From positions 1,242,001 through 1,306,000 of the forward strand of contig CM119371.1 of assembly GCA_051294905.1 (NCBI GenBank): DNA of 64,000 nt, read 5' to 3'. Made by a program: the position numbers and the translations under genes. How positions within the stretch are numbered: the first letter of the stretch is position 1; every line of letters begins with the position of its first letter. Origin of the DNA: Botryllus schlosseri. Taxonomy: Eukaryota. The notes beneath the pieces were generated by a model. That model saw nothing but the letters and a program-made list of their open reading frames with translations, was not told the DNA's origin and did not search any database. This document shows positions 1-64,000 of this stretch, one piece after another.

Positions 1-100
1 ACTATTGATCTAAAGCCAGGCAAAAGAGATGGCGCGTGACTTCAATACCATAGAGATGCATAGAGTGGATTCGTAAAATCGTGAAATTAGTTGTTATAGT

Positions 101-2126
101 CAGGGCATGGTATGGTATGGTATGGTATGGAAGTAGGGTATGGAATGGAACGAAATTTTGGTATGGAATATGGAAGAGTGCAAGTATGGTATGGTATGGA
201 AATTTCCCAAGTATGGTATGGAAGGTGTTTTCCATACTTCCATACTTTTTCCATACTTTTACAGTTTTGCCAGAACCATGACAATAATCCTACTTTCGAT
301 TTGTCAAATTGATTGCATACCGCAGAAAATCGCTCATTGTCTATGTTCATTGTTCATATCTCAAATTGTGATTCACGACTCACCCTTCCCGGTCGACATT
401 TATTTGAAGACAGCTAAGTTTCGCGATGCACATATGAATGAAAATAATATTAATGAATATTATTCTGATTTAAATATCATAAAAATGAATGATATTCGAC
501 GGCGAGCACGTTACAAGTGCATTTCACTTATCGTAACTCCCACTACGTAAATAACCAATGTAGTTTTAAAATCGTAGACTCTGAGAATGTAGAAGTTACA
601 TGAATATTTTCATCAATTTGTTGAACTTGGAAATAATTTTCTGCGCTTGGCGCGGATGATCATCACGCAATATCTATTTGACATAACCACCATTGTGATT
701 CAAAAATATGTAGCTCGTCTTGGAGCGACGTTACCATATGCCGGCCTACAACACGCATTGTAACTTCATGAAATCTGGTTATTTCTGATATAATGGACAG
801 AGGACACCTTGATATGGCTAATAAAGCTAACGAGTGTGATCGACCCACAGATTGGCGGAGAAAATAGACATTTGATTAGCTGTCGCAAAATGATTGTAGT
901 GATGTAAAATTATATTTAAAGAAATATTCTCCAACCAGTGGAGAATATACCCCAATTGTGGGGAATTTAAGGCCCTCTGGTTGGGAAAAGACTCACTTTG
1001 GAAAACATATTCTTTACAGTTTACATTATCAACTTCGTTTATTAAACGTTTGTATGAAATGCCGATCGTATATATCTATAATAGTTCTTCGCTCATTTGC
1101 AATTCAGCAATTCGTATTATCACTGCCTCCAATGAGCGAGAATCGAGTGGACAGCGGCACGCGATCTCCCTCATATAGTTTGTTATTCATTCGTATACGA
1201 AATGGTGTGATTGAAATCACCTGATTCGTTAAAATAAAAGTTTATATGTAGAGATCGTGTATGGAGATCGTGGAATCGCTAATTGATAGCATAGCCGGAC
1301 TTGTTACTGAGGAAATGACATATTTCTTACTGCTCGAGTAATAGTAGCGTGCGACAGTATAGGTTATGGTGGCTTATATCTACCATACGCATAAAAGTTC
1401 GTCAACACCAAGAAGTTTATCAGACCCATGCAATATATTCGGCATTTACACATGTAAAGTGATGCTACCTTGGCACATTTGAAAAAAATTCAAACCCTTC
1501 CTATTTTTCTGTCAGCTTATCTCACATATCCATTTTACGGAGGCGCAACATTGCGTGTACGGTTACCAGTTCACTGCTCATTAATTTCATTGCGTGCTGT
1601 TCCATTTTGGGGGTCTTAACTTTCGCCAATAGCAAGTCTTTACAAAATAAATTCAATTCTAAAGTGTATAAAGGTTGGGAACCTATCTTATAATTTGACA
1701 ATACCTTTGTGTTATGCAATTCTGTAGATGAGGTTACTGCTAGCACGTTACCACACTAGATTTACATGTCATGAGACTCTGTTGTGATTTCCAAATAATC
1801 CCGTGTGTATAGGCCTATATACGTTTTTACACCGTTGTCGACATATGCTATTAAGAAACTGGGGATATCATTGAAGCATCGGGGCTGTATAAATGGATAA
1901 TCTCATCCAAAATAATTAGAATATAATACACTGGAACATTTCCACACGTCAAAAATAGAATATCCCTTGAGAGGTTGGCCAAGTTGCGAAAGTATGGAAA
2001 AAGTATCAAATATGGTATGGAAGAATGTTGCTATGGTATGGAAAATTGTCAAGTATGGTATAGAACGATTGGGCGGGTATGGAGTATGGAAGATTCTCAT
2101 TCCATTCCATACCATACCATGCCCTG
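101..2126. mobile_element. Non-autonomous hAT-type DNA transposon with (TATGG)n-rich subtermini
   Basis: TIR CAGGGCATGGTATGGTATGG at 101, with its reverse complement ending at 2126. Perfect 8-bp TSD GTTATAGT at 93-100 and 2127-2134. Confidence 0.9.
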
Positions 2127-2774
2127 GTTATAGTTTCCGTTCAAAAGCGGTGGCTTTCAAAGGGAACATTGCTGCGGTCAAAATGTTTTTCACACTCTCC
2201 ACTTTTATTTAAGACAACATTATATTTAGAGCGCAGTGTCGTTTTAATGTGTTATAGGTATGTCAGTGGGCAGTGAAATGAGACATTACACACAATATGA
2301 TGCCCGGCAGTTCAATGCATATTACGTATATATCTAATCCAATTAGATATCGGAATGAGTGAAAGTAACTGTAATCCATTTGTAAAACATTCCCTGCAAT
2401 ATGCATGTAATTATTTATTATTATTTAATTATTATTATTTACGTATTGTCAATCGATTCGAATCACTAAATTTATATTTGATTTATATTCGCACCGGTTC
2501 CACGTTCTGTGAGATACTTTCACAAAACGAATATGAACCCGCATATTCGTTTTCGTAACAAAGGTAAATCAAACAAAGTCATACCGAATGCTATTTTAAG
2601 AAATATAGTACTTGATTAGGTTGGACAAAACCATTTCGGAATTATCGCAATGTTGTTGATTATAATTCAGTTCTACCTAAAAGAATGCACAATGCACATG
2701 AATGATGAAATGATTCGTATCAACGCCAATATACAAAGTGGTATGCTGTATGACATAAAACCACGAATCCTGCA

Positions 2775-3710
2775 GAGAGGTGGTCAGTAATGAAGTAACT
2801 CTACTTTATCAGACTACTCAAGTAGTGCTGTCTACTTGTATCGCTTAATCGAGGGGTTGTCATTTCAGACTTCTTCTGTTTCTACTTCTTGTCACACTTG
2901 TTAGTCAAAACTACTTACTTCATACAATATTGATTTTGAAAAGTATGGAGTTGTTCCTAGCTCCGGATTCGTCATCGTTTTGAGTGAGATTCTTATAGGA
3001 GCCGCCTCAAATAGCCCATGGATCACGGTGACTGCATGAACATATTTTCGAAGATTCCACTCACTTGCAGTGTCATTAGTCATTTTGCATTAGCCGCAAA
3101 GACATATCTTGCAATTTCGAAAGTAAACATCTCCTGTAAACTGCTAAAAGTCTGCCGCCCTAAGACCAAATCTACTTTATGAAACTACTTATTGCACTAC
3201 ATTTCAGACTACTACATTTTTTACTTCCACCTAAAATCAATTTGGTATTTCTTGGAAATTGCTGTTTCTACTTGTATATCAGCAGCAGCTTACGGCGATA
3301 TATTTATTGTTCTGCATGAGTCTACTTTGTCTGCCTCTAATCATTCATGAATTCGTGTTAGCAACTCTCAGAACCGATCGGAGTTTGCTTGGTCACCAGA
3401 TGTCGTAAATAAGCTGCATGAAGTATTAAATTTGCTTCATAGTTATAAAAGTATATGAAAGTGGTTTACAAGTTTCTTTGACTCATCGTCCCCTTTTCAA
3501 GCTCGACATATCTTTATCACGTAGAGGTATTATCAGCAGCGAAGTACTTGTGCTTTTGTGTAGTACTTATTATTATATACTTGTTTCGCTAACTCAAGTA
3601 GTTTTGTTCGTATTCTACCTCTACGTCAACATTTTTTTATGGTGAATACTAATTTTTGCATACTTGACATTGTCAAGTAAAAGTAGATTTTAACGCACTT
3701 TAACGTGCCT
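2775..3710. repeat. Decayed DNA-transposon-derived repeat rich in CTACT/AGTAG motifs; related remnants at about 7420-7610, 7838-7870 and 8330-8790
   Basis: Begins GAGAGGTGGTCAGTAA..., matched in inverted orientation by ...TTACTGACCACCTCTG ending at 7609. CTACTT/AAGTAG motifs recur throughout. Boundaries are approximate. Confidence 0.5.
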
Positions 3711-4010
3711 TGCTTAGAAATTGATATGCAAGCTCACAATCAGCAACGTGTGAGAGATCATGCCTGAATTTTGTACAACAATTAATTGTATTAATATGAG
3801 ATATCGAATGAAACTAAAATTCATGAATACCGTGCGTTATCACATAACCCTGATAACGACACTATGTCATGCATGAAACTAAAGCCTCATGATTTCTAGC
3901 GTTAGTAACGAATTGGACCTGAATTGACCATTTCATTCAAAGTGATCGCGCTTATTTAACATCCCTAACAAACCGTATCTAAGATACGATGCAACCAAAC
4001 AATGACTCAC

Positions 4011-4200
4011 AGTATAAAACTTCCAGCTCAGTATCGAGATCATTTGCAATCTTCTGGACTTTCTGTAATTCGTCTCCTTTCAACATATCATATTCTTCGC
4101 GGTATTTAAATGTTACTTTCTTCAAATTGGAGTTGTTGATGAGAGACGAAATGTCATGGAGTGAAGCAGGATACCGTAATATGCATCGGATATATTCGAT
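4011..4200 (-). CDS. NLR C-terminal exon (IEYIRCILRYPASLHDISSLINNSNLKKVTFKY...LEVLY), phase 0 in, phase 1 out
   Basis: Acceptor tttctcactgcag and donor GTGAGT. Open frame within ORF 3979-4272. Phase matches the upstream exon chain. Confidence 0.65.
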
Positions 4201-4585
4201 CTGCAGTGAGAAATTATCACTATTAATATTGTGTATTAAAATGATGCTTACCACTATTGTTGACCATTTCACAAGGGGCCATCATGTATTACAATATGCT
4301 TTCGATCACCAGTTTGGACGGTTTGGTCTGGCCCGCTAGGCGATTCTGAAAAATAGCCATATTATCCGACATATTTCTAATACATGTTGAGATTTCTAGT
4401 AGGAAACACTTAAATTCTCTCATGACAGAAAATGTCAAGCATTTTCTGTTCATGTCAAATTATAACCATCCGACCGTGATGTTCAGGTTACACTGCAGTC
4501 ACCGTCAGCAACAAGTCACTGCCATTGACACTAGTGTTACCATAAGTCCTCTTTTCTGACTTTTTTGAAAGTGTTCTAGATTTAC

Positions 4586-6186
4586 GAGGGTTGTTCAAAA
4601 AAAACTTGAAAAAAAAAATTCACCAGCTTACCAGTAGTTGTCAAATCATCAGGTTACCTAAAAAAACGTTGTACACCAAATTTGACTCAATTGCAACCAC
4701 TAGAAGCTGAGGTCAGTCAAATTGAAATTTTGTTCATTTTTGAAGTATTAGTATTTACGGTGACCAATTTTGTCACACAGACATGATCAGAAATCGTGTT
4801 CCAGTTACGCCCGCCGTGGCCGGGATGTATTTTTCACTTGTTTTGATCTTGATACAAGCCTAGGCTGGCGTCTGGATGAAGACATCGTCAGTAAACGAAA
4901 AAAATATATGACACGGCTACCTGGAAATTGGTCCACTTCATTGAAATAGACATGTCAAAACGATGATGAGATAATTTTCAAATAGAGTAGGTCTACTATA
5001 CACACACCGAAATTAACAACCACGAAAAGAAAATGAGCTGACAAGCAGGTAGAACCCAGGAAAATATATTTCTCAAGTGATCTATATTGTTGGTCGGTCC
5101 AATGTAAATTTCTTCACGATACAATTTGATATTATATGATATTTTATTATTTGCCCTGCACCACTCCTAAATTACTATCACAGGCTTATTATAAGACTTA
5201 TGGGCATCGTGACAGATCTTCTTCCCATCAAAAGTTATCGTCCTTTATTCATGTCATCCTCTCTCCATATTCGGTTACTATAATCTAATTGTATCAATAT
5301 ATCGTGGTAAAACACCAATAACTTTACTAACTATATGACAAGGGGGTCCTGGTGATATTGAAAGACCAGAAAATGACTAATATGCTTTATAAGCTCACTG
5401 GTTTACCATTTGGTTTCCCCGAATCTAGCATATGTGAAGTATCAGAAATGTTTTTCAAATCATAAATACTATTCAGTGGCATAGCCCATTCTGAATTACA
5501 TTCGGTACCATTTTCAACGCCCTGGATCAGTTATTGTCAAACAGTAGAGAAATATCCGAACACTGAGCTGCTGAGGAATGCAACTGATGTCTCTGTGGAT
5601 GAGGTTTTGGTAATGGCGACTTTGCAATCGGTAAAAACTTTGAATCAAGGCAGAGAGTATGCCCTGCATAACTGGGATAGATTTCCTCAAATTTAAATTT
5701 GCCTGACAAAAAATACTTCTAGATAGGATTATCACTTGAGAAATACATTTACCTGTATTTTACCTTCTTGTCAGTTCGTTTTCTTTTCGTGGTCGTTAAT
5801 TTTAGTGTGTTAAGTACTATATTTGAAAATTATCGCACCATCGTTTTAACTTGTCTATTTCAATGAAGTGGACCAATTTTCAGGTAATCCGATGTCGTCA
5901 TTCAAACCCCACCCTAGGACCTTGTCAAGATCAAAACAAGTGGAAAATACATTCCTGCCACTTCAGGCGTACCTCAAAAACGATTTTTGGTCATGTCAGT
6001 ATGACGAAATCGGTCACCGCAAATACTATTACTTCAAAAATGACCGAAATTTCAATTTGAGTGACATCGGCTTCTACTGGCTGGAATTGAGTCAAATTTG
6101 GCGTACAACATTTTTTTAGGTAACCTGACAATTTGACAACCAAGCCGATAAAATTTGAAAAAAAAAAGGTTTTCTCAACACCCCTG
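4586..6186. mobile_element. Foldback/MITE-like element with long diverged inverted arms (about 4586-5082 and 5731-6186) around a ~650-bp spacer
   Basis: The arms are reverse complements, e.g. tcaggttacctaaaaaaacgttgtacaccaaatttgactcaatt vs aattgagtcaaatttggcgtacaacatttttttaggtaacctga. Same family as 11258-12131 and 27986-28668. Confidence 0.75.
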
Positions 6187-6860
6187 AGGAGCACGCTCAA
6201 ATGACCTCTTTTAGAGAATTTGTCCTCTTTTTTGAAAATTATGGTAAAATGTATGTGAAAATTCAACTGGAAATAAGTACAGAAGTAACGTTCCGGCAGG
6301 TCTTTCGAGAGTTGAGCCAGAAAGGTGACCTTTCTCTTTAACTAACTACAAACATGGATTAAATTAACCATTTTTCCGGATTTTACTCCGGTATTGTAAG
6401 TATGAATTTTTTTTAAAGGTGTCCATTTCAGATTCCCAAAATGTGGTAACCCTAATTGACACTAAATTCCGAGATTACGATTTAAAAAAAGGCAATCATT
6501 GCAATAGGCCAAGGTATATCGTCGATAAAGCCTCTGTTTAGCAATTTATTTTTTGTGTAAAACGAGGGCATTGATTTTGAAGCAATCTTTGGAATCATTT
6601 TACTGGTCCAGCCCGCGAGTGCTCTGAAGGTTAGAATTTGACCCGCAACACCAGTTGAATTTGACACCCCTGCTTCAGAAGAGCAAATTACCAGGAATCA
6701 CGAACTCCGCAACTGCGGTGGATATCTCGGGCATGGAATATAAGTTTATTCATGTGGAGGGGACTCGTACTGTGCGGCAGAATTCTATGATAAACATGCA
6801 ATGGTGGGAGAAGAACGTTCAATATATCCAATGCAACTAATACTGGATGATAAGTACTAC

Positions 6861-7028
6861 CTTCTTTCGCTGACAAGCTTCTGAGGCCTTCCTGAATTCA
6901 TCTGCTTTTCCAACGTAAAACATGGCATGGATATTGCCAAAAACGGAAATTGCTGTCCTGCGCTCCAAAATTCGGCTGTAATCCTGGTCAGGTATCAGGC
7001 CATTCACGGCAATATCCAGGAGATCCAA
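6861..7028 (-). CDS. NLR exon (LDLLDIAVNGLIPDQDYSRILERR...EACQRKK), phase 0-0
   Basis: Acceptor ttcacattttag and donor AAG|GTAGTA. 168-bp open frame. The donor is non-optimal. Confidence 0.65.
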
Positions 7029-7161
7029 CTAAAATGTGAAAACAGTTATTCCCAGACTTAATATAGCCGCCGAAGAGATGATTGGGTTCGAAGTCATATA
7101 AAATGATAGGTAAATATAAACGCATTTAAAAATACTTTGGGAATAGAATCAGGAATCATAC

Positions 7162-7245
7162 TTGATACTTTTTCCAGCAAGGCTCAATCAGCGACAAATC
7201 AATGATTTCTTCTTTTTCTGTGCAATCGAACAGGATCTTGCTTAT
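7162..7245 (-). CDS. NLR exon (ISKILFDCTEKEEIIDLSLIEPCWKKYQ), phase 0-0
   Basis: Acceptor attgtgtttag and donor CAA|GTATGA. 84 bp (28 aa), about one LRR unit long. Confidence 0.65.
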
Positions 7246-8988
7246 CTAAACACAATATTGATTTCATTACGTAAGATGACGAAATTGTCTCCATGTTTTC
7301 CTATTTGGAAAATTATTGATATCGGAAAAGTTCAATACTGATTCATTAGAATTCTTCGATTCTCCATAATGCATATACTACATCGGTATTAGTCTCATTC
7401 CAGAGAATTATTTTATCTCAAGTAGGAGTGAAAGTAGCGATTCACAATTAGGTAAAATATAATTATTGCAGGCCTAGTTTTGCATGAAAATGAAATCTGC
7501 CAAATAGAAGTAGTATGAAATCTTGAACACTTGAGTACGCAGGAAAAGTAGGATATATCTACCTGAAGTACTACGACAAGTAGAAGTACATTGTTACTGA
7601 CCACCTCTGGATAAATGTTGTAAGGAACGCTGGATAGCCTATATAACGATGTCGCTTATGTTTACGCAAAGGATTAATTTTATCCGGACAGTAAAACATA
7701 TTAGAATCTGCGTAAAAACTGGCACGGACAGAAGCATACCCTATTTTAAATTTTATCTTCCTGCTTTCCAAACCTAGATTTGGAGCAGGCATTGTTGCTT
7801 TTCACCTCAGACTACGTCAATGCTTGAGCGCACATTACGAGATGATCAGTAACAATCTGCTTCTACTTCTTGAAAGTATGTGGTTAAAATAACGATTTCA
7901 CTCATGAAATTGATGCAAAATTATACCCGAAAGGTGCACTGCACTCTAAAAATGATGTGGTCTCAAATTGAGGGGCAATGCGAAAAAAAAAATTTGGCCG
8001 CAGCCATTTTCTTCAGAACGCCGCCGTAATGGAGCTGCAATTTATTGAAATTTCCGCAGGACCTTCACACTCCAGCAGTCATGCAGAGATCGAACTTTAT
8101 ATAGTTGTCAGCCAATGTTATGAAGGAAATATGTCGTACACGTCAAGTGGGTTTAGATATCGCGTTCAACGAAAGATGCTCAGTCTGGAGATTCATGTCA
8201 AAATCGGGCATATAGTGTATTCTATTTCTTCAGGACAGAAATAGATCATGTCTAACAATGATTTATGCATAAGAACAGGACATGATTTTACACTACTTTC
8301 ACGCAAAATTACTTACTTTCCACGGATATGATTTTGAGAAATAGAAAGTAGTTTTGTGTTACGTTTGTATCACTGTGATGCGTGAAATCGTCTCAAAAAA
8401 TCGCAATAGACATCATGGTAACTGTTGAATCTAATTTCCAAGATTATACAAATTAGCAATAATAATAATTTTTAGTTACTCACAGGGACTCATCTTGTAA
8501 TTAACAAAGTAACTGTTAGCGATAAATCACCACACACTTACGATCGATCGACCAAAACTACTTTTCGAAACTCAAGTACTTACAAAGGTACTTTTCAAAC
8601 TTGTCACTTTCTACCTCCACTTGAAGTAGTTTTAACACATCGTGGACACATCTACTTCTACATATAATTGCATATAAAATTAAAATGTTACCCCTACTTC
8701 CTCACGATTAACAAGGCTGACTACTTTCACCACATCTATGTACGATCGAGACTCGACTCGCAATACTAGAGATGCAAGTAGAGTAGAAATTGAGAATGGA
8801 AGTTTTTGTCGAACAGTGATGAGCTGATTTGAAATTTCGAAATACAAATCCTCTACAAATCCAGAATTAATTTTGTTTTAACTCCAAGTCCAAATCCGAT
8901 AACGGCTGAAATTTGTCCAAAAGTAACATGTCTTTGAACAATATCAGGAAATCTTTTACAATAATATTATAGGAAATGTATTTAATAC

Positions 8989-9144
8989 CTTGTTTAATTT
9001 AAACTCAGTTAACTTCTGCAAGTCATTCGGCTTGGCCAACAGTTGTATTTGTTCTTCAAATTTGATAAATTCAACATCAAAAAGTATTCCAAGAAATGCA
9101 ACTTCTGCTACGGCATGAACCCGGCTGCACGATAGATTGGAATC
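8989..9144 (-). CDS. NLR exon (DSNLSCSRVHAVAEVAFLGILFDVEF...KLTEFKLNK), phase 0-0
   Basis: Strong acceptor ctttttattttacag and donor AAG|GTATTA. 156-bp open frame. Confidence 0.75.
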
Positions 9145-9649
9145 CTGTAAAATAAAAAGGTCAGTTACGTCACAATCTGCACCAATAAGAAACACTCATA
9201 GGCACGATAATACCTGAGCAGAATATTGTTACTACTGAAGTCTAGTGCGGGTGAAGCGATGGCTATGACGTTTGTCCGTTGGAAAATGCGATGTGAAAGA
9301 AACACAATCCCTATATTTTTGAAAGATGTAACCTAACATTTAGAATGGACTTGATAATCAAAGTACGGTGCCGGCAATTTTTTTTTATAGATTCATCATG
9401 TAAAAACCCTTTACTTATAAAATCAGCACAAGTTGTTAGCTTACTATTCTCAACAAAAGCATCTCGACTTCATGACGCTCATGATTACGCCATTATCTAC
9501 ATCCTGGCTATACTACACCGCAAGGTCATCGTTGTACGTGCCTAGTGTAGCTGACAGCTCCGTAGAGTAAAGTCAGGGAAATGAGCGAAACTTCATTGCA
9601 ATCATTAGTACGGACTCGTTAGCAAACTTGAATCATCTTGATATCAAAC

Positions 9650-9748
9650 CTTGATGATGAAACGACCGTCAGCCGAGCTACTTATCTTGATGTCATCTTC
9701 TTCGTTCTTCAATTCCAAAAACCAGCCATCTACAGACAGCTTGACAAC
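9650..9748 (-). CDS. NLR exon (VVKLSVDGWFLELKNEEDDIKISSSADGRFIIK), phase 0-0
   Basis: Acceptor ataatattcag and donor AAG|GTTTGA. 99-bp open frame. Joins the next exon to give FIIKDSNLS. Confidence 0.65.
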
Positions 9749-10246
9749 CTGAATATTATCCAGATGTGAAACTTGAGATTGTGCATTGTATCTATCATCC
9801 AACAAATATCGTGACGTCATATCTTACATACAGAAACGACCGCAGCATCACAGATCATCATGTGCTATACTTCATTGAAACGGTTCACTGATTTTAGTGA
9901 CGTTGTTGCCAGTGGTGGCATTTTGCTACTTTAGTGGCTCGTTATCTTCAAAAATACTCCTTTATATGAGGTAAGAAGTATCATGGCGACATCCGTAGAA
10001 AAAGGATAAGTATTGAGACGAAGATATTTTGGGCAATATAGTTGACCTTTAAGCAAATCGTAAGCACCCGGAACCGTATTCCTGCATTGACACGAATTCA
10101 TGAGATAATTTCGTCTTTTTAATCGTAGCGCAAAAACGGACAGTTTCCTGTTGTGAGCATGTAAATCAGAATTACTCCATTGACATCATAGTGAGTCCTC
10201 TATTACAAGGGAAATAAAACACTGCAGTCAAAAACGCTGTTATAAT

Positions 10247-10765
10247 TAGGGCTGGACACAATGATTCGAGTGCTCAAATCTGAATCGAATATTAATTTTA
10301 ATGATTCAGGCCGATTAGTAAAAGCTGATCTTTTAAAGTACCGAAATTGTTCGTTCGTCGACACTGAAAGTTACATTATCGATAATAATTGTAGTTTTGA
10401 CAGTATTTTTCACTTTTGAAGCCTTGAAATCACGATTGATCGCATAGCAACATATCAAACATATTGTACAAAGCTACGAACGTAATTGGAATAACATATT
10501 TTCCAAGTCATGATCATCGCCCGAAATTGCCACTAACTGCAATGAAATTGGTATGTTCGAAAGAATACCGAAGTATCTTTAATGTGATGCATAACAATAG
10601 GCATTTTATTATTTAAGGTGACATAAAAGGTACATGTTTGAACTTTTACATATCATATTCTGTTATGACGTCATAACGAGTGATACTCGAATAGTCGACT
10701 CGACTCTAAGCTTCATATGTGATTTAGAATCGAATCACTCAGATACTCGATTTTTCCCAGCACCA
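10247..10765. mobile_element. hAT-type MITE (ACTCGA/TCGAGT-motif family), same family as 26295-26817
   Basis: Ends TAGGGCTGG...CCCAGCACCA. TSD GTTATAAT/GTTATTAT. Colinear similarity with 26295-26817. Confidence 0.85.
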
Positions 10766-11257
10766 GTTATTATCAGTGAACAATTTCGCTATGCAATGTC
10801 GAAATTATTGCGTTGGCCTTAAAATCAGATGCGCACATTGTTAATTGGCAGTAAAAATATTCTGTTGCGTACTAATTCATGTCGACATGCACACTTTTGA
10901 ATTTCGACGATGCTGACAATGTTACTTTTTATTTACGTAGTGCGTTTTGTTGGGGCACGCGCCGTTTGCTTACGTAAATGTGACATAATTTATCAAAATA
11001 TTGATGAACAATTCGATCATCGCCAGACTGACTGGTATCGATCACACCAATAACAAATCTCATTACATTGCATTCATTTCATCCATTGTCAATGTAGTAG
11101 AAAGTTGATTTTTGTTGATGAGGTCGTGACATTAGCTCAGCGCTCTTATTGCTACCACTACTTTACATAATCCACCATTTCACCAAATTCGATTATATAG
11201 CTCGATATTAACGACACAGTGCAGATATTAAAACATCATATCAGTGGGTAAATACTC

Positions 11258-12131
11258 TACGGCTTCGGGATGAAAGCAGAGTAAAAAAATTCTTCAGAAT
11301 TAAATGGCTATGTTGTAAAATTGTTAGGTTGGTTGAAACAACGCTGTAAACCAAATTTGGCTTCAAGTCCAACAAGTAGAAGCAAGATTCTTGCTGTAAA
11401 AAGTTTGGAATTTATAATTAAAAAAATAATTCAAAGTTTTCTCTTTCAACCCCATAAAATTGTAAGGCAATCAGTAGTGATGATACATACCAAATTTGGC
11501 TCAATTCCAACCGCTAGGAGCAAAGTTATTGCCGTGGTAAAATTTCCAATTCCATGATTTTATAGGAAATAATTATAGCTTTCAATACAACATTCATTGT
11601 AGTACAATATTTAAACTCAAATACTTTTCGGCACACTAAAGGGATTTAAAAGGATTTAGAAGCAAAACCAAATCTGTTCAACTCCCTTCAGTGTGCCGTT
11701 AACTCTTGAAAGAGGCAACAAAAAAGTCTTCGAGTTTAATAAATATTCTACTACAATGGATTTTGTATTGAAAGCTATATTCAAGTTCTGTCCCGCGAAT
11801 CAGCTATTTGAATAAATAAATGAAGAGTTAGCCACCGTAAAATTATTTTATTCGAATCCAAATTTTTCTACCGCAATAACTTCGCTTCTAGTGGCTGGAA
11901 TTGAGCCACATTTGGTGTGCATCGTCTCTACTGACAGCCCAACAATTTTACGTTGTTGACAGAAAAATTTTAAAAAATAATTTTTTATTGATAAATCCAA
12001 AATTTATCACTGCCAGAAAATCGCTTCTACTGGTTGCAATTGACCCAATGTTGGCATGCAGCGTTGTTGTTGCCAACTTAACAATTTCATAACATCACCG
12101 AAGATATCTGAAGGTTTTTTGAACAGCCCTA
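11258..12131. mobile_element. Palindromic MITE of the long inverted-arm family
   Basis: The left arm (aaattgttaggttggttgaaacaacgctgtaaaccaaatttgg...) is a diverged reverse complement of the right arm ending ...tttgaacagcccta. The left edge is approximate. Confidence 0.7.
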
Positions 12132-12268
12132 ATGCAGAGACTGTGCGTATATTGCTTTCTATCACGAATCACCAATCATGTGCGATTGTGACGTCATAAG
12201 TCTCCGCATACTCACATAAAATAATAATGGCTTGTTAGTACAAAACTAAATCATAGAATCCATCTCAC

Positions 12269-12373
12269 TTCCCAATCCAATTTTCCAGATAGCGATTCAA
12301 TCCGACGATGTCCGAGAAGTGAACGCAGTGCTGTTGCTGAGAACTTATTGTAACGCAAATTCACTTCCTTCAC
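12269..12373 (-). CDS. NLR LRR exon (VKEVNLRYNKFSATALRSLLGHRRIESLSGKLDWE), phase 0-0
   Basis: Acceptor ttcattcatcattccag and donor GAA|GTGAGA. Contains an LxxLxLxxNxF-type LRR motif. 105 bp. Confidence 0.8.
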
Positions 12374-13604
12374 CTGGAATGATGAATGAAATATGAATAC
12401 AATGTCCGCCAATATCATGTCAAACCAACAGAGCTTTGTACGGACTTAATCAGGGCATATTTAGGAAGCTGAGTATGTTCAACATCATTGCGATCCCCAT
12501 AATAAAGGCAAACGAGCCTAGGTTTAGCGCTGCCACGGTTTTTTACTTATCCTTTCAAACGGCTCCAATCAATTCTAGGAATACACCGTACTCTATAATT
12601 GAGATTACGATTTGATTTCAGTGAACGATGGCTAATTTTATTCACTTACGATTTCATTTTTGCAAGCGAGGCGGCCACAGTAGGATCAACTGTAATTTGT
12701 AATTAAGCTGCATGTAAATAATTAATTTTTTCATAATATTTTAATTGTCATTGAAGCATTTCTATTCTGTGTAATTGATACAAATTTGATAAAAATTTTA
12801 CTAAATGAAATTTCAATTGCATTGTTATTGAAACCTGACAATCACAACATAAAATAATTAGTACATTACCATGGGTGTACTATGCGTACCTCGTTAACTA
12901 TTTCAGGCATACTAAACTGTTTCCCATAGGCCAACTACAGCTCCCACAGAAAACTTGGTGAATTACAATATAGGCTATCAAACAAAATCTTACTATTTCA
13001 TAAATGGACGAAAAGGGAATAAACTCTTCTGTAACCTGTGCTGAACCATTTCCTACACCACAGTAAGTGTTTTTTGAAATATCTTTCCAGTACTGAGGCT
13101 TGCTACCGCAATTGCAAAAAGAAATTAAAGTTTTCAACCAAGACTTCATCACGCTGGATCACACATTTGTAGAGATGTTATCCCAGTCTTACCTCATATC
13201 TTAGCTTAATTTACTGGGGCCAGAACCTTTCCCCACCCTAATGTTCATCAAATGCAGTCGAACAGTTTTGAGCAAGTGAAAATGTAACTGCTAACCAAAA
13301 TTTTGTAATTGGTAGGTATCATGAGCTTCTTTACTTTTGCATTTATTTCAATTTTACACACCTTATCGGTATCGTCCTTATTGCCTAACCCAAGGGTCGG
13401 CAACCTACGGCCCGCGGGCCGAATCCGGCCCGCCAAGCGAAATCGTCCGGCCCGCGACGAAATGATTAGTTACCACAAGAATACGGCCCGCCGTTTCGTA
13501 ATGAGTTCCAATCTGCAATGCAGCACTGCTTCGAAAAATGTCAAAATTTATAATGTTTTCTTCCACTTACGGATGATGATTCCGGAACATGTAATTCACG
13601 CACC

Positions 13605-13689
13605 TACGGGGCTCGTTCACTTTCGGACCAAACTCAGTACAGCGTTACGGAGAAAAGGGGTTTTGGTCCGAAAGTGAACGAGCCCCGTA
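13605..13689. mobile_element. Tiny TA-flanked hairpin MITE nested in the hAT element
   Basis: TA-CGGGGCTCGTTCACTTTCGGACCAAA ... TTTGGTCCGAAAGTGAACGAGCCCCG-TA: a 26-bp perfect inverted repeat inside TA flanks. Confidence 0.75.
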
Positions 13690-14429
13690 CTGGTCCGGGT
13701 TCGTCATATTCCGATTTTAGAATCAGGCTGCTGCGTGAGTCGCAGAATACCACTTTTTAAATGTTAATCACCTTAATAGCTCTCAGAGAAACGCAGAGAT
13801 ACCTCAAATGTTACTGGCGGTACTGAACTTGAATATTGCTCTCAGAACCACATTCACCACAGCAGAATCCATCACCTCAAAGATCCCCCGTGTGCCCCCA
13901 TCAATGAGTTAACGGCACAATAACAAGCACAAAGAGTAGGCCTATATATGCAATCCTAAAATATTAAATAAAATACCGCTAATTGTCTGTGTTTTGTATG
14001 ATTTGATTTTCTCTTGTCACTTTGTTATGACTACAGGAGTACCGGTACAGCTGTTAGCGATCCTTTTTATTATTGCATTGTTACGTCATATTTTGCCAAT
14101 TTGGTTTTCGTATGTCTATATTTCAGTAAGCTCCTCTTGTGTCGCTAACTCCTGACAAGGCGCACGCGAAAAGCCTTAGAGTCAATATGTTCCACTGTAA
14201 TGAATGCAGACCCAAAAGCAATAGTAAAGATAGGCCTACCCCAATAAGCATTGCTTTGTCACGTATATTTCAAACACAAGAACAACGAAACGTATAGCAC
14301 TTCAACTACAAGAAGCTGTTCGGCATTCCAAGCAATATGCGTTCTTCTGAAGTTTTCTGTGTCTTGGGCAAACCCGTCGGTTGCAAGTGTCACTGGCAAA
14401 ACGGGTACATGCTTTGTTACGTCGAGATG

Positions 14430-15090
14430 CTTGCACGAGTGTATGAACTTAGAAATGAAATAGAAACTTTCCTTGAAAATACAAACATCGCCGACTCATA
14501 ATCTTGTCATCGAAAATGGGTATCTAATCTTGCTTTCGTAGAACATTTAACGTCATATCTAAACAAATTGAATTTGCAACTTCAGGGGGAAACAACTAAA
14601 TAAGCTCACTTTCCTATACTGGAGGAGAGTAAACCTACCAGCACTATACATTTGTAACTGTGATATACCAAATTTAATAAATGAATTTCCATCCACTTTT
14701 CCGACATTCGTTCTGTACAAAATAAATTCTGACTACCCAGTACTCCGGTTAATGTTGGCGCCAATACCATTGCCAGAAAATTTCAAATAAGCCCATTTGA
14801 AATGCCATGCAGTTGAATCGAATGACAAATTTCATACAAAGAGCATATCGCTGATTGACTTTGACAAAGAGTACGTTCTTGAAATGGGTCTTCATCCCAG
14901 CTTGACCATCAATGCAAAAGAAATAGCATCGATTTTTGGTAGCACGTGCGCATGTGAACAATAGTTTTCAACAATGAAATTCACGAAGAGCAAGCTAAGA
15001 TCACGTATCCCAACGCACATTCTGAATATGGCCTGATTCTAGCTTCATCTGACTTGTTGCCAGAAATTGAAAATCTATCACAAAGCAAGC
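14430..15090 (+). pseudogene. Decayed hAT transposase C-terminal region
   Basis: Fragments read LARVYELRNEIETFLEN, KWVSNLAFVEHLTSYLNKLNLQLQGE and SIFGSTCACEQ*FSTMKFTKSKLRSR (hAT dimerisation-domain motif), with stops and frameshifts. Confidence 0.85.
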
Positions 15091-15597
15091 TGCGCAAAGT
15101 GTCACATTTATCCTGCGTTGTTGAAGTGTAGCCTAAATACATGTGTTTTGCTCTTTTTGTGATTTGTATGATTGAGATTGCAGCATTGTAGGGTAATATA
15201 CCGACGTGACTGTTAACTATAGTATTAAGAAAAATTCCGGTCCGGCCCGCCAAAATGTTGTGAACCTGAAATTTGGCCCGCGACTAGCAAAAGGTTGCCG
15301 ACCCCTGGCCTAACCAATTACATTTCATTCACCTTACTCAGCTCTGAGTATTTGTTTGAGTACATTTCATTGACTGTCTTGTATCCTATTCGCTATTAGT
15401 CGTTGCCAGTCGCTCGAACTTTTGATTGTTAGTAGTCGCTTATAAAAAAAATTTTTTTGTATTTTTCAGAGCTCATGATTAGGAATAGTTTGAATACGTT
15501 CATGTTTTTTTTTCTAATTAAGGGGTATTCTGCGTAGTACGAATCATGAATGAAACATGAATAGCTTGAGATTGTTGCTAAATACGTCACTACAGTT

Positions 15598-16306
15598 CAG
15601 TGTTGGGATCAAGTCACTACCTTCGAGTCACGAGTCATCTCGAGTCATTTCACATTTTGACTCGAGTCAAGTCAAGTCAATTAATTTTCGAGCGCGACTC
15701 GAGTCAAGTCAAGTCACGAATCAATCAGACTTTTACCAGTAATTGTAATTATAATTGTACTTACTTGTTCAGCAGTAATTGTAATTGTAGTCAGGGTTCT
15801 AAAGACTCGAGTCACGATTTTCTGATGACTCGACTCAACTCGAGTCAATCTGTGTATTGATTCGACTTGGACTCGAGTCATTACGCATGACTCGAACCAA
15901 GTCATATGACTCGTGACTCGTCAAGCCAAAACCAACATTTCATTGTAATTTCAAAGCATAGTAAATTGACCACACTATTGGGATTCCGTCTATTGGTACT
16001 GGTAGCCTACTTGAAAATGCAACCAAAAACTGCTACAAGTGTGGAAATTTAATATATTATGAATACAAACCATTGTATATCAACAAAATGGGTTATAATA
16101 AGTGGGTTACCAAGAATTTATTCGGAAGCTGAGAAGTCAACACAATGACTTGGACATGAGTCATAATGTCATGACTCGGACTCCACCCTCTGATCGCTGA
16201 CTTGGACTCGGTTGTGAGTTGAAAATGACTCGACTTGACTCGAGTCAAAACTATGAAAATGAGATTAACTTGATTCTCGGAGCCTTCGTGACTAGGTTAA
16301 ACCCTG
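15598..16306. mobile_element. MITE-like element with many GACTCGAGTC/CAAGTC motifs and GTAATT tracts
   Basis: Starts CAGTGTTGGG and ends ...AAACCCTG, with dense palindromic GACTCGAGTC repeats. No clear TSD. Confidence 0.6.
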
Positions 16307-17620
16307 ATGGTAGTTGTAATTTGATAATTTTAGCATAGAGTAATTGTAATCGTATGTAATTAACACATGCAACAAAGTAATTGTTATTGAAATTGAATTT
16401 AATTAACTTTGGAGGTGGCTTTATATTTAAATTAATACAAAGTGCACTAAATTGTGCGTAGCGCCAAGAAAAAATTTCAGTAGCACAAATCTGCTATTTT
16501 TCATGATTATTTGGAAAAGATTTTGAGCGTAATTCGAGCCTTCAAAATTATGGACTTTGAGGCATATATTAAGAATTCCTTTCAGACATAACGTGAACAG
16601 TGAAATCCCAAACATGTCCCGGAAAATGAAGACGTATGGCAATCCTAATAACTTGAGAATTTCGTGAAATCATCGGTGCGCGCATTTTTCAACAAGAGCA
16701 ATGTTAATGTGATGCAGTGATGTGTTAGGATTATACCCACACCGCACTGCGATGATCTAAATCAGTGGTGGCGAAGGGAAAGAATGTTGAGTAATATTCA
16801 TAGGCCAAATTATACCGACTCTAGTGACAAAATTTCTGCACCGAGCAAGTAGTTCTTCATTGAAGCTAAAACGCAATGCAAAATAGTTATATACTGGTCA
16901 GCCGGAGATTAAAAAAGTAACAAAATATGGTGTTAATATCTGTTTTCGCAGCCCTATGTTAGTTTGGGGTCACACGGTCCCTCGCCCCCACAGAAACCTG
17001 AAACGGGATTCAATATTGATGAACCAAATTCCAACGTCACCGTTTATTGTTAAATCTATCTTATACCTCACAGCGTAGTCAGGGCTAACGCCAGATCACA
17101 ACTAAAACAATAAGAGAGTGTAGAAGCATACCAAATTATACCGTCGTTACTCGATATTATTATGTACGTCGGCTTCATGATCAAGTAGTACAGTGACAAA
17201 AAAGAGCATTGGAATTTGAATTAACATTTTGGAGTAATTTGACTGGTCCGGTCCACGAGCGATTTTAAGGTTTAAATCCGGCCAGCTACCCAAGTTGAGT
17301 TTGACACCCCCGATCTATATCCTACCCTCATATCGAGATGATTTTATTCGTACGTCAGCATTAAATAGGAAATATGTCTGAAAAAGGAAAAATTAGTATT
17401 CGATGCACGATGCGATTTTAGTTGACAGATAGGCTACTGCTTTTTTCCAAGTCACTATTAGTATACTGCTGGAAGTCACGCTAGTTATAATGGACGGCCT
17501 TGAACTCGCACGTTGATTACACGGTCCGTGGACTTGGCACTCACTCGGGCCAGACATGGGACTTACAATATACCTTCTGAGTGACATATAAATTCACTGG
17601 TGTTTTGTGCCTAAACTCAC

Positions 17621-17922
17621 ATGTATTCTTTTTTCCAGACACCCCGTAATGATCGCCAACAGCTCATTGTTGATGTTGCAGCTGCGCAAACCCAAGTACA
17701 TCAGACTTTCACTCCTTGCTGCAAGCGATCCAACGATATGAGCTTCATCGCGACTTAATGAAATATCAGATGCATCGATATTGGAAATTTGTCTCATAAG
17801 ATCGCCGTCTCCTGATTCATAGATTGCTGTATAGAGTTCCATGCGAACGCGCTCGTTGTCCTCCTTGAGATGCGAACGGATCGATCGGGCGAGAAATCGC
17901 TTTTTCAGCGACCGATTTGAGA
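17621..17922 (-). CDS. NLR exon after the NACHT: end of the helical domain and first LRR (LMYLGLRSCNINNELLAII), phase 1-0
   Basis: Acceptor attatttgtctgacag and donor CAT|GTGAGT. Its phase 1 matches the NACHT exon donor. Contains a ribonuclease-inhibitor-like LRR motif. Confidence 0.85.
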
Positions 17923-18574
17923 CTGTCAGACAAATAATGCACCTCACTATACGATATTACAATCGAGTAAAGAGGAACAACAGTTTTCACAGAGACACAG
18001 CCAAGCGGTAGAGTTGAAGCCATATTCGCCCACAAATGTTTGACTCATACGCATGTTTTCACAACGACACAATGAATCCTTGACGTATGTCATTGTATTA
18101 GAACCTAAATTCGCATCCTTAAAATTTCCAATTACCCGCCACATATTATTCCGCTGCTTACGCGACTTGATGTACGCAGACTGACTGAATATGAAACAGT
18201 TCTGACTGGATTGATCTTTTACTGCATTGTCTTGGGACAATAGTGCAACAAAGCATGGATTCAATAAGCTCATTGGATCCGTGCCCACCACACAGTCATG
18301 CGTTTAAGATTGATTTTTCTCACAAGATTCAAAACAGTGGTACGAAGTAGTACGAAGGTGCGCACGCTATCAGAAATGAAATTTTTGTGAGGTCTTGATA
18401 AAACTACAGCATCGTCACTAAATCCAATATGGTTGGTATGACCAAAAATATTAAATAATGGTCATGTTATGGACGCAGTACTATTTTTTGTGGCTTTGCG
18501 TATCATACAGCCAGTGGTGGTGTCATGGGTAATGCTAGCATGCTCAACTGGTCTTATAACAAATCTAATGATAG

Positions 18575-19134
18575 TAGAGGTCGGCCGATATTGATTTTTG
18601 CAGTCCGATACCGATTATCGACACACTCACAAGGCCGATAACCGATATCATAGGCCTATATTAATATGGAAGGAGCAGAGAACCATTTCGCTAAAAATAA
18701 TATATATCTATCATGATGGCACTTGTACATGCCACAGAAAGCTGACCAACAAACGAGAAAAATGAAATTAGAATGAAATATTGCTCGATTGTGCACATTC
18801 ATTGAAATTTGGGTTAACCCGACAAGCAAAACATGATACAGAATTGCTGATCAGTCGAGCAGAGGTAGCTTGTAATGTAGGGAAGCATACTTTCCCTGCA
18901 TGCTCACCCAGTTAAACTCGTCCTGCAAGGTTTAATCTGTCACGCATCGCTCTTGGCGTTGCCGATTTCATGAGATTGAAAACACGGAGCACTGGATTTT
19001 CAATATTTTTGAATTTGTTTTATAAATAAAATATTGGCCTCGATACCAGCATTTCATGGACTGATATCGATAATCGGGAAGGTTTCAAATATCGGCTTCG
19101 ATAATCGGTCAGGTTTATAATCCGTCGACCTCTA
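18575..19134. mobile_element. hAT-type MITE (CCGATA/TATCGG motifs); contains the left duplication breakpoint
   Basis: TIR TAGAGGTCG...CGACCTCTA. Flanks AATGATAG/ACTAATAG form a degenerate TSD. Only its right part (39916-40087) is present in copy B. Confidence 0.75.
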
Positions 19135-19652
19135 ACTAATAGATTCGAAACTCCAGTCGTTACGCTGGAATCCACAATGCTGAGCATGTCAATAATAGCA
19201 TAATTAATACTAGTGGGGACCACAGTGTTAAATTCAATAAAACTGAATTTAATCGAAAACAGATTTTGAAAATATCAATTAAAGTTTGATCAGAGTAATG
19301 AAACCACCCCTAAATAGCACTGAAAGGTCATGAAATCGGCGTTGTTCGAGCAATCGAACCGCCACAGGACAATGACGACAACAATGGTCAAACGCGTTGC
19401 GCGACCGTTCTGAACAATGAGGGATCGCGATTAGTAATCGAAAATTGGACTCAAAGCCTGACACTCAGTTCAGAATTGAATCACTCCGATACTTGATATA
19501 TGATCAGACCACACTCGCACCTAGAAACGTATATTTAAATGTGTGTTTTCTCACAGATTCATATTTTCAGTCTCGAGAGTAGCGGGAATACGATAACTTT
19601 TCGAGAAAAGTAGCCAACATCACGGAAAACTATACTCTCCGATGAGACTCAC

Positions 19653-21095
19653 CTTCATGAAGGCTATCCGGCTTTTCATCGCAAATGATGCCGCACACGA
19701 ATCTTCGGACGACCGACCATCGCTCTTTGTGCAGGTGTTTAGAGTTGAAGCTCATGAACTTTGTAAGCGTCATTTCGACTACAAAGCCCGCAGCGAGGAA
19801 TTCTTGCAGACTTTGATGACAGAAGAAGAAAATGAAATCACCCTCCAAAAGATTGCAACTGAGGAGTTTGTTTCCAGGAACCTTCATCATGAGATCTTGA
19901 ACTTCTTCTGTTGAAAGTCCAAACATCCTCAAATCATTTTCACGGAATGCCACTCTCCCTTCTTTCATGCCACGATATGCCATCGCTTTCAATTTATTAA
20001 CAACTCCGGCGATAACCTTAGCATTTCTAATGTTTTTCACGCTGCTTAAAGTGGATATAATTTTTTTGTAGAGTCCTGTGACGGTCTTTGGAGGAGGGTC
20101 GTTCGGATTCCTGGCCATGATCACTGCGGTTAAGACCAGAAACACGGGAATGGAAACTAAATTGATCAGCCTTGGTGACATCTTTTCCATCTTCTCCCAT
20201 GCTTCATCCCCATGCTGACGTATCAGATACAGAAAAAGGTTCTTTGCGTCATCTAGGGTCAGACCAGAAAGTGTGATGATGTCGGCAGGCCGAGCTTCCG
20301 CGGGCAAATCCGAGACTTGAAATTCCCGAGAAGAGATGACAATCTTCGTATCAGCGAGTATATTATGTGAGAGGATATTGAACATGATCGTTGCTGCTTC
20401 GGCTAGAGTATAAGGATTTATGCTTTCGTCGCCATCTCTGTTGATTTTCCACATAGCCTGATCCAAGCCATCGAAAAATAAGACTGAGTCAGACTGATGT
20501 TCGAGCAACCACTGATATGCATTATCCTCATCGATCTCATTCTGAAAGAGGCCACCGAAGAGAAATTTAGATGGTTTGATCAATCCTTTATCTCGCATGC
20601 CTTTTATTTCTATATAATGTATCAATTTATACTTTAGCTGAGAGGGACTTGCAGTGGCTTCTGTATTCGTGAGTGAATGCCCTAAACATTGTCTAGCGAT
20701 TCTACGCATGAGAGTGGTTTTCCCAGATCCTGCAGACGCAACTATAGCGGTGATAGAACTGTCCCCGTTGATAAGTTGTTGCAAAACGTCATCTAGCTCG
20801 ATGAATTTGTTGTCGTCAACTACTTGTCGGAGAAATCCGAATTCCTTTCTGAATTGATTTTTGACAACCTCTTTCTTTTGCCAGAAGAAGAATTTTCTTT
20901 TTACTTCGACTTCCATTCCGTGCACCTCTTCATAATTGCCTTTGAAATATTCTGACTTAGTGACTCTTCTCATCTGGGGATGTACTTGAAAATCAGGTTT
21001 GCTGAGGTCGTCGGCGCCGATGTCTTCGAGGATTCTGTCCGCCGTCTTTTGAGACGTATTATCGTTTATGCATTTTATCAGGGTTGAAGCTTTTT
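19653..21095 (-). CDS. NACHT-domain exon of an NLR (NOD-like receptor), copy A; 1443 bp, phase 1-1
   Basis: Walker A ASAGSGKTT, Walker B VLFFDGLDQ, sensor-1 IVISSR, HD1 SIPVFL, winged helix FCHQSLQEFLAA, HD2 RWSVVRRFVCGI. Acceptor tttttatcttccag and donor G|GTGAGT. Confidence 0.95.
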
Positions 21096-21562
21096 CTGGA
21101 AGATAAAAATATCCTTTCTTCATTATATTTATGAATAGAAATGATCGGACAAAAGCTGTTACCACTTTTTGTTAATATTTTATATGACCTAGGACCTAGG
21201 TATTCAAGAAAGATGTGGAGATTAATACTGTGAATAATGCAGAATTAAGAGGGGCACCGGCGTTCTCAACCTTTGTTCAGCCAATATTCCGGTTTTAAAA
21301 CTTCATGTGGCTTATCCTAGAGTCATGGTCCTGTTCAGTGCGCGGTAATCGCCGCCGCGGATATGCGTATTTGTCTAAAATATGTGCATTTATCTCCGAC
21401 TAATCATATTTTAATTTATACCTCTATACAAAGATTGATCTACTTGCCGGCGTTAAAAAAAGTTTGTGCGGTTGTTTACAAGCAACTCCGTTGCAGCCGT
21501 CGACATGCAAATTGAATAGACTGGCTAATTTTTGAAAGATTTCAATCATTCATTTTCAATTC

Positions 21563-23080
21563 ATTTATCGCGTCAACGACAGGCCTGAATAATCGCATAA
21601 ACAGCACGCTATGTGCGCAAAATGTAATCGCTGGCTACAGTCGCATCTCCAACAGGCCTGGTGCGCACGACGCTATCGTTTGCCTGAGAAATCACATCTA
21701 TAATAGGCCGTATGCGCAAGATATCGTCGCTGGCCTGAACTATCGCGTCTCGGGCCTCGCAGGCTTTGGCTGTTATCTACTATCGTTTTGAGACAATGCC
21801 GTTCAATGTATAATGATTAGCTATGGTTATGTCATGATTGTTCAACAGTGACATAGCAAATCAGAATGAAATCGAATACGAAAACATATATAACTATTCA
21901 TATACTGCGAATGTGGGATGCGTACTATACATGGGTACAGGCTTTTTACCAGAAGTCACACGCCATTTTAAGGGTGCGTATTATACATGGTGGCCCACTA
22001 TATTTGAAAAATGTGGTAGTAGCGCCATTTCCCATCTGAGCCCCACAGTACAGATCTGAACAAAAGAGGAAAATGATGCAGCACCCCACATAGAGAAACC
22101 AAATTGGAATCATCTGTTTATAACGAATGAAATTTGTTTCTGGTACGTTTCGGCGATTCAAATATATTTCCACTCCAGCGACAATCGTAATGGAATGTAG
22201 AAAAATAACTGCATGCAACAAAGTGACTGATAAAAATTGGCCCATGCCAAGATCCATCATCATTTATATCTTGCCCTAAATTTTTGAAAACACCTCCTCC
22301 ATCAACTCTACCGGTTAATATGAGCACACGGGCTGAGAAAAAATGAATGTGAATAGGAATATGACAAATTTCTAATAATAATGAGAAAATTCATAACTAA
22401 ATCTTAAAATTTCTGTGTGACAATGACTATCCCAGCCTTACATGACCACTGACCCGTCACCACTCACGATTTCGGTGTTTATAGTAAGCAGATATGTGTG
22501 AATGTTTTTGTCCTGAGGTCGCCGGAAATAGATACCAAACCGTTTTAACATTCCAGTAGGCTGTAGGTAGGCCTATATCGCGTCCAGTTCTTAACGACTA
22601 TGCCTTTGTATGAGGCCATAGTGCATGGGTAGGTACGTTAAGCATAGGCGTGTGCCTATCAGCTGGAAGTGTTGTGCCATTTAGCGAGATTCGTTTTCGC
22701 TGCACAACGGCAAGCGATCTCTCGCTGAGTGGGTTTGCAATTTTCACGCGAACAAAATCAGGTCATTGATTGCTGTACATGCGCGATCCTCGCTGGCCTG
22801 ATTTATCGCGTGAACAACAGGCCGGAACAATTGCATCTACAGCAGTCCAGGTGTACAAGATATCATCGCTGGCCTAAACAGTCACATCTGCAACAGCCTG
22901 GTCACGCACAAGACATCGTTGTTAGTCTGAAAACTATCACATCTCGGGCCTCGCAGGCTTTAGCTGCTTTGTACAATCGTTTGGAGATAATGCCGTTTAA
23001 GTCCAGAGCCAATGATTAGCGATGGTTTCGCCATGATGGTGCAGCAGTGACCTCACAAAATAAAATGACATCATATCGCC
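21563..23080 (+). repeat. Two diverged ~300-bp direct repeats (about 21563-21880 and 22801-23080) with internal ~50-bp subrepeats
   Basis: Shared tttatcgcgt..aac.acaggcc, tctcgggcctcgcaggcttt and gaga.aatgccgtt..aatgattagc. Both are also present in copy B. Confidence 0.75.
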
Positions 23081-23502
23081 GCGAGCATACTTTAATGTGC
23101 GTAATCTATTTCCGGTAATACTAAAACACAACCATCGCTGGTTCGTCAAAACAGGAAGCTTTTATAACAAGCATATACTCATTTGCTATGCATACACTGT
23201 ACAGTAGTGGTTATCAACCTTCTTGACCTCACGGACTGGTAAAACTTCAAAAAATGTTGAGGACGGTCATCCTTCAAAAATCGAAATTAACTCTAAATTC
23301 AATCAGGGTACTGGTACGACAAATGTATACAGCTCTACCAACTTACATGTGCTATTGAAAACTACATTTAATGCTGTTGTTTTGATATTGGATATTTATA
23401 CATGAATATTTTGGAGTTTCTGCAAGGTTAAGCTAGCGAAGTCCTGTTAAAAACCACGTGGTTGTGCTTGTTGGCTTTTCTCCAAAAGATATTGCTATAT
23501 AC

Positions 23503-24909
23503 CAGTGCTTTTCAACCTTTTTGAGCTCCATTCGCACTTTTTTTGTAAAATAAATTTCATTCGCACAAACTAATCGAAAATTGTTATACAAAAAGAAGAC
23601 GAAGATACTTAACAACATTTTGTTCAGATGTGCAACAAATTAGCTGCCATGTAAATTAAGCTATCAAGTGTCCCATTAAAAAGGTAATTTTTTTCGCTCG
23701 TTTTGATTTCAATTATTTCACTAAAACCCTTCTCGGCCAAACAAGTTTTTGGGTTTTGTACAAAAACGTCTACTAGTGCTTGGATGGCCAGGCCTTAAAA
23801 TCTGTTCTGCACTCCTATCCAAAATACAGCGTATTTTTCGCGAGTGAAAAATGCCTGCCAGCAGAAATCGTTTTGGAGAGCTGACACAAAGGTCCCTTAG
23901 GCTCCAGTTTGTCGAAAAGGAAAAGAGCTCAAATGTTTGTTTTGAGGTTTCTGCCTTATGTATTGGAACATAAGGTGCAAAAACGATCAAGGAGAGTATG
24001 TACATTGGAGCAACGGATCATAAGGTATAGCGAGCTCCAACTTCTGTCTGACGAGTATATGAGACGAGTAAATATACTCACGATACATACCGCCCTCATT
24101 TTATCAGCGGTTTGCTGGCCATAACTATACGTCTTCATGTGCCCCTACGCAGAAGGAGTTGGCTCGAAATGAACGACTCTCATAGGCCTGAACTCGCTCG
24201 TTGCACATCCCTACACCAGTTCATCCCAACGGTCTTCGATTATGTTTTCCAGAAAAAAACAGTCGGACAAATCTTATCATGATTTCTCACGATAAAGCCA
24301 TATTTTATGCGTGTCTCGCATATTGGCTACAGTACCCAACACAGTGCCTTGGATATGTAAAAACTATCGCAGGATTTTTTGCACTAAATTCAACAAATAT
24401 TACATACATATTAACAGATAGCTCTGGCACCGTGTCGACCCAAAATTATATACCCGTTGCGGTTCATACTTTATTACCTCGAAGGGGTAAAAATTTGCGT
24501 TACAGTTACTTGCAAATGTGAGTCTGTAATGATGGTATGTACTATACTATTCTCTTGTCTCGCGCTAGTCGAACAGTTATTACGAAAATATGATGATTGT
24601 TTAGCGAAAGAAAGCAGAAAGTCAATTTAACGTCATTCACTACGGCTTGTGAGAGCTACGATTAGCGGTGCGTCGTAAGTTAAACAAGTTTTTAGAGTTG
24701 CGTCGCCACTACAAAAGTTACACTGACCTCAAATTTCCTGTTAGGTTTATTTGAATTATTCCAAGTCAGAAAAATTAACAATTATTCACGATTTTCATTC
24801 GCACTTTATCCGGATTTTCATTCGCACTGTTCGCACCACCTTCGTCATTCGCACTGCAATTTTTTTCATTCGCACAAGTGCGAACCGTCACACAGGTTGA
24901 AAAGCACTG
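23503..24909. mobile_element. Non-autonomous hAT element with ATTCGCAC subterminal repeats
   Basis: TIR CAGTGCTTTTCAACC / GGTTGAAAAGCACTG. TSD CTATATAC/CTATACAC. Duplicate at 44456-45862. Confidence 0.85.
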
Positions 24910-25239
24910 CTATACACTATTCCAGTGTTTCTTAACCTTGTCGCCAGCACCCCCAACGGGCGTTTTGGATTTTGAAGGGGGAGGAAACGCTGAGGGGGAC
25001 AAGATGGGGGTTGTTGGGCTCAGGAAAGCGGTAGGGGGGCCCTGTAGAAAAAAATTGCCGCTGCAGAGAGTGCAGTAGGGACATAGTAGAGCAACATTTC
25101 CATATATCCCCAAGTTCTCATTGTAAATTAGCATTCGACAAAATCTGTAACATCTCGAAATTTTTCCTCCCACTGCGCGCGACATACATGCTGGCCTTGT
25201 TTGCAACATGTTTCCATGTATGCAGTGATTTATAATCAT

Positions 25240-26102
25240 TAGGGCAAGTTTTGTTGCACTAAAATCGCCGAAAGCAGCTTAATTTTATCAAAGGTTACAG
25301 TAAAAAGGTGCATTTATAATTTTTGTTCAAGTATTAGGTTATGAGATAGTCAAAAGGGACCGTTGTATAACTTAGTTTCTCCAGAGCTGACAAATTTGTT
25401 ACTTCGCCATCTAACTGTCTGACGAAACCGCCGAAAATTACATTTTTAAGGCAAACAGCAAGAAAATCAAGCAATGCGGGAATAATTTCCCCAAAAAAGC
25501 CAACAGCATAGCGATTACCCCCTCCCCCTATAACAAGTCAAATAACACAACCCAAAACCTTTCGGTCTGCAAGCTTGACCCAAGCCATTACCAAAAAAAC
25601 TCACTCCTGGCGACTTCATCAAAATCAATAGGCTCTAGCCTGAAAAAGGTGACCCGGGGTAAATGTAATTTTCAGCGGTCTCGCCTTGGCGTTCGTGAAA
25701 TGGGAAATTATTGTAAAATTTGACGAGAGAATTAATACAGTAATCTATTTCTATATCGTTCGGTCACGGTCGTGCTAGGCAGGGGTAGTTGAACATGCTA
25801 GCATGCCATTGTGGCATAGATACCAGTGAGACGCAGCTAACCAGTCAGATAGCTCTTTGTTATACAAATCAATGGGAATAGAGCCATACTAGAAGTTGTT
25901 TATAGCATGTTTTTAAATCACTCCTTTACATTTGTACGCAATAGTTGATCAAAGTTACGGTAAAAATTAGCATGAAAAATAGAAAAAAGTTGCAGAAAGT
26001 TGCACTATCAAATCCTTTCAAACAGCTTAAAACATTATAGTACATAGATTCCGAGATTTCAAGTTTTAGAAATGGACCTTCACAATTTGAGAACTTGACA
26101 TA
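25240..26102 (+). mobile_element. ~850-bp non-autonomous DNA element (TAGGGCAAGTT termini), paralogous to 33750-34586
   Basis: Colinear similarity to 33750-34586 over its whole length. The latter ends AACTTGCCCTA. Confidence 0.75.
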
Positions 26103-26294
26103 AGTCACTTTGATTCCACGGCAACGATATATTTCCGATATTGACCGTGCCTACGGTCTCCTCTGCTAAGCAATCAACGAATTAAGTACCCACCATTGCA
26201 AAGCGATATCAATTTTCTATAAGCTGTTTCTTAGCCGTACCGTACTAATTAGACATGACTTTCATTGCAAGATGATGATAATCCTACCTATTAC

Positions 26295-26817
26295 TAGTGC
26301 TGGGCACAATGATTCGAGTACTCGAATCTGAATCGAGTATTAATTTTTATGATTCGAGTCGAGTAGTAAAAGACGATTTTTTCGAGTACTGAAATTATAC
26401 GCTCCTCGCCACTGAAAGTTGATTGATCAACGAGGAGTTTATCAACGATCAACGAGTTTATGCTAATTTCACTGTTGAAGCCTTGAAACCTTGATTGGCC
26501 GTATGAAACATGAAGTACAAAGCTACGAATGTTACTGGAAATTGCACATTTCCGAAGTCATGATCATCCCACAATATTGTCACAATGCAAGTGCAATGAA
26601 ATCGGTATGGTCGAAAAAAATATCAAAGTATCCTTAATATGATGGATAACAGGCATTATATTCTTTGTGGTCGCTTAAAAGGTACATATTCGAACTTTGA
26701 CAAATAATATTCTGTTATGACGTCATAATGAGTGATACTCGATTACTCGACTCGACTCGAAGCATTTTACGTGATTCAGAATCGAATCACTCAGGTACTC
26801 GATTTTGCCCAGCCCTA
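26295..26817. mobile_element. hAT-type MITE (ACTCGA family)
   Basis: Ends TAGTGCTGGGCA...TGCCCAGCCCTA. TSD CCTATTAC/CCTATTAA. Duplicate at 47248-47770. Confidence 0.85.
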
Positions 26818-27985
26818 CCTATTAACGTGGTAGCATCTTTATCGGCAGGCAGCTGTATCATTCAACAAATTGACAACTGACAGCCTATAACACGTTTTCG
26901 CATTATGATGCAACACACAACGCCACTTGATTGAAAAATCAGGACACCTTATTCAAAGCCTCGAATAACCATAGGGATGACCTTTTCCAACTTTCCGCGT
27001 TGCGATTAGCAGTATTTATTCACATGATTGCCATTTTTCTGGATCAACAAACTTCCTTATCTTCGCCCTAAGATCGCCAATTCCCGTTAAAATACTAGCA
27101 TCACCATACTACCATCACATTACCTCGGGTTAATTTCTACAAAATGTTTTGAAATAAGTATTTTATACCGCAGCGAATAACGTGTTGACATCGAAGAAAG
27201 AGGCACTGCCCCACTTTTGAAAGTGATAGTGAGAGCCATTTGTACATTGAAGATGCTTCAAATCTCTTTGGTGAAAATGATTAAATAAATATATTTGTAT
27301 ATGATAGCTACAAAATTAAATCTTCAGAATAATTCTTCATCGTATCATCAAGGATGATACTCTTTAGTGTCGCGATTCGTATCCTTACATGATGTTTTTA
27401 TGAAATGGGTTGCTTTGATCGGAATACCATCATGTTGAAGTTGATGGGCCAGATGGTTTGAGCCCGTACCCTATGGTTGTTACGACAACCTAGATTTGAT
27501 CCCGAATATAGCACATACAATTATCATAGCGTTAATTGGTCGAGTGGTCGTCGGGCAAGACAGCTATTTCCAATAGTGAAGTCACATAACCCAAAAATAA
27601 TGACCCAACTTCGAACTCTTACCCTTCGTTTTTACTGCCGTCCTAGAAATACGGGGACGCCAGACACTGGCAATTTTCGAAAGGGCGCTGCAGGATAAAA
27701 AGTTAAGAACCACTGTAGGCTACTATAGCCTCTACCATGTGTCACTTCTGTTTAAAAGTCTGTTTAAAAGTAGCTTTCACATATAATCTGTCCGAAACGC
27801 GTTGTAAGCTACTTTTGAATAGCCCCATACCACACTCGCATGAACACCCGAAAAATACAGCTAATTTGTTATTACAACCCAGTGCAAAATACGTCGTAAA
27901 CCCCAAGCTTCTTTCATTCTCAAATTCAGATAAGAAATTTAATATATTTGCTGGACCAGCACTGGTGAGAACCACTGCTGTACCG

Positions 27986-28668
27986 TAGGGCTCTTCAAAA
28001 ATGACTTTTTTCTCAAATAGCACCGTTGGCTACTTGATAAAACTGTTAGGTTACCGGTATGCCTACCTAATTTAAGCCTACACGCAAAATTTGGTTCAAT
28101 TCCAAGCAGTAGTCGCATTGCTACAGGAGAACAAAGTTTCTATTTATTATATAAAAATAAATACCGTAACAAAAAATTTGAAAATTTTCTGTTCACCCCA
28201 TGAAAGTGTTAGGTTGTCTGTAGAAACGATGTTCACCAAATTTGGTTCAATTCCAACCCAGTGGAAGCGGAGTTATTGCCGTCGAAAAATTTGGATTGTA
28301 TTAAAATAGTATTTACGGTGGGCGCCACTATAATAAATAATTAAAGAATTGGTCACTGTAAGTACTATTTTATTCATAATCCAAATTTTTCGACGGCAAT
28401 AACTCCGCTTCCACTGGTTGGAATTGAACCAAATTTGGTGAACATCGTTTCTATAGACAACCTGACACTTTCATGGGGTGAACAGAAAATTTTCAAATTT
28501 TTGTTATTTACTTTTACATAATAAATAGAAACTTTGTTTTCCTGTACCAATGCGGCTACTGCTTGGAATTGAACCAAATTTGGTGTGTAGGCTTGAATTA
28601 GGTAACCTGACAATTTTATCCAGTAGCCAGTGAGATTTGATAAAAAAAGTCATTTTTGAAGAGCCCTA
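27986..28668. mobile_element. Near-perfect 683-bp palindromic MITE
   Basis: TAGGGCTCTTCAAAAATGACTTTTT ... AAAAAGTCATTTTTGAAGAGCCCTA, with arms complementary over ~330 bp. Flanks CTGTACCG/CTGTACAG. Duplicate at 48939-49621. Confidence 0.9.
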
Positions 28669-30164
28669 CTGTACAGTACATGTAGCCTACATGTACAACT
28701 GTACAGTACATGGTGTTCTGCTCGTGCAGGTTGCATGCTATATATTGGTACTGGATTTTCTTAAGAAACTACATGCCATTTTCAGGGTGCGTATTATACA
28801 TGGGAGCGTAATATACATAGAAAATTACGATACCGACCAATAAACCGCGGTAACTTTGGATAATTTTTGACAATTTCGCTCTATTTCTTGGAAAGGCTAC
28901 AGTCCAGGGGAGCCAAGTTTTGTGTTTTTTGGGGTTATGGAGCAAAGATTAGAATTAACTAATACAAAATCTTTGTGGTCATAAATAAGTACCGTATTTT
29001 TGTAAATTATCTGTGACAATGTAGTTTTTTGAATGTCTTTACACTCTATGGCTTATGAAACCTCCTAAACAAGGCTTATTTGGTAAGAGCTGATGAGAGC
29101 AGTGGCTGAAATGAAAAAAAATGATATACGTCAGGCCTATTGCTATTACATGATTTTCACCTAATCCCCACCCCTAAAAAATAAAATTAAAATTAATACT
29201 TAGGTTCTTTATGAAGGCTGATGCCACCTTATCCATCCCCTATCTCAATTCCCCACATGTCTTCCCCAATTGGGAATTGAAAATAACACATGGTGAGAAA
29301 ATTATCCCACTGGTGGCGTCAGCAAACATTAGGCTTGTTACCGTGATTTATTGCTGATATCAAATATTTTACTCGTCTTTAAAATATGAAACTGCTTTCC
29401 ATTTTCTATGTCCTCTGATGGATATATTTTGTGGTAATTTATGCGACATTCAGCGGGCGTATCTTTAAGAGCATTTGATAAGTTTTAAAAGTAGCTTTCA
29501 CCCGCCTACAATCTAGCGGCTGATTGCTCACCCGTTTTTCAAATATTTTGGTAAACTCTAAATTTATTTAACTTGTCATTTCACGTAAAAAGCCATCAGG
29601 CAGGTCATAACGAATAAAGTTGACGATACACTTTGAAACAGATGAAACAGCAACTTTTCAGAGCTCTAAATATCACATTTTCCACTGTCCAAAGTTACCC
29701 CGTTCTGATAAAATATGATAGGGTAACTTTGGACATCATATTTTCTTATACTGATCTAAGGTTGAGCCCGCTGAGATTTTAGCCACGGATGAAGACTACT
29801 TAGAGGTATCTGCAGCCGAGTTTTGAATCTATGACTATGTTTGTTTGAAATAAATTCAATAACCATTAATTTTGATGAAATTCACCACCGCCGTTAATTT
29901 ATCAATGTTGGGTCTGGTTTATCTGGTGAAATGATTCCACTTTTTATTGAGACTACTTGTGGTACTGTTGCCTTATGAAAAAGAATATTGGACTTTCAAC
30001 GACAACCCTATTCCATCAATATTCAGTCAGTATCAGTATTTGGTTGTTATAAGATATAGAGTACCGGTAGCCTAATATTAGTATATCCTGATATGATAGC
30101 TGCAACTGCATTGTGAGGAAATGGATGCTCCGTCAATCATCTGATTGTTGATCCGCCAAAGACA

Positions 30165-33100
30165 ATGCCATACACCAGGAGAATGAGTACCGGTAATTTC
30201 ACAAGAACAGGCATCACGACAGCCCTAAAGAATACACTGAAGAGTTTGAAAATCTATAAAAATCCAAATCCAGCTAAGCGGGCACCAACAATATCTCTCC
30301 ACCATATACTCCACAGGATGGGATGCAGTGATTCAGCACCATCCGCAAATGTTCTGAATCGAAAATCCATCAGAGACCAAGACAAAAGATTTTGGAAATT
30401 TGGAACCATAAATGTCAGAACCATGAGAGAGGACGAGAAAGCATACGAGGTCGTCAAAGCAATATGCGACGCAGGCCTAGACATAGTCGGTTTACAAGAA
30501 GTGAAACGACTTGATAGAGGAGAAAAAATCATTGAGGCGAATGGATGTAAATACAAATTTTTCTGGCAAGGACACAAATCCATTCGTAAACATGGCGTAG
30601 GCATATTAATTCGACAGTGCAGCTTCATAAAGATTCGTGACGTGATTAACCTATCACCCAGATTGATTGTGGCAAAACTGACCGTGCACAACCTTGACTT
30701 AAAATTTATCATCAGCTATGCCCCGACGGAAGACAAAGCGTCATCAACCAAGGCCGAATTTTACAATAGTCTTTCCAAAATCTGCCAAGCAGATGACGGT
30801 GAAAAGAACCAAAAGATTATTGTAATGGGAGATATGAATGCTACGACGAACCTATGCGAAACGCACAGCTCTTTCAATGGTAAGAAAGGCATAATGAACT
30901 GCACATACAATGATAACGGTGATCGCCTGATCAACTTCTGCAGAGAGAAGGGCCTATGCGTCTCTAGCACGTTCTATATACATCACGAACGGCAGAAAAC
31001 AACATGGACTAGCCCCGATGGCAAAACGCGAAAGAAATTGGACTACATTCTTTGTGAATCTTGGCTGAGGCAATATATGGCCGACTGCTGTACAAAAAGA
31101 TCTATTCAAATAAATTCAGATCATACAATTCTAGTGGCAAAAATGAAAACACCATTTACTAGACAAGAACGTTTCAGACCACGGAAATTTAATAAAGCAA
31201 GAGAGATCGGGGCCCCGGACCTCGGCTACCTGAACAATACCGACTACAAAAACAGGCTAATCGAAGATGTAGAACAATCTCTTTCAACTGACTGCCAGGT
31301 AAAGGATGTGGACAGACTATACGAAAACCTAGCACTACCGATGCAAATGTCCACGGAGAACATACTCCCGAAATATAAGAAGGAAAAATTTGGAAACTTA
31401 TGGGAAAGTGATCAATCACTGAACGATTTGCTACAGAAACTGAAAGACGAGGGACGGAACAATCCGGACTCTCAAAGTGCCATAACACTCCTCAGAAAGA
31501 AGATTAGAAAAAGAAAAAACTTTTTGATGAACAGGCACTGGAAAACTGAAGCAGAAAAAATAAATCTAAATGCGATAAACAGGGAAACCGCAACTCTGTT
31601 CAAAAACGCAAAGACACACGGTTGTACTCTGGGTAAAGGCAATACCACAATTTCCTGCCAGGCGAGTAAACTGGCTGAATTCTTCAAAAACCATTTTGAC
31701 GCACAAGGAAATGAGAAATCGGTTGGGATGCCAAATGATCTGGAAAACATTCCAGATGCTGTAAAGTTGATGCAAGAAAATAGCTCCACCATCGATGAAG
31801 ACCCACCAACACTCGAGGAAATTACACGAGCTATTGAAAAGCTGAAGCGTAAGAAATCCAGTTCAGACGTACCACCGGAGATTTTGAGAGCAATGGCGTC
31901 ATCCAAATTGATCATGGACAAAATTACAGAATTGTTCCAAAAAATATGGGAGATTGAAAAATTACCCCAATCATTCGGCCACAGCAAGCTAACTGCCATA
32001 TGGAAGAACAAAGGAAGCAGAACCGATCCATCGACATATCGCGCTATTCAAGTTGGAAGCGTATTCTGCAAACTGTTAATACAAATAATCATATCAAGAA
32101 TAGAAGAATGGTACAACAAGCAAATTCTCGAATTCCAATGTGGTTTTAGAAAAGGGAAGGGAACCACCGACTGCATATATGTCACGAAGCAGTCTCAAAT
32201 CATTGCTGAAAAAACTGATAAACAAACATATGCCTTGTTTGTCGATCTCTCCTCTGCGTTCGACCACGTTAACAGAACCTGGCTAATTCAGTCGCTACGA
32301 AATCGAATCGATGAGGAAAAGGGAACAAAAATCATCAACTTACTTGCCTCTCTATATCGATGTACAACAACCGAACTGAAAAGCCACCCTAACCTAACTT
32401 TTCCCACAAAATCTGGAGTTCGACAGGGCGGACCCGAATCCCCTATCCTCTTCAATCTTTATATGGACTATGCCGTGAGAGTCTTCCTACACAGATCGAA
32501 ACTAGCCGATATCGCTTTCAGCCAGTATCATTTTCGCACACCGGACTATGCACGAGAAGATAAAAGGGACAAGAACTACCAAGGAACCGCTATCAACATG
32601 GGCTCAGGCTATGCGGACGATCTTGAATTCTTTTTTAAAGACCAAACTTCACTTCAGGAAGGTCTAAAACTGCTATCAGAAGTTCTTACTGAGTTTGGAT
32701 TACAAATTAATGAGTCGAAAACAAAAACTATGATATTTAACCACAATGAGGAACTGACTTACCCGACTTCAATCTGCTCTCTACACAATCATGATATTGA
32801 AAACGTGAAAACTTTCAAATACCTTGGTTGCATGATTCACTATAACGAAACGAATGTGGGGATATCCGAAATCAATAATAGGGTCAGCTCGGCACATGCT
32901 GCTTTCCAAACCTATAAATACCTGCTTCGAAACTTCAGAATTTGGATTGGTACAAGAATAAAATTTTTGAATGCCTTTGTGCGAAGTCGACTCACATATG
33001 GCTGCAGTGTATGGTCTCTTTCGGAAAATCAAAGAAGCGTCCTGGATGTCTGCTACAGACAATTTTTGCGAAAAATGGTACACGGAGGCTACACTCGAAG

Positions 33101-33374
33101 GGGAACCGATCACGCATTCAAAATTAGCAATCAGAATCTTCATAGAATCTGTCGCACTGAAGACCTTTCAGTATTCATTGATCACCAACAAGCTAAATTT
33201 CTTGCACACATAATTCGAAAACCTAATGACAGTGTCGTGAAGTCAATAACGTTTGAAGATGAAAGGAGAACGAAAAAAGGAAGACCCTCCGCAACGCTGA
33301 TGAGCAATGTCCTCAACCGGAACGACACCGACATCAGGACATTCTCAAAAGCAGCACTTTCAAGGGAAATTTAA
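30165..33374 (+). CDS. Intact APE endonuclease-reverse transcriptase ORF (1069 aa) of a non-LTR retrotransposon, RTE-like, copy A
   Basis: APE motifs GTINVRT, GLQE, YAPT, MGDMNA, LDYIL, SDH. RT motifs QCGFRKG, FVDLSSAFDHV, GVRQGGPESPILFNLYMD, YADD, FKYLG. Single ORF with no ORF1 evident. Confidence 0.95.
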   Translation: MPYTRRMSTGNFTRTGITTALKNTLKSLKIYKNPNPAKRAPTISLHHILHRMGCSDSAPSANVLNRKSIRDQDKRFWKFGTINVRTMREDEKAYEVVKAICDAGLDIVGLQEVKRLDRGEKIIEANGCKYKFFWQGHKSIRKHGVGILIRQCSFIKIRDVINLSPRLIVAKLTVHNLDLKFIISYAPTEDKASSTKAEFYNSLSKICQADDGEKNQKIIVMGDMNATTNLCETHSSFNGKKGIMNCTYNDNGDRLINFCREKGLCVSSTFYIHHERQKTTWTSPDGKTRKKLDYILCESWLRQYMADCCTKRSIQINSDHTILVAKMKTPFTRQERFRPRKFNKAREIGAPDLGYLNNTDYKNRLIEDVEQSLSTDCQVKDVDRLYENLALPMQMSTENILPKYKKEKFGNLWESDQSLNDLLQKLKDEGRNNPDSQSAITLLRKKIRKRKNFLMNRHWKTEAEKINLNAINRETATLFKNAKTHGCTLGKGNTTISCQASKLAEFFKNHFDAQGNEKSVGMPNDLENIPDAVKLMQENSSTIDEDPPTLEEITRAIEKLKRKKSSSDVPPEILRAMASSKLIMDKITELFQKIWEIEKLPQSFGHSKLTAIWKNKGSRTDPSTYRAIQVGSVFCKLLIQIIISRIEEWYNKQILEFQCGFRKGKGTTDCIYVTKQSQIIAEKTDKQTYALFVDLSSAFDHVNRTWLIQSLRNRIDEEKGTKIINLLASLYRCTTTELKSHPNLTFPTKSGVRQGGPESPILFNLYMDYAVRVFLHRSKLADIAFSQYHFRTPDYAREDKRDKNYQGTAINMGSGYADDLEFFFKDQTSLQEGLKLLSEVLTEFGLQINESKTKTMIFNHNEELTYPTSICSLHNHDIENVKTFKYLGCMIHYNETNVGISEINNRVSSAHAAFQTYKYLLRNFRIWIGTRIKFLNAFVRSRLTYGCSVWSLSENQRSVLDVCYRQFLRKMVHGGYTRRGTDHAFKISNQNLHRICRTEDLSVFIDHQQAKFLAHIIRKPNDSVVKSITFEDERRTKKGRPSATLMSNVLNRNDTDIRTFSKAALSREI

Positions 33375-33483
33375 TTTATAACCTAAATCTTTGATGCTCT
33401 CTCATTTTTGATGGATACTTCCATCACCTCGGTGATGGTGCTCTAAGTCTGAACGCAGACAGAGCTAGACCTATATATATATA
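33375..33483 (+). mobile_element. LINE 3' UTR with a stem-loop and (TA)n tail
   Basis: CCATCACC-TC-GGTGATGG hairpin at 33421-33438. TATATATATATA tail at about 33472-33483. Confidence 0.7.
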
Positions 33484-33749
33484 ATCATTTGAATCTTTTA
33501 CTGCTTGCTGTCCAAGTTACCCCTAGTTCAAAGTTACCCCGGTTTTTATTAAACCCCGGTTTACGGTTAATAAATTTTATAAACGAAACAGCCTATAACC
33601 TAGAACAGTTTTTAAAAGTAGGTGATTTTGAGAGACGTGAGTGAAAAAAAGTGTTAGAGATCCAGCGCTATACAAGCAAACCCATTGAGTATACAGATAC
33701 AAAAATTTTGAATGCCACAGAAAAGTAGAGGGATAACGCTAACGATTAC

Positions 33750-34586
33750 TAGGGCAAGTTTTCGTTGCTGTAAAATCGCGAGAAAGTTGCACTTACTTTT
33801 GACAGAAGTTGCAGTAAAAAATTGCATTCATAATTTTTGTTGAACTAGTAGGATATGTGATACTTGAAAGGTTCTGTTGTATAACCTAGTTCCTGCAGAG
33901 CTATCAAATTTGTTACTCTGCCATTTCACGAACATTCTGGTAAGACAGTCAAAAATTATATTTTTTCCCGGTACACATCTAGAAAATTACGCAATGCATG
34001 AATAATTTTCCCCAAAAAGTCAAACAGCATAGCGATAAACCCCTGCCCCTAAAACAAGTCAAATAACAACCCCCTAGGTCTGCAAACTTGAGCCAAGGTG
34101 TTGCGGAAAAATCAGTCTTGGCAACTGTAACAAATTCAAAGGACTGAATAAACTGACCCAATGAAAATGTAATTATCGGCGATCTCACATTAGCGTCCGT
34201 GAAATGGAAAACCATCTCGAATTTAAACGACAGAATTACTTAAGCGATCTATTTACATATTGTTCCAACACTGTCGTGCTTGGCAGAGGCTGTTGAACTT
34301 CTTTTACTTGCAAGCCATTGTGTCACAGATAACACAGTGACATGCAGCTAACGCATCATATAGCTCTTTGGGATGCAAAAAGAGAATAGAAGCATACTAG
34401 AAATAATTTGAAGCATGTTTTCAAATCACTCCTTTACATTTTGACGCAATATTTGATAAAAATTGCAGTAAAAAGAAAAATAGTGAAAAGTTGCACTATA
34501 AAATCCCCCCAAACAGCTTAAAACATCGCTGTACATAGATTCTGAGATCTAGGAAGCTGTAAAAAGACTTGCAAAAACTTGCCCTA
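33750..34586 (+). mobile_element. Non-autonomous DNA element with TAGGGCAAGTTTT TIRs
   Basis: TAGGGCAAGTTTT ... AAAACTTGCCCTA. Paralogous to 25240-26102. Duplicate at 54703-55539. Confidence 0.8.
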
Positions 34587-36629
34587 CTCGTATACCTTTG
34601 GTCTAGTCTTTAGAGTGGCCAAAAAGATATGTTTAACTCTTTGGTTGGGAAATCAATGGAAAAAGTTTGGGAACCCCTGACCTACAGAAGATATGATGGT
34701 CATAGCAAAAATACATTATTATTGCTGATCAATATGTTGCCAGCACTAATCCTAGTAAAGAAATGGTGATTATGGATACGAAGTAATATTCATAGCCCGT
34801 TGAAGATTTTTGTCATATTGATTGTTACTGGGTGATTCTCTATCAAATCAACCATTTAGTGGTCTCCCAATCATGAAGTTCACTTACTCTAATATTGAAT
34901 GCTTGAGATGGTGCTGGTCATAAAACAGCTTAGTCAGATCACCTCGTCTAAAGATACAATAGATGAACCTCTTGAACCAGACGATAAAATGAGCTCAAGG
35001 GTAGAACCTGCTTAGACAATTCTCAAAAACAAGTCAACAACGTAAAATTAGAATATTGTTGGTGTAATTCTGTCTACAGAAATATTGCATACCGGTGCGC
35101 TAGTTTCAAGAAAAACAATTCGTCTACTTTTGCCTACGATACATTACTGTCGCAACTTTAAAATTCCAATACATATTTATTAATATCTCATTTGCATAGC
35201 ATTCAGTGCTACCATATAGCTTTCATATGACACGGTTAATCAAAATTTGAAAGTTGACAAAAATGAGAAGGATACTCCTGTGATTTCCATGAGCAATGAC
35301 ATCAAACTTGAGTTACATGCTGGTTCCGGAACACGAATAACACTAATAACTTGAAAGATATGTCTATGATATATGTTCATTCACGGGTCTCCATCGAGTT
35401 CCGCGCCTCAATTAGGTTTTTTTTTGATGTGGCGTTCAAGTCTTGCATACCACTACTCGAAGTGCTATACTGTGACACTAGTTCCAAAAGGTTGAGAACT
35501 ATACTGATATGAAAGTCTGGTTGTTTAAAATATTCGAACCAGTCATTGTCCTCAATTAGGCTACTCGTCTGCGAATACACAGAAATTTCAGCTATGGGCA
35601 TATTCTCGACTTAGGGTCACATCAGTATGACGAGCCAGATATCGGCGTGACTCCATGTAACCTACAGAAACTGCGATGTTACATCCCAATCTAATGCTGG
35701 CTTGGCGTTTGAGCTTAATTTCTCTGTCGCTCTCTCCTGACCCACCTCCCTATTCCGCAAAAACATATCTGTTGTTACCTGGCTGTTATTGAAAAAAGCT
35801 ACTGAGCCCGGCGGCGGACTAGTCTCTTTAAGTTCAACAGCATTTCTATCGAATATTTTTCCAAGGAAACTGGGGAAACGAGGGTTTTTACTGTTGTTGT
35901 TGCCGTCACGGTAGCTCGAGTTATTGCATTATGACGTAACCCTCTTCACAGAGAGTTTAACCTTAGGTCACGGGAAAGTGATGCGGCGACATTGCGTATA
36001 AATAATAAATATAGTGATTGCGGGATGGAGTGACGACTGAATTCAAATCCCCGATTGATATTCATCCGCGACCGATTTTGGTGTTGAGATGACAATGATT
36101 AGCATCAGGATTTGGGAAAACAGCATTTGAGAAATTTTGGTGGATTAGGATTCTGATTGGATTTACCGATTTTCGGAAGATTGATGTCCTGTGGCCAGTG
36201 GCGGCTCGTCCTATAGGGCAACTGGGGCATTGCCCCACCTAAAATTCTGTTCAATAACAATTTAACCATTTATAGACGCACAGCAATCAGTATATACCGA
36301 GATCACGGCGAAACCCGCATTATTCTTGTGCTTTCGCTAACAAATGCCCATACATAGCGAAGTCTCTGCGAAAATCGAATTCTCTTCTGTGTTTTCGCTT
36401 TGTGAATGCCTAGCCGGGGCTTGCCCCGGTAGCGCTCATAACAAGCTTTCACTATCTATTCTCTCAAAGCCGCGCACAATAAAGAAACGGTGATTTACTC
36501 TCTCCTATTCGTAAAATGGCCGAGCAAGTGGGGCAACTATGCCTGTCGCCCTTAAGGTGTGATGTAACAATCGTATCTATATCTGAACTCGGTTACCGTG
36601 ATATGCGTTGACTCGACCTTTGCTGGTAT

Positions 36630-37660
36630 AGGTCGATTTTGACGGTGTTTCGCACCATGATAATTCTTGAAACTTGGTACGATATGTCGTGAAGGTAGTA
36701 TTTAGCACTGCTCCAAGTTTCAGGCTTGCTACTCAAAGATAAGGGAGGTAATTTCGTTTCCGAAGTTCAGTGTGTGCTGATCTATCATGTACATTGTACA
36801 GCAAACAGATTTTACTCAAAAGCCGGTATTGGTCTTCATTGATTTTGACGATGTTCCATACCGAGATCGGTCATGATATTTGGCACAGTAAGTCTTAATG
36901 TTAGTATCGACCGCTGTAATAAGTTTTAGGTTTTTCACTGAACTATGTGGGTGGTAATTTCGTTTCCAAAGTCGAGTGAGAGCTGACTCTTCATTTATCG
37001 CTAACAGATTTACGCAAAAGCCGTTAATGGTCTCTATTGATTTTAACGATGATCCATACCTAGATCTGTCATGAGCTTTTGCACGGTATGTCTTGATTTT
37101 AGTATCGAACGCGGTGCCAAGTCTTAAAGTTGACGCTCAATGATTGAGGCAGTTATTTCGTTTTCGAGGTCGAGTATGGTAGAGATGCGCGCTGATCTGA
37201 TACTTAGCCTACCTACATCATTGCGGATCTCACGGAAAAGCCGGTGTCTGTCTGTGCTAATCTAGTCTGCGTTCCATAACGAGATCGGTGATGATAGTTC
37301 CAATGGTATATCTCGATGATCGCATGAAACAGCTAACTAAGATTCTCGGTTTGCATTCAAATATTCACATAATTTTATGTTCGCCAATGTGCATTTCACT
37401 GTGAAATTTTGGCCTTCAAACCATTTGCTTACAATCCCCTGTCAAATGCGATAGCTATTTCATTTTCGATGTCGGCTAACAGCTGATCATTCGATCAGCC
37501 TATTCCTCGATCTATTTTACTCAAAGTTCGGTGTTCGTCTGTTTGTATTGATTTTGACAGTGTACCATGCCGGAATGGGTTATGAGATTGCGAATGCTAC
37601 TTCTCGATGATTTCATGTAACAGTATGCTAAGTTTACGGCTTTCATTCATGTATTTATTG
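36630..37660 (+). repeat. Degenerate ~200-bp tandem repeat (about 5 units) inside the hAT element
   Basis: Units begin gattttgacg/gattttaacg at about 36635, 36841, 37039 and 37550, with a diverged unit near 37260. Shared ccatacc.agatc.gtcatga, aatttcgtttcc and aaaagccg. Confidence 0.75.
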
Positions 37661-38198
37661 ATTAATATATTTTCCAACGGCGATTTGGCAGCAGACAGTA
37701 AGCCGTATGTGTTGCGTCACAATCTCCAGTTTCAAGGCCAAAATGTACTATGTTGTTCCGAGACCGAAGTTCCGAGGCTGCTGTCCTTAGTTCTTCAAAG
37801 ACCATTCAAATTGATGTTCTGGATTCAATATGACAGGCCCAATCTATGAGATAACAATTGCGTATGTGTCCGAAGTCGTTGACCTTTGCAGTTAGGCTTA
37901 CGCAATCTCTCGAGTTCTAGTCATTGGAATTAGTCTGGTCAAGTCAAGTGCGAACATGAATCGTATTGAATCTTTGCTCCGTACGTACGCTAGTTTACGC
38001 AGTTGCCTTTAGAGCGAAAATTAAAGGTCTAGAAGACTACTCCTTGTCACTTCGACATATTCCTGTCTTTTCATTGTATCGCATTTTTGTGGTGTATTGA
38101 ACTGATAAAATTGCTAATAAACCAATGATGATGATGATAGAAATTGTCCAGTCCATTGATCCAATCGTACGCCGGGTACCTCCGCTTTGGTTGCCTAT

Positions 38199-38704
38199 CA
38201 GTGATGAGCGGATAGTGCTTTTTGAGACTCCGAATCCCTCCGACAACTTTAGTGTCTGAGGAAAACTCCCTCCGACTCCGAAGAGCTCAATCCCAGACTC
38301 CTAGATACTCCGATGAATCTCGTCAAGTATCCGAAACAGTGGCAAGCATGGTACACTTTGTAATGTGTTTTACTAAATTAATGTGATAATAGGGTTGGCC
38401 TCATAGTATTGTCTACTCTCCAGTCCCCAATTGCAGTGCATATGGCTGATTTTTTTGCACTTGGCAATCATCTTTGCATGTTACCCGTCATATTACAACT
38501 TTACAAGGTGTCAACTCTCTGCGTTTTGGTTTGTAATCATAATCAAGAGTGTATTCTGGCCAGAGCTATCCAAAGATATCGGAGACAAAAGTTACAATAC
38601 TCCAAAATTCTCCGAAAAAATATCTGTAGTAAACTCCGACTCCGCTCCGACTGTCACAAAATCGGCAAAACTCCGCTCCGAATCCACTCCGATGCTCATC
38701 ACTG
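38199..38704. mobile_element. Nested hAT MITE with ACTCCG repeats
   Basis: TIR CAGTGATGAGC / GCTCATCACTG. Perfect TSD TTGCCTAT at 38191-38198 and 38705-38712. Duplicate at 59152-59657. Confidence 0.9.
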
Positions 38705-39906
38705 TTGCCTATCACCTGGTCGTAACTCGTAACCACCAGCTCAGTGGTCGTAACACACCAGGATCGTGTACGAAACACTTTCGGACGGCCTATCGATTTG
38801 CGTAATCTCTAACTCTACCATGAAATCATAACGCATGCTACTAAGGATGACCTGATAATTGATTCGTGGCATAGGGACGATTCTTAGTTCACGTACATTA
38901 TGTAAAATAATCCTTTGATTAAAAAAAATGAATAAAACATTTGTTACCACACTTCAAGTCACGGCTCACCGGCAAACCTCTGGCGGCACCTACGTTAAAA
39001 TCACTGTTGTCGGGAAATTCATGAGACCATCATATTAAAGTTACTTTTTTACGTTGGAAAACGCCATTGTGACGTCATGTTGATAAAAGTCGCTCGCAGC
39101 CCTTGCCCCACCACCCGATATTGTCACGAGCCGCCACTGCCTGTGGCGAATGGTGACAAAGTTTTTCGACCTATCTAAGTTAGCCTACTTCGTGTATTTT
39201 GAGCATTTTGTTTATTTTTCACAGAACTATAGGCATGGGATATAGGCTTTTTAAGTGGAATGCTAAGTTTGAATCGGATTAGGATTAGGACTAGGATTGT
39301 AGAATACATAATTTTTGGATCAGAAAGGATCAGATAAGGACATAGAAGTTTTGAATCCGCTCATTTCTTGTTTATTGGCGTCATGTTGCAGTAATTATAT
39401 CGTGAACATTGTTGTTATGGTATTATTGTCAGTTATACTTTCAATGTTTGAGATCATACGTGTATCAATGCATATGAATGTCGAAATATCCATTTAAATC
39501 AAGGACGAAACATGGATGCGGCGAGGTGGCATAATCGACAGCTACAAAACGTGTTGTCGGTCCGAATCCGACCGAGGTCGACTCCAGAATTCCCCTACCT
39601 AGGTGTTGGAGGTTTTTCTAGTATGGAGACCCGAGGTTTTCAGATTGTTCTGTATTTGCCATTTAGAAATTGCGTTGCGCATGGTATGGCTGGAGACCGG
39701 GTGTTGACTCAGTTCAGTGAGTAACTGAGTATGTCTCTATGTTTGGTAGCGTGAAGAATAAGTAGTTGGGAGCAGTAGCGTGAAGTAGAGGTGGTATTAG
39801 GCAATTAGGGCGAGAAGTAGTAGGTAGTTGGTCTTGTATTTGCAGACTTGAGTTAGACGTACCTGTCGGAATCTCTGCGCGGACAGTTGGCTGTGACACG
39901 GCCTAG

Positions 39907-39915
39907 ACACGGCCA
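39907..39915. other. 9-bp junction insertion ACACGGCCA between the two duplication copies
   Basis: Absent from both parental flanks (...GTTGC|CGATTTC and ...GCCTAG|TCACTG). Its first 8 nt repeat ACACGGCC at 39896-39903. Confidence 0.9.
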
Positions 39916-40605
39916 CGATTTCATGAGATTGAAAACACGGAGCACTGGATTTTCAATATTTTTGAATTTGTTTTATAAATAAAATATTGGCCTCGATACC
40001 AGCATTTCATGGACTGATATCGATAATCGGGAAGGTTTCAAATATCGGCTTCGATAATCGGTCAGGTTTATAATCCGTCGACCTCTAACTAATAGATTCG
40101 AAACTCCAGTCGTTACGCTGGAATCCACAATGCTGAGCATGTCAATAATAGCATAATTAATACTAGTGGGGACCACAGTGTTAAATTCAATAAAACTGAA
40201 TTTAATCGAAAACAGATTTTGAAAATATCAATTAAAGTTTGATCAGAGTAATGAAACCACCCCTAAATAGCACTGAAAGGTCATGAAATCGGCGTTGTTC
40301 GAGCAATCGAACCGCCACAGGACAATGACGACAACAATGGTCAAACGCGTTGCGCGACCGTTCTGAACAATGAGGGATCGCGATTAGTAATCGAAAATTG
40401 GACTCAAAGCCTGACACTCAGTTCAGAATTGAATCACTCCGATACTTGATATATGATCAGACCACACTCGCACCTAGAAACGTATATTTAAATGTGTGTT
40501 TTCTCACAGATTCATATTTTCAGTCTCGAGAGTAGCGGGAATACGATAACTTTTCGAGAAAAGTAGCCAACATCACGGAAAACTATACTCTCCGATGAGA
40601 CTCAC

Positions 40606-42048
40606 CTTCATGAAGGCTATCCGGCTTTTCATCGCAAATGATGCCGCACACGAATCTTCGGACGACCGACCATCGCTCTTTGTGCAGGTGTTTAGAGTTG
40701 AAGCTCATGAACTTTGTAAGCGTCATTTCGACTACAAAGCCCGCAGCGAGGAATTCTTGCAGACTTTGATGACAGAAGAAGAAAATGAAATCACCCTCCA
40801 AAAGATTGCAACTGAGGAGTTTGTTTCCAGGAACCTTCATCATGAGATCTTGAACTTCTTCTGTTGAAAGTCCAAACATCCTCAAATCATTTTCACGGAA
40901 TGCCACTCTCCCTTCTTTCATGCCACGATATGCCATCGCTTTCAATTTATTAACAACTCCGGCGATAACCTTAGCATTTCTAATGTTTTTCACGCTGCTT
41001 AAAGTGGATATAATTTTTTTGTAGAGTCCTGTGACGGTCTTTGGAGGAGGGTCGTTCGGATTCCTGGCCATGATCACTGCGGTTAAGACCAGAAACACGG
41101 GAATGGAAACTAAATTGATCAGCCTTGGTGACATCTTTTCCATCTTCTCCCATGCTTCATCCCCATGCTGACGTATCAGATACAGAAAAAGGTTCTTTGC
41201 GTCATCTAGGGTCAGACCAGAAAGTGTGATGATGTCGGCAGGCCGAGCTTCCGCGGGCAAATCCGAGACTTGAAATTCCCGAGAAGAGATGACAATCTTC
41301 GTATCAGCGAGTATATTATGTGAGAGGATATTGAACATGATCGTTGCTGCTTCGGCTAGAGTATAAGGATTTATGCTTTCGTCGCCATCTCTGTTGATTT
41401 TCCACATAGCCTGATCCAAGCCATCGAAAAATAAGACTGAGTCAGACTGATGTTCGAGCAACCACTGATATGCATTATCCTCATCGATCTCATTCTGAAA
41501 GAGGCCACCGAAGAGAAATTTAGATGGTTTGATCAATCCTTTATCTCGCATGCCTTTTATTTCTATATAATGTATCAATTTATACTTTAGCTGAGAGGGA
41601 CTTGCAGTGGCTTCTGTATTCGTGAGTGAATGCCCTAAACATTGTCTAGCGATTCTACGCATGAGAGTGGTTTTCCCAGATCCTGCAGACGCAACTATAG
41701 CGGTGATAGAACTGTCCCCGTTGATAAGTTGTTGCAAAACGTCATCTAGCTCGATGAATTTGTTGTCGTCAACTACTTGTCGGAGAAATCCGAATTCCTT
41801 TCTGAATTGATTTTTGACAACCTCTTTCTTTTGCCAGAAGAAGAATTTTCTTTTTACTTCGACTTCCATTCCGTGCACCTCTTCATAATTGCCTTTGAAA
41901 TATTCTGACTTAGTGACTCTTCTCATCTGGGGATGTACTTGAAAATCAGGTTTGCTGAGGTCGTCGGCGCCGATGTCTTCGAGGATTCTGTCCGCCGTCT
42001 TTTGAGACGTATTATCGTTTATGCATTTTATCAGGGTTGAAGCTTTTT
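40606..42048 (-). CDS. Duplicated NACHT exon (copy B), with no LRR exons of its own downstream
   Basis: The 511-aa ORF 40583-42118 is identical to 19630-21165 and has the same splice sites. Confidence 0.9.
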
Positions 42049-45000
42049 CTGGAAGATAAAAATATCCTTTCTTCATTATATTTATGAATAGAAATGATCG
42101 GACAAAAGCTGTTACCACTTTTTGTTAATATTTTATATGACCTAGGACCTAGGTATTCAAGAAAGATGTGGAGATTAATACTGTGAATAATGCAGAATTA
42201 AGAGGGGCACCGGCGTTCTCAACCTTTGTTCAGCCAATATTCCGGTTTTAAAACTTCATGTGGCTTATCCTAGAGTCATGGTCCTGTTCAGTGCGCGGTA
42301 ATCGCCGCCGCGGATATGCGTATTTGTCTAAAATATGTGCATTTATCTCCGACTAATCATATTTTAATTTATACCTCTATACAAAGATTGATCTACTTGC
42401 CGGCGTTAAAAAAAGTTTGTGCGGTTGTTTACAAGCAACTCCGTTGCAGCCGTCGACATGCAAATTGAATAGACTGGCTAATTTTTGAAAGATTTCAATC
42501 ATTCATTTTCAATTCATTTATCGCGTCAACGACAGGCCTGAATAATCGCATAAACAGCACGCTATGTGCGCAAAATGTAATCGCTGGCTACAGTCGCATC
42601 TCCAACAGGCCTGGTGCGCACGACGCTATCGTTTGCCTGAGAAATCACATCTATAATAGGCCGTATGCGCAAGATATCGTCGCTGGCCTGAACTATCGCG
42701 TCTCGGGCCTCGCAGGCTTTGGCTGTTATCTACTATCGTTTTGAGACAATGCCGTTCAATGTATAATGATTAGCTATGGTTATGTCATGATTGTTCAACA
42801 GTGACATAGCAAATCAGAATGAAATCGAATACGAAAACATATATAACTATTCATATACTGCGAATGTGGGATGCGTACTATACATGGGTACAGGCTTTTT
42901 ACCAGAAGTCACACGCCATTTTAAGGGTGCGTATTATACATGGTGGCCCACTATATTTGAAAAATGTGGTAGTAGCGCCATTTCCCATCTGAGCCCCACA
43001 GTACAGATCTGAACAAAAGAGGAAAATGATGCAGCACCCCACATAGAGAAACCAAATTGGAATCATCTGTTTATAACGAATGAAATTTGTTTCTGGTACG
43101 TTTCGGCGATTCAAATATATTTCCACTCCAGCGACAATCGTAATGGAATGTAGAAAAATAACTGCATGCAACAAAGTGACTGATAAAAATTGGCCCATGC
43201 CAAGATCCATCATCATTTATATCTTGCCCTAAATTTTTGAAAACACCTCCTCCATCAACTCTACCGGTTAATATGAGCACACGGGCTGAGAAAAAATGAA
43301 TGTGAATAGGAATATGACAAATTTCTAATAATAATGAGAAAATTCATAACTAAATCTTAAAATTTCTGTGTGACAATGACTATCCCAGCCTTACATGACC
43401 ACTGACCCGTCACCACTCACGATTTCGGTGTTTATAGTAAGCAGATATGTGTGAATGTTTTTGTCCTGAGGTCGCCGGAAATAGATACCAAACCGTTTTA
43501 ACATTCCAGTAGGCTGTAGGTAGGCCTATATCGCGTCCAGTTCTTAACGACTATGCCTTTGTATGAGGCCATAGTGCATGGGTAGGTACGTTAAGCATAG
43601 GCGTGTGCCTATCAGCTGGAAGTGTTGTGCCATTTAGCGAGATTCGTTTTCGCTGCACAACGGCAAGCGATCTCTCGCTGAGTGGGTTTGCAATTTTCAC
43701 GCGAACAAAATCAGGTCATTGATTGCTGTACATGCGCGATCCTCGCTGGCCTGATTTATCGCGTGAACAACAGGCCGGAACAATTGCATCTACAGCAGTC
43801 CAGGTGTACAAGATATCATCGCTGGCCTAAACAGTCACATCTGCAACAGCCTGGTCACGCACAAGACATCGTTGTTAGTCTGAAAACTATCACATCTCGG
43901 GCCTCGCAGGCTTTAGCTGCTTTGTACAATCGTTTGGAGATAATGCCGTTTAAGTCCAGAGCCAATGATTAGCGATGGTTTCGCCATGATGGTGCAGCAG
44001 TGACCTCACAAAATAAAATGACATCATATCGCCGCGAGCATACTTTAATGTGCGTAATCTATTTCCGGTAATACTAAAACACAACCATCGCTGGTTCGTC
44101 AAAACAGGAAGCTTTTATAACAAGCATATACTCATTTGCTATGCATACACTGTACAGTAGTGGTTATCAACCTTCTTGACCTCACGGACTGGTAAAACTT
44201 CAAAAAATGTTGAGGACGGTCATCCTTCAAAAATCGAAATTAACTCTAAATTCAATCAGGGTACTGGTACGACAAATGTATACAGCTCTACCAACTTACA
44301 TGTGCTATTGAAAACTACATTTAATGCTGTTGTTTTGATATTGGATATTTATACATGAATATTTTGGAGTTTCTGCAAGGTTAAGCTAGCGAAGTCCTGT
44401 TAAAAACCACGTGGTTGTGCTTGTTGGCTTTTCTCCAAAAGATATTGCTATATACCAGTGCTTTTCAACCTTTTTGAGCTCCATTCGCACTTTTTTTGTA
44501 AAATAAATTTCATTCGCACAAACTAATCGAAAATTGTTATACAAAAAGAAGACGAAGATACTTAACAACATTTTGTTCAGATGTGCAACAAATTAGCTGC
44601 CATGTAAATTAAGCTATCAAGTGTCCCATTAAAAAGGTAATTTTTTTCGCTCGTTTTGATTTCAATTATTTCACTAAAACCCTTCTCGGCCAAACAAGTT
44701 TTTGGGTTTTGTACAAAAACGTCTACTAGTGCTTGGATGGCCAGGCCTTAAAATCTGTTCTGCACTCCTATCCAAAATACAGCGTATTTTTCGCGAGTGA
44801 AAAATGCCTGCCAGCAGAAATCGTTTTGGAGAGCTGACACAAAGGTCCCTTAGGCTCCAGTTTGTCGAAAAGGAAAAGAGCTCAAATGTTTGTTTTGAGG
44901 TTTCTGCCTTATGTATTGGAACATAAGGTGCAAAAACGATCAAGGAGAGTATGTACATTGGAGCAACGGATCATAAGGTATAGCGAGCTCCAACTTCTGT

Positions 45001-48000
45001 CTGACGAGTATATGAGACGAGTAAATATACTCACGATACATACCGCCCTCATTTTATCAGCGGTTTGCTGGCCATAACTATACGTCTTCATGTGCCCCTA
45101 CGCAGAAGGAGTTGGCTCGAAATGAACGACTCTCATAGGCCTGAACTCGCTCGTTGCACATCCCTACACCAGTTCATCCCAACGGTCTTCGATTATGTTT
45201 TCCAGAAAAAAACAGTCGGACAAATCTTATCATGATTTCTCACGATAAAGCCATATTTTATGCGTGTCTCGCATATTGGCTACAGTACCCAACACAGTGC
45301 CTTGGATATGTAAAAACTATCGCAGGATTTTTTGCACTAAATTCAACAAATATTACATACATATTAACAGATAGCTCTGGCACCGTGTCGACCCAAAATT
45401 ATATACCCGTTGCGGTTCATACTTTATTACCTCGAAGGGGTAAAAATTTGCGTTACAGTTACTTGCAAATGTGAGTCTGTAATGATGGTATGTACTATAC
45501 TATTCTCTTGTCTCGCGCTAGTCGAACAGTTATTACGAAAATATGATGATTGTTTAGCGAAAGAAAGCAGAAAGTCAATTTAACGTCATTCACTACGGCT
45601 TGTGAGAGCTACGATTAGCGGTGCGTCGTAAGTTAAACAAGTTTTTAGAGTTGCGTCGCCACTACAAAAGTTACACTGACCTCAAATTTCCTGTTAGGTT
45701 TATTTGAATTATTCCAAGTCAGAAAAATTAACAATTATTCACGATTTTCATTCGCACTTTATCCGGATTTTCATTCGCACTGTTCGCACCACCTTCGTCA
45801 TTCGCACTGCAATTTTTTTCATTCGCACAAGTGCGAACCGTCACACAGGTTGAAAAGCACTGCTATACACTATTCCAGTGTTTCTTAACCTTGTCGCCAG
45901 CACCCCCAACGGGCGTTTTGGATTTTGAAGGGGGAGGAAACGCTGAGGGGGACAAGATGGGGGTTGTTGGGCTCAGGAAAGCGGTAGGGGGGCCCTGTAG
46001 AAAAAAATTGCCGCTGCAGAGAGTGCAGTAGGGACATAGTAGAGCAACATTTCCATATATCCCCAAGTTCTCATTGTAAATTAGCATTCGACAAAATCTG
46101 TAACATCTCGAAATTTTTCCTCCCACTGCGCGCGACATACATGCTGGCCTTGTTTGCAACATGTTTCCATGTATGCAGTGATTTATAATCATTAGGGCAA
46201 GTTTTGTTGCACTAAAATCGCCGAAAGCAGCTTAATTTTATCAAAGGTTACAGTAAAAAGGTGCATTTATAATTTTTGTTCAAGTATTAGGTTATGAGAT
46301 AGTCAAAAGGGACCGTTGTATAACTTAGTTTCTCCAGAGCTGACAAATTTGTTACTTCGCCATCTAACTGTCTGACGAAACCGCCGAAAATTACATTTTT
46401 AAGGCAAACAGCAAGAAAATCAAGCAATGCGGGAATAATTTCCCCAAAAAAGCCAACAGCATAGCGATTACCCCCTCCCCCTATAACAAGTCAAATAACA
46501 CAACCCAAAACCTTTCGGTCTGCAAGCTTGACCCAAGCCATTACCAAAAAAACTCACTCCTGGCGACTTCATCAAAATCAATAGGCTCTAGCCTGAAAAA
46601 GGTGACCCGGGGTAAATGTAATTTTCAGCGGTCTCGCCTTGGCGTTCGTGAAATGGGAAATTATTGTAAAATTTGACGAGAGAATTAATACAGTAATCTA
46701 TTTCTATATCGTTCGGTCACGGTCGTGCTAGGCAGGGGTAGTTGAACATGCTAGCATGCCATTGTGGCATAGATACCAGTGAGACGCAGCTAACCAGTCA
46801 GATAGCTCTTTGTTATACAAATCAATGGGAATAGAGCCATACTAGAAGTTGTTTATAGCATGTTTTTAAATCACTCCTTTACATTTGTACGCAATAGTTG
46901 ATCAAAGTTACGGTAAAAATTAGCATGAAAAATAGAAAAAAGTTGCAGAAAGTTGCACTATCAAATCCTTTCAAACAGCTTAAAACATTATAGTACATAG
47001 ATTCCGAGATTTCAAGTTTTAGAAATGGACCTTCACAATTTGAGAACTTGACATAAGTCACTTTGATTCCACGGCAACGATATATTTCCGATATTGACCG
47101 TGCCTACGGTCTCCTCTGCTAAGCAATCAACGAATTAAGTACCCACCATTGCAAAGCGATATCAATTTTCTATAAGCTGTTTCTTAGCCGTACCGTACTA
47201 ATTAGACATGACTTTCATTGCAAGATGATGATAATCCTACCTATTACTAGTGCTGGGCACAATGATTCGAGTACTCGAATCTGAATCGAGTATTAATTTT
47301 TATGATTCGAGTCGAGTAGTAAAAGACGATTTTTTCGAGTACTGAAATTATACGCTCCTCGCCACTGAAAGTTGATTGATCAACGAGGAGTTTATCAACG
47401 ATCAACGAGTTTATGCTAATTTCACTGTTGAAGCCTTGAAACCTTGATTGGCCGTATGAAACATGAAGTACAAAGCTACGAATGTTACTGGAAATTGCAC
47501 ATTTCCGAAGTCATGATCATCCCACAATATTGTCACAATGCAAGTGCAATGAAATCGGTATGGTCGAAAAAAATATCAAAGTATCCTTAATATGATGGAT
47601 AACAGGCATTATATTCTTTGTGGTCGCTTAAAAGGTACATATTCGAACTTTGACAAATAATATTCTGTTATGACGTCATAATGAGTGATACTCGATTACT
47701 CGACTCGACTCGAAGCATTTTACGTGATTCAGAATCGAATCACTCAGGTACTCGATTTTGCCCAGCCCTACCTATTAACGTGGTAGCATCTTTATCGGCA
47801 GGCAGCTGTATCATTCAACAAATTGACAACTGACAGCCTATAACACGTTTTCGCATTATGATGCAACACACAACGCCACTTGATTGAAAAATCAGGACAC
47901 CTTATTCAAAGCCTCGAATAACCATAGGGATGACCTTTTCCAACTTTCCGCGTTGCGATTAGCAGTATTTATTCACATGATTGCCATTTTTCTGGATCAA

Positions 48001-51000
48001 CAAACTTCCTTATCTTCGCCCTAAGATCGCCAATTCCCGTTAAAATACTAGCATCACCATACTACCATCACATTACCTCGGGTTAATTTCTACAAAATGT
48101 TTTGAAATAAGTATTTTATACCGCAGCGAATAACGTGTTGACATCGAAGAAAGAGGCACTGCCCCACTTTTGAAAGTGATAGTGAGAGCCATTTGTACAT
48201 TGAAGATGCTTCAAATCTCTTTGGTGAAAATGATTAAATAAATATATTTGTATATGATAGCTACAAAATTAAATCTTCAGAATAATTCTTCATCGTATCA
48301 TCAAGGATGATACTCTTTAGTGTCGCGATTCGTATCCTTACATGATGTTTTTATGAAATGGGTTGCTTTGATCGGAATACCATCATGTTGAAGTTGATGG
48401 GCCAGATGGTTTGAGCCCGTACCCTATGGTTGTTACGACAACCTAGATTTGATCCCGAATATAGCACATACAATTATCATAGCGTTAATTGGTCGAGTGG
48501 TCGTCGGGCAAGACAGCTATTTCCAATAGTGAAGTCACATAACCCAAAAATAATGACCCAACTTCGAACTCTTACCCTTCGTTTTTACTGCCGTCCTAGA
48601 AATACGGGGACGCCAGACACTGGCAATTTTCGAAAGGGCGCTGCAGGATAAAAAGTTAAGAACCACTGTAGGCTACTATAGCCTCTACCATGTGTCACTT
48701 CTGTTTAAAAGTCTGTTTAAAAGTAGCTTTCACATATAATCTGTCCGAAACGCGTTGTAAGCTACTTTTGAATAGCCCCATACCACACTCGCATGAACAC
48801 CCGAAAAATACAGCTAATTTGTTATTACAACCCAGTGCAAAATACGTCGTAAACCCCAAGCTTCTTTCATTCTCAAATTCAGATAAGAAATTTAATATAT
48901 TTGCTGGACCAGCACTGGTGAGAACCACTGCTGTACCGTAGGGCTCTTCAAAAATGACTTTTTTCTCAAATAGCACCGTTGGCTACTTGATAAAACTGTT
49001 AGGTTACCGGTATGCCTACCTAATTTAAGCCTACACGCAAAATTTGGTTCAATTCCAAGCAGTAGTCGCATTGCTACAGGAGAACAAAGTTTCTATTTAT
49101 TATATAAAAATAAATACCGTAACAAAAAATTTGAAAATTTTCTGTTCACCCCATGAAAGTGTTAGGTTGTCTGTAGAAACGATGTTCACCAAATTTGGTT
49201 CAATTCCAACCCAGTGGAAGCGGAGTTATTGCCGTCGAAAAATTTGGATTGTATTAAAATAGTATTTACGGTGGGCGCCACTATAATAAATAATTAAAGA
49301 ATTGGTCACTGTAAGTACTATTTTATTCATAATCCAAATTTTTCGACGGCAATAACTCCGCTTCCACTGGTTGGAATTGAACCAAATTTGGTGAACATCG
49401 TTTCTATAGACAACCTGACACTTTCATGGGGTGAACAGAAAATTTTCAAATTTTTGTTATTTACTTTTACATAATAAATAGAAACTTTGTTTTCCTGTAC
49501 CAATGCGGCTACTGCTTGGAATTGAACCAAATTTGGTGTGTAGGCTTGAATTAGGTAACCTGACAATTTTATCCAGTAGCCAGTGAGATTTGATAAAAAA
49601 AGTCATTTTTGAAGAGCCCTACTGTACAGTACATGTAGCCTACATGTACAACTGTACAGTACATGGTGTTCTGCTCGTGCAGGTTGCATGCTATATATTG
49701 GTACTGGATTTTCTTAAGAAACTACATGCCATTTTCAGGGTGCGTATTATACATGGGAGCGTAATATACATAGAAAATTACGATACCGACCAATAAACCG
49801 CGGTAACTTTGGATAATTTTTGACAATTTCGCTCTATTTCTTGGAAAGGCTACAGTCCAGGGGAGCCAAGTTTTGTGTTTTTTGGGGTTATGGAGCAAAG
49901 ATTAGAATTAACTAATACAAAATCTTTGTGGTCATAAATAAGTACCGTATTTTTGTAAATTATCTGTGACAATGTAGTTTTTTGAATGTCTTTACACTCT
50001 ATGGCTTATGAAACCTCCTAAACAAGGCTTATTTGGTAAGAGCTGATGAGAGCAGTGGCTGAAATGAAAAAAAATGATATACGTCAGGCCTATTGCTATT
50101 ACATGATTTTCACCTAATCCCCACCCCTAAAAAATAAAATTAAAATTAATACTTAGGTTCTTTATGAAGGCTGATGCCACCTTATCCATCCCCTATCTCA
50201 ATTCCCCACATGTCTTCCCCAATTGGGAATTGAAAATAACACATGGTGAGAAAATTATCCCACTGGTGGCGTCAGCAAACATTAGGCTTGTTACCGTGAT
50301 TTATTGCTGATATCAAATATTTTACTCGTCTTTAAAATATGAAACTGCTTTCCATTTTCTATGTCCTCTGATGGATATATTTTGTGGTAATTTATGCGAC
50401 ATTCAGCGGGCGTATCTTTAAGAGCATTTGATAAGTTTTAAAAGTAGCTTTCACCCGCCTACAATCTAGCGGCTGATTGCTCACCCGTTTTTCAAATATT
50501 TTGGTAAACTCTAAATTTATTTAACTTGTCATTTCACGTAAAAAGCCATCAGGCAGGTCATAACGAATAAAGTTGACGATACACTTTGAAACAGATGAAA
50601 CAGCAACTTTTCAGAGCTCTAAATATCACATTTTCCACTGTCCAAAGTTACCCCGTTCTGATAAAATATGATAGGGTAACTTTGGACATCATATTTTCTT
50701 ATACTGATCTAAGGTTGAGCCCGCTGAGATTTTAGCCACGGATGAAGACTACTTAGAGGTATCTGCAGCCGAGTTTTGAATCTATGACTATGTTTGTTTG
50801 AAATAAATTCAATAACCATTAATTTTGATGAAATTCACCACCGCCGTTAATTTATCAATGTTGGGTCTGGTTTATCTGGTGAAATGATTCCACTTTTTAT
50901 TGAGACTACTTGTGGTACTGTTGCCTTATGAAAAAGAATATTGGACTTTCAACGACAACCCTATTCCATCAATATTCAGTCAGTATCAGTATTTGGTTGT

Positions 51001-51117
51001 TATAAGATATAGAGTACCGGTAGCCTAATATTAGTATATCCTGATATGATAGCTGCAACTGCATTGTGAGGAAATGGATGCTCCGTCAATCATCTGATTG
51101 TTGATCCGCCAAAGACA

Positions 51118-54100
51118 ATGCCATACACCAGGAGAATGAGTACCGGTAATTTCACAAGAACAGGCATCACGACAGCCCTAAAGAATACACTGAAGAGTTT
51201 GAAAATCTATAAAAATCCAAATCCAGCTAAGCGGGCACCAACAATATCTCTCCACCATATACTCCACAGGATGGGATGCAGTGATTCAGCACCATCCGCA
51301 AATGTTCTGAATCGAAAATCCATCAGAGACCAAGACAAAAGATTTTGGAAATTTGGAACCATAAATGTCAGAACCATGAGAGAGGACGAGAAAGCATACG
51401 AGGTCGTCAAAGCAATATGCGACGCAGGCCTAGACATAGTCGGTTTACAAGAAGTGAAACGACTTGATAGAGGAGAAAAAATCATTGAGGCGAATGGATG
51501 TAAATACAAATTTTTCTGGCAAGGACACAAATCCATTCGTAAACATGGCGTAGGCATATTAATTCGACAGTGCAGCTTCATAAAGATTCGTGACGTGATT
51601 AACCTATCACCCAGATTGATTGTGGCAAAACTGACCGTGCACAACCTTGACTTAAAATTTATCATCAGCTATGCCCCGACGGAAGACAAAGCGTCATCAA
51701 CCAAGGCCGAATTTTACAATAGTCTTTCCAAAATCTGCCAAGCAGATGACGGTGAAAAGAACCAAAAGATTATTGTAATGGGAGATATGAATGCTACGAC
51801 GAACCTATGCGAAACGCACAGCTCTTTCAATGGTAAGAAAGGCATAATGAACTGCACATACAATGATAACGGTGATCGCCTGATCAACTTCTGCAGAGAG
51901 AAGGGCCTATGCGTCTCTAGCACGTTCTATATACATCACGAACGGCAGAAAACAACATGGACTAGCCCCGATGGCAAAACGCGAAAGAAATTGGACTACA
52001 TTCTTTGTGAATCTTGGCTGAGGCAATATATGGCCGACTGCTGTACAAAAAGATCTATTCAAATAAATTCAGATCATACAATTCTAGTGGCAAAAATGAA
52101 AACACCATTTACTAGACAAGAACGTTTCAGACCACGGAAATTTAATAAAGCAAGAGAGATCGGGGCCCCGGACCTCGGCTACCTGAACAATACCGACTAC
52201 AAAAACAGGCTAATCGAAGATGTAGAACAATCTCTTTCAACTGACTGCCAGGTAAAGGATGTGGACAGACTATACGAAAACCTAGCACTACCGATGCAAA
52301 TGTCCACGGAGAACATACTCCCGAAATATAAGAAGGAAAAATTTGGAAACTTATGGGAAAGTGATCAATCACTGAACGATTTGCTACAGAAACTGAAAGA
52401 CGAGGGACGGAACAATCCGGACTCTCAAAGTGCCATAACACTCCTCAGAAAGAAGATTAGAAAAAGAAAAAACTTTTTGATGAACAGGCACTGGAAAACT
52501 GAAGCAGAAAAAATAAATCTAAATGCGATAAACAGGGAAACCGCAACTCTGTTCAAAAACGCAAAGACACACGGTTGTACTCTGGGTAAAGGCAATACCA
52601 CAATTTCCTGCCAGGCGAGTAAACTGGCTGAATTCTTCAAAAACCATTTTGACGCACAAGGAAATGAGAAATCGGTTGGGATGCCAAATGATCTGGAAAA
52701 CATTCCAGATGCTGTAAAGTTGATGCAAGAAAATAGCTCCACCATCGATGAAGACCCACCAACACTCGAGGAAATTACACGAGCTATTGAAAAGCTGAAG
52801 CGTAAGAAATCCAGTTCAGACGTACCACCGGAGATTTTGAGAGCAATGGCGTCATCCAAATTGATCATGGACAAAATTACAGAATTGTTCCAAAAAATAT
52901 GGGAGATTGAAAAATTACCCCAATCATTCGGCCACAGCAAGCTAACTGCCATATGGAAGAACAAAGGAAGCAGAACCGATCCATCGACATATCGCGCTAT
53001 TCAAGTTGGAAGCGTATTCTGCAAACTGTTAATACAAATAATCATATCAAGAATAGAAGAATGGTACAACAAGCAAATTCTCGAATTCCAATGTGGTTTT
53101 AGAAAAGGGAAGGGAACCACCGACTGCATATATGTCACGAAGCAGTCTCAAATCATTGCTGAAAAAACTGATAAACAAACATATGCCTTGTTTGTCGATC
53201 TCTCCTCTGCGTTCGACCACGTTAACAGAACCTGGCTAATTCAGTCGCTACGAAATCGAATCGATGAGGAAAAGGGAACAAAAATCATCAACTTACTTGC
53301 CTCTCTATATCGATGTACAACAACCGAACTGAAAAGCCACCCTAACCTAACTTTTCCCACAAAATCTGGAGTTCGACAGGGCGGACCCGAATCCCCTATC
53401 CTCTTCAATCTTTATATGGACTATGCCGTGAGAGTCTTCCTACACAGATCGAAACTAGCCGATATCGCTTTCAGCCAGTATCATTTTCGCACACCGGACT
53501 ATGCACGAGAAGATAAAAGGGACAAGAACTACCAAGGAACCGCTATCAACATGGGCTCAGGCTATGCGGACGATCTTGAATTCTTTTTTAAAGACCAAAC
53601 TTCACTTCAGGAAGGTCTAAAACTGCTATCAGAAGTTCTTACTGAGTTTGGATTACAAATTAATGAGTCGAAAACAAAAACTATGATATTTAACCACAAT
53701 GAGGAACTGACTTACCCGACTTCAATCTGCTCTCTACACAATCATGATATTGAAAACGTGAAAACTTTCAAATACCTTGGTTGCATGATTCACTATAACG
53801 AAACGAATGTGGGGATATCCGAAATCAATAATAGGGTCAGCTCGGCACATGCTGCTTTCCAAACCTATAAATACCTGCTTCGAAACTTCAGAATTTGGAT
53901 TGGTACAAGAATAAAATTTTTGAATGCCTTTGTGCGAAGTCGACTCACATATGGCTGCAGTGTATGGTCTCTTTCGGAAAATCAAAGAAGCGTCCTGGAT
54001 GTCTGCTACAGACAATTTTTGCGAAAAATGGTACACGGAGGCTACACTCGAAGGGGAACCGATCACGCATTCAAAATTAGCAATCAGAATCTTCATAGAA

Positions 54101-54327
54101 TCTGTCGCACTGAAGACCTTTCAGTATTCATTGATCACCAACAAGCTAAATTTCTTGCACACATAATTCGAAAACCTAATGACAGTGTCGTGAAGTCAAT
54201 AACGTTTGAAGATGAAAGGAGAACGAAAAAAGGAAGACCCTCCGCAACGCTGATGAGCAATGTCCTCAACCGGAACGACACCGACATCAGGACATTCTCA
54301 AAAGCAGCACTTTCAAGGGAAATTTAA
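51118..54327 (+). CDS. APE-RT ORF of the RTE-like LINE, copy B (duplicated with the block)
   Basis: Identical 1069-aa translation and identical flanks to 30165-33374. Confidence 0.95.
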   Translation: MPYTRRMSTGNFTRTGITTALKNTLKSLKIYKNPNPAKRAPTISLHHILHRMGCSDSAPSANVLNRKSIRDQDKRFWKFGTINVRTMREDEKAYEVVKAICDAGLDIVGLQEVKRLDRGEKIIEANGCKYKFFWQGHKSIRKHGVGILIRQCSFIKIRDVINLSPRLIVAKLTVHNLDLKFIISYAPTEDKASSTKAEFYNSLSKICQADDGEKNQKIIVMGDMNATTNLCETHSSFNGKKGIMNCTYNDNGDRLINFCREKGLCVSSTFYIHHERQKTTWTSPDGKTRKKLDYILCESWLRQYMADCCTKRSIQINSDHTILVAKMKTPFTRQERFRPRKFNKAREIGAPDLGYLNNTDYKNRLIEDVEQSLSTDCQVKDVDRLYENLALPMQMSTENILPKYKKEKFGNLWESDQSLNDLLQKLKDEGRNNPDSQSAITLLRKKIRKRKNFLMNRHWKTEAEKINLNAINRETATLFKNAKTHGCTLGKGNTTISCQASKLAEFFKNHFDAQGNEKSVGMPNDLENIPDAVKLMQENSSTIDEDPPTLEEITRAIEKLKRKKSSSDVPPEILRAMASSKLIMDKITELFQKIWEIEKLPQSFGHSKLTAIWKNKGSRTDPSTYRAIQVGSVFCKLLIQIIISRIEEWYNKQILEFQCGFRKGKGTTDCIYVTKQSQIIAEKTDKQTYALFVDLSSAFDHVNRTWLIQSLRNRIDEEKGTKIINLLASLYRCTTTELKSHPNLTFPTKSGVRQGGPESPILFNLYMDYAVRVFLHRSKLADIAFSQYHFRTPDYAREDKRDKNYQGTAINMGSGYADDLEFFFKDQTSLQEGLKLLSEVLTEFGLQINESKTKTMIFNHNEELTYPTSICSLHNHDIENVKTFKYLGCMIHYNETNVGISEINNRVSSAHAAFQTYKYLLRNFRIWIGTRIKFLNAFVRSRLTYGCSVWSLSENQRSVLDVCYRQFLRKMVHGGYTRRGTDHAFKISNQNLHRICRTEDLSVFIDHQQAKFLAHIIRKPNDSVVKSITFEDERRTKKGRPSATLMSNVLNRNDTDIRTFSKAALSREI

Positions 54328-57148
54328 TTTATAACCTAAATCTTTGATGCTCTCTCATTTTTGATGGATACTTCCATCACCTCGGTGATGGTGCTCTAAG
54401 TCTGAACGCAGACAGAGCTAGACCTATATATATATAATCATTTGAATCTTTTACTGCTTGCTGTCCAAGTTACCCCTAGTTCAAAGTTACCCCGGTTTTT
54501 ATTAAACCCCGGTTTACGGTTAATAAATTTTATAAACGAAACAGCCTATAACCTAGAACAGTTTTTAAAAGTAGGTGATTTTGAGAGACGTGAGTGAAAA
54601 AAAGTGTTAGAGATCCAGCGCTATACAAGCAAACCCATTGAGTATACAGATACAAAAATTTTGAATGCCACAGAAAAGTAGAGGGATAACGCTAACGATT
54701 ACTAGGGCAAGTTTTCGTTGCTGTAAAATCGCGAGAAAGTTGCACTTACTTTTGACAGAAGTTGCAGTAAAAAATTGCATTCATAATTTTTGTTGAACTA
54801 GTAGGATATGTGATACTTGAAAGGTTCTGTTGTATAACCTAGTTCCTGCAGAGCTATCAAATTTGTTACTCTGCCATTTCACGAACATTCTGGTAAGACA
54901 GTCAAAAATTATATTTTTTCCCGGTACACATCTAGAAAATTACGCAATGCATGAATAATTTTCCCCAAAAAGTCAAACAGCATAGCGATAAACCCCTGCC
55001 CCTAAAACAAGTCAAATAACAACCCCCTAGGTCTGCAAACTTGAGCCAAGGTGTTGCGGAAAAATCAGTCTTGGCAACTGTAACAAATTCAAAGGACTGA
55101 ATAAACTGACCCAATGAAAATGTAATTATCGGCGATCTCACATTAGCGTCCGTGAAATGGAAAACCATCTCGAATTTAAACGACAGAATTACTTAAGCGA
55201 TCTATTTACATATTGTTCCAACACTGTCGTGCTTGGCAGAGGCTGTTGAACTTCTTTTACTTGCAAGCCATTGTGTCACAGATAACACAGTGACATGCAG
55301 CTAACGCATCATATAGCTCTTTGGGATGCAAAAAGAGAATAGAAGCATACTAGAAATAATTTGAAGCATGTTTTCAAATCACTCCTTTACATTTTGACGC
55401 AATATTTGATAAAAATTGCAGTAAAAAGAAAAATAGTGAAAAGTTGCACTATAAAATCCCCCCAAACAGCTTAAAACATCGCTGTACATAGATTCTGAGA
55501 TCTAGGAAGCTGTAAAAAGACTTGCAAAAACTTGCCCTACTCGTATACCTTTGGTCTAGTCTTTAGAGTGGCCAAAAAGATATGTTTAACTCTTTGGTTG
55601 GGAAATCAATGGAAAAAGTTTGGGAACCCCTGACCTACAGAAGATATGATGGTCATAGCAAAAATACATTATTATTGCTGATCAATATGTTGCCAGCACT
55701 AATCCTAGTAAAGAAATGGTGATTATGGATACGAAGTAATATTCATAGCCCGTTGAAGATTTTTGTCATATTGATTGTTACTGGGTGATTCTCTATCAAA
55801 TCAACCATTTAGTGGTCTCCCAATCATGAAGTTCACTTACTCTAATATTGAATGCTTGAGATGGTGCTGGTCATAAAACAGCTTAGTCAGATCACCTCGT
55901 CTAAAGATACAATAGATGAACCTCTTGAACCAGACGATAAAATGAGCTCAAGGGTAGAACCTGCTTAGACAATTCTCAAAAACAAGTCAACAACGTAAAA
56001 TTAGAATATTGTTGGTGTAATTCTGTCTACAGAAATATTGCATACCGGTGCGCTAGTTTCAAGAAAAACAATTCGTCTACTTTTGCCTACGATACATTAC
56101 TGTCGCAACTTTAAAATTCCAATACATATTTATTAATATCTCATTTGCATAGCATTCAGTGCTACCATATAGCTTTCATATGACACGGTTAATCAAAATT
56201 TGAAAGTTGACAAAAATGAGAAGGATACTCCTGTGATTTCCATGAGCAATGACATCAAACTTGAGTTACATGCTGGTTCCGGAACACGAATAACACTAAT
56301 AACTTGAAAGATATGTCTATGATATATGTTCATTCACGGGTCTCCATCGAGTTCCGCGCCTCAATTAGGTTTTTTTTTGATGTGGCGTTCAAGTCTTGCA
56401 TACCACTACTCGAAGTGCTATACTGTGACACTAGTTCCAAAAGGTTGAGAACTATACTGATATGAAAGTCTGGTTGTTTAAAATATTCGAACCAGTCATT
56501 GTCCTCAATTAGGCTACTCGTCTGCGAATACACAGAAATTTCAGCTATGGGCATATTCTCGACTTAGGGTCACATCAGTATGACGAGCCAGATATCGGCG
56601 TGACTCCATGTAACCTACAGAAACTGCGATGTTACATCCCAATCTAATGCTGGCTTGGCGTTTGAGCTTAATTTCTCTGTCGCTCTCTCCTGACCCACCT
56701 CCCTATTCCGCAAAAACATATCTGTTGTTACCTGGCTGTTATTGAAAAAAGCTACTGAGCCCGGCGGCGGACTAGTCTCTTTAAGTTCAACAGCATTTCT
56801 ATCGAATATTTTTCCAAGGAAACTGGGGAAACGAGGGTTTTTACTGTTGTTGTTGCCGTCACGGTAGCTCGAGTTATTGCATTATGACGTAACCCTCTTC
56901 ACAGAGAGTTTAACCTTAGGTCACGGGAAAGTGATGCGGCGACATTGCGTATAAATAATAAATATAGTGATTGCGGGATGGAGTGACGACTGAATTCAAA
57001 TCCCCGATTGATATTCATCCGCGACCGATTTTGGTGTTGAGATGACAATGATTAGCATCAGGATTTGGGAAAACAGCATTTGAGAAATTTTGGTGGATTA
57101 GGATTCTGATTGGATTTACCGATTTTCGGAAGATTGATGTCCTGTGGC

Positions 57149-60092
57149 CAGTGGCGGCTCGTCCTATAGGGCAACTGGGGCATTGCCCCACCTAAAATTC
57201 TGTTCAATAACAATTTAACCATTTATAGACGCACAGCAATCAGTATATACCGAGATCACGGCGAAACCCGCATTATTCTTGTGCTTTCGCTAACAAATGC
57301 CCATACATAGCGAAGTCTCTGCGAAAATCGAATTCTCTTCTGTGTTTTCGCTTTGTGAATGCCTAGCCGGGGCTTGCCCCGGTAGCGCTCATAACAAGCT
57401 TTCACTATCTATTCTCTCAAAGCCGCGCACAATAAAGAAACGGTGATTTACTCTCTCCTATTCGTAAAATGGCCGAGCAAGTGGGGCAACTATGCCTGTC
57501 GCCCTTAAGGTGTGATGTAACAATCGTATCTATATCTGAACTCGGTTACCGTGATATGCGTTGACTCGACCTTTGCTGGTATAGGTCGATTTTGACGGTG
57601 TTTCGCACCATGATAATTCTTGAAACTTGGTACGATATGTCGTGAAGGTAGTATTTAGCACTGCTCCAAGTTTCAGGCTTGCTACTCAAAGATAAGGGAG
57701 GTAATTTCGTTTCCGAAGTTCAGTGTGTGCTGATCTATCATGTACATTGTACAGCAAACAGATTTTACTCAAAAGCCGGTATTGGTCTTCATTGATTTTG
57801 ACGATGTTCCATACCGAGATCGGTCATGATATTTGGCACAGTAAGTCTTAATGTTAGTATCGACCGCTGTAATAAGTTTTAGGTTTTTCACTGAACTATG
57901 TGGGTGGTAATTTCGTTTCCAAAGTCGAGTGAGAGCTGACTCTTCATTTATCGCTAACAGATTTACGCAAAAGCCGTTAATGGTCTCTATTGATTTTAAC
58001 GATGATCCATACCTAGATCTGTCATGAGCTTTTGCACGGTATGTCTTGATTTTAGTATCGAACGCGGTGCCAAGTCTTAAAGTTGACGCTCAATGATTGA
58101 GGCAGTTATTTCGTTTTCGAGGTCGAGTATGGTAGAGATGCGCGCTGATCTGATACTTAGCCTACCTACATCATTGCGGATCTCACGGAAAAGCCGGTGT
58201 CTGTCTGTGCTAATCTAGTCTGCGTTCCATAACGAGATCGGTGATGATAGTTCCAATGGTATATCTCGATGATCGCATGAAACAGCTAACTAAGATTCTC
58301 GGTTTGCATTCAAATATTCACATAATTTTATGTTCGCCAATGTGCATTTCACTGTGAAATTTTGGCCTTCAAACCATTTGCTTACAATCCCCTGTCAAAT
58401 GCGATAGCTATTTCATTTTCGATGTCGGCTAACAGCTGATCATTCGATCAGCCTATTCCTCGATCTATTTTACTCAAAGTTCGGTGTTCGTCTGTTTGTA
58501 TTGATTTTGACAGTGTACCATGCCGGAATGGGTTATGAGATTGCGAATGCTACTTCTCGATGATTTCATGTAACAGTATGCTAAGTTTACGGCTTTCATT
58601 CATGTATTTATTGATTAATATATTTTCCAACGGCGATTTGGCAGCAGACAGTAAGCCGTATGTGTTGCGTCACAATCTCCAGTTTCAAGGCCAAAATGTA
58701 CTATGTTGTTCCGAGACCGAAGTTCCGAGGCTGCTGTCCTTAGTTCTTCAAAGACCATTCAAATTGATGTTCTGGATTCAATATGACAGGCCCAATCTAT
58801 GAGATAACAATTGCGTATGTGTCCGAAGTCGTTGACCTTTGCAGTTAGGCTTACGCAATCTCTCGAGTTCTAGTCATTGGAATTAGTCTGGTCAAGTCAA
58901 GTGCGAACATGAATCGTATTGAATCTTTGCTCCGTACGTACGCTAGTTTACGCAGTTGCCTTTAGAGCGAAAATTAAAGGTCTAGAAGACTACTCCTTGT
59001 CACTTCGACATATTCCTGTCTTTTCATTGTATCGCATTTTTGTGGTGTATTGAACTGATAAAATTGCTAATAAACCAATGATGATGATGATAGAAATTGT
59101 CCAGTCCATTGATCCAATCGTACGCCGGGTACCTCCGCTTTGGTTGCCTATCAGTGATGAGCGGATAGTGCTTTTTGAGACTCCGAATCCCTCCGACAAC
59201 TTTAGTGTCTGAGGAAAACTCCCTCCGACTCCGAAGAGCTCAATCCCAGACTCCTAGATACTCCGATGAATCTCGTCAAGTATCCGAAACAGTGGCAAGC
59301 ATGGTACACTTTGTAATGTGTTTTACTAAATTAATGTGATAATAGGGTTGGCCTCATAGTATTGTCTACTCTCCAGTCCCCAATTGCAGTGCATATGGCT
59401 GATTTTTTTGCACTTGGCAATCATCTTTGCATGTTACCCGTCATATTACAACTTTACAAGGTGTCAACTCTCTGCGTTTTGGTTTGTAATCATAATCAAG
59501 AGTGTATTCTGGCCAGAGCTATCCAAAGATATCGGAGACAAAAGTTACAATACTCCAAAATTCTCCGAAAAAATATCTGTAGTAAACTCCGACTCCGCTC
59601 CGACTGTCACAAAATCGGCAAAACTCCGCTCCGAATCCACTCCGATGCTCATCACTGTTGCCTATCACCTGGTCGTAACTCGTAACCACCAGCTCAGTGG
59701 TCGTAACACACCAGGATCGTGTACGAAACACTTTCGGACGGCCTATCGATTTGCGTAATCTCTAACTCTACCATGAAATCATAACGCATGCTACTAAGGA
59801 TGACCTGATAATTGATTCGTGGCATAGGGACGATTCTTAGTTCACGTACATTATGTAAAATAATCCTTTGATTAAAAAAAATGAATAAAACATTTGTTAC
59901 CACACTTCAAGTCACGGCTCACCGGCAAACCTCTGGCGGCACCTACGTTAAAATCACTGTTGTCGGGAAATTCATGAGACCATCATATTAAAGTTACTTT
60001 TTTACGTTGGAAAACGCCATTGTGACGTCATGTTGATAAAAGTCGCTCGCAGCCCTTGCCCCACCACCCGATATTGTCACGAGCCGCCACTG
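57149..60092. mobile_element. 2.9-kb non-autonomous hAT element, copy B
   Basis: Same TIRs and CCTGTGGC TSD as 36196-39139. Confidence 0.9.
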
Positions 60093-60504
60093 CCTGTGGC
60101 GAATGGTGACAAAGTTTTTCGACCTATCTAAGTTAGCCTACTTCGTGTATTTTGAGCATTTTGTTTATTTTTCACAGAACTATAGGCATGGGATATAGGC
60201 TTTTTAAGTGGAATGCTAAGTTTGAATCGGATTAGGATTAGGACTAGGATTGTAGAATACATAATTTTTGGATCAGAAAGGATCAGATAAGGACATAGAA
60301 GTTTTGAATCCGCTCATTTCTTGTTTATTGGCGTCATGTTGCAGTAATTATATCGTGAACATTGTTGTTATGGTATTATTGTCAGTTATACTTTCAATGT
60401 TTGAGATCATACGTGTATCAATGCATATGAATGTCGAAATATCCATTTAAATCAAGGACGAAACATGGATGCGGCGAGGTGGCATAATCGACAGCTACAA
60501 AACG

Positions 60505-61241
60505 TGTTGTCGGTCCGAATCCGACCGAGGTCGACTCCAGAATTCCCCTACCTAGGTGTTGGAGGTTTTTCTAGTATGGAGACCCGAGGTTTTCAGATTG
60601 TTCTGTATTTGCCATTTAGAAATTGCGTTGCGCATGGTATGGCTGGAGACCGGGTGTTGACTCAGTTCAGTGAGTAACTGAGTATGTCTCTATGTTTGGT
60701 AGCGTGAAGAATAAGTAGTTGGGAGCAGTAGCGTGAAGTAGAGGTGGTATTAGGCAATTAGGGCGAGAAGTAGTAGGTAGTTGGTCTTGTATTTGCAGAC
60801 TTGAGTTAGACGTACCTGTCGGAATCTCTGCGCGGACAGTTGGCTGTGACACGGCCTAGTCACTGACGGTACTACGCGAGTACCTAGGGGGCGATGTTGC
60901 CCCGTTGGTAGTTCGTAGCCCGCTTGTAGATGACAAGGCTGCTGCTGGGATGGGTTCATGCTGATAAGTATGTGTGCGTGCTGTGTGGGGTTAACACGGA
61001 GTGTCGTTACAGTTCGCTGTGCAGTGCATGTGTCGATTCTGTCGAATATAGGTGTTGCAGATCGTCTGGGTTCCGTTGTGTCCGTGAGCATCGCTATTAT
61101 GAGATTCTTGTGTCGTATCAATATAATATTATAACCGCATACGCTTGTGGTGTTGTCAGTGTCAGGCTCCGTCGTGTATTGTGTAAGTGTCGTTTGAGCA
61201 GGCGGCAGTCGCAAAGAGACGAAGTCACAAGCCCAGTAACA
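60505..61241. mobile_element. Possible solo LTR or other retroelement fragment; contains the right duplication breakpoint
   Basis: TGTT...AACA ends, higher GC and a strong G/T strand skew relative to the flanks. No convincing TSD. A truncated copy lies at 39552-39906. Confidence 0.3.
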
Positions 61242-61326
61242 CACCTGCGTTCCCGTTATTGCTAGTGGTATTCGCGTAACGAGGTCACTACACTACGCTC
61301 CTGTTCGCCATATCATCCGCGTAAGC

Positions 61327-62175
61327 CAGGGGTCACCAACACGCGGCCCGCGGGCCGCATGCGGCCCACGAGGTCATATTTTGCGGCCCGCGACTTGCTT
61401 TGAGATTTCGGAAGGAAGCTAAGAAAACATTTTGCAAATGCTGAAATTGACCTGCAATGGCCGAAATACTGCCAAGACCAAGGCGCTTAGAAAACGGCTT
61501 AGGGAAGTGGTTCTGAAACTGTGGGGCGCGTCCCCTTGTGGCGGCGTGAAAGCATCTGAAGGGGGCGCGGAGCTGTAGTCAACTGAAAAAATTTTCGCGC
61601 TCCGCGCGATTTACCTCGGGTTCATACTTATTGTTATTGCTCTGTGTACAGTCCCGAATTCATATTCTAGAATTATCTCATCAACATTCATAACTTTCCA
61701 TGCCATTAAACTACCCGTTCGGCTTGCTAGCTTTATGGATGCGTTTTGTGATGTGACAATAGGGGGGGCGACAATTTTCAGTATCATAAAGCGGGACATG
61801 TCTAAAAATGTTTGAGAACCACTGGCTTAGGGCTTCTTCACGAGATCAAGCTTTACGTGGAGATGGTCTTTCATCTAGTAACGTATCTCGCTAGCCTCAA
61901 AAAGCGTTTCAAGGTATCGTGCACAGCTCAGAGTTCAAAATAAAATGAAATTGATGACGGTGATAATCTGTTCTATTTTTATTCATTTAATAAAATGTTA
62001 CTTCTTTTGTGATCACTATGCCCATCGCCCTACGTTAGGTAGCACAGCGTTGTATACTGACGTAGAGTTTTAAACCGTGGTTACCTACTTTATATCGATA
62101 TTAAATTCATGCGGCCCGCGGCCGCTACGAAATTTGAAAAGTGGCCCGCGACCCGTTTTGAGTTGGCGACCCCTG
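61327..62175. mobile_element. hAT MITE (GGCCCGC family)
   Basis: TIR CAGGGGTCACCAAC / GTTGGCGACCCCTG. Perfect TSD GCGTAAGC at 61319-61326 and 62176-62183. Confidence 0.9.
61505..61824. mobile_element. Nested hAT MITE
   Basis: Ends AAGTGGTTCTGAAAC / GTTTGAGAACCACTG. Perfect TSD GCTTAGGG. Confidence 0.85.
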
Positions 62176-63437
62176 GCGTAAGCGGTGCCTTACAAAAGCC
62201 TAGAAGTGTACCGCGCTACAAATCGACAGTTAAGGAATTAAAATTAATTAATTTTGGCCTGGTGTAAATGATCATTGTAGTCTACAAACACCATGAATAC
62301 CACAAACAACAGCCCAAGCAACAGCTCTTGGTTTTAAAAAATCTTGTTGAAACTTGACATATTGTCTTCAAGGGTAGTGATGAATATAAGTTGAGTTGCT
62401 TTGACAAGGTGTCTTGAGTCAAAAAGTATGGGTGCCATCGGTCTACCAGCTCCCAAACTTACGCATTTCCATGTTCAAATGCAGTGTACTCTTGAGACTG
62501 CAATTCCACCACCTTACAGTAAAAAAATGAAAAAGCAATGAAAATATGTCCTCGAATCCAGCTTTCATATGATACCCTACTCGCTTGAATATTTTTATAG
62601 GATTTTGAACAATTTGCATTCTAAATTGTGCTACGCTTGACCGCTTCCAGACCATCGATCAAATTTCGCCTCAATTTAACCTGCAACTTTAGATAACTAA
62701 GGTAAACCGATTTACCTTAGTTATCTATAATGTAATACCACACCGCATGGCATTTAATACCACATGGGAATATAGACCAAATAGCCTAGCTACTCAGATA
62801 ACCGAGTGCCAAATCTCAACTCTAGGAGATAAGATCTGTTTGCACCTTTCCGAATTTTACATTTATAAACCTGAATGCTGTAGAGCTGAAATGAGCAGAA
62901 AATCGTCAAATTTTCAAAATGAGGTAAATTTGGACCCAGAGTTCCATTTTCCTCAAATAAACTTCAGTGTGTTTGAAATTGACTCATATATAATTGCATC
63001 AAATTTCTGAAGATTTGGGAATGAGGTTGTTCCAACTATTGTTGTCCAGGTTGGAAATGGCCCGTTGGGAACCACTGGGTTATTTGCACTGTATTAATTG
63101 CAGACATGGCGGCGTCTATGACAATGCTGTTCTCAAATCCCCATTTTATCCGTCATTATCGACGAGAAATGGCTTTGAAAAGACAATGCCGTCGATAAAA
63201 TTCATTCATTAAATACGATTTATTCCGTGTATATGTGGACAAATGGGCGAATAATGTATCAATTTAGCAAACCGGCCCGCCAAGTAGGCATACTGAATTT
63301 TTGTATATCCGACCCGCCGACTGGAGAAGTTGCCCGCCCCTTGCGTAAGCGGTGTTCTATAAAAGCCAAGAATTGAGCTGTACTACAAGTCGGCGGCAAC
63401 GGAATAGAAATGAAGAAAATTCCGGTCTGGTGTCAAT

Positions 63438-63570
63438 CAGGGCTCTGGAGCCGGAGCTGTAGCCCGGAGCCGGAGCCCCGGAGCAGTGCATTTTCGCCGG
63501 AGCCGGAGCTCTAAATAAAATACAGCCGGAGCTGGAGCCAGTTATTTGAGGAGTAGCTCCGGCTCCGACG
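63438..63570. mobile_element. Left end of a hAT-type MITE with GGAGCC repeats
   Basis: CAGGGCTCTGGAGCCGGAGC... with an array of CCGGAG motifs. The matching right end was not identified in the window. Confidence 0.55.
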
Positions 63571-64000
63571 TATTTCATAAGATGCTATTATATATGCAAC
63601 AACCACATCTGCTGATTTATCTTAATTGAACAGCAGGCCTGAATTTTAATGCTGTGCACAGCAATGGCATATAGAGTAAGTGCGTTCTAGTGCAACTATG
63701 ATGTTATTGACAACTGACAAGTATGATGTCACAAGCCAGCACGGCGGCACCTATGTCTTTGTTGCTACATCGGATGTTACTGACGGCTGACAGACTCTAA
63801 ATTACTATATAGATAACTAACTTAGGGGTAGATTAGTAATCTATATAGACTAAGAATGGCGAACCTTTTCGGCTAAAGGGGCACATGCAATTGACGAACG
63901 AGTGCGCAGTCCACTAGCCGCGCCAAGCGGGTAAAAGTATTCAACGTTTATGAATAAACTAGGTCAATAATATTATTACTTGAGTATATTGCGGGTCAAC

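Follow-up and report, generated by a model that had tools for sequence, protein, structure and literature searches.

A minus-strand NACHT-LRR gene of Botryllus schlosseri is assembled with two identical, in-frame copies of its NACHT exon, which lie within a perfect 20,944-bp tandem repeat in the window (the whole 64-kb stretch of DNA analysed here). We give about an even chance to the explanation that an intragenic tandem duplication, very recent and probably private, occurred in this tunicate-type gene and that both NACHT exons enter the mRNA by default.

A perfect tandem repeat with a templated junction

Self-BLAST and direct string comparison showed that 18963-39906 equals 39916-60859 at 20,944 of 20,944 bases, head to tail, with 0 differences between the copies. 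The repeat and its contents are as follows.

18963..39906, no strand: copy A of the 20,944-bp tandem repeat, identical to 39916-60859; holds NACHT exon copy A, intron sequence and one LINE
39907..39915, no strand: junction filler ACACGGCCA, whose first 8 bases repeat 39896-39903, 11 nt upstream
39916..60859, no strand: copy B of the tandem repeat, identical to copy A
30117..33374, plus strand: LINE frame with 1085 codons open (endonuclease and reverse transcriptase), antisense in the intron, in copy A
51070..54327, plus strand: second occurrence of this LINE frame, in copy B

The copies are joined by the 9 inserted bases of the filler, and the 64-kb window contains 0 N, hence the junction is gapless. 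Eight of the 9 filler bases are templated from the sequence 11 nt upstream, and ACACGGCC occurs in the window at 39896, 39907 and 60849 only. String comparison found 0 shared bases past either end of the repeat, and the breakpoint regions have no repeat in common with each other or with the remaining window, so that recombination between repeats is unlikely. Rfam and tRNA scans gave no matches.

In the assembly, the NACHT exon is doubled and the next exon is not

19653..21095, minus strand: NACHT exon copy A, 1443 bp, phase 1-1, followed by a 1,730-nt intron and exon 2
40606..42048, minus strand: NACHT exon copy B, identical to copy A; a 19,510-nt intron separates its donor from the copy A acceptor
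17621..17922, minus strand: exon 2, 302 bp, phase 1 in and phase 0 out, single copy
12271..12375, minus strand: candidate exon 3 (tentative), 105 bp, ttccag before and gtgaga after, phase 0-0, LRR-like

The left breakpoint, 18963, falls inside the 1,730-nt intron between NACHT exon copy A and exon 2. The sequence-only reading had proposed that the NACHT exon is doubled and the LRR-side exon is not, and this was borne out in the assembly, where exon 2 (17922-17621) is single. Its description of the NACHT exon as a symmetric phase 1-1 exon of 1443 bp, followed by an exon that accepts phase 1, also agrees with the exon borders: both copies have the acceptor ...cttccag/AAAAAGCT and the donor ...CATGAAG/gtgagt, with phase 1 at both ends, while exon 2 takes phase 1 at its acceptor ctgacag/TCTCAAAT at 17922 and ends at 17621, before gtgagt.

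Translation confirmed all frames of the three products that had been considered formally possible, namely a tandem NACHT, the skipping of one copy and a read-through. Joining NACHT to exon 2 gives 582 aa with 0 stops, and NACHT to NACHT to exon 2 gives 1063 aa with 0 stops and the junction ...PDSLHE/EKASTLIK, while read-through of the donor gives ...HEGESHRRV*, a stop after 8 extra residues. The earlier idea of an LRR-less product of copy B stands as far as the open read-through frame goes, but this frame is not peculiar to copy B, because the first 690 nt of intron are identical behind both NACHT donors.

Exon 2 probably encodes the last part of the helical domain together with a first LRR-like unit. 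It was matched by tblastn in 8 of 20 full-length relatives and by phmmer in the C-terminus of a Styela protein (E 7.6e-11). No exon beyond exon 2 was identified by phmmer with the Styela C-terminus against all ORFs or by tblastn with the 20 relatives; alignments of several relatives extend colinearly from exon 2 into candidate exon 3 (12271-12375). Residues 74-121 of exon 2 joined to candidate exon 3 gave weak matches to four LRR units of the fish NLRP3-like protein P0020 (E 0.011-0.18 each), and Pfam found 0 LRR matches in the 127 minus-strand ORFs of 1-17956. Separately, a simple LRR regular expression left of 18000 gave 10 minus-strand and 5 plus-strand matches, a difference too weak to use. 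Two further candidates were rejected: 16430-16669, to which no in-phase acceptor fits, and 14427-14597 on the plus strand, a match to residues 1-59 of P0030 that contains a stop and resembles transposon-derived sequence.

The gene belongs to a divergent tunicate-type NLR group

The NACHT exon matched Pfam PF05729 (NACHT) with 47.9 bits (cut-off 26.7, E 1.8e-12) and had weak matches to NOD2_WH and NLRC4_HD2. Its translation contains the Walker A motif GSGKTT, with G122, G124 and K125 invariant in 15 sequences, and the Walker B region FFDGLDQA, with D208 and G209 invariant in alignment A1. A PDB profile search with the product found 5irm (E 1.7e-18). The AF2 model (pLDDT 77.6, pTM 0.78) was nearest to the same rabbit NOD2 structure in Foldseek (E 1.5e-17, TMq 0.69), where rabbit NOD2, NLRP3, NLRC4 and NLRP9 were the top matches among 229 at E <= 0.001. 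The exon thus encodes a full NOD module, for which the model predicts an NBD-HD1-WHD-HD2 fold.

As in vertebrate NLRs of the NOD2/NLRP3 type (5irm, 5irl and 5irn for rabbit NOD2; 7alv for the NLRP3 NACHT), there is a P-loop NACHT with GSGKTT and DGLDQ, and the vertebrate module of NBD, helical and winged-helix parts matches the predicted module of this gene. In contrast to this likeness, identity to the vertebrate proteins is only 15-18%, the putative LRRs of this gene would be too divergent for Pfam in the window ORFs, and its 5′ exons lie beyond the window. Over the NACHT exon, the Styela clava 'protein NLRC5-like' (P0018) aligns colinearly at 34% identity (E 2e-77), and the colinearity continues over exon 2 (E 1.5e-8). 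Full-length relatives (the P0027-P0043 group) carry NACHT, HD2 and LRR_6, one of them with a Death domain, and the best relatives are only about 50% identical. A single NACHT stretch is present in each of the ten close full-length relatives that were scanned, whereas the gene assembled here has two NACHT exons. Whether or not the duplication is real, the gene itself is ordinary for a divergent NLR group of the tunicate type.

The exon spliced to the NACHT acceptor in run X5 is absent from the window

In two contigs of run X5, the match to the window stops exactly at 42048, the NACHT acceptor, and continues into 30 or more nucleotides of non-window sequence. This extension has no terminal AG on the transcript strand and its frame stays open; it is therefore a spliced upstream exon. 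It had 0 matches in the window when up to 3 mismatches were allowed; exact words of 11 to 14 bases from it were likewise absent from the window, where only two 10-mer matches occurred. The N-terminal part of the 20 full-length relatives had no minus-strand match in the window. We also scanned with Pfam 122 ORFs, each 48 aa or longer, from the two strands of 21100-30100, 33380-39960 and 60700-64000, that is, the repeat outside the NACHT exon and the LINE, together with the right flank. None of the 122 exceeded a curated cut-off, and the only match at E <= 0.01 was CATSPERG_C (E 0.0021, 18.4 bits, cut-off 27.6). Because the upstream exon is outside the window and no N-terminal domain was found in the repeat, both NACHT exons would belong to a single transcription unit, and copy B is most likely an additional internal exon of the same gene rather than a separate LRR-less gene. 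In principle, the X5 contigs might derive from a near-identical paralogue elsewhere, and an alternative first exon may lie within the repeat.

Under the preferred explanation of an intragenic duplication, the duplicated segment would extend 690 nt past the NACHT donor on one side and about 18.8 kb upstream of the NACHT acceptor on the other, and the head-to-tail copy would have been sealed by a short templated insertion, through polymerase theta end joining or a replicative template switch. Templated insertions that match break-adjacent sequence are given as a signature of TMEJ, and were present at 13.2% of 204 tandem-duplication junctions, in the available part of PMC13031928. The 1443-bp NACHT exon would be the only coding exon of the gene in the segment and would carry the whole nucleotide-binding module. 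With the LRR-side exons left of the breakpoint and the 5′ exons outside the window, the result would therefore be a single gene in which 19.5 kb separates two identical NACHT exons, both in frame.

Real duplication or false exon gain

It is quite possible, though we would not call it probable, that the repeat is an assembly artefact, a 'false exon gain' in which about 21 kb of one true copy was placed twice by the assembler, gap closer or scaffolder, and the copies were made identical by polishing. The use of the same reads twice would give 0 differences across 20,944 bp, and the repeat size of about 21 kb is in the long-read range. False exon gains are a regular class of error, and the available part of Ko et al. 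2022 (PMC9516828) describes cases like the present one, in which an exon is doubled within a gene and the copies are 'homotype', without heterozygous k-mers or differences. However, gaps between the duplicates are one mark of false copies in the same source, and here the copies are joined with 0 N and with a templated insertion. The 9 junction bases are in neither flank and 8 of them are templated nearby, which an overlap join would not yield; templated junction insertion is a known signature of repair in vivo, according to the accessible text of PMC13031928.

Reads and contigs were aligned to 39700-59699 only, a region wholly inside the repeat that has no single-copy depth baseline, and the summed depths of the aligned contigs (about 200-360 nt each) are no measure of copy number. 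Among the alignments listed for this region, which left out 1887 loose ends and 231 joints, no read or contig spanned the junction at 39907-39915, and this would also fit an artefact. A 33-nt junction word and a 30-nt word of the NACHT exon each had 0 matches in a metagenome collection that does not include this organism, and these zeros therefore carry no weight. The other samples differed from the window at 40 listed positions and 286 more in 20 kb, while copies A and B differed at 0; with samples varying from the window at hundreds of places per 20 kb, this argues that the copies are not two haplotypes. The window alleles at 40076, 40176 and 40351 were absent from both X1 and X6, and the source individual is therefore probably not among the aligned samples. 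The claim that the variant was caught immediately after it arose rests on the duplication being real.

Predicted products of the doubled gene

If the duplication is real, the identical splice sites and flanks suggest that the default mRNA would encode, in order, N-terminus, NACHT, NACHT and LRR, with 481 additional residues, and the skipping of either copy would give the normal mRNA. Dystrophin exon duplications, as described in the available parts of PMC3982197 and PMC7350004, likewise double an internal exon head to tail in one transcription unit, with both copies expected in the mRNA; therapy consists of skipping one copy, from which it follows that both duplicated exons are normally spliced in. 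The difference from dystrophin is that the product predicted here stays in frame and would double the whole ATPase module of an immune receptor.

We consider it unlikely, though a realistic prospect, that a real duplication yields a linear in-frame mRNA with both exons and a receptor with two full nucleotide-binding modules before one LRR region. In such a receptor, the first module is predicted to be without its own LRR and without the end of its helical domain. The accessible portion of the literature on tandem or double NACHT gave no description of a protein with two NACHT modules. Predicted fish proteins include P0049, in which six FISNA-NACHT-WH modules and five HD2 stretches follow from the model, and P0125, P0155, P0156 and P0169, with two NACHT modules each; these automatic models are only distantly related, at about 25% identity, and belong to the FISNA type. 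P0125, P0155 and P0156 are likely to be fused neighbouring genes, because what repeats in them is an entire NLR-B30.2 gene.

A real duplication may also be without effect on the product, if splicing leaves out one NACHT exon every time or expression of the allele is low, and the normal NLR is then the sole product. The frame is kept and the same 582-aa stretch results whichever copy is skipped. In X23, the only raw RNA run aligned, depth on the NACHT exon was 0 to 0.96; the tandem joint was not among the joints listed, but a depth under 1 is too low for this to weigh either way. Against this, the splice sites and flanks of the copies are identical, which leaves no known reason to ignore one exon, and duplicated DMD exons are spliced in, as noted above from the available parts of PMC3982197 and PMC7350004. 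We regard this outcome as improbable.

In published work, loss of the LRR region activates NLRC4 and NOD2, and this would fit a copy B that is a separate LRR-less gene with its own start, in which read-through or early polyadenylation yields a protein of NACHT alone that works as an NLR of auto-active, helper or decoy kind. The read-through stop after 8 residues would serve such a gene, as would the 20 AATAAA/ATTAAA hexamers in the 19,510-nt intron behind copy B, compared with 2 in the 1,730-nt intron. We nevertheless consider it very improbable: the exon that the X5 contigs join to the NACHT acceptor lies outside the window, no first-exon-like sequence or N-terminal domain was found in the repeat (Pfam on ORFs, 20 relatives), the read-through is equally open to both copies over the identical 690 nt, and the other 18.8 kb of the intron is the gene's own upstream intron, through which transcription must pass in any case.

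Significance

Should the repeat prove to be an artefact, it is a warning that perfect tandem repeats of about 20 kb in long-read assemblies can make false exon gains, which matters in fast-evolving immune gene families, whose copy number is often taken as biology. If the duplication is real, the variant is most likely neutral to harmful rather than an evolved new receptor. It would nevertheless be a clean natural case of the origin of domain repeats in immune receptors, in which a single repair event doubles a symmetric-phase exon, and with it a whole ATPase module, before mutations accumulate. The activity of doubled and single-module alleles could then be compared within the same species, as a direct test of the effect of a second NOD module on autoinhibition and oligomerisation. 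The doubled NACHT-NACHT-LRR form, if true, would be a newborn NLR architecture without a described counterpart.

An identical tandem repeat within an NLR gene

Self-comparison of the window with BLAST revealed one large direct repeat, and direct string comparison showed that 18963-39906 (copy A) and 39916-60859 (copy B) are identical at 20,944 of 20,944 positions, with 0 bases shared beyond either end; the lone mismatch in the BLAST alignment lay within a ragged 4-base extension. The copies are separated by a nine-base filler, ACACGGCCA (39907-39915), bases 1-8 of which copy a sequence 11 nt upstream, and the whole window contains 0 N. The sequence ACACGGCC was present elsewhere in the window only at the equivalent copy B site, and no repeat common to both breakpoint regions, or to either of them and the rest of the window, was found. 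The left breakpoint, 18963, falls inside the 1,730-nt intron separating the NACHT exon from exon 2, where the sequence-only reading had placed it; its claim that the NACHT exon is doubled and the next exon single was also borne out, as exon 2 lies to the left of the repeat. The duplication present in the assembly is of an ordinary structural variant kind, an intragenic tandem duplication.

The NACHT exon and the downstream exons

The exons of the NLR gene and their borders are as follows.

42048, minus strand: NACHT exon acceptor, ...cttccag/AAAAAGCT
After 40606, minus strand: NACHT exon donor, CATGAAG/gtgagt
17922-17621, minus strand: exon 2, ctgacag/TCTCAAAT acceptor and gtgagt donor, 302 bp, phase 1 in and phase 0 out
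12375-12271, minus strand: tentative candidate exon 3, ttccag/.../gtgaga, phase 0-0

With these borders, the 1443-bp NACHT exon has phase 1 at each end. The sole long minus-strand frame of the repeat encodes Walker A GSGKTT and FFDGLDQA, and Pfam matched it to NACHT at 47.9 bits (cut-off 26.7) and weakly to NOD2_WH and NLRC4_HD2. When a profile of the NACHT-exon protein and 14 relatives was compared with solved structures, the best match was 5irm/5irl (E 1.7e-18), with NLRP1 and NLRP3 next. Similarly, the structure nearest to the AlphaFold model of this protein (pLDDT 77.6, pTM 0.78) was rabbit NOD2 (E 1.5e-17, TMq 0.69), followed by NLRP3, NLRC4 and NLRP9. These matches to NLRs indicate that the single exon is predicted to encode a whole nucleotide-binding module. 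Its closest proteins were unnamed ORFs with ~50% identity, the best named relative was a Styela clava 'NLRC5-like' protein (34%), a single match that points to a probable ascidian source, and an exhaustive search returned 566 relatives at E <= 0.001. The gene is a divergent yet ordinary NLR.

Exon 2 is backed by homology, as judged from its alignment to the same Styela clava protein (E 1.5e-8), a phmmer match (E 7.6e-11) and tblastn matches from 8 of 20 full-length relatives. Candidate exon 3 extends the alignment to several relatives, and the end of exon 2 together with candidate exon 3 matched four LRR units in an NLRP3-like protein from fish. The unduplicated exons had been described as bearing LRRs; relatives do align with them colinearly, but Pfam found an LRR in 0 of 127 minus-strand ORFs left of 17956, so that it is the relatives that weakly suggest the designation 'LRR exons'.

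The start of the gene

Contigs from three sets, together with one raw RNA run, were aligned to 39700-59699. In the contigs of run X5, the summed depth was 235-267 in the NACHT exon's two 5' bins and 21.6 in the bin of its 3' third, and depth was 44.1 for an exon piece and 5-15 for intron pieces. Two X5 contigs stopped matching exactly at 42048 and continued into non-matching sequence (median 75 nt). Worked out by hand on the transcript strand, this sequence has no terminal AG and its frame stays open, which rules out a paralogue's intron and points to a spliced upstream exon, though the contigs could derive from a near-identical paralogue. The 30-nt consensus of the putative exon had 0 matches in the window at <=3 mismatches, and it shared no exact 11- to 14-base word with the window, only two 10-mer matches. 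Because this exon is absent from the 64 kb window, the intron upstream of the NACHT exon would be >21.9 kb in the assembly; with a single copy it would span 18.8 kb and at least 3.1 kb of flanking sequence.

Across the remainder of the repeat and the right flank, 0 of 122 ORFs (>=48 aa) reached the Pfam curated cut-off, the sole match listed at E <= 0.01 being CATSPERG_C (18.4 bits, cut-off 27.6), and the N-termini of 20 relatives had no minus-strand match in the window. Given these absences, the promoter and 5' exons would most simply be placed beyond 64000, in which case the repeat would hold one coding exon of the NLR gene and no more. An alternative first exon may lie within the repeat.

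Other elements in the window

27978-28676 and again 48931-49629, in the intron: foldback (palindromic) element, ~700 bp, 85.6% identity to its own reverse complement
30117-33374 and again 51070-54327, plus strand: open LINE frame, 1085 codons, with endonuclease and reverse-transcriptase domains (RVT_1, E 8.2e-34)
36804-37175 and again 57757-58128: tandem 198-bp unit, 1.9 copies, 77% matches
26289-26813 (upstream intron) and 10241-10761 (left of exon 2), same orientation: ~530-bp element pair, 78% identity
14427-14597, plus strand: frame with an internal stop, 44% identity to residues 1-59 of P0030, an NLR relative
4910-5081 and 5731-5896: inverted MITE-like pair, ~170 bp, ~650 bp apart, 84-85% identity
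1-550 and 1900-2220: low-complexity sequence with open frames on both strands and recurring short peptide-like units (such as ...WYGM.../...PYHT...)

The LINE frame is antisense within the NLR intron, with its first ATG at codon 17 and a stop followed by no poly(A) tail. Its contig depth across the runs is suggestive of a multi-copy family, and there the letters of the window were found in run X6, not in X1 or X5. Contig depth was very high in all runs at 57042-59699, around the 198-bp unit, and the right-hand part of the repeat therefore consists of high-copy elements. The frame at 14427-14597 looks like a decayed transposon-derived fragment, which we take to be hAT-like; if it is transposon-derived, the gene model of P0030 would be chimeric at its N-terminus. 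The low-complexity sequence is probably a minisatellite, and Tandem Repeats Finder made no call there at score 80.

A real duplication or an assembly artefact

We lean towards a real duplication, and regard an assembly artefact as a serious though lesser possibility. Perfect identity across a stretch of long-read length would suit an artefact, and false exon gains are a documented error class in the available text of PMC9516828. Among the alignments listed, none gave read support for the junction at 39907-39915; the contigs are only ~200-360 nt, 1887 loose ends and 231 joints stand outside those listed, and the aligned stretch lies entirely within the repeat and gives no single-copy depth baseline. 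The assembly's individual is probably absent from the aligned runs, because at 40076, 40176 and 40351 neither X1 nor X6 has the window's letters. Against an artefact, the two copies cannot be two haplotypes, since they differ at 0 of 20,944 positions, while within 20 kb the window and other samples disagree at hundreds of sites (40 listed and 286 more). Moreover, the copies adjoin without a gap, whereas gaps between duplicates are among the marks of false duplications in the same text (Ko et al., PMC9516828). The junction bases occur in neither flank, and eight are templated from 11 nt away; templated insertions matching break-side sequence are characteristic of polymerase-theta end joining and were found at 13.2% of 204 tandem-duplication junctions, according to the available part of PMC13031928.

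Predicted products of the duplicated gene

Tandem, single (by skipping) and read-through products had been proposed, and all three reading frames were as claimed. Joined to exon 2, the single-NACHT product is open over 582 aa and the tandem product runs for 1063 aa without a stop (junction ...PDSLHE/EKASTLIK), while read-through of the donor ends ...HEGESHRRV*. However, read-through is not specific to copy B, because the intron up to the stop is identical behind both copies. The earlier interpretation is partly supported. The intron from the copy B donor to the copy A acceptor is 19,510 nt long: the natural downstream intron contributes its first 690 nt, which are fused to the natural upstream intron, up to copy A's natural acceptor. 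It contains 20 poly(A) hexamers, compared with 2 in the normal intron, and most of it is the gene's own upstream intron, already traversed by transcription.

The close full-length relatives (936-1506 aa) each had a single match to the NACHT exon, and 10 of 10 scanned carried one NACHT stretch per protein, with LRR_6 in some and a Death domain in one. Some automatic gene models from fish have several NACHT modules per protein, as in the predicted tandem product, but are distant from the window's gene: database protein P0049 carries six FISNA-NACHT-WH modules and five HD2 stretches with no LRR match, and P0125, P0155, P0156 and P0169 carry two NACHT modules each. Three of these models repeat an entire gene, which makes fused neighbouring genes the likely explanation. 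Under tandem-, double- or multiple-NACHT wording, no protein with two NACHT modules was apparent in the literature, mostly at the level of titles and abstract beginnings; in the available text of PMC3879445, 'multiple NACHT domains' refers to several genes within a genome rather than to a single protein.

The depth of the NACHT exon in the raw RNA run was 0 to 0.96, too low to inform on the tandem joint either way. Given a real, intragenic duplication, a single pre-mRNA would carry two identical exons, and the splicing machinery would have nothing to tell copy A from copy B. Both would then be expected in the mRNA, as for duplicated dystrophin exons, where both copies are spliced in according to the available parts of PMC3982197 and PMC7350004, and the product would read N-terminus, NACHT, NACHT, LRR; skipping of either copy would give the normal message. 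In the doubled protein, the gene's own helical-domain end and LRR would follow the second module only, and the first module may be unrestrained, inert or misfolded.

Follow-up and report, generated by a model that had tools for sequence, protein, structure and literature searches.

A 21-kb head-to-tail duplication with a locally templated junction at an NLR-like locus in the Botryllus schlosseri assembly

Tandem duplications of the class considered here have so far been studied mostly in mutants and patients. In Caenorhabditis elegans mutants of brc-1 or brd-1, they are mostly ~10 to 20 kb long, and loss of polq-1 suppresses them; the excerpted text of the same report counts none in 240 generations of wild-type worms (PMC7368036). 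In tnsl-1 mutants, the class spans 5 to 60 kb and carries flank-templated inserts of 1 to 20 bp, which, in the excerpted account, are absent from the residual events that arise without polq-1 (PMC13031629). In Drosophila, young tandem duplications encompassing gene fragments are described as a common form of standing variation (excerpt of PMC4069613), and NLR copy number is described as varying widely in zebrafish (excerpt of PMC11192531). Among assembly errors, false duplications are most often separated by gaps, according to the excerpted text of PMC9516828. The duplication class is already known, and the junction described here would, as a repair scar, add one natural ascidian example. Among titles and the starts of abstracts, we found no report of such a junction in ascidians, and no paper on tunicate POLQ among the titles listed.

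The window, that is, the whole stretch of 64,000 bases analyzed, has a G+C content of 39% and contains no N anywhere, and hence there is no N gap between the two copies. The initial annotation had proposed a duplication from identical sets of open reading frames at a constant offset and had suggested that the copies be aligned to count their differences. Base-by-base comparison at an offset of 20,953 gives a single uninterrupted run of identity, in which copy 1 (18963..39906, + strand) matches copy 2 (39916..60859, + strand) at 20,944 of 20,944 bases, with 0 mismatches and with the copies head to tail in direct orientation; the coordinates and letters that the annotation gave for copies and junction were also correct on rechecking. 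In size and orientation (20,944 bp, direct), the unit falls in the 5- to 60-kb head-to-tail class of tandem duplications completed by polymerase theta. Zero differences in 20,944 bases bound the divergence between copies at 1.4e-4 per site (95%). With a mutation rate assumed to lie between 1e-8 and 3e-9 per site per generation, the duplication would be younger than ~7,000 to 24,000 generations, unless polishing or gene conversion has levelled the copies. The earlier suggestion of a very recent event thus stands if the assembly is faithful.

Nine bases, ACACGGCCA, at 39907..39915 (+) separate copy 1 from copy 2. The motif GACACGGCC is found at 39895..39903 and again at 39906..39914, a spacing of 11 nt, such that the repeated stretch consists of the last base of copy 1 followed by eight inserted bases, with its source 11 nt upstream. 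The template (39895..39903, +), a 1-nt primer G plus 8 nt, is the same as 60848..60856 in copy 2; it accounts for the first 8 nt of the insert and leaves the last A unexplained. How often would such a match arise by chance? In 20,000 trials with random 9-mers, we counted cases in which at least eight inserted bases lay within a match of at least 9 nt, on either strand and near either breakpoint. An equal match arose in 0.2%, 0.4%, and 0.7% of trials within 25, 50, and 100 nt, respectively, values that bear out the initial reading of the first 8 nt as a copy of adjacent sequence and that rise to 0.5 to 2.2% when the 9-nt match condition is dropped. A 28-nt pattern spanning the junction had 0 exact matches in metagenome contigs, a collection that is not expected to contain the host.

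Can the insert be derived by SD-MMEJ? In the excerpted definition of PMC5728401, the primer, the whole insert, and at least 1 bp of microhomology of a one-step event all lie in a single motif that is 4 bp or longer and within 30 bp. Here, the best motif covers eight of nine inserted bases and has no right flank, and one-step SD-MMEJ fails because the main motif lacks both the last A and a right-hand overlap. A two-step parse passes: if the end slips again, this time on CACG (with C as primer, A as insert, and CG as overlap), its template lies 10 nt before the break. At the final join, the plain parse has 0 nt of microhomology, and only this two-step parse has 2 nt (CG); its second step uses a 4-nt motif, and its first-step primer is only 1 nt. 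Alternatively, the new end could fold back on an imperfect inverted partner of the insert at 39888..39895 (+), with an 8-bp stem that includes one G-T pair and that would template the A (junction z, −2.36). At the native right break, a hairpin falls short of significance (z, −1.28), with 22 of 200 shuffles equally good. Either second step, CACG slip or fold-back, amounts to one base of information. Because the template lies upstream and is in direct orientation, the insert would fit extension of a + strand 3′ end.

The model that we favor, and to which we assign about an even chance, is that of a real, very young duplication that arose by over-long repair synthesis and was closed by polymerase-theta-type end joining. 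In this model, a broken chromatid end would be extended by ~21 kb on its sister, along the + strand and in a manner akin to break-induced replication, and would then be released. Its 3′ end would slip back 11 nt on a 1-nt primer and copy eight bases, a second slip would add the A with the 2-nt CG overlap (or a fold-back would add the A), and the extended end would then be joined to the other broken end, a course by which polymerase theta is reported to complete tandem duplications. The outcome would be an additional NACHT exon placed upstream of an NLR-like gene that is otherwise intact, together with a second copy of a LINE. The structure is what we observe, and we infer from it the synthesis route and the enzyme. 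In favor of this model are the identity and orientation of the copies, the templated insert, the lack of breakpoint homology, the lack of an N gap, the absence of allelic differences, the size range of worm duplications of this class, and the presence of the haplotype in contigs of one sample (S1, described below); against it are the lack of a contig across the junction among those listed, the failed one-step SD-MMEJ parse, the 1-nt primer, the 4-nt second motif, and the rarity of such events in wild-type worms. The initial annotation had named polymerase theta or template switching; size and junction type agree with what the excerpts of PMC7368036 and PMC13031629 describe, but the one-step parse does not hold, and templated inserts are also described in human template-switch duplications (excerpt of PMC6902434), and the enzyme cannot be read from the scar by itself.

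Is the duplication itself real? We consider this quite probable. The foremost alternative, which we regard as unlikely but deserving of weight, is an assembly or library artifact: a chimeric long read, or overlapping contigs of the same haplotype that were joined and gap filled, would have written 21 kb twice. Zero differences between the copies are what a twice-walked assembly path gives, and the duplicated unit has roughly the length of a single long read. On the other side, there is no N gap, the copy ends have no common sequence on which an assembler could loop, and a filler made of a copy from 11 nt upstream plus one base is not what assembly or ligation would obviously produce. Wrong gap filling can, in the excerpted text of PMC9516828, give false duplications that have no gap. 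The initial annotation had held that a simple assembly duplication would be less apt to yield a templated junction; the missing gap and the templated filler speak for a real duplication, and the perfect identity, the unit length, and the published gap-free cases speak for an artifact.

Sequencing runs bear on the same question. We found 24 runs (Logan contigs represent 20 of them, and raw RNA reads the other 4) and compared the contigs of 4 of them over 38900..41900, namely, X1, X2, and X4, all from sample S1, and X6. The S1 contigs match the window without a difference over 39116..39787 (X1 throughout, X2 and X4 over parts) and reach to 119 nt before the junction; thus, the haplotype exists, with the qualification that S1 may be the source sample and that its contigs lend no independent support. 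Among the matches listed (32 of 15,690 pieces and 24 of 702 loose ends), none lies within 39788..40013; the missing junction agrees with an artifact but is no evidence of absence. Both junction flanks are repeats, with summed contig depths in the hundreds to thousands. Among the window-identical contigs listed, those over the exon and intron are deeper than those over the repeat part by 1.2 times (X1), 1.55 times (X4), and 1.8 times (X2), near the 3:2 ratio that a heterozygous duplication would give; as an argument against an artifact, this hint is weak, and a homozygous single copy plus a paralogue fits too. Window-identical contigs of X4 have ~1.9 times the lowest listed depths, which fits one homozygous copy, as with an artifact, and equally two copies on one haplotype. 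All of these ratios use a guessed one-copy unit, taken from four to six hand-picked low values per run among those listed, and they decide nothing, as the depth of the repeat part disagrees between runs (1.9 to 3.1 units). Moreover, the depth of a contig is not a measure of copy number, and it could be raised by near-identical NLR paralogues.

If the duplication is real, could it have formed without polymerase theta? An origin by FoSTeS/MMBIR seems to us improbable, as does one by classical end joining aided by a gap-filling polymerase. The excerpted text of PMC6902434 ascribes a human PLP1 duplication with an 11-bp templated insertion to two template switches, and the junction here likewise needs two. 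However, apart from the 2 nt that the two-step parse provides, there is no microhomology for a 21-kb jump, the sequence beside the junction has no new point changes, and the templated insert is just what is described as lacking from residual worm duplications without polq-1 (excerpt of PMC13031629). We think it very improbable that a 21-kb circle was excised, closed by end joining, and returned to the homologous site by recombination. This route would give the same tandem sequence, such that the junction could not separate it from the others, but it needs two rare steps and has left no direct sign.

The breakpoints themselves leave little room for other routes. They have 0 nt of flanking microhomology in common, and the longest word common to both on the same strand is 7, 9, and 11 nt within 100, 500, and 2,000 nt, respectively. 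Their local alignment scores are at the level of shuffled medians (12 versus 13, 20 versus 20, and 24 versus 24 for 50, 300, and 1,000 nt), and no homologous repeats lie there in register. Nonallelic homologous recombination is rejected on these grounds, and unequal crossover between homologous repeats is excluded, as the initial annotation had argued, because the breakpoints lack mutual homology. The left break lies within a 560-bp hAT-like MITE in an intron of the NLR-like gene (18575..19134), delimited by 15-nt terminal inverted ends (13 of 15 complementary) and a decayed 8-bp flanking repeat (6 of 8); the hAT label presumes the rule of an 8-bp target duplication. Since the break sits 388 and 172 nt from the ends of this element, a transposase cut does not explain it. 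The right break lies in a repeated, G/T-rich segment with approximate limits of 60660..61280, set by composition and by summed contig depth on the copy-1 part, which is ~30 times that of a single contig in run X1. With a solo LTR defined by TG..CA ends and a 4- to 6-bp target duplication, no clear pair of LTR ends was found at the right break; there are three weak TG..CA candidates with 4- to 5-bp flanks, and none was chosen. The earlier placement of the breaks in unrelated repeats thus holds for the hAT-like MITE on the left and for repeated DNA on the right, and the “LTR-like” label is not carried forward. Nearby, a hAT-like MITE at 61327..62175 is flanked by a perfect 8-bp target duplication and contains another, nested inverted-repeat element.

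Allelic variation provides a further comparison. Run X6, from another sample, differs from the window at 3 of 216 bases nearby (~1.4%), so an allele pair written in tandem would be expected to show hundreds of differences: ~290 at the X6 rate, and at 0.1% the chance of zero differences would be 8e-10. With 0 differences in 20,944 bases, a false heterotype duplication (an allele pair assembled twice) is rejected. In total, unequal crossover between repeats, transposase cutting, and two alleles in tandem are scarcely credible explanations, as both breaks do lie within repeats but show no homology, sit away from the MITE ends, and bound copies that lack allelic differences.

What does the unit contain? 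A 513-codon frame at 19630..21171 (−) encodes a NACHT domain (Pfam PF05729; 47.9 bits, cutoff of 26.7), and its best named relatives are Styela clava proteins at 33 to 36% identity, along with Clavelina proteins. The initial description of an immune locus is sound insofar as the unit contains a NACHT exon, the immune role being suggested by the domain. NACHT exon A (copy 1, 19653..21095, −; 1,443 nt) has strong splice signals and a predicted phase of 1-1; its copy 2 (40606..42048, −) is identical, with an intron that runs across the junction. The left break falls within the intron after exon A, and two further exons lie outside the duplicated unit. Exon B (17621..17922, −; phase 1-0) covers the end of the helical domain and the first LRR-like unit and is matched by 17 of 17 Styela clava proteins and 0 of 8 Clavelina proteins tried. 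Putative exon C (12269..12373, −) is predicted to be LRR-like from splice signals and an open frame. Neither exon B nor exon C had a Pfam LRR match. The Styela proteins inspected have N-terminal extensions before the start of exon A, and thus exon A is probably internal; splice-site scans, for which we built approximate weight matrices ourselves, detected no convincing 5′ exon either in the unit or in its right flank. Of the 146 stop-to-stop frames in 8500..40000 with 55 or more amino acids, 71 were searched against Pfam, and these gave no match above the curated cutoff and no death-fold domain.

Several observations extend this picture. Downstream of exon C (−), open exon-like stretches with splice signals, found by eye and by rough scan, lie at 9748..9649, ~9147..8985, ~7031..6830, and 4200..4011, and they may carry the NLR-like gene on to ~4 kb in the window. 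At 90% likeness, and among the matches listed, contig depth summed over the NACHT exon (40583..41900) exceeds that of the window-identical contig by a factor of about 10 to 20, an excess that points to a family of close NLR paralogues in the species. Also, 5 of 206 relatives (P0090, P0162, P0192, P0193, and P0206) have two to six tandem NACHT-like stretches that are 20 to 25% identical to exon A.

How might the gene read a second exon A? Joined in the order A-B-C, the frame stays open over 616 codons, and in the order A-A-B-C it does so over 1,097 codons; read-through into the intron meets a stop after seven codons. Given that exons B and C lie outside the unit, the gene might leave out one copy and stay unchanged, splice in both, or terminate early. 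We speculate, tentatively and on the reading frames and predicted splice sites, that this is a real, segregating exon duplication in which the NACHT exon would be spliced twice to give a double-NACHT NLR, or would be terminated in the intron to give a NACHT protein without LRRs; on balance, we think this doubtful.

The unit also carries a LINE-type open frame with endonuclease and reverse transcriptase as a passenger (30117..33374, +; second copy at 51070..54327, +). The frame is uninterrupted over 1,085 codons and antisense to the NLR-like gene, and the LINE is probably a young element. No separate ORF1 was found among frames of at least 110 amino acids, and no target-site duplication was convincing, with two 8-nt candidates. 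Other elements include a probable decayed hAT-like transposon in an intron of the NLR-like gene at ~13390..15310. The first 59 residues of relative P0075 match 14427..14597 at 44%, such that this protein model may begin with transposon sequence. A 700-bp fold-back element with arms 85% alike lies at 27978..28676 and has relatives at 4637..6140 and 11310..12095.

Why does this matter? One junction changes no model; what it offers in practice is a marker, typeable by PCR, at an NLR-like locus. If the duplication is real and spliced, single-NACHT and double-NACHT alleles of one gene could be compared directly; if the double-NACHT reading is true, the locus would offer a one-step, dated origin of a tandem-NACHT layout beside its unduplicated allele. 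A false duplication would mean an assembly error of 21 kb and inflated counts of NLRs and LINEs.

Among known systems, the duplications of C. elegans brc-1/brd-1 and tnsl-1 mutants and of Arabidopsis tonsoku mutants, as far as the excerpts of PMC7368036 and PMC13031629 describe them, are like the one here in their head-to-tail arrangement, size class, unrelated breakpoints, and flank-templated inserts. They differ in that they arose in repair mutants and are reported there to need polq-1, whereas the present case is known from an assembly alone. Single duplications at human PLP1 are likewise tandem, with a short templated junction insert from two switches, but they are read as replicative template switching, and their junctions were confirmed by PCR (excerpt of PMC6902434). 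Loop-out insertions of Drosophila SD-MMEJ share with this junction a direct-repeat slip within 30 bp of the break on a primer of at least 1 nt; in contrast, the main motif here ends without microhomology, and the excerpted definition (PMC5728401) fits only with a second round. False duplications resemble this locus in having adjacent copies, and their homotype class lacks allele-specific words (excerpt of PMC9516828), but here there is no gap, no difference between copies, and a templated filler. Finally, the partial-gene duplications of Drosophila and the NLRs of zebrafish, in the excerpts of PMC4069613 and PMC11192531, provide parallels in young partial-gene copies and in NLR copy number variation, with the distinction that the part copied here is one internal NACHT exon in a single assembly.
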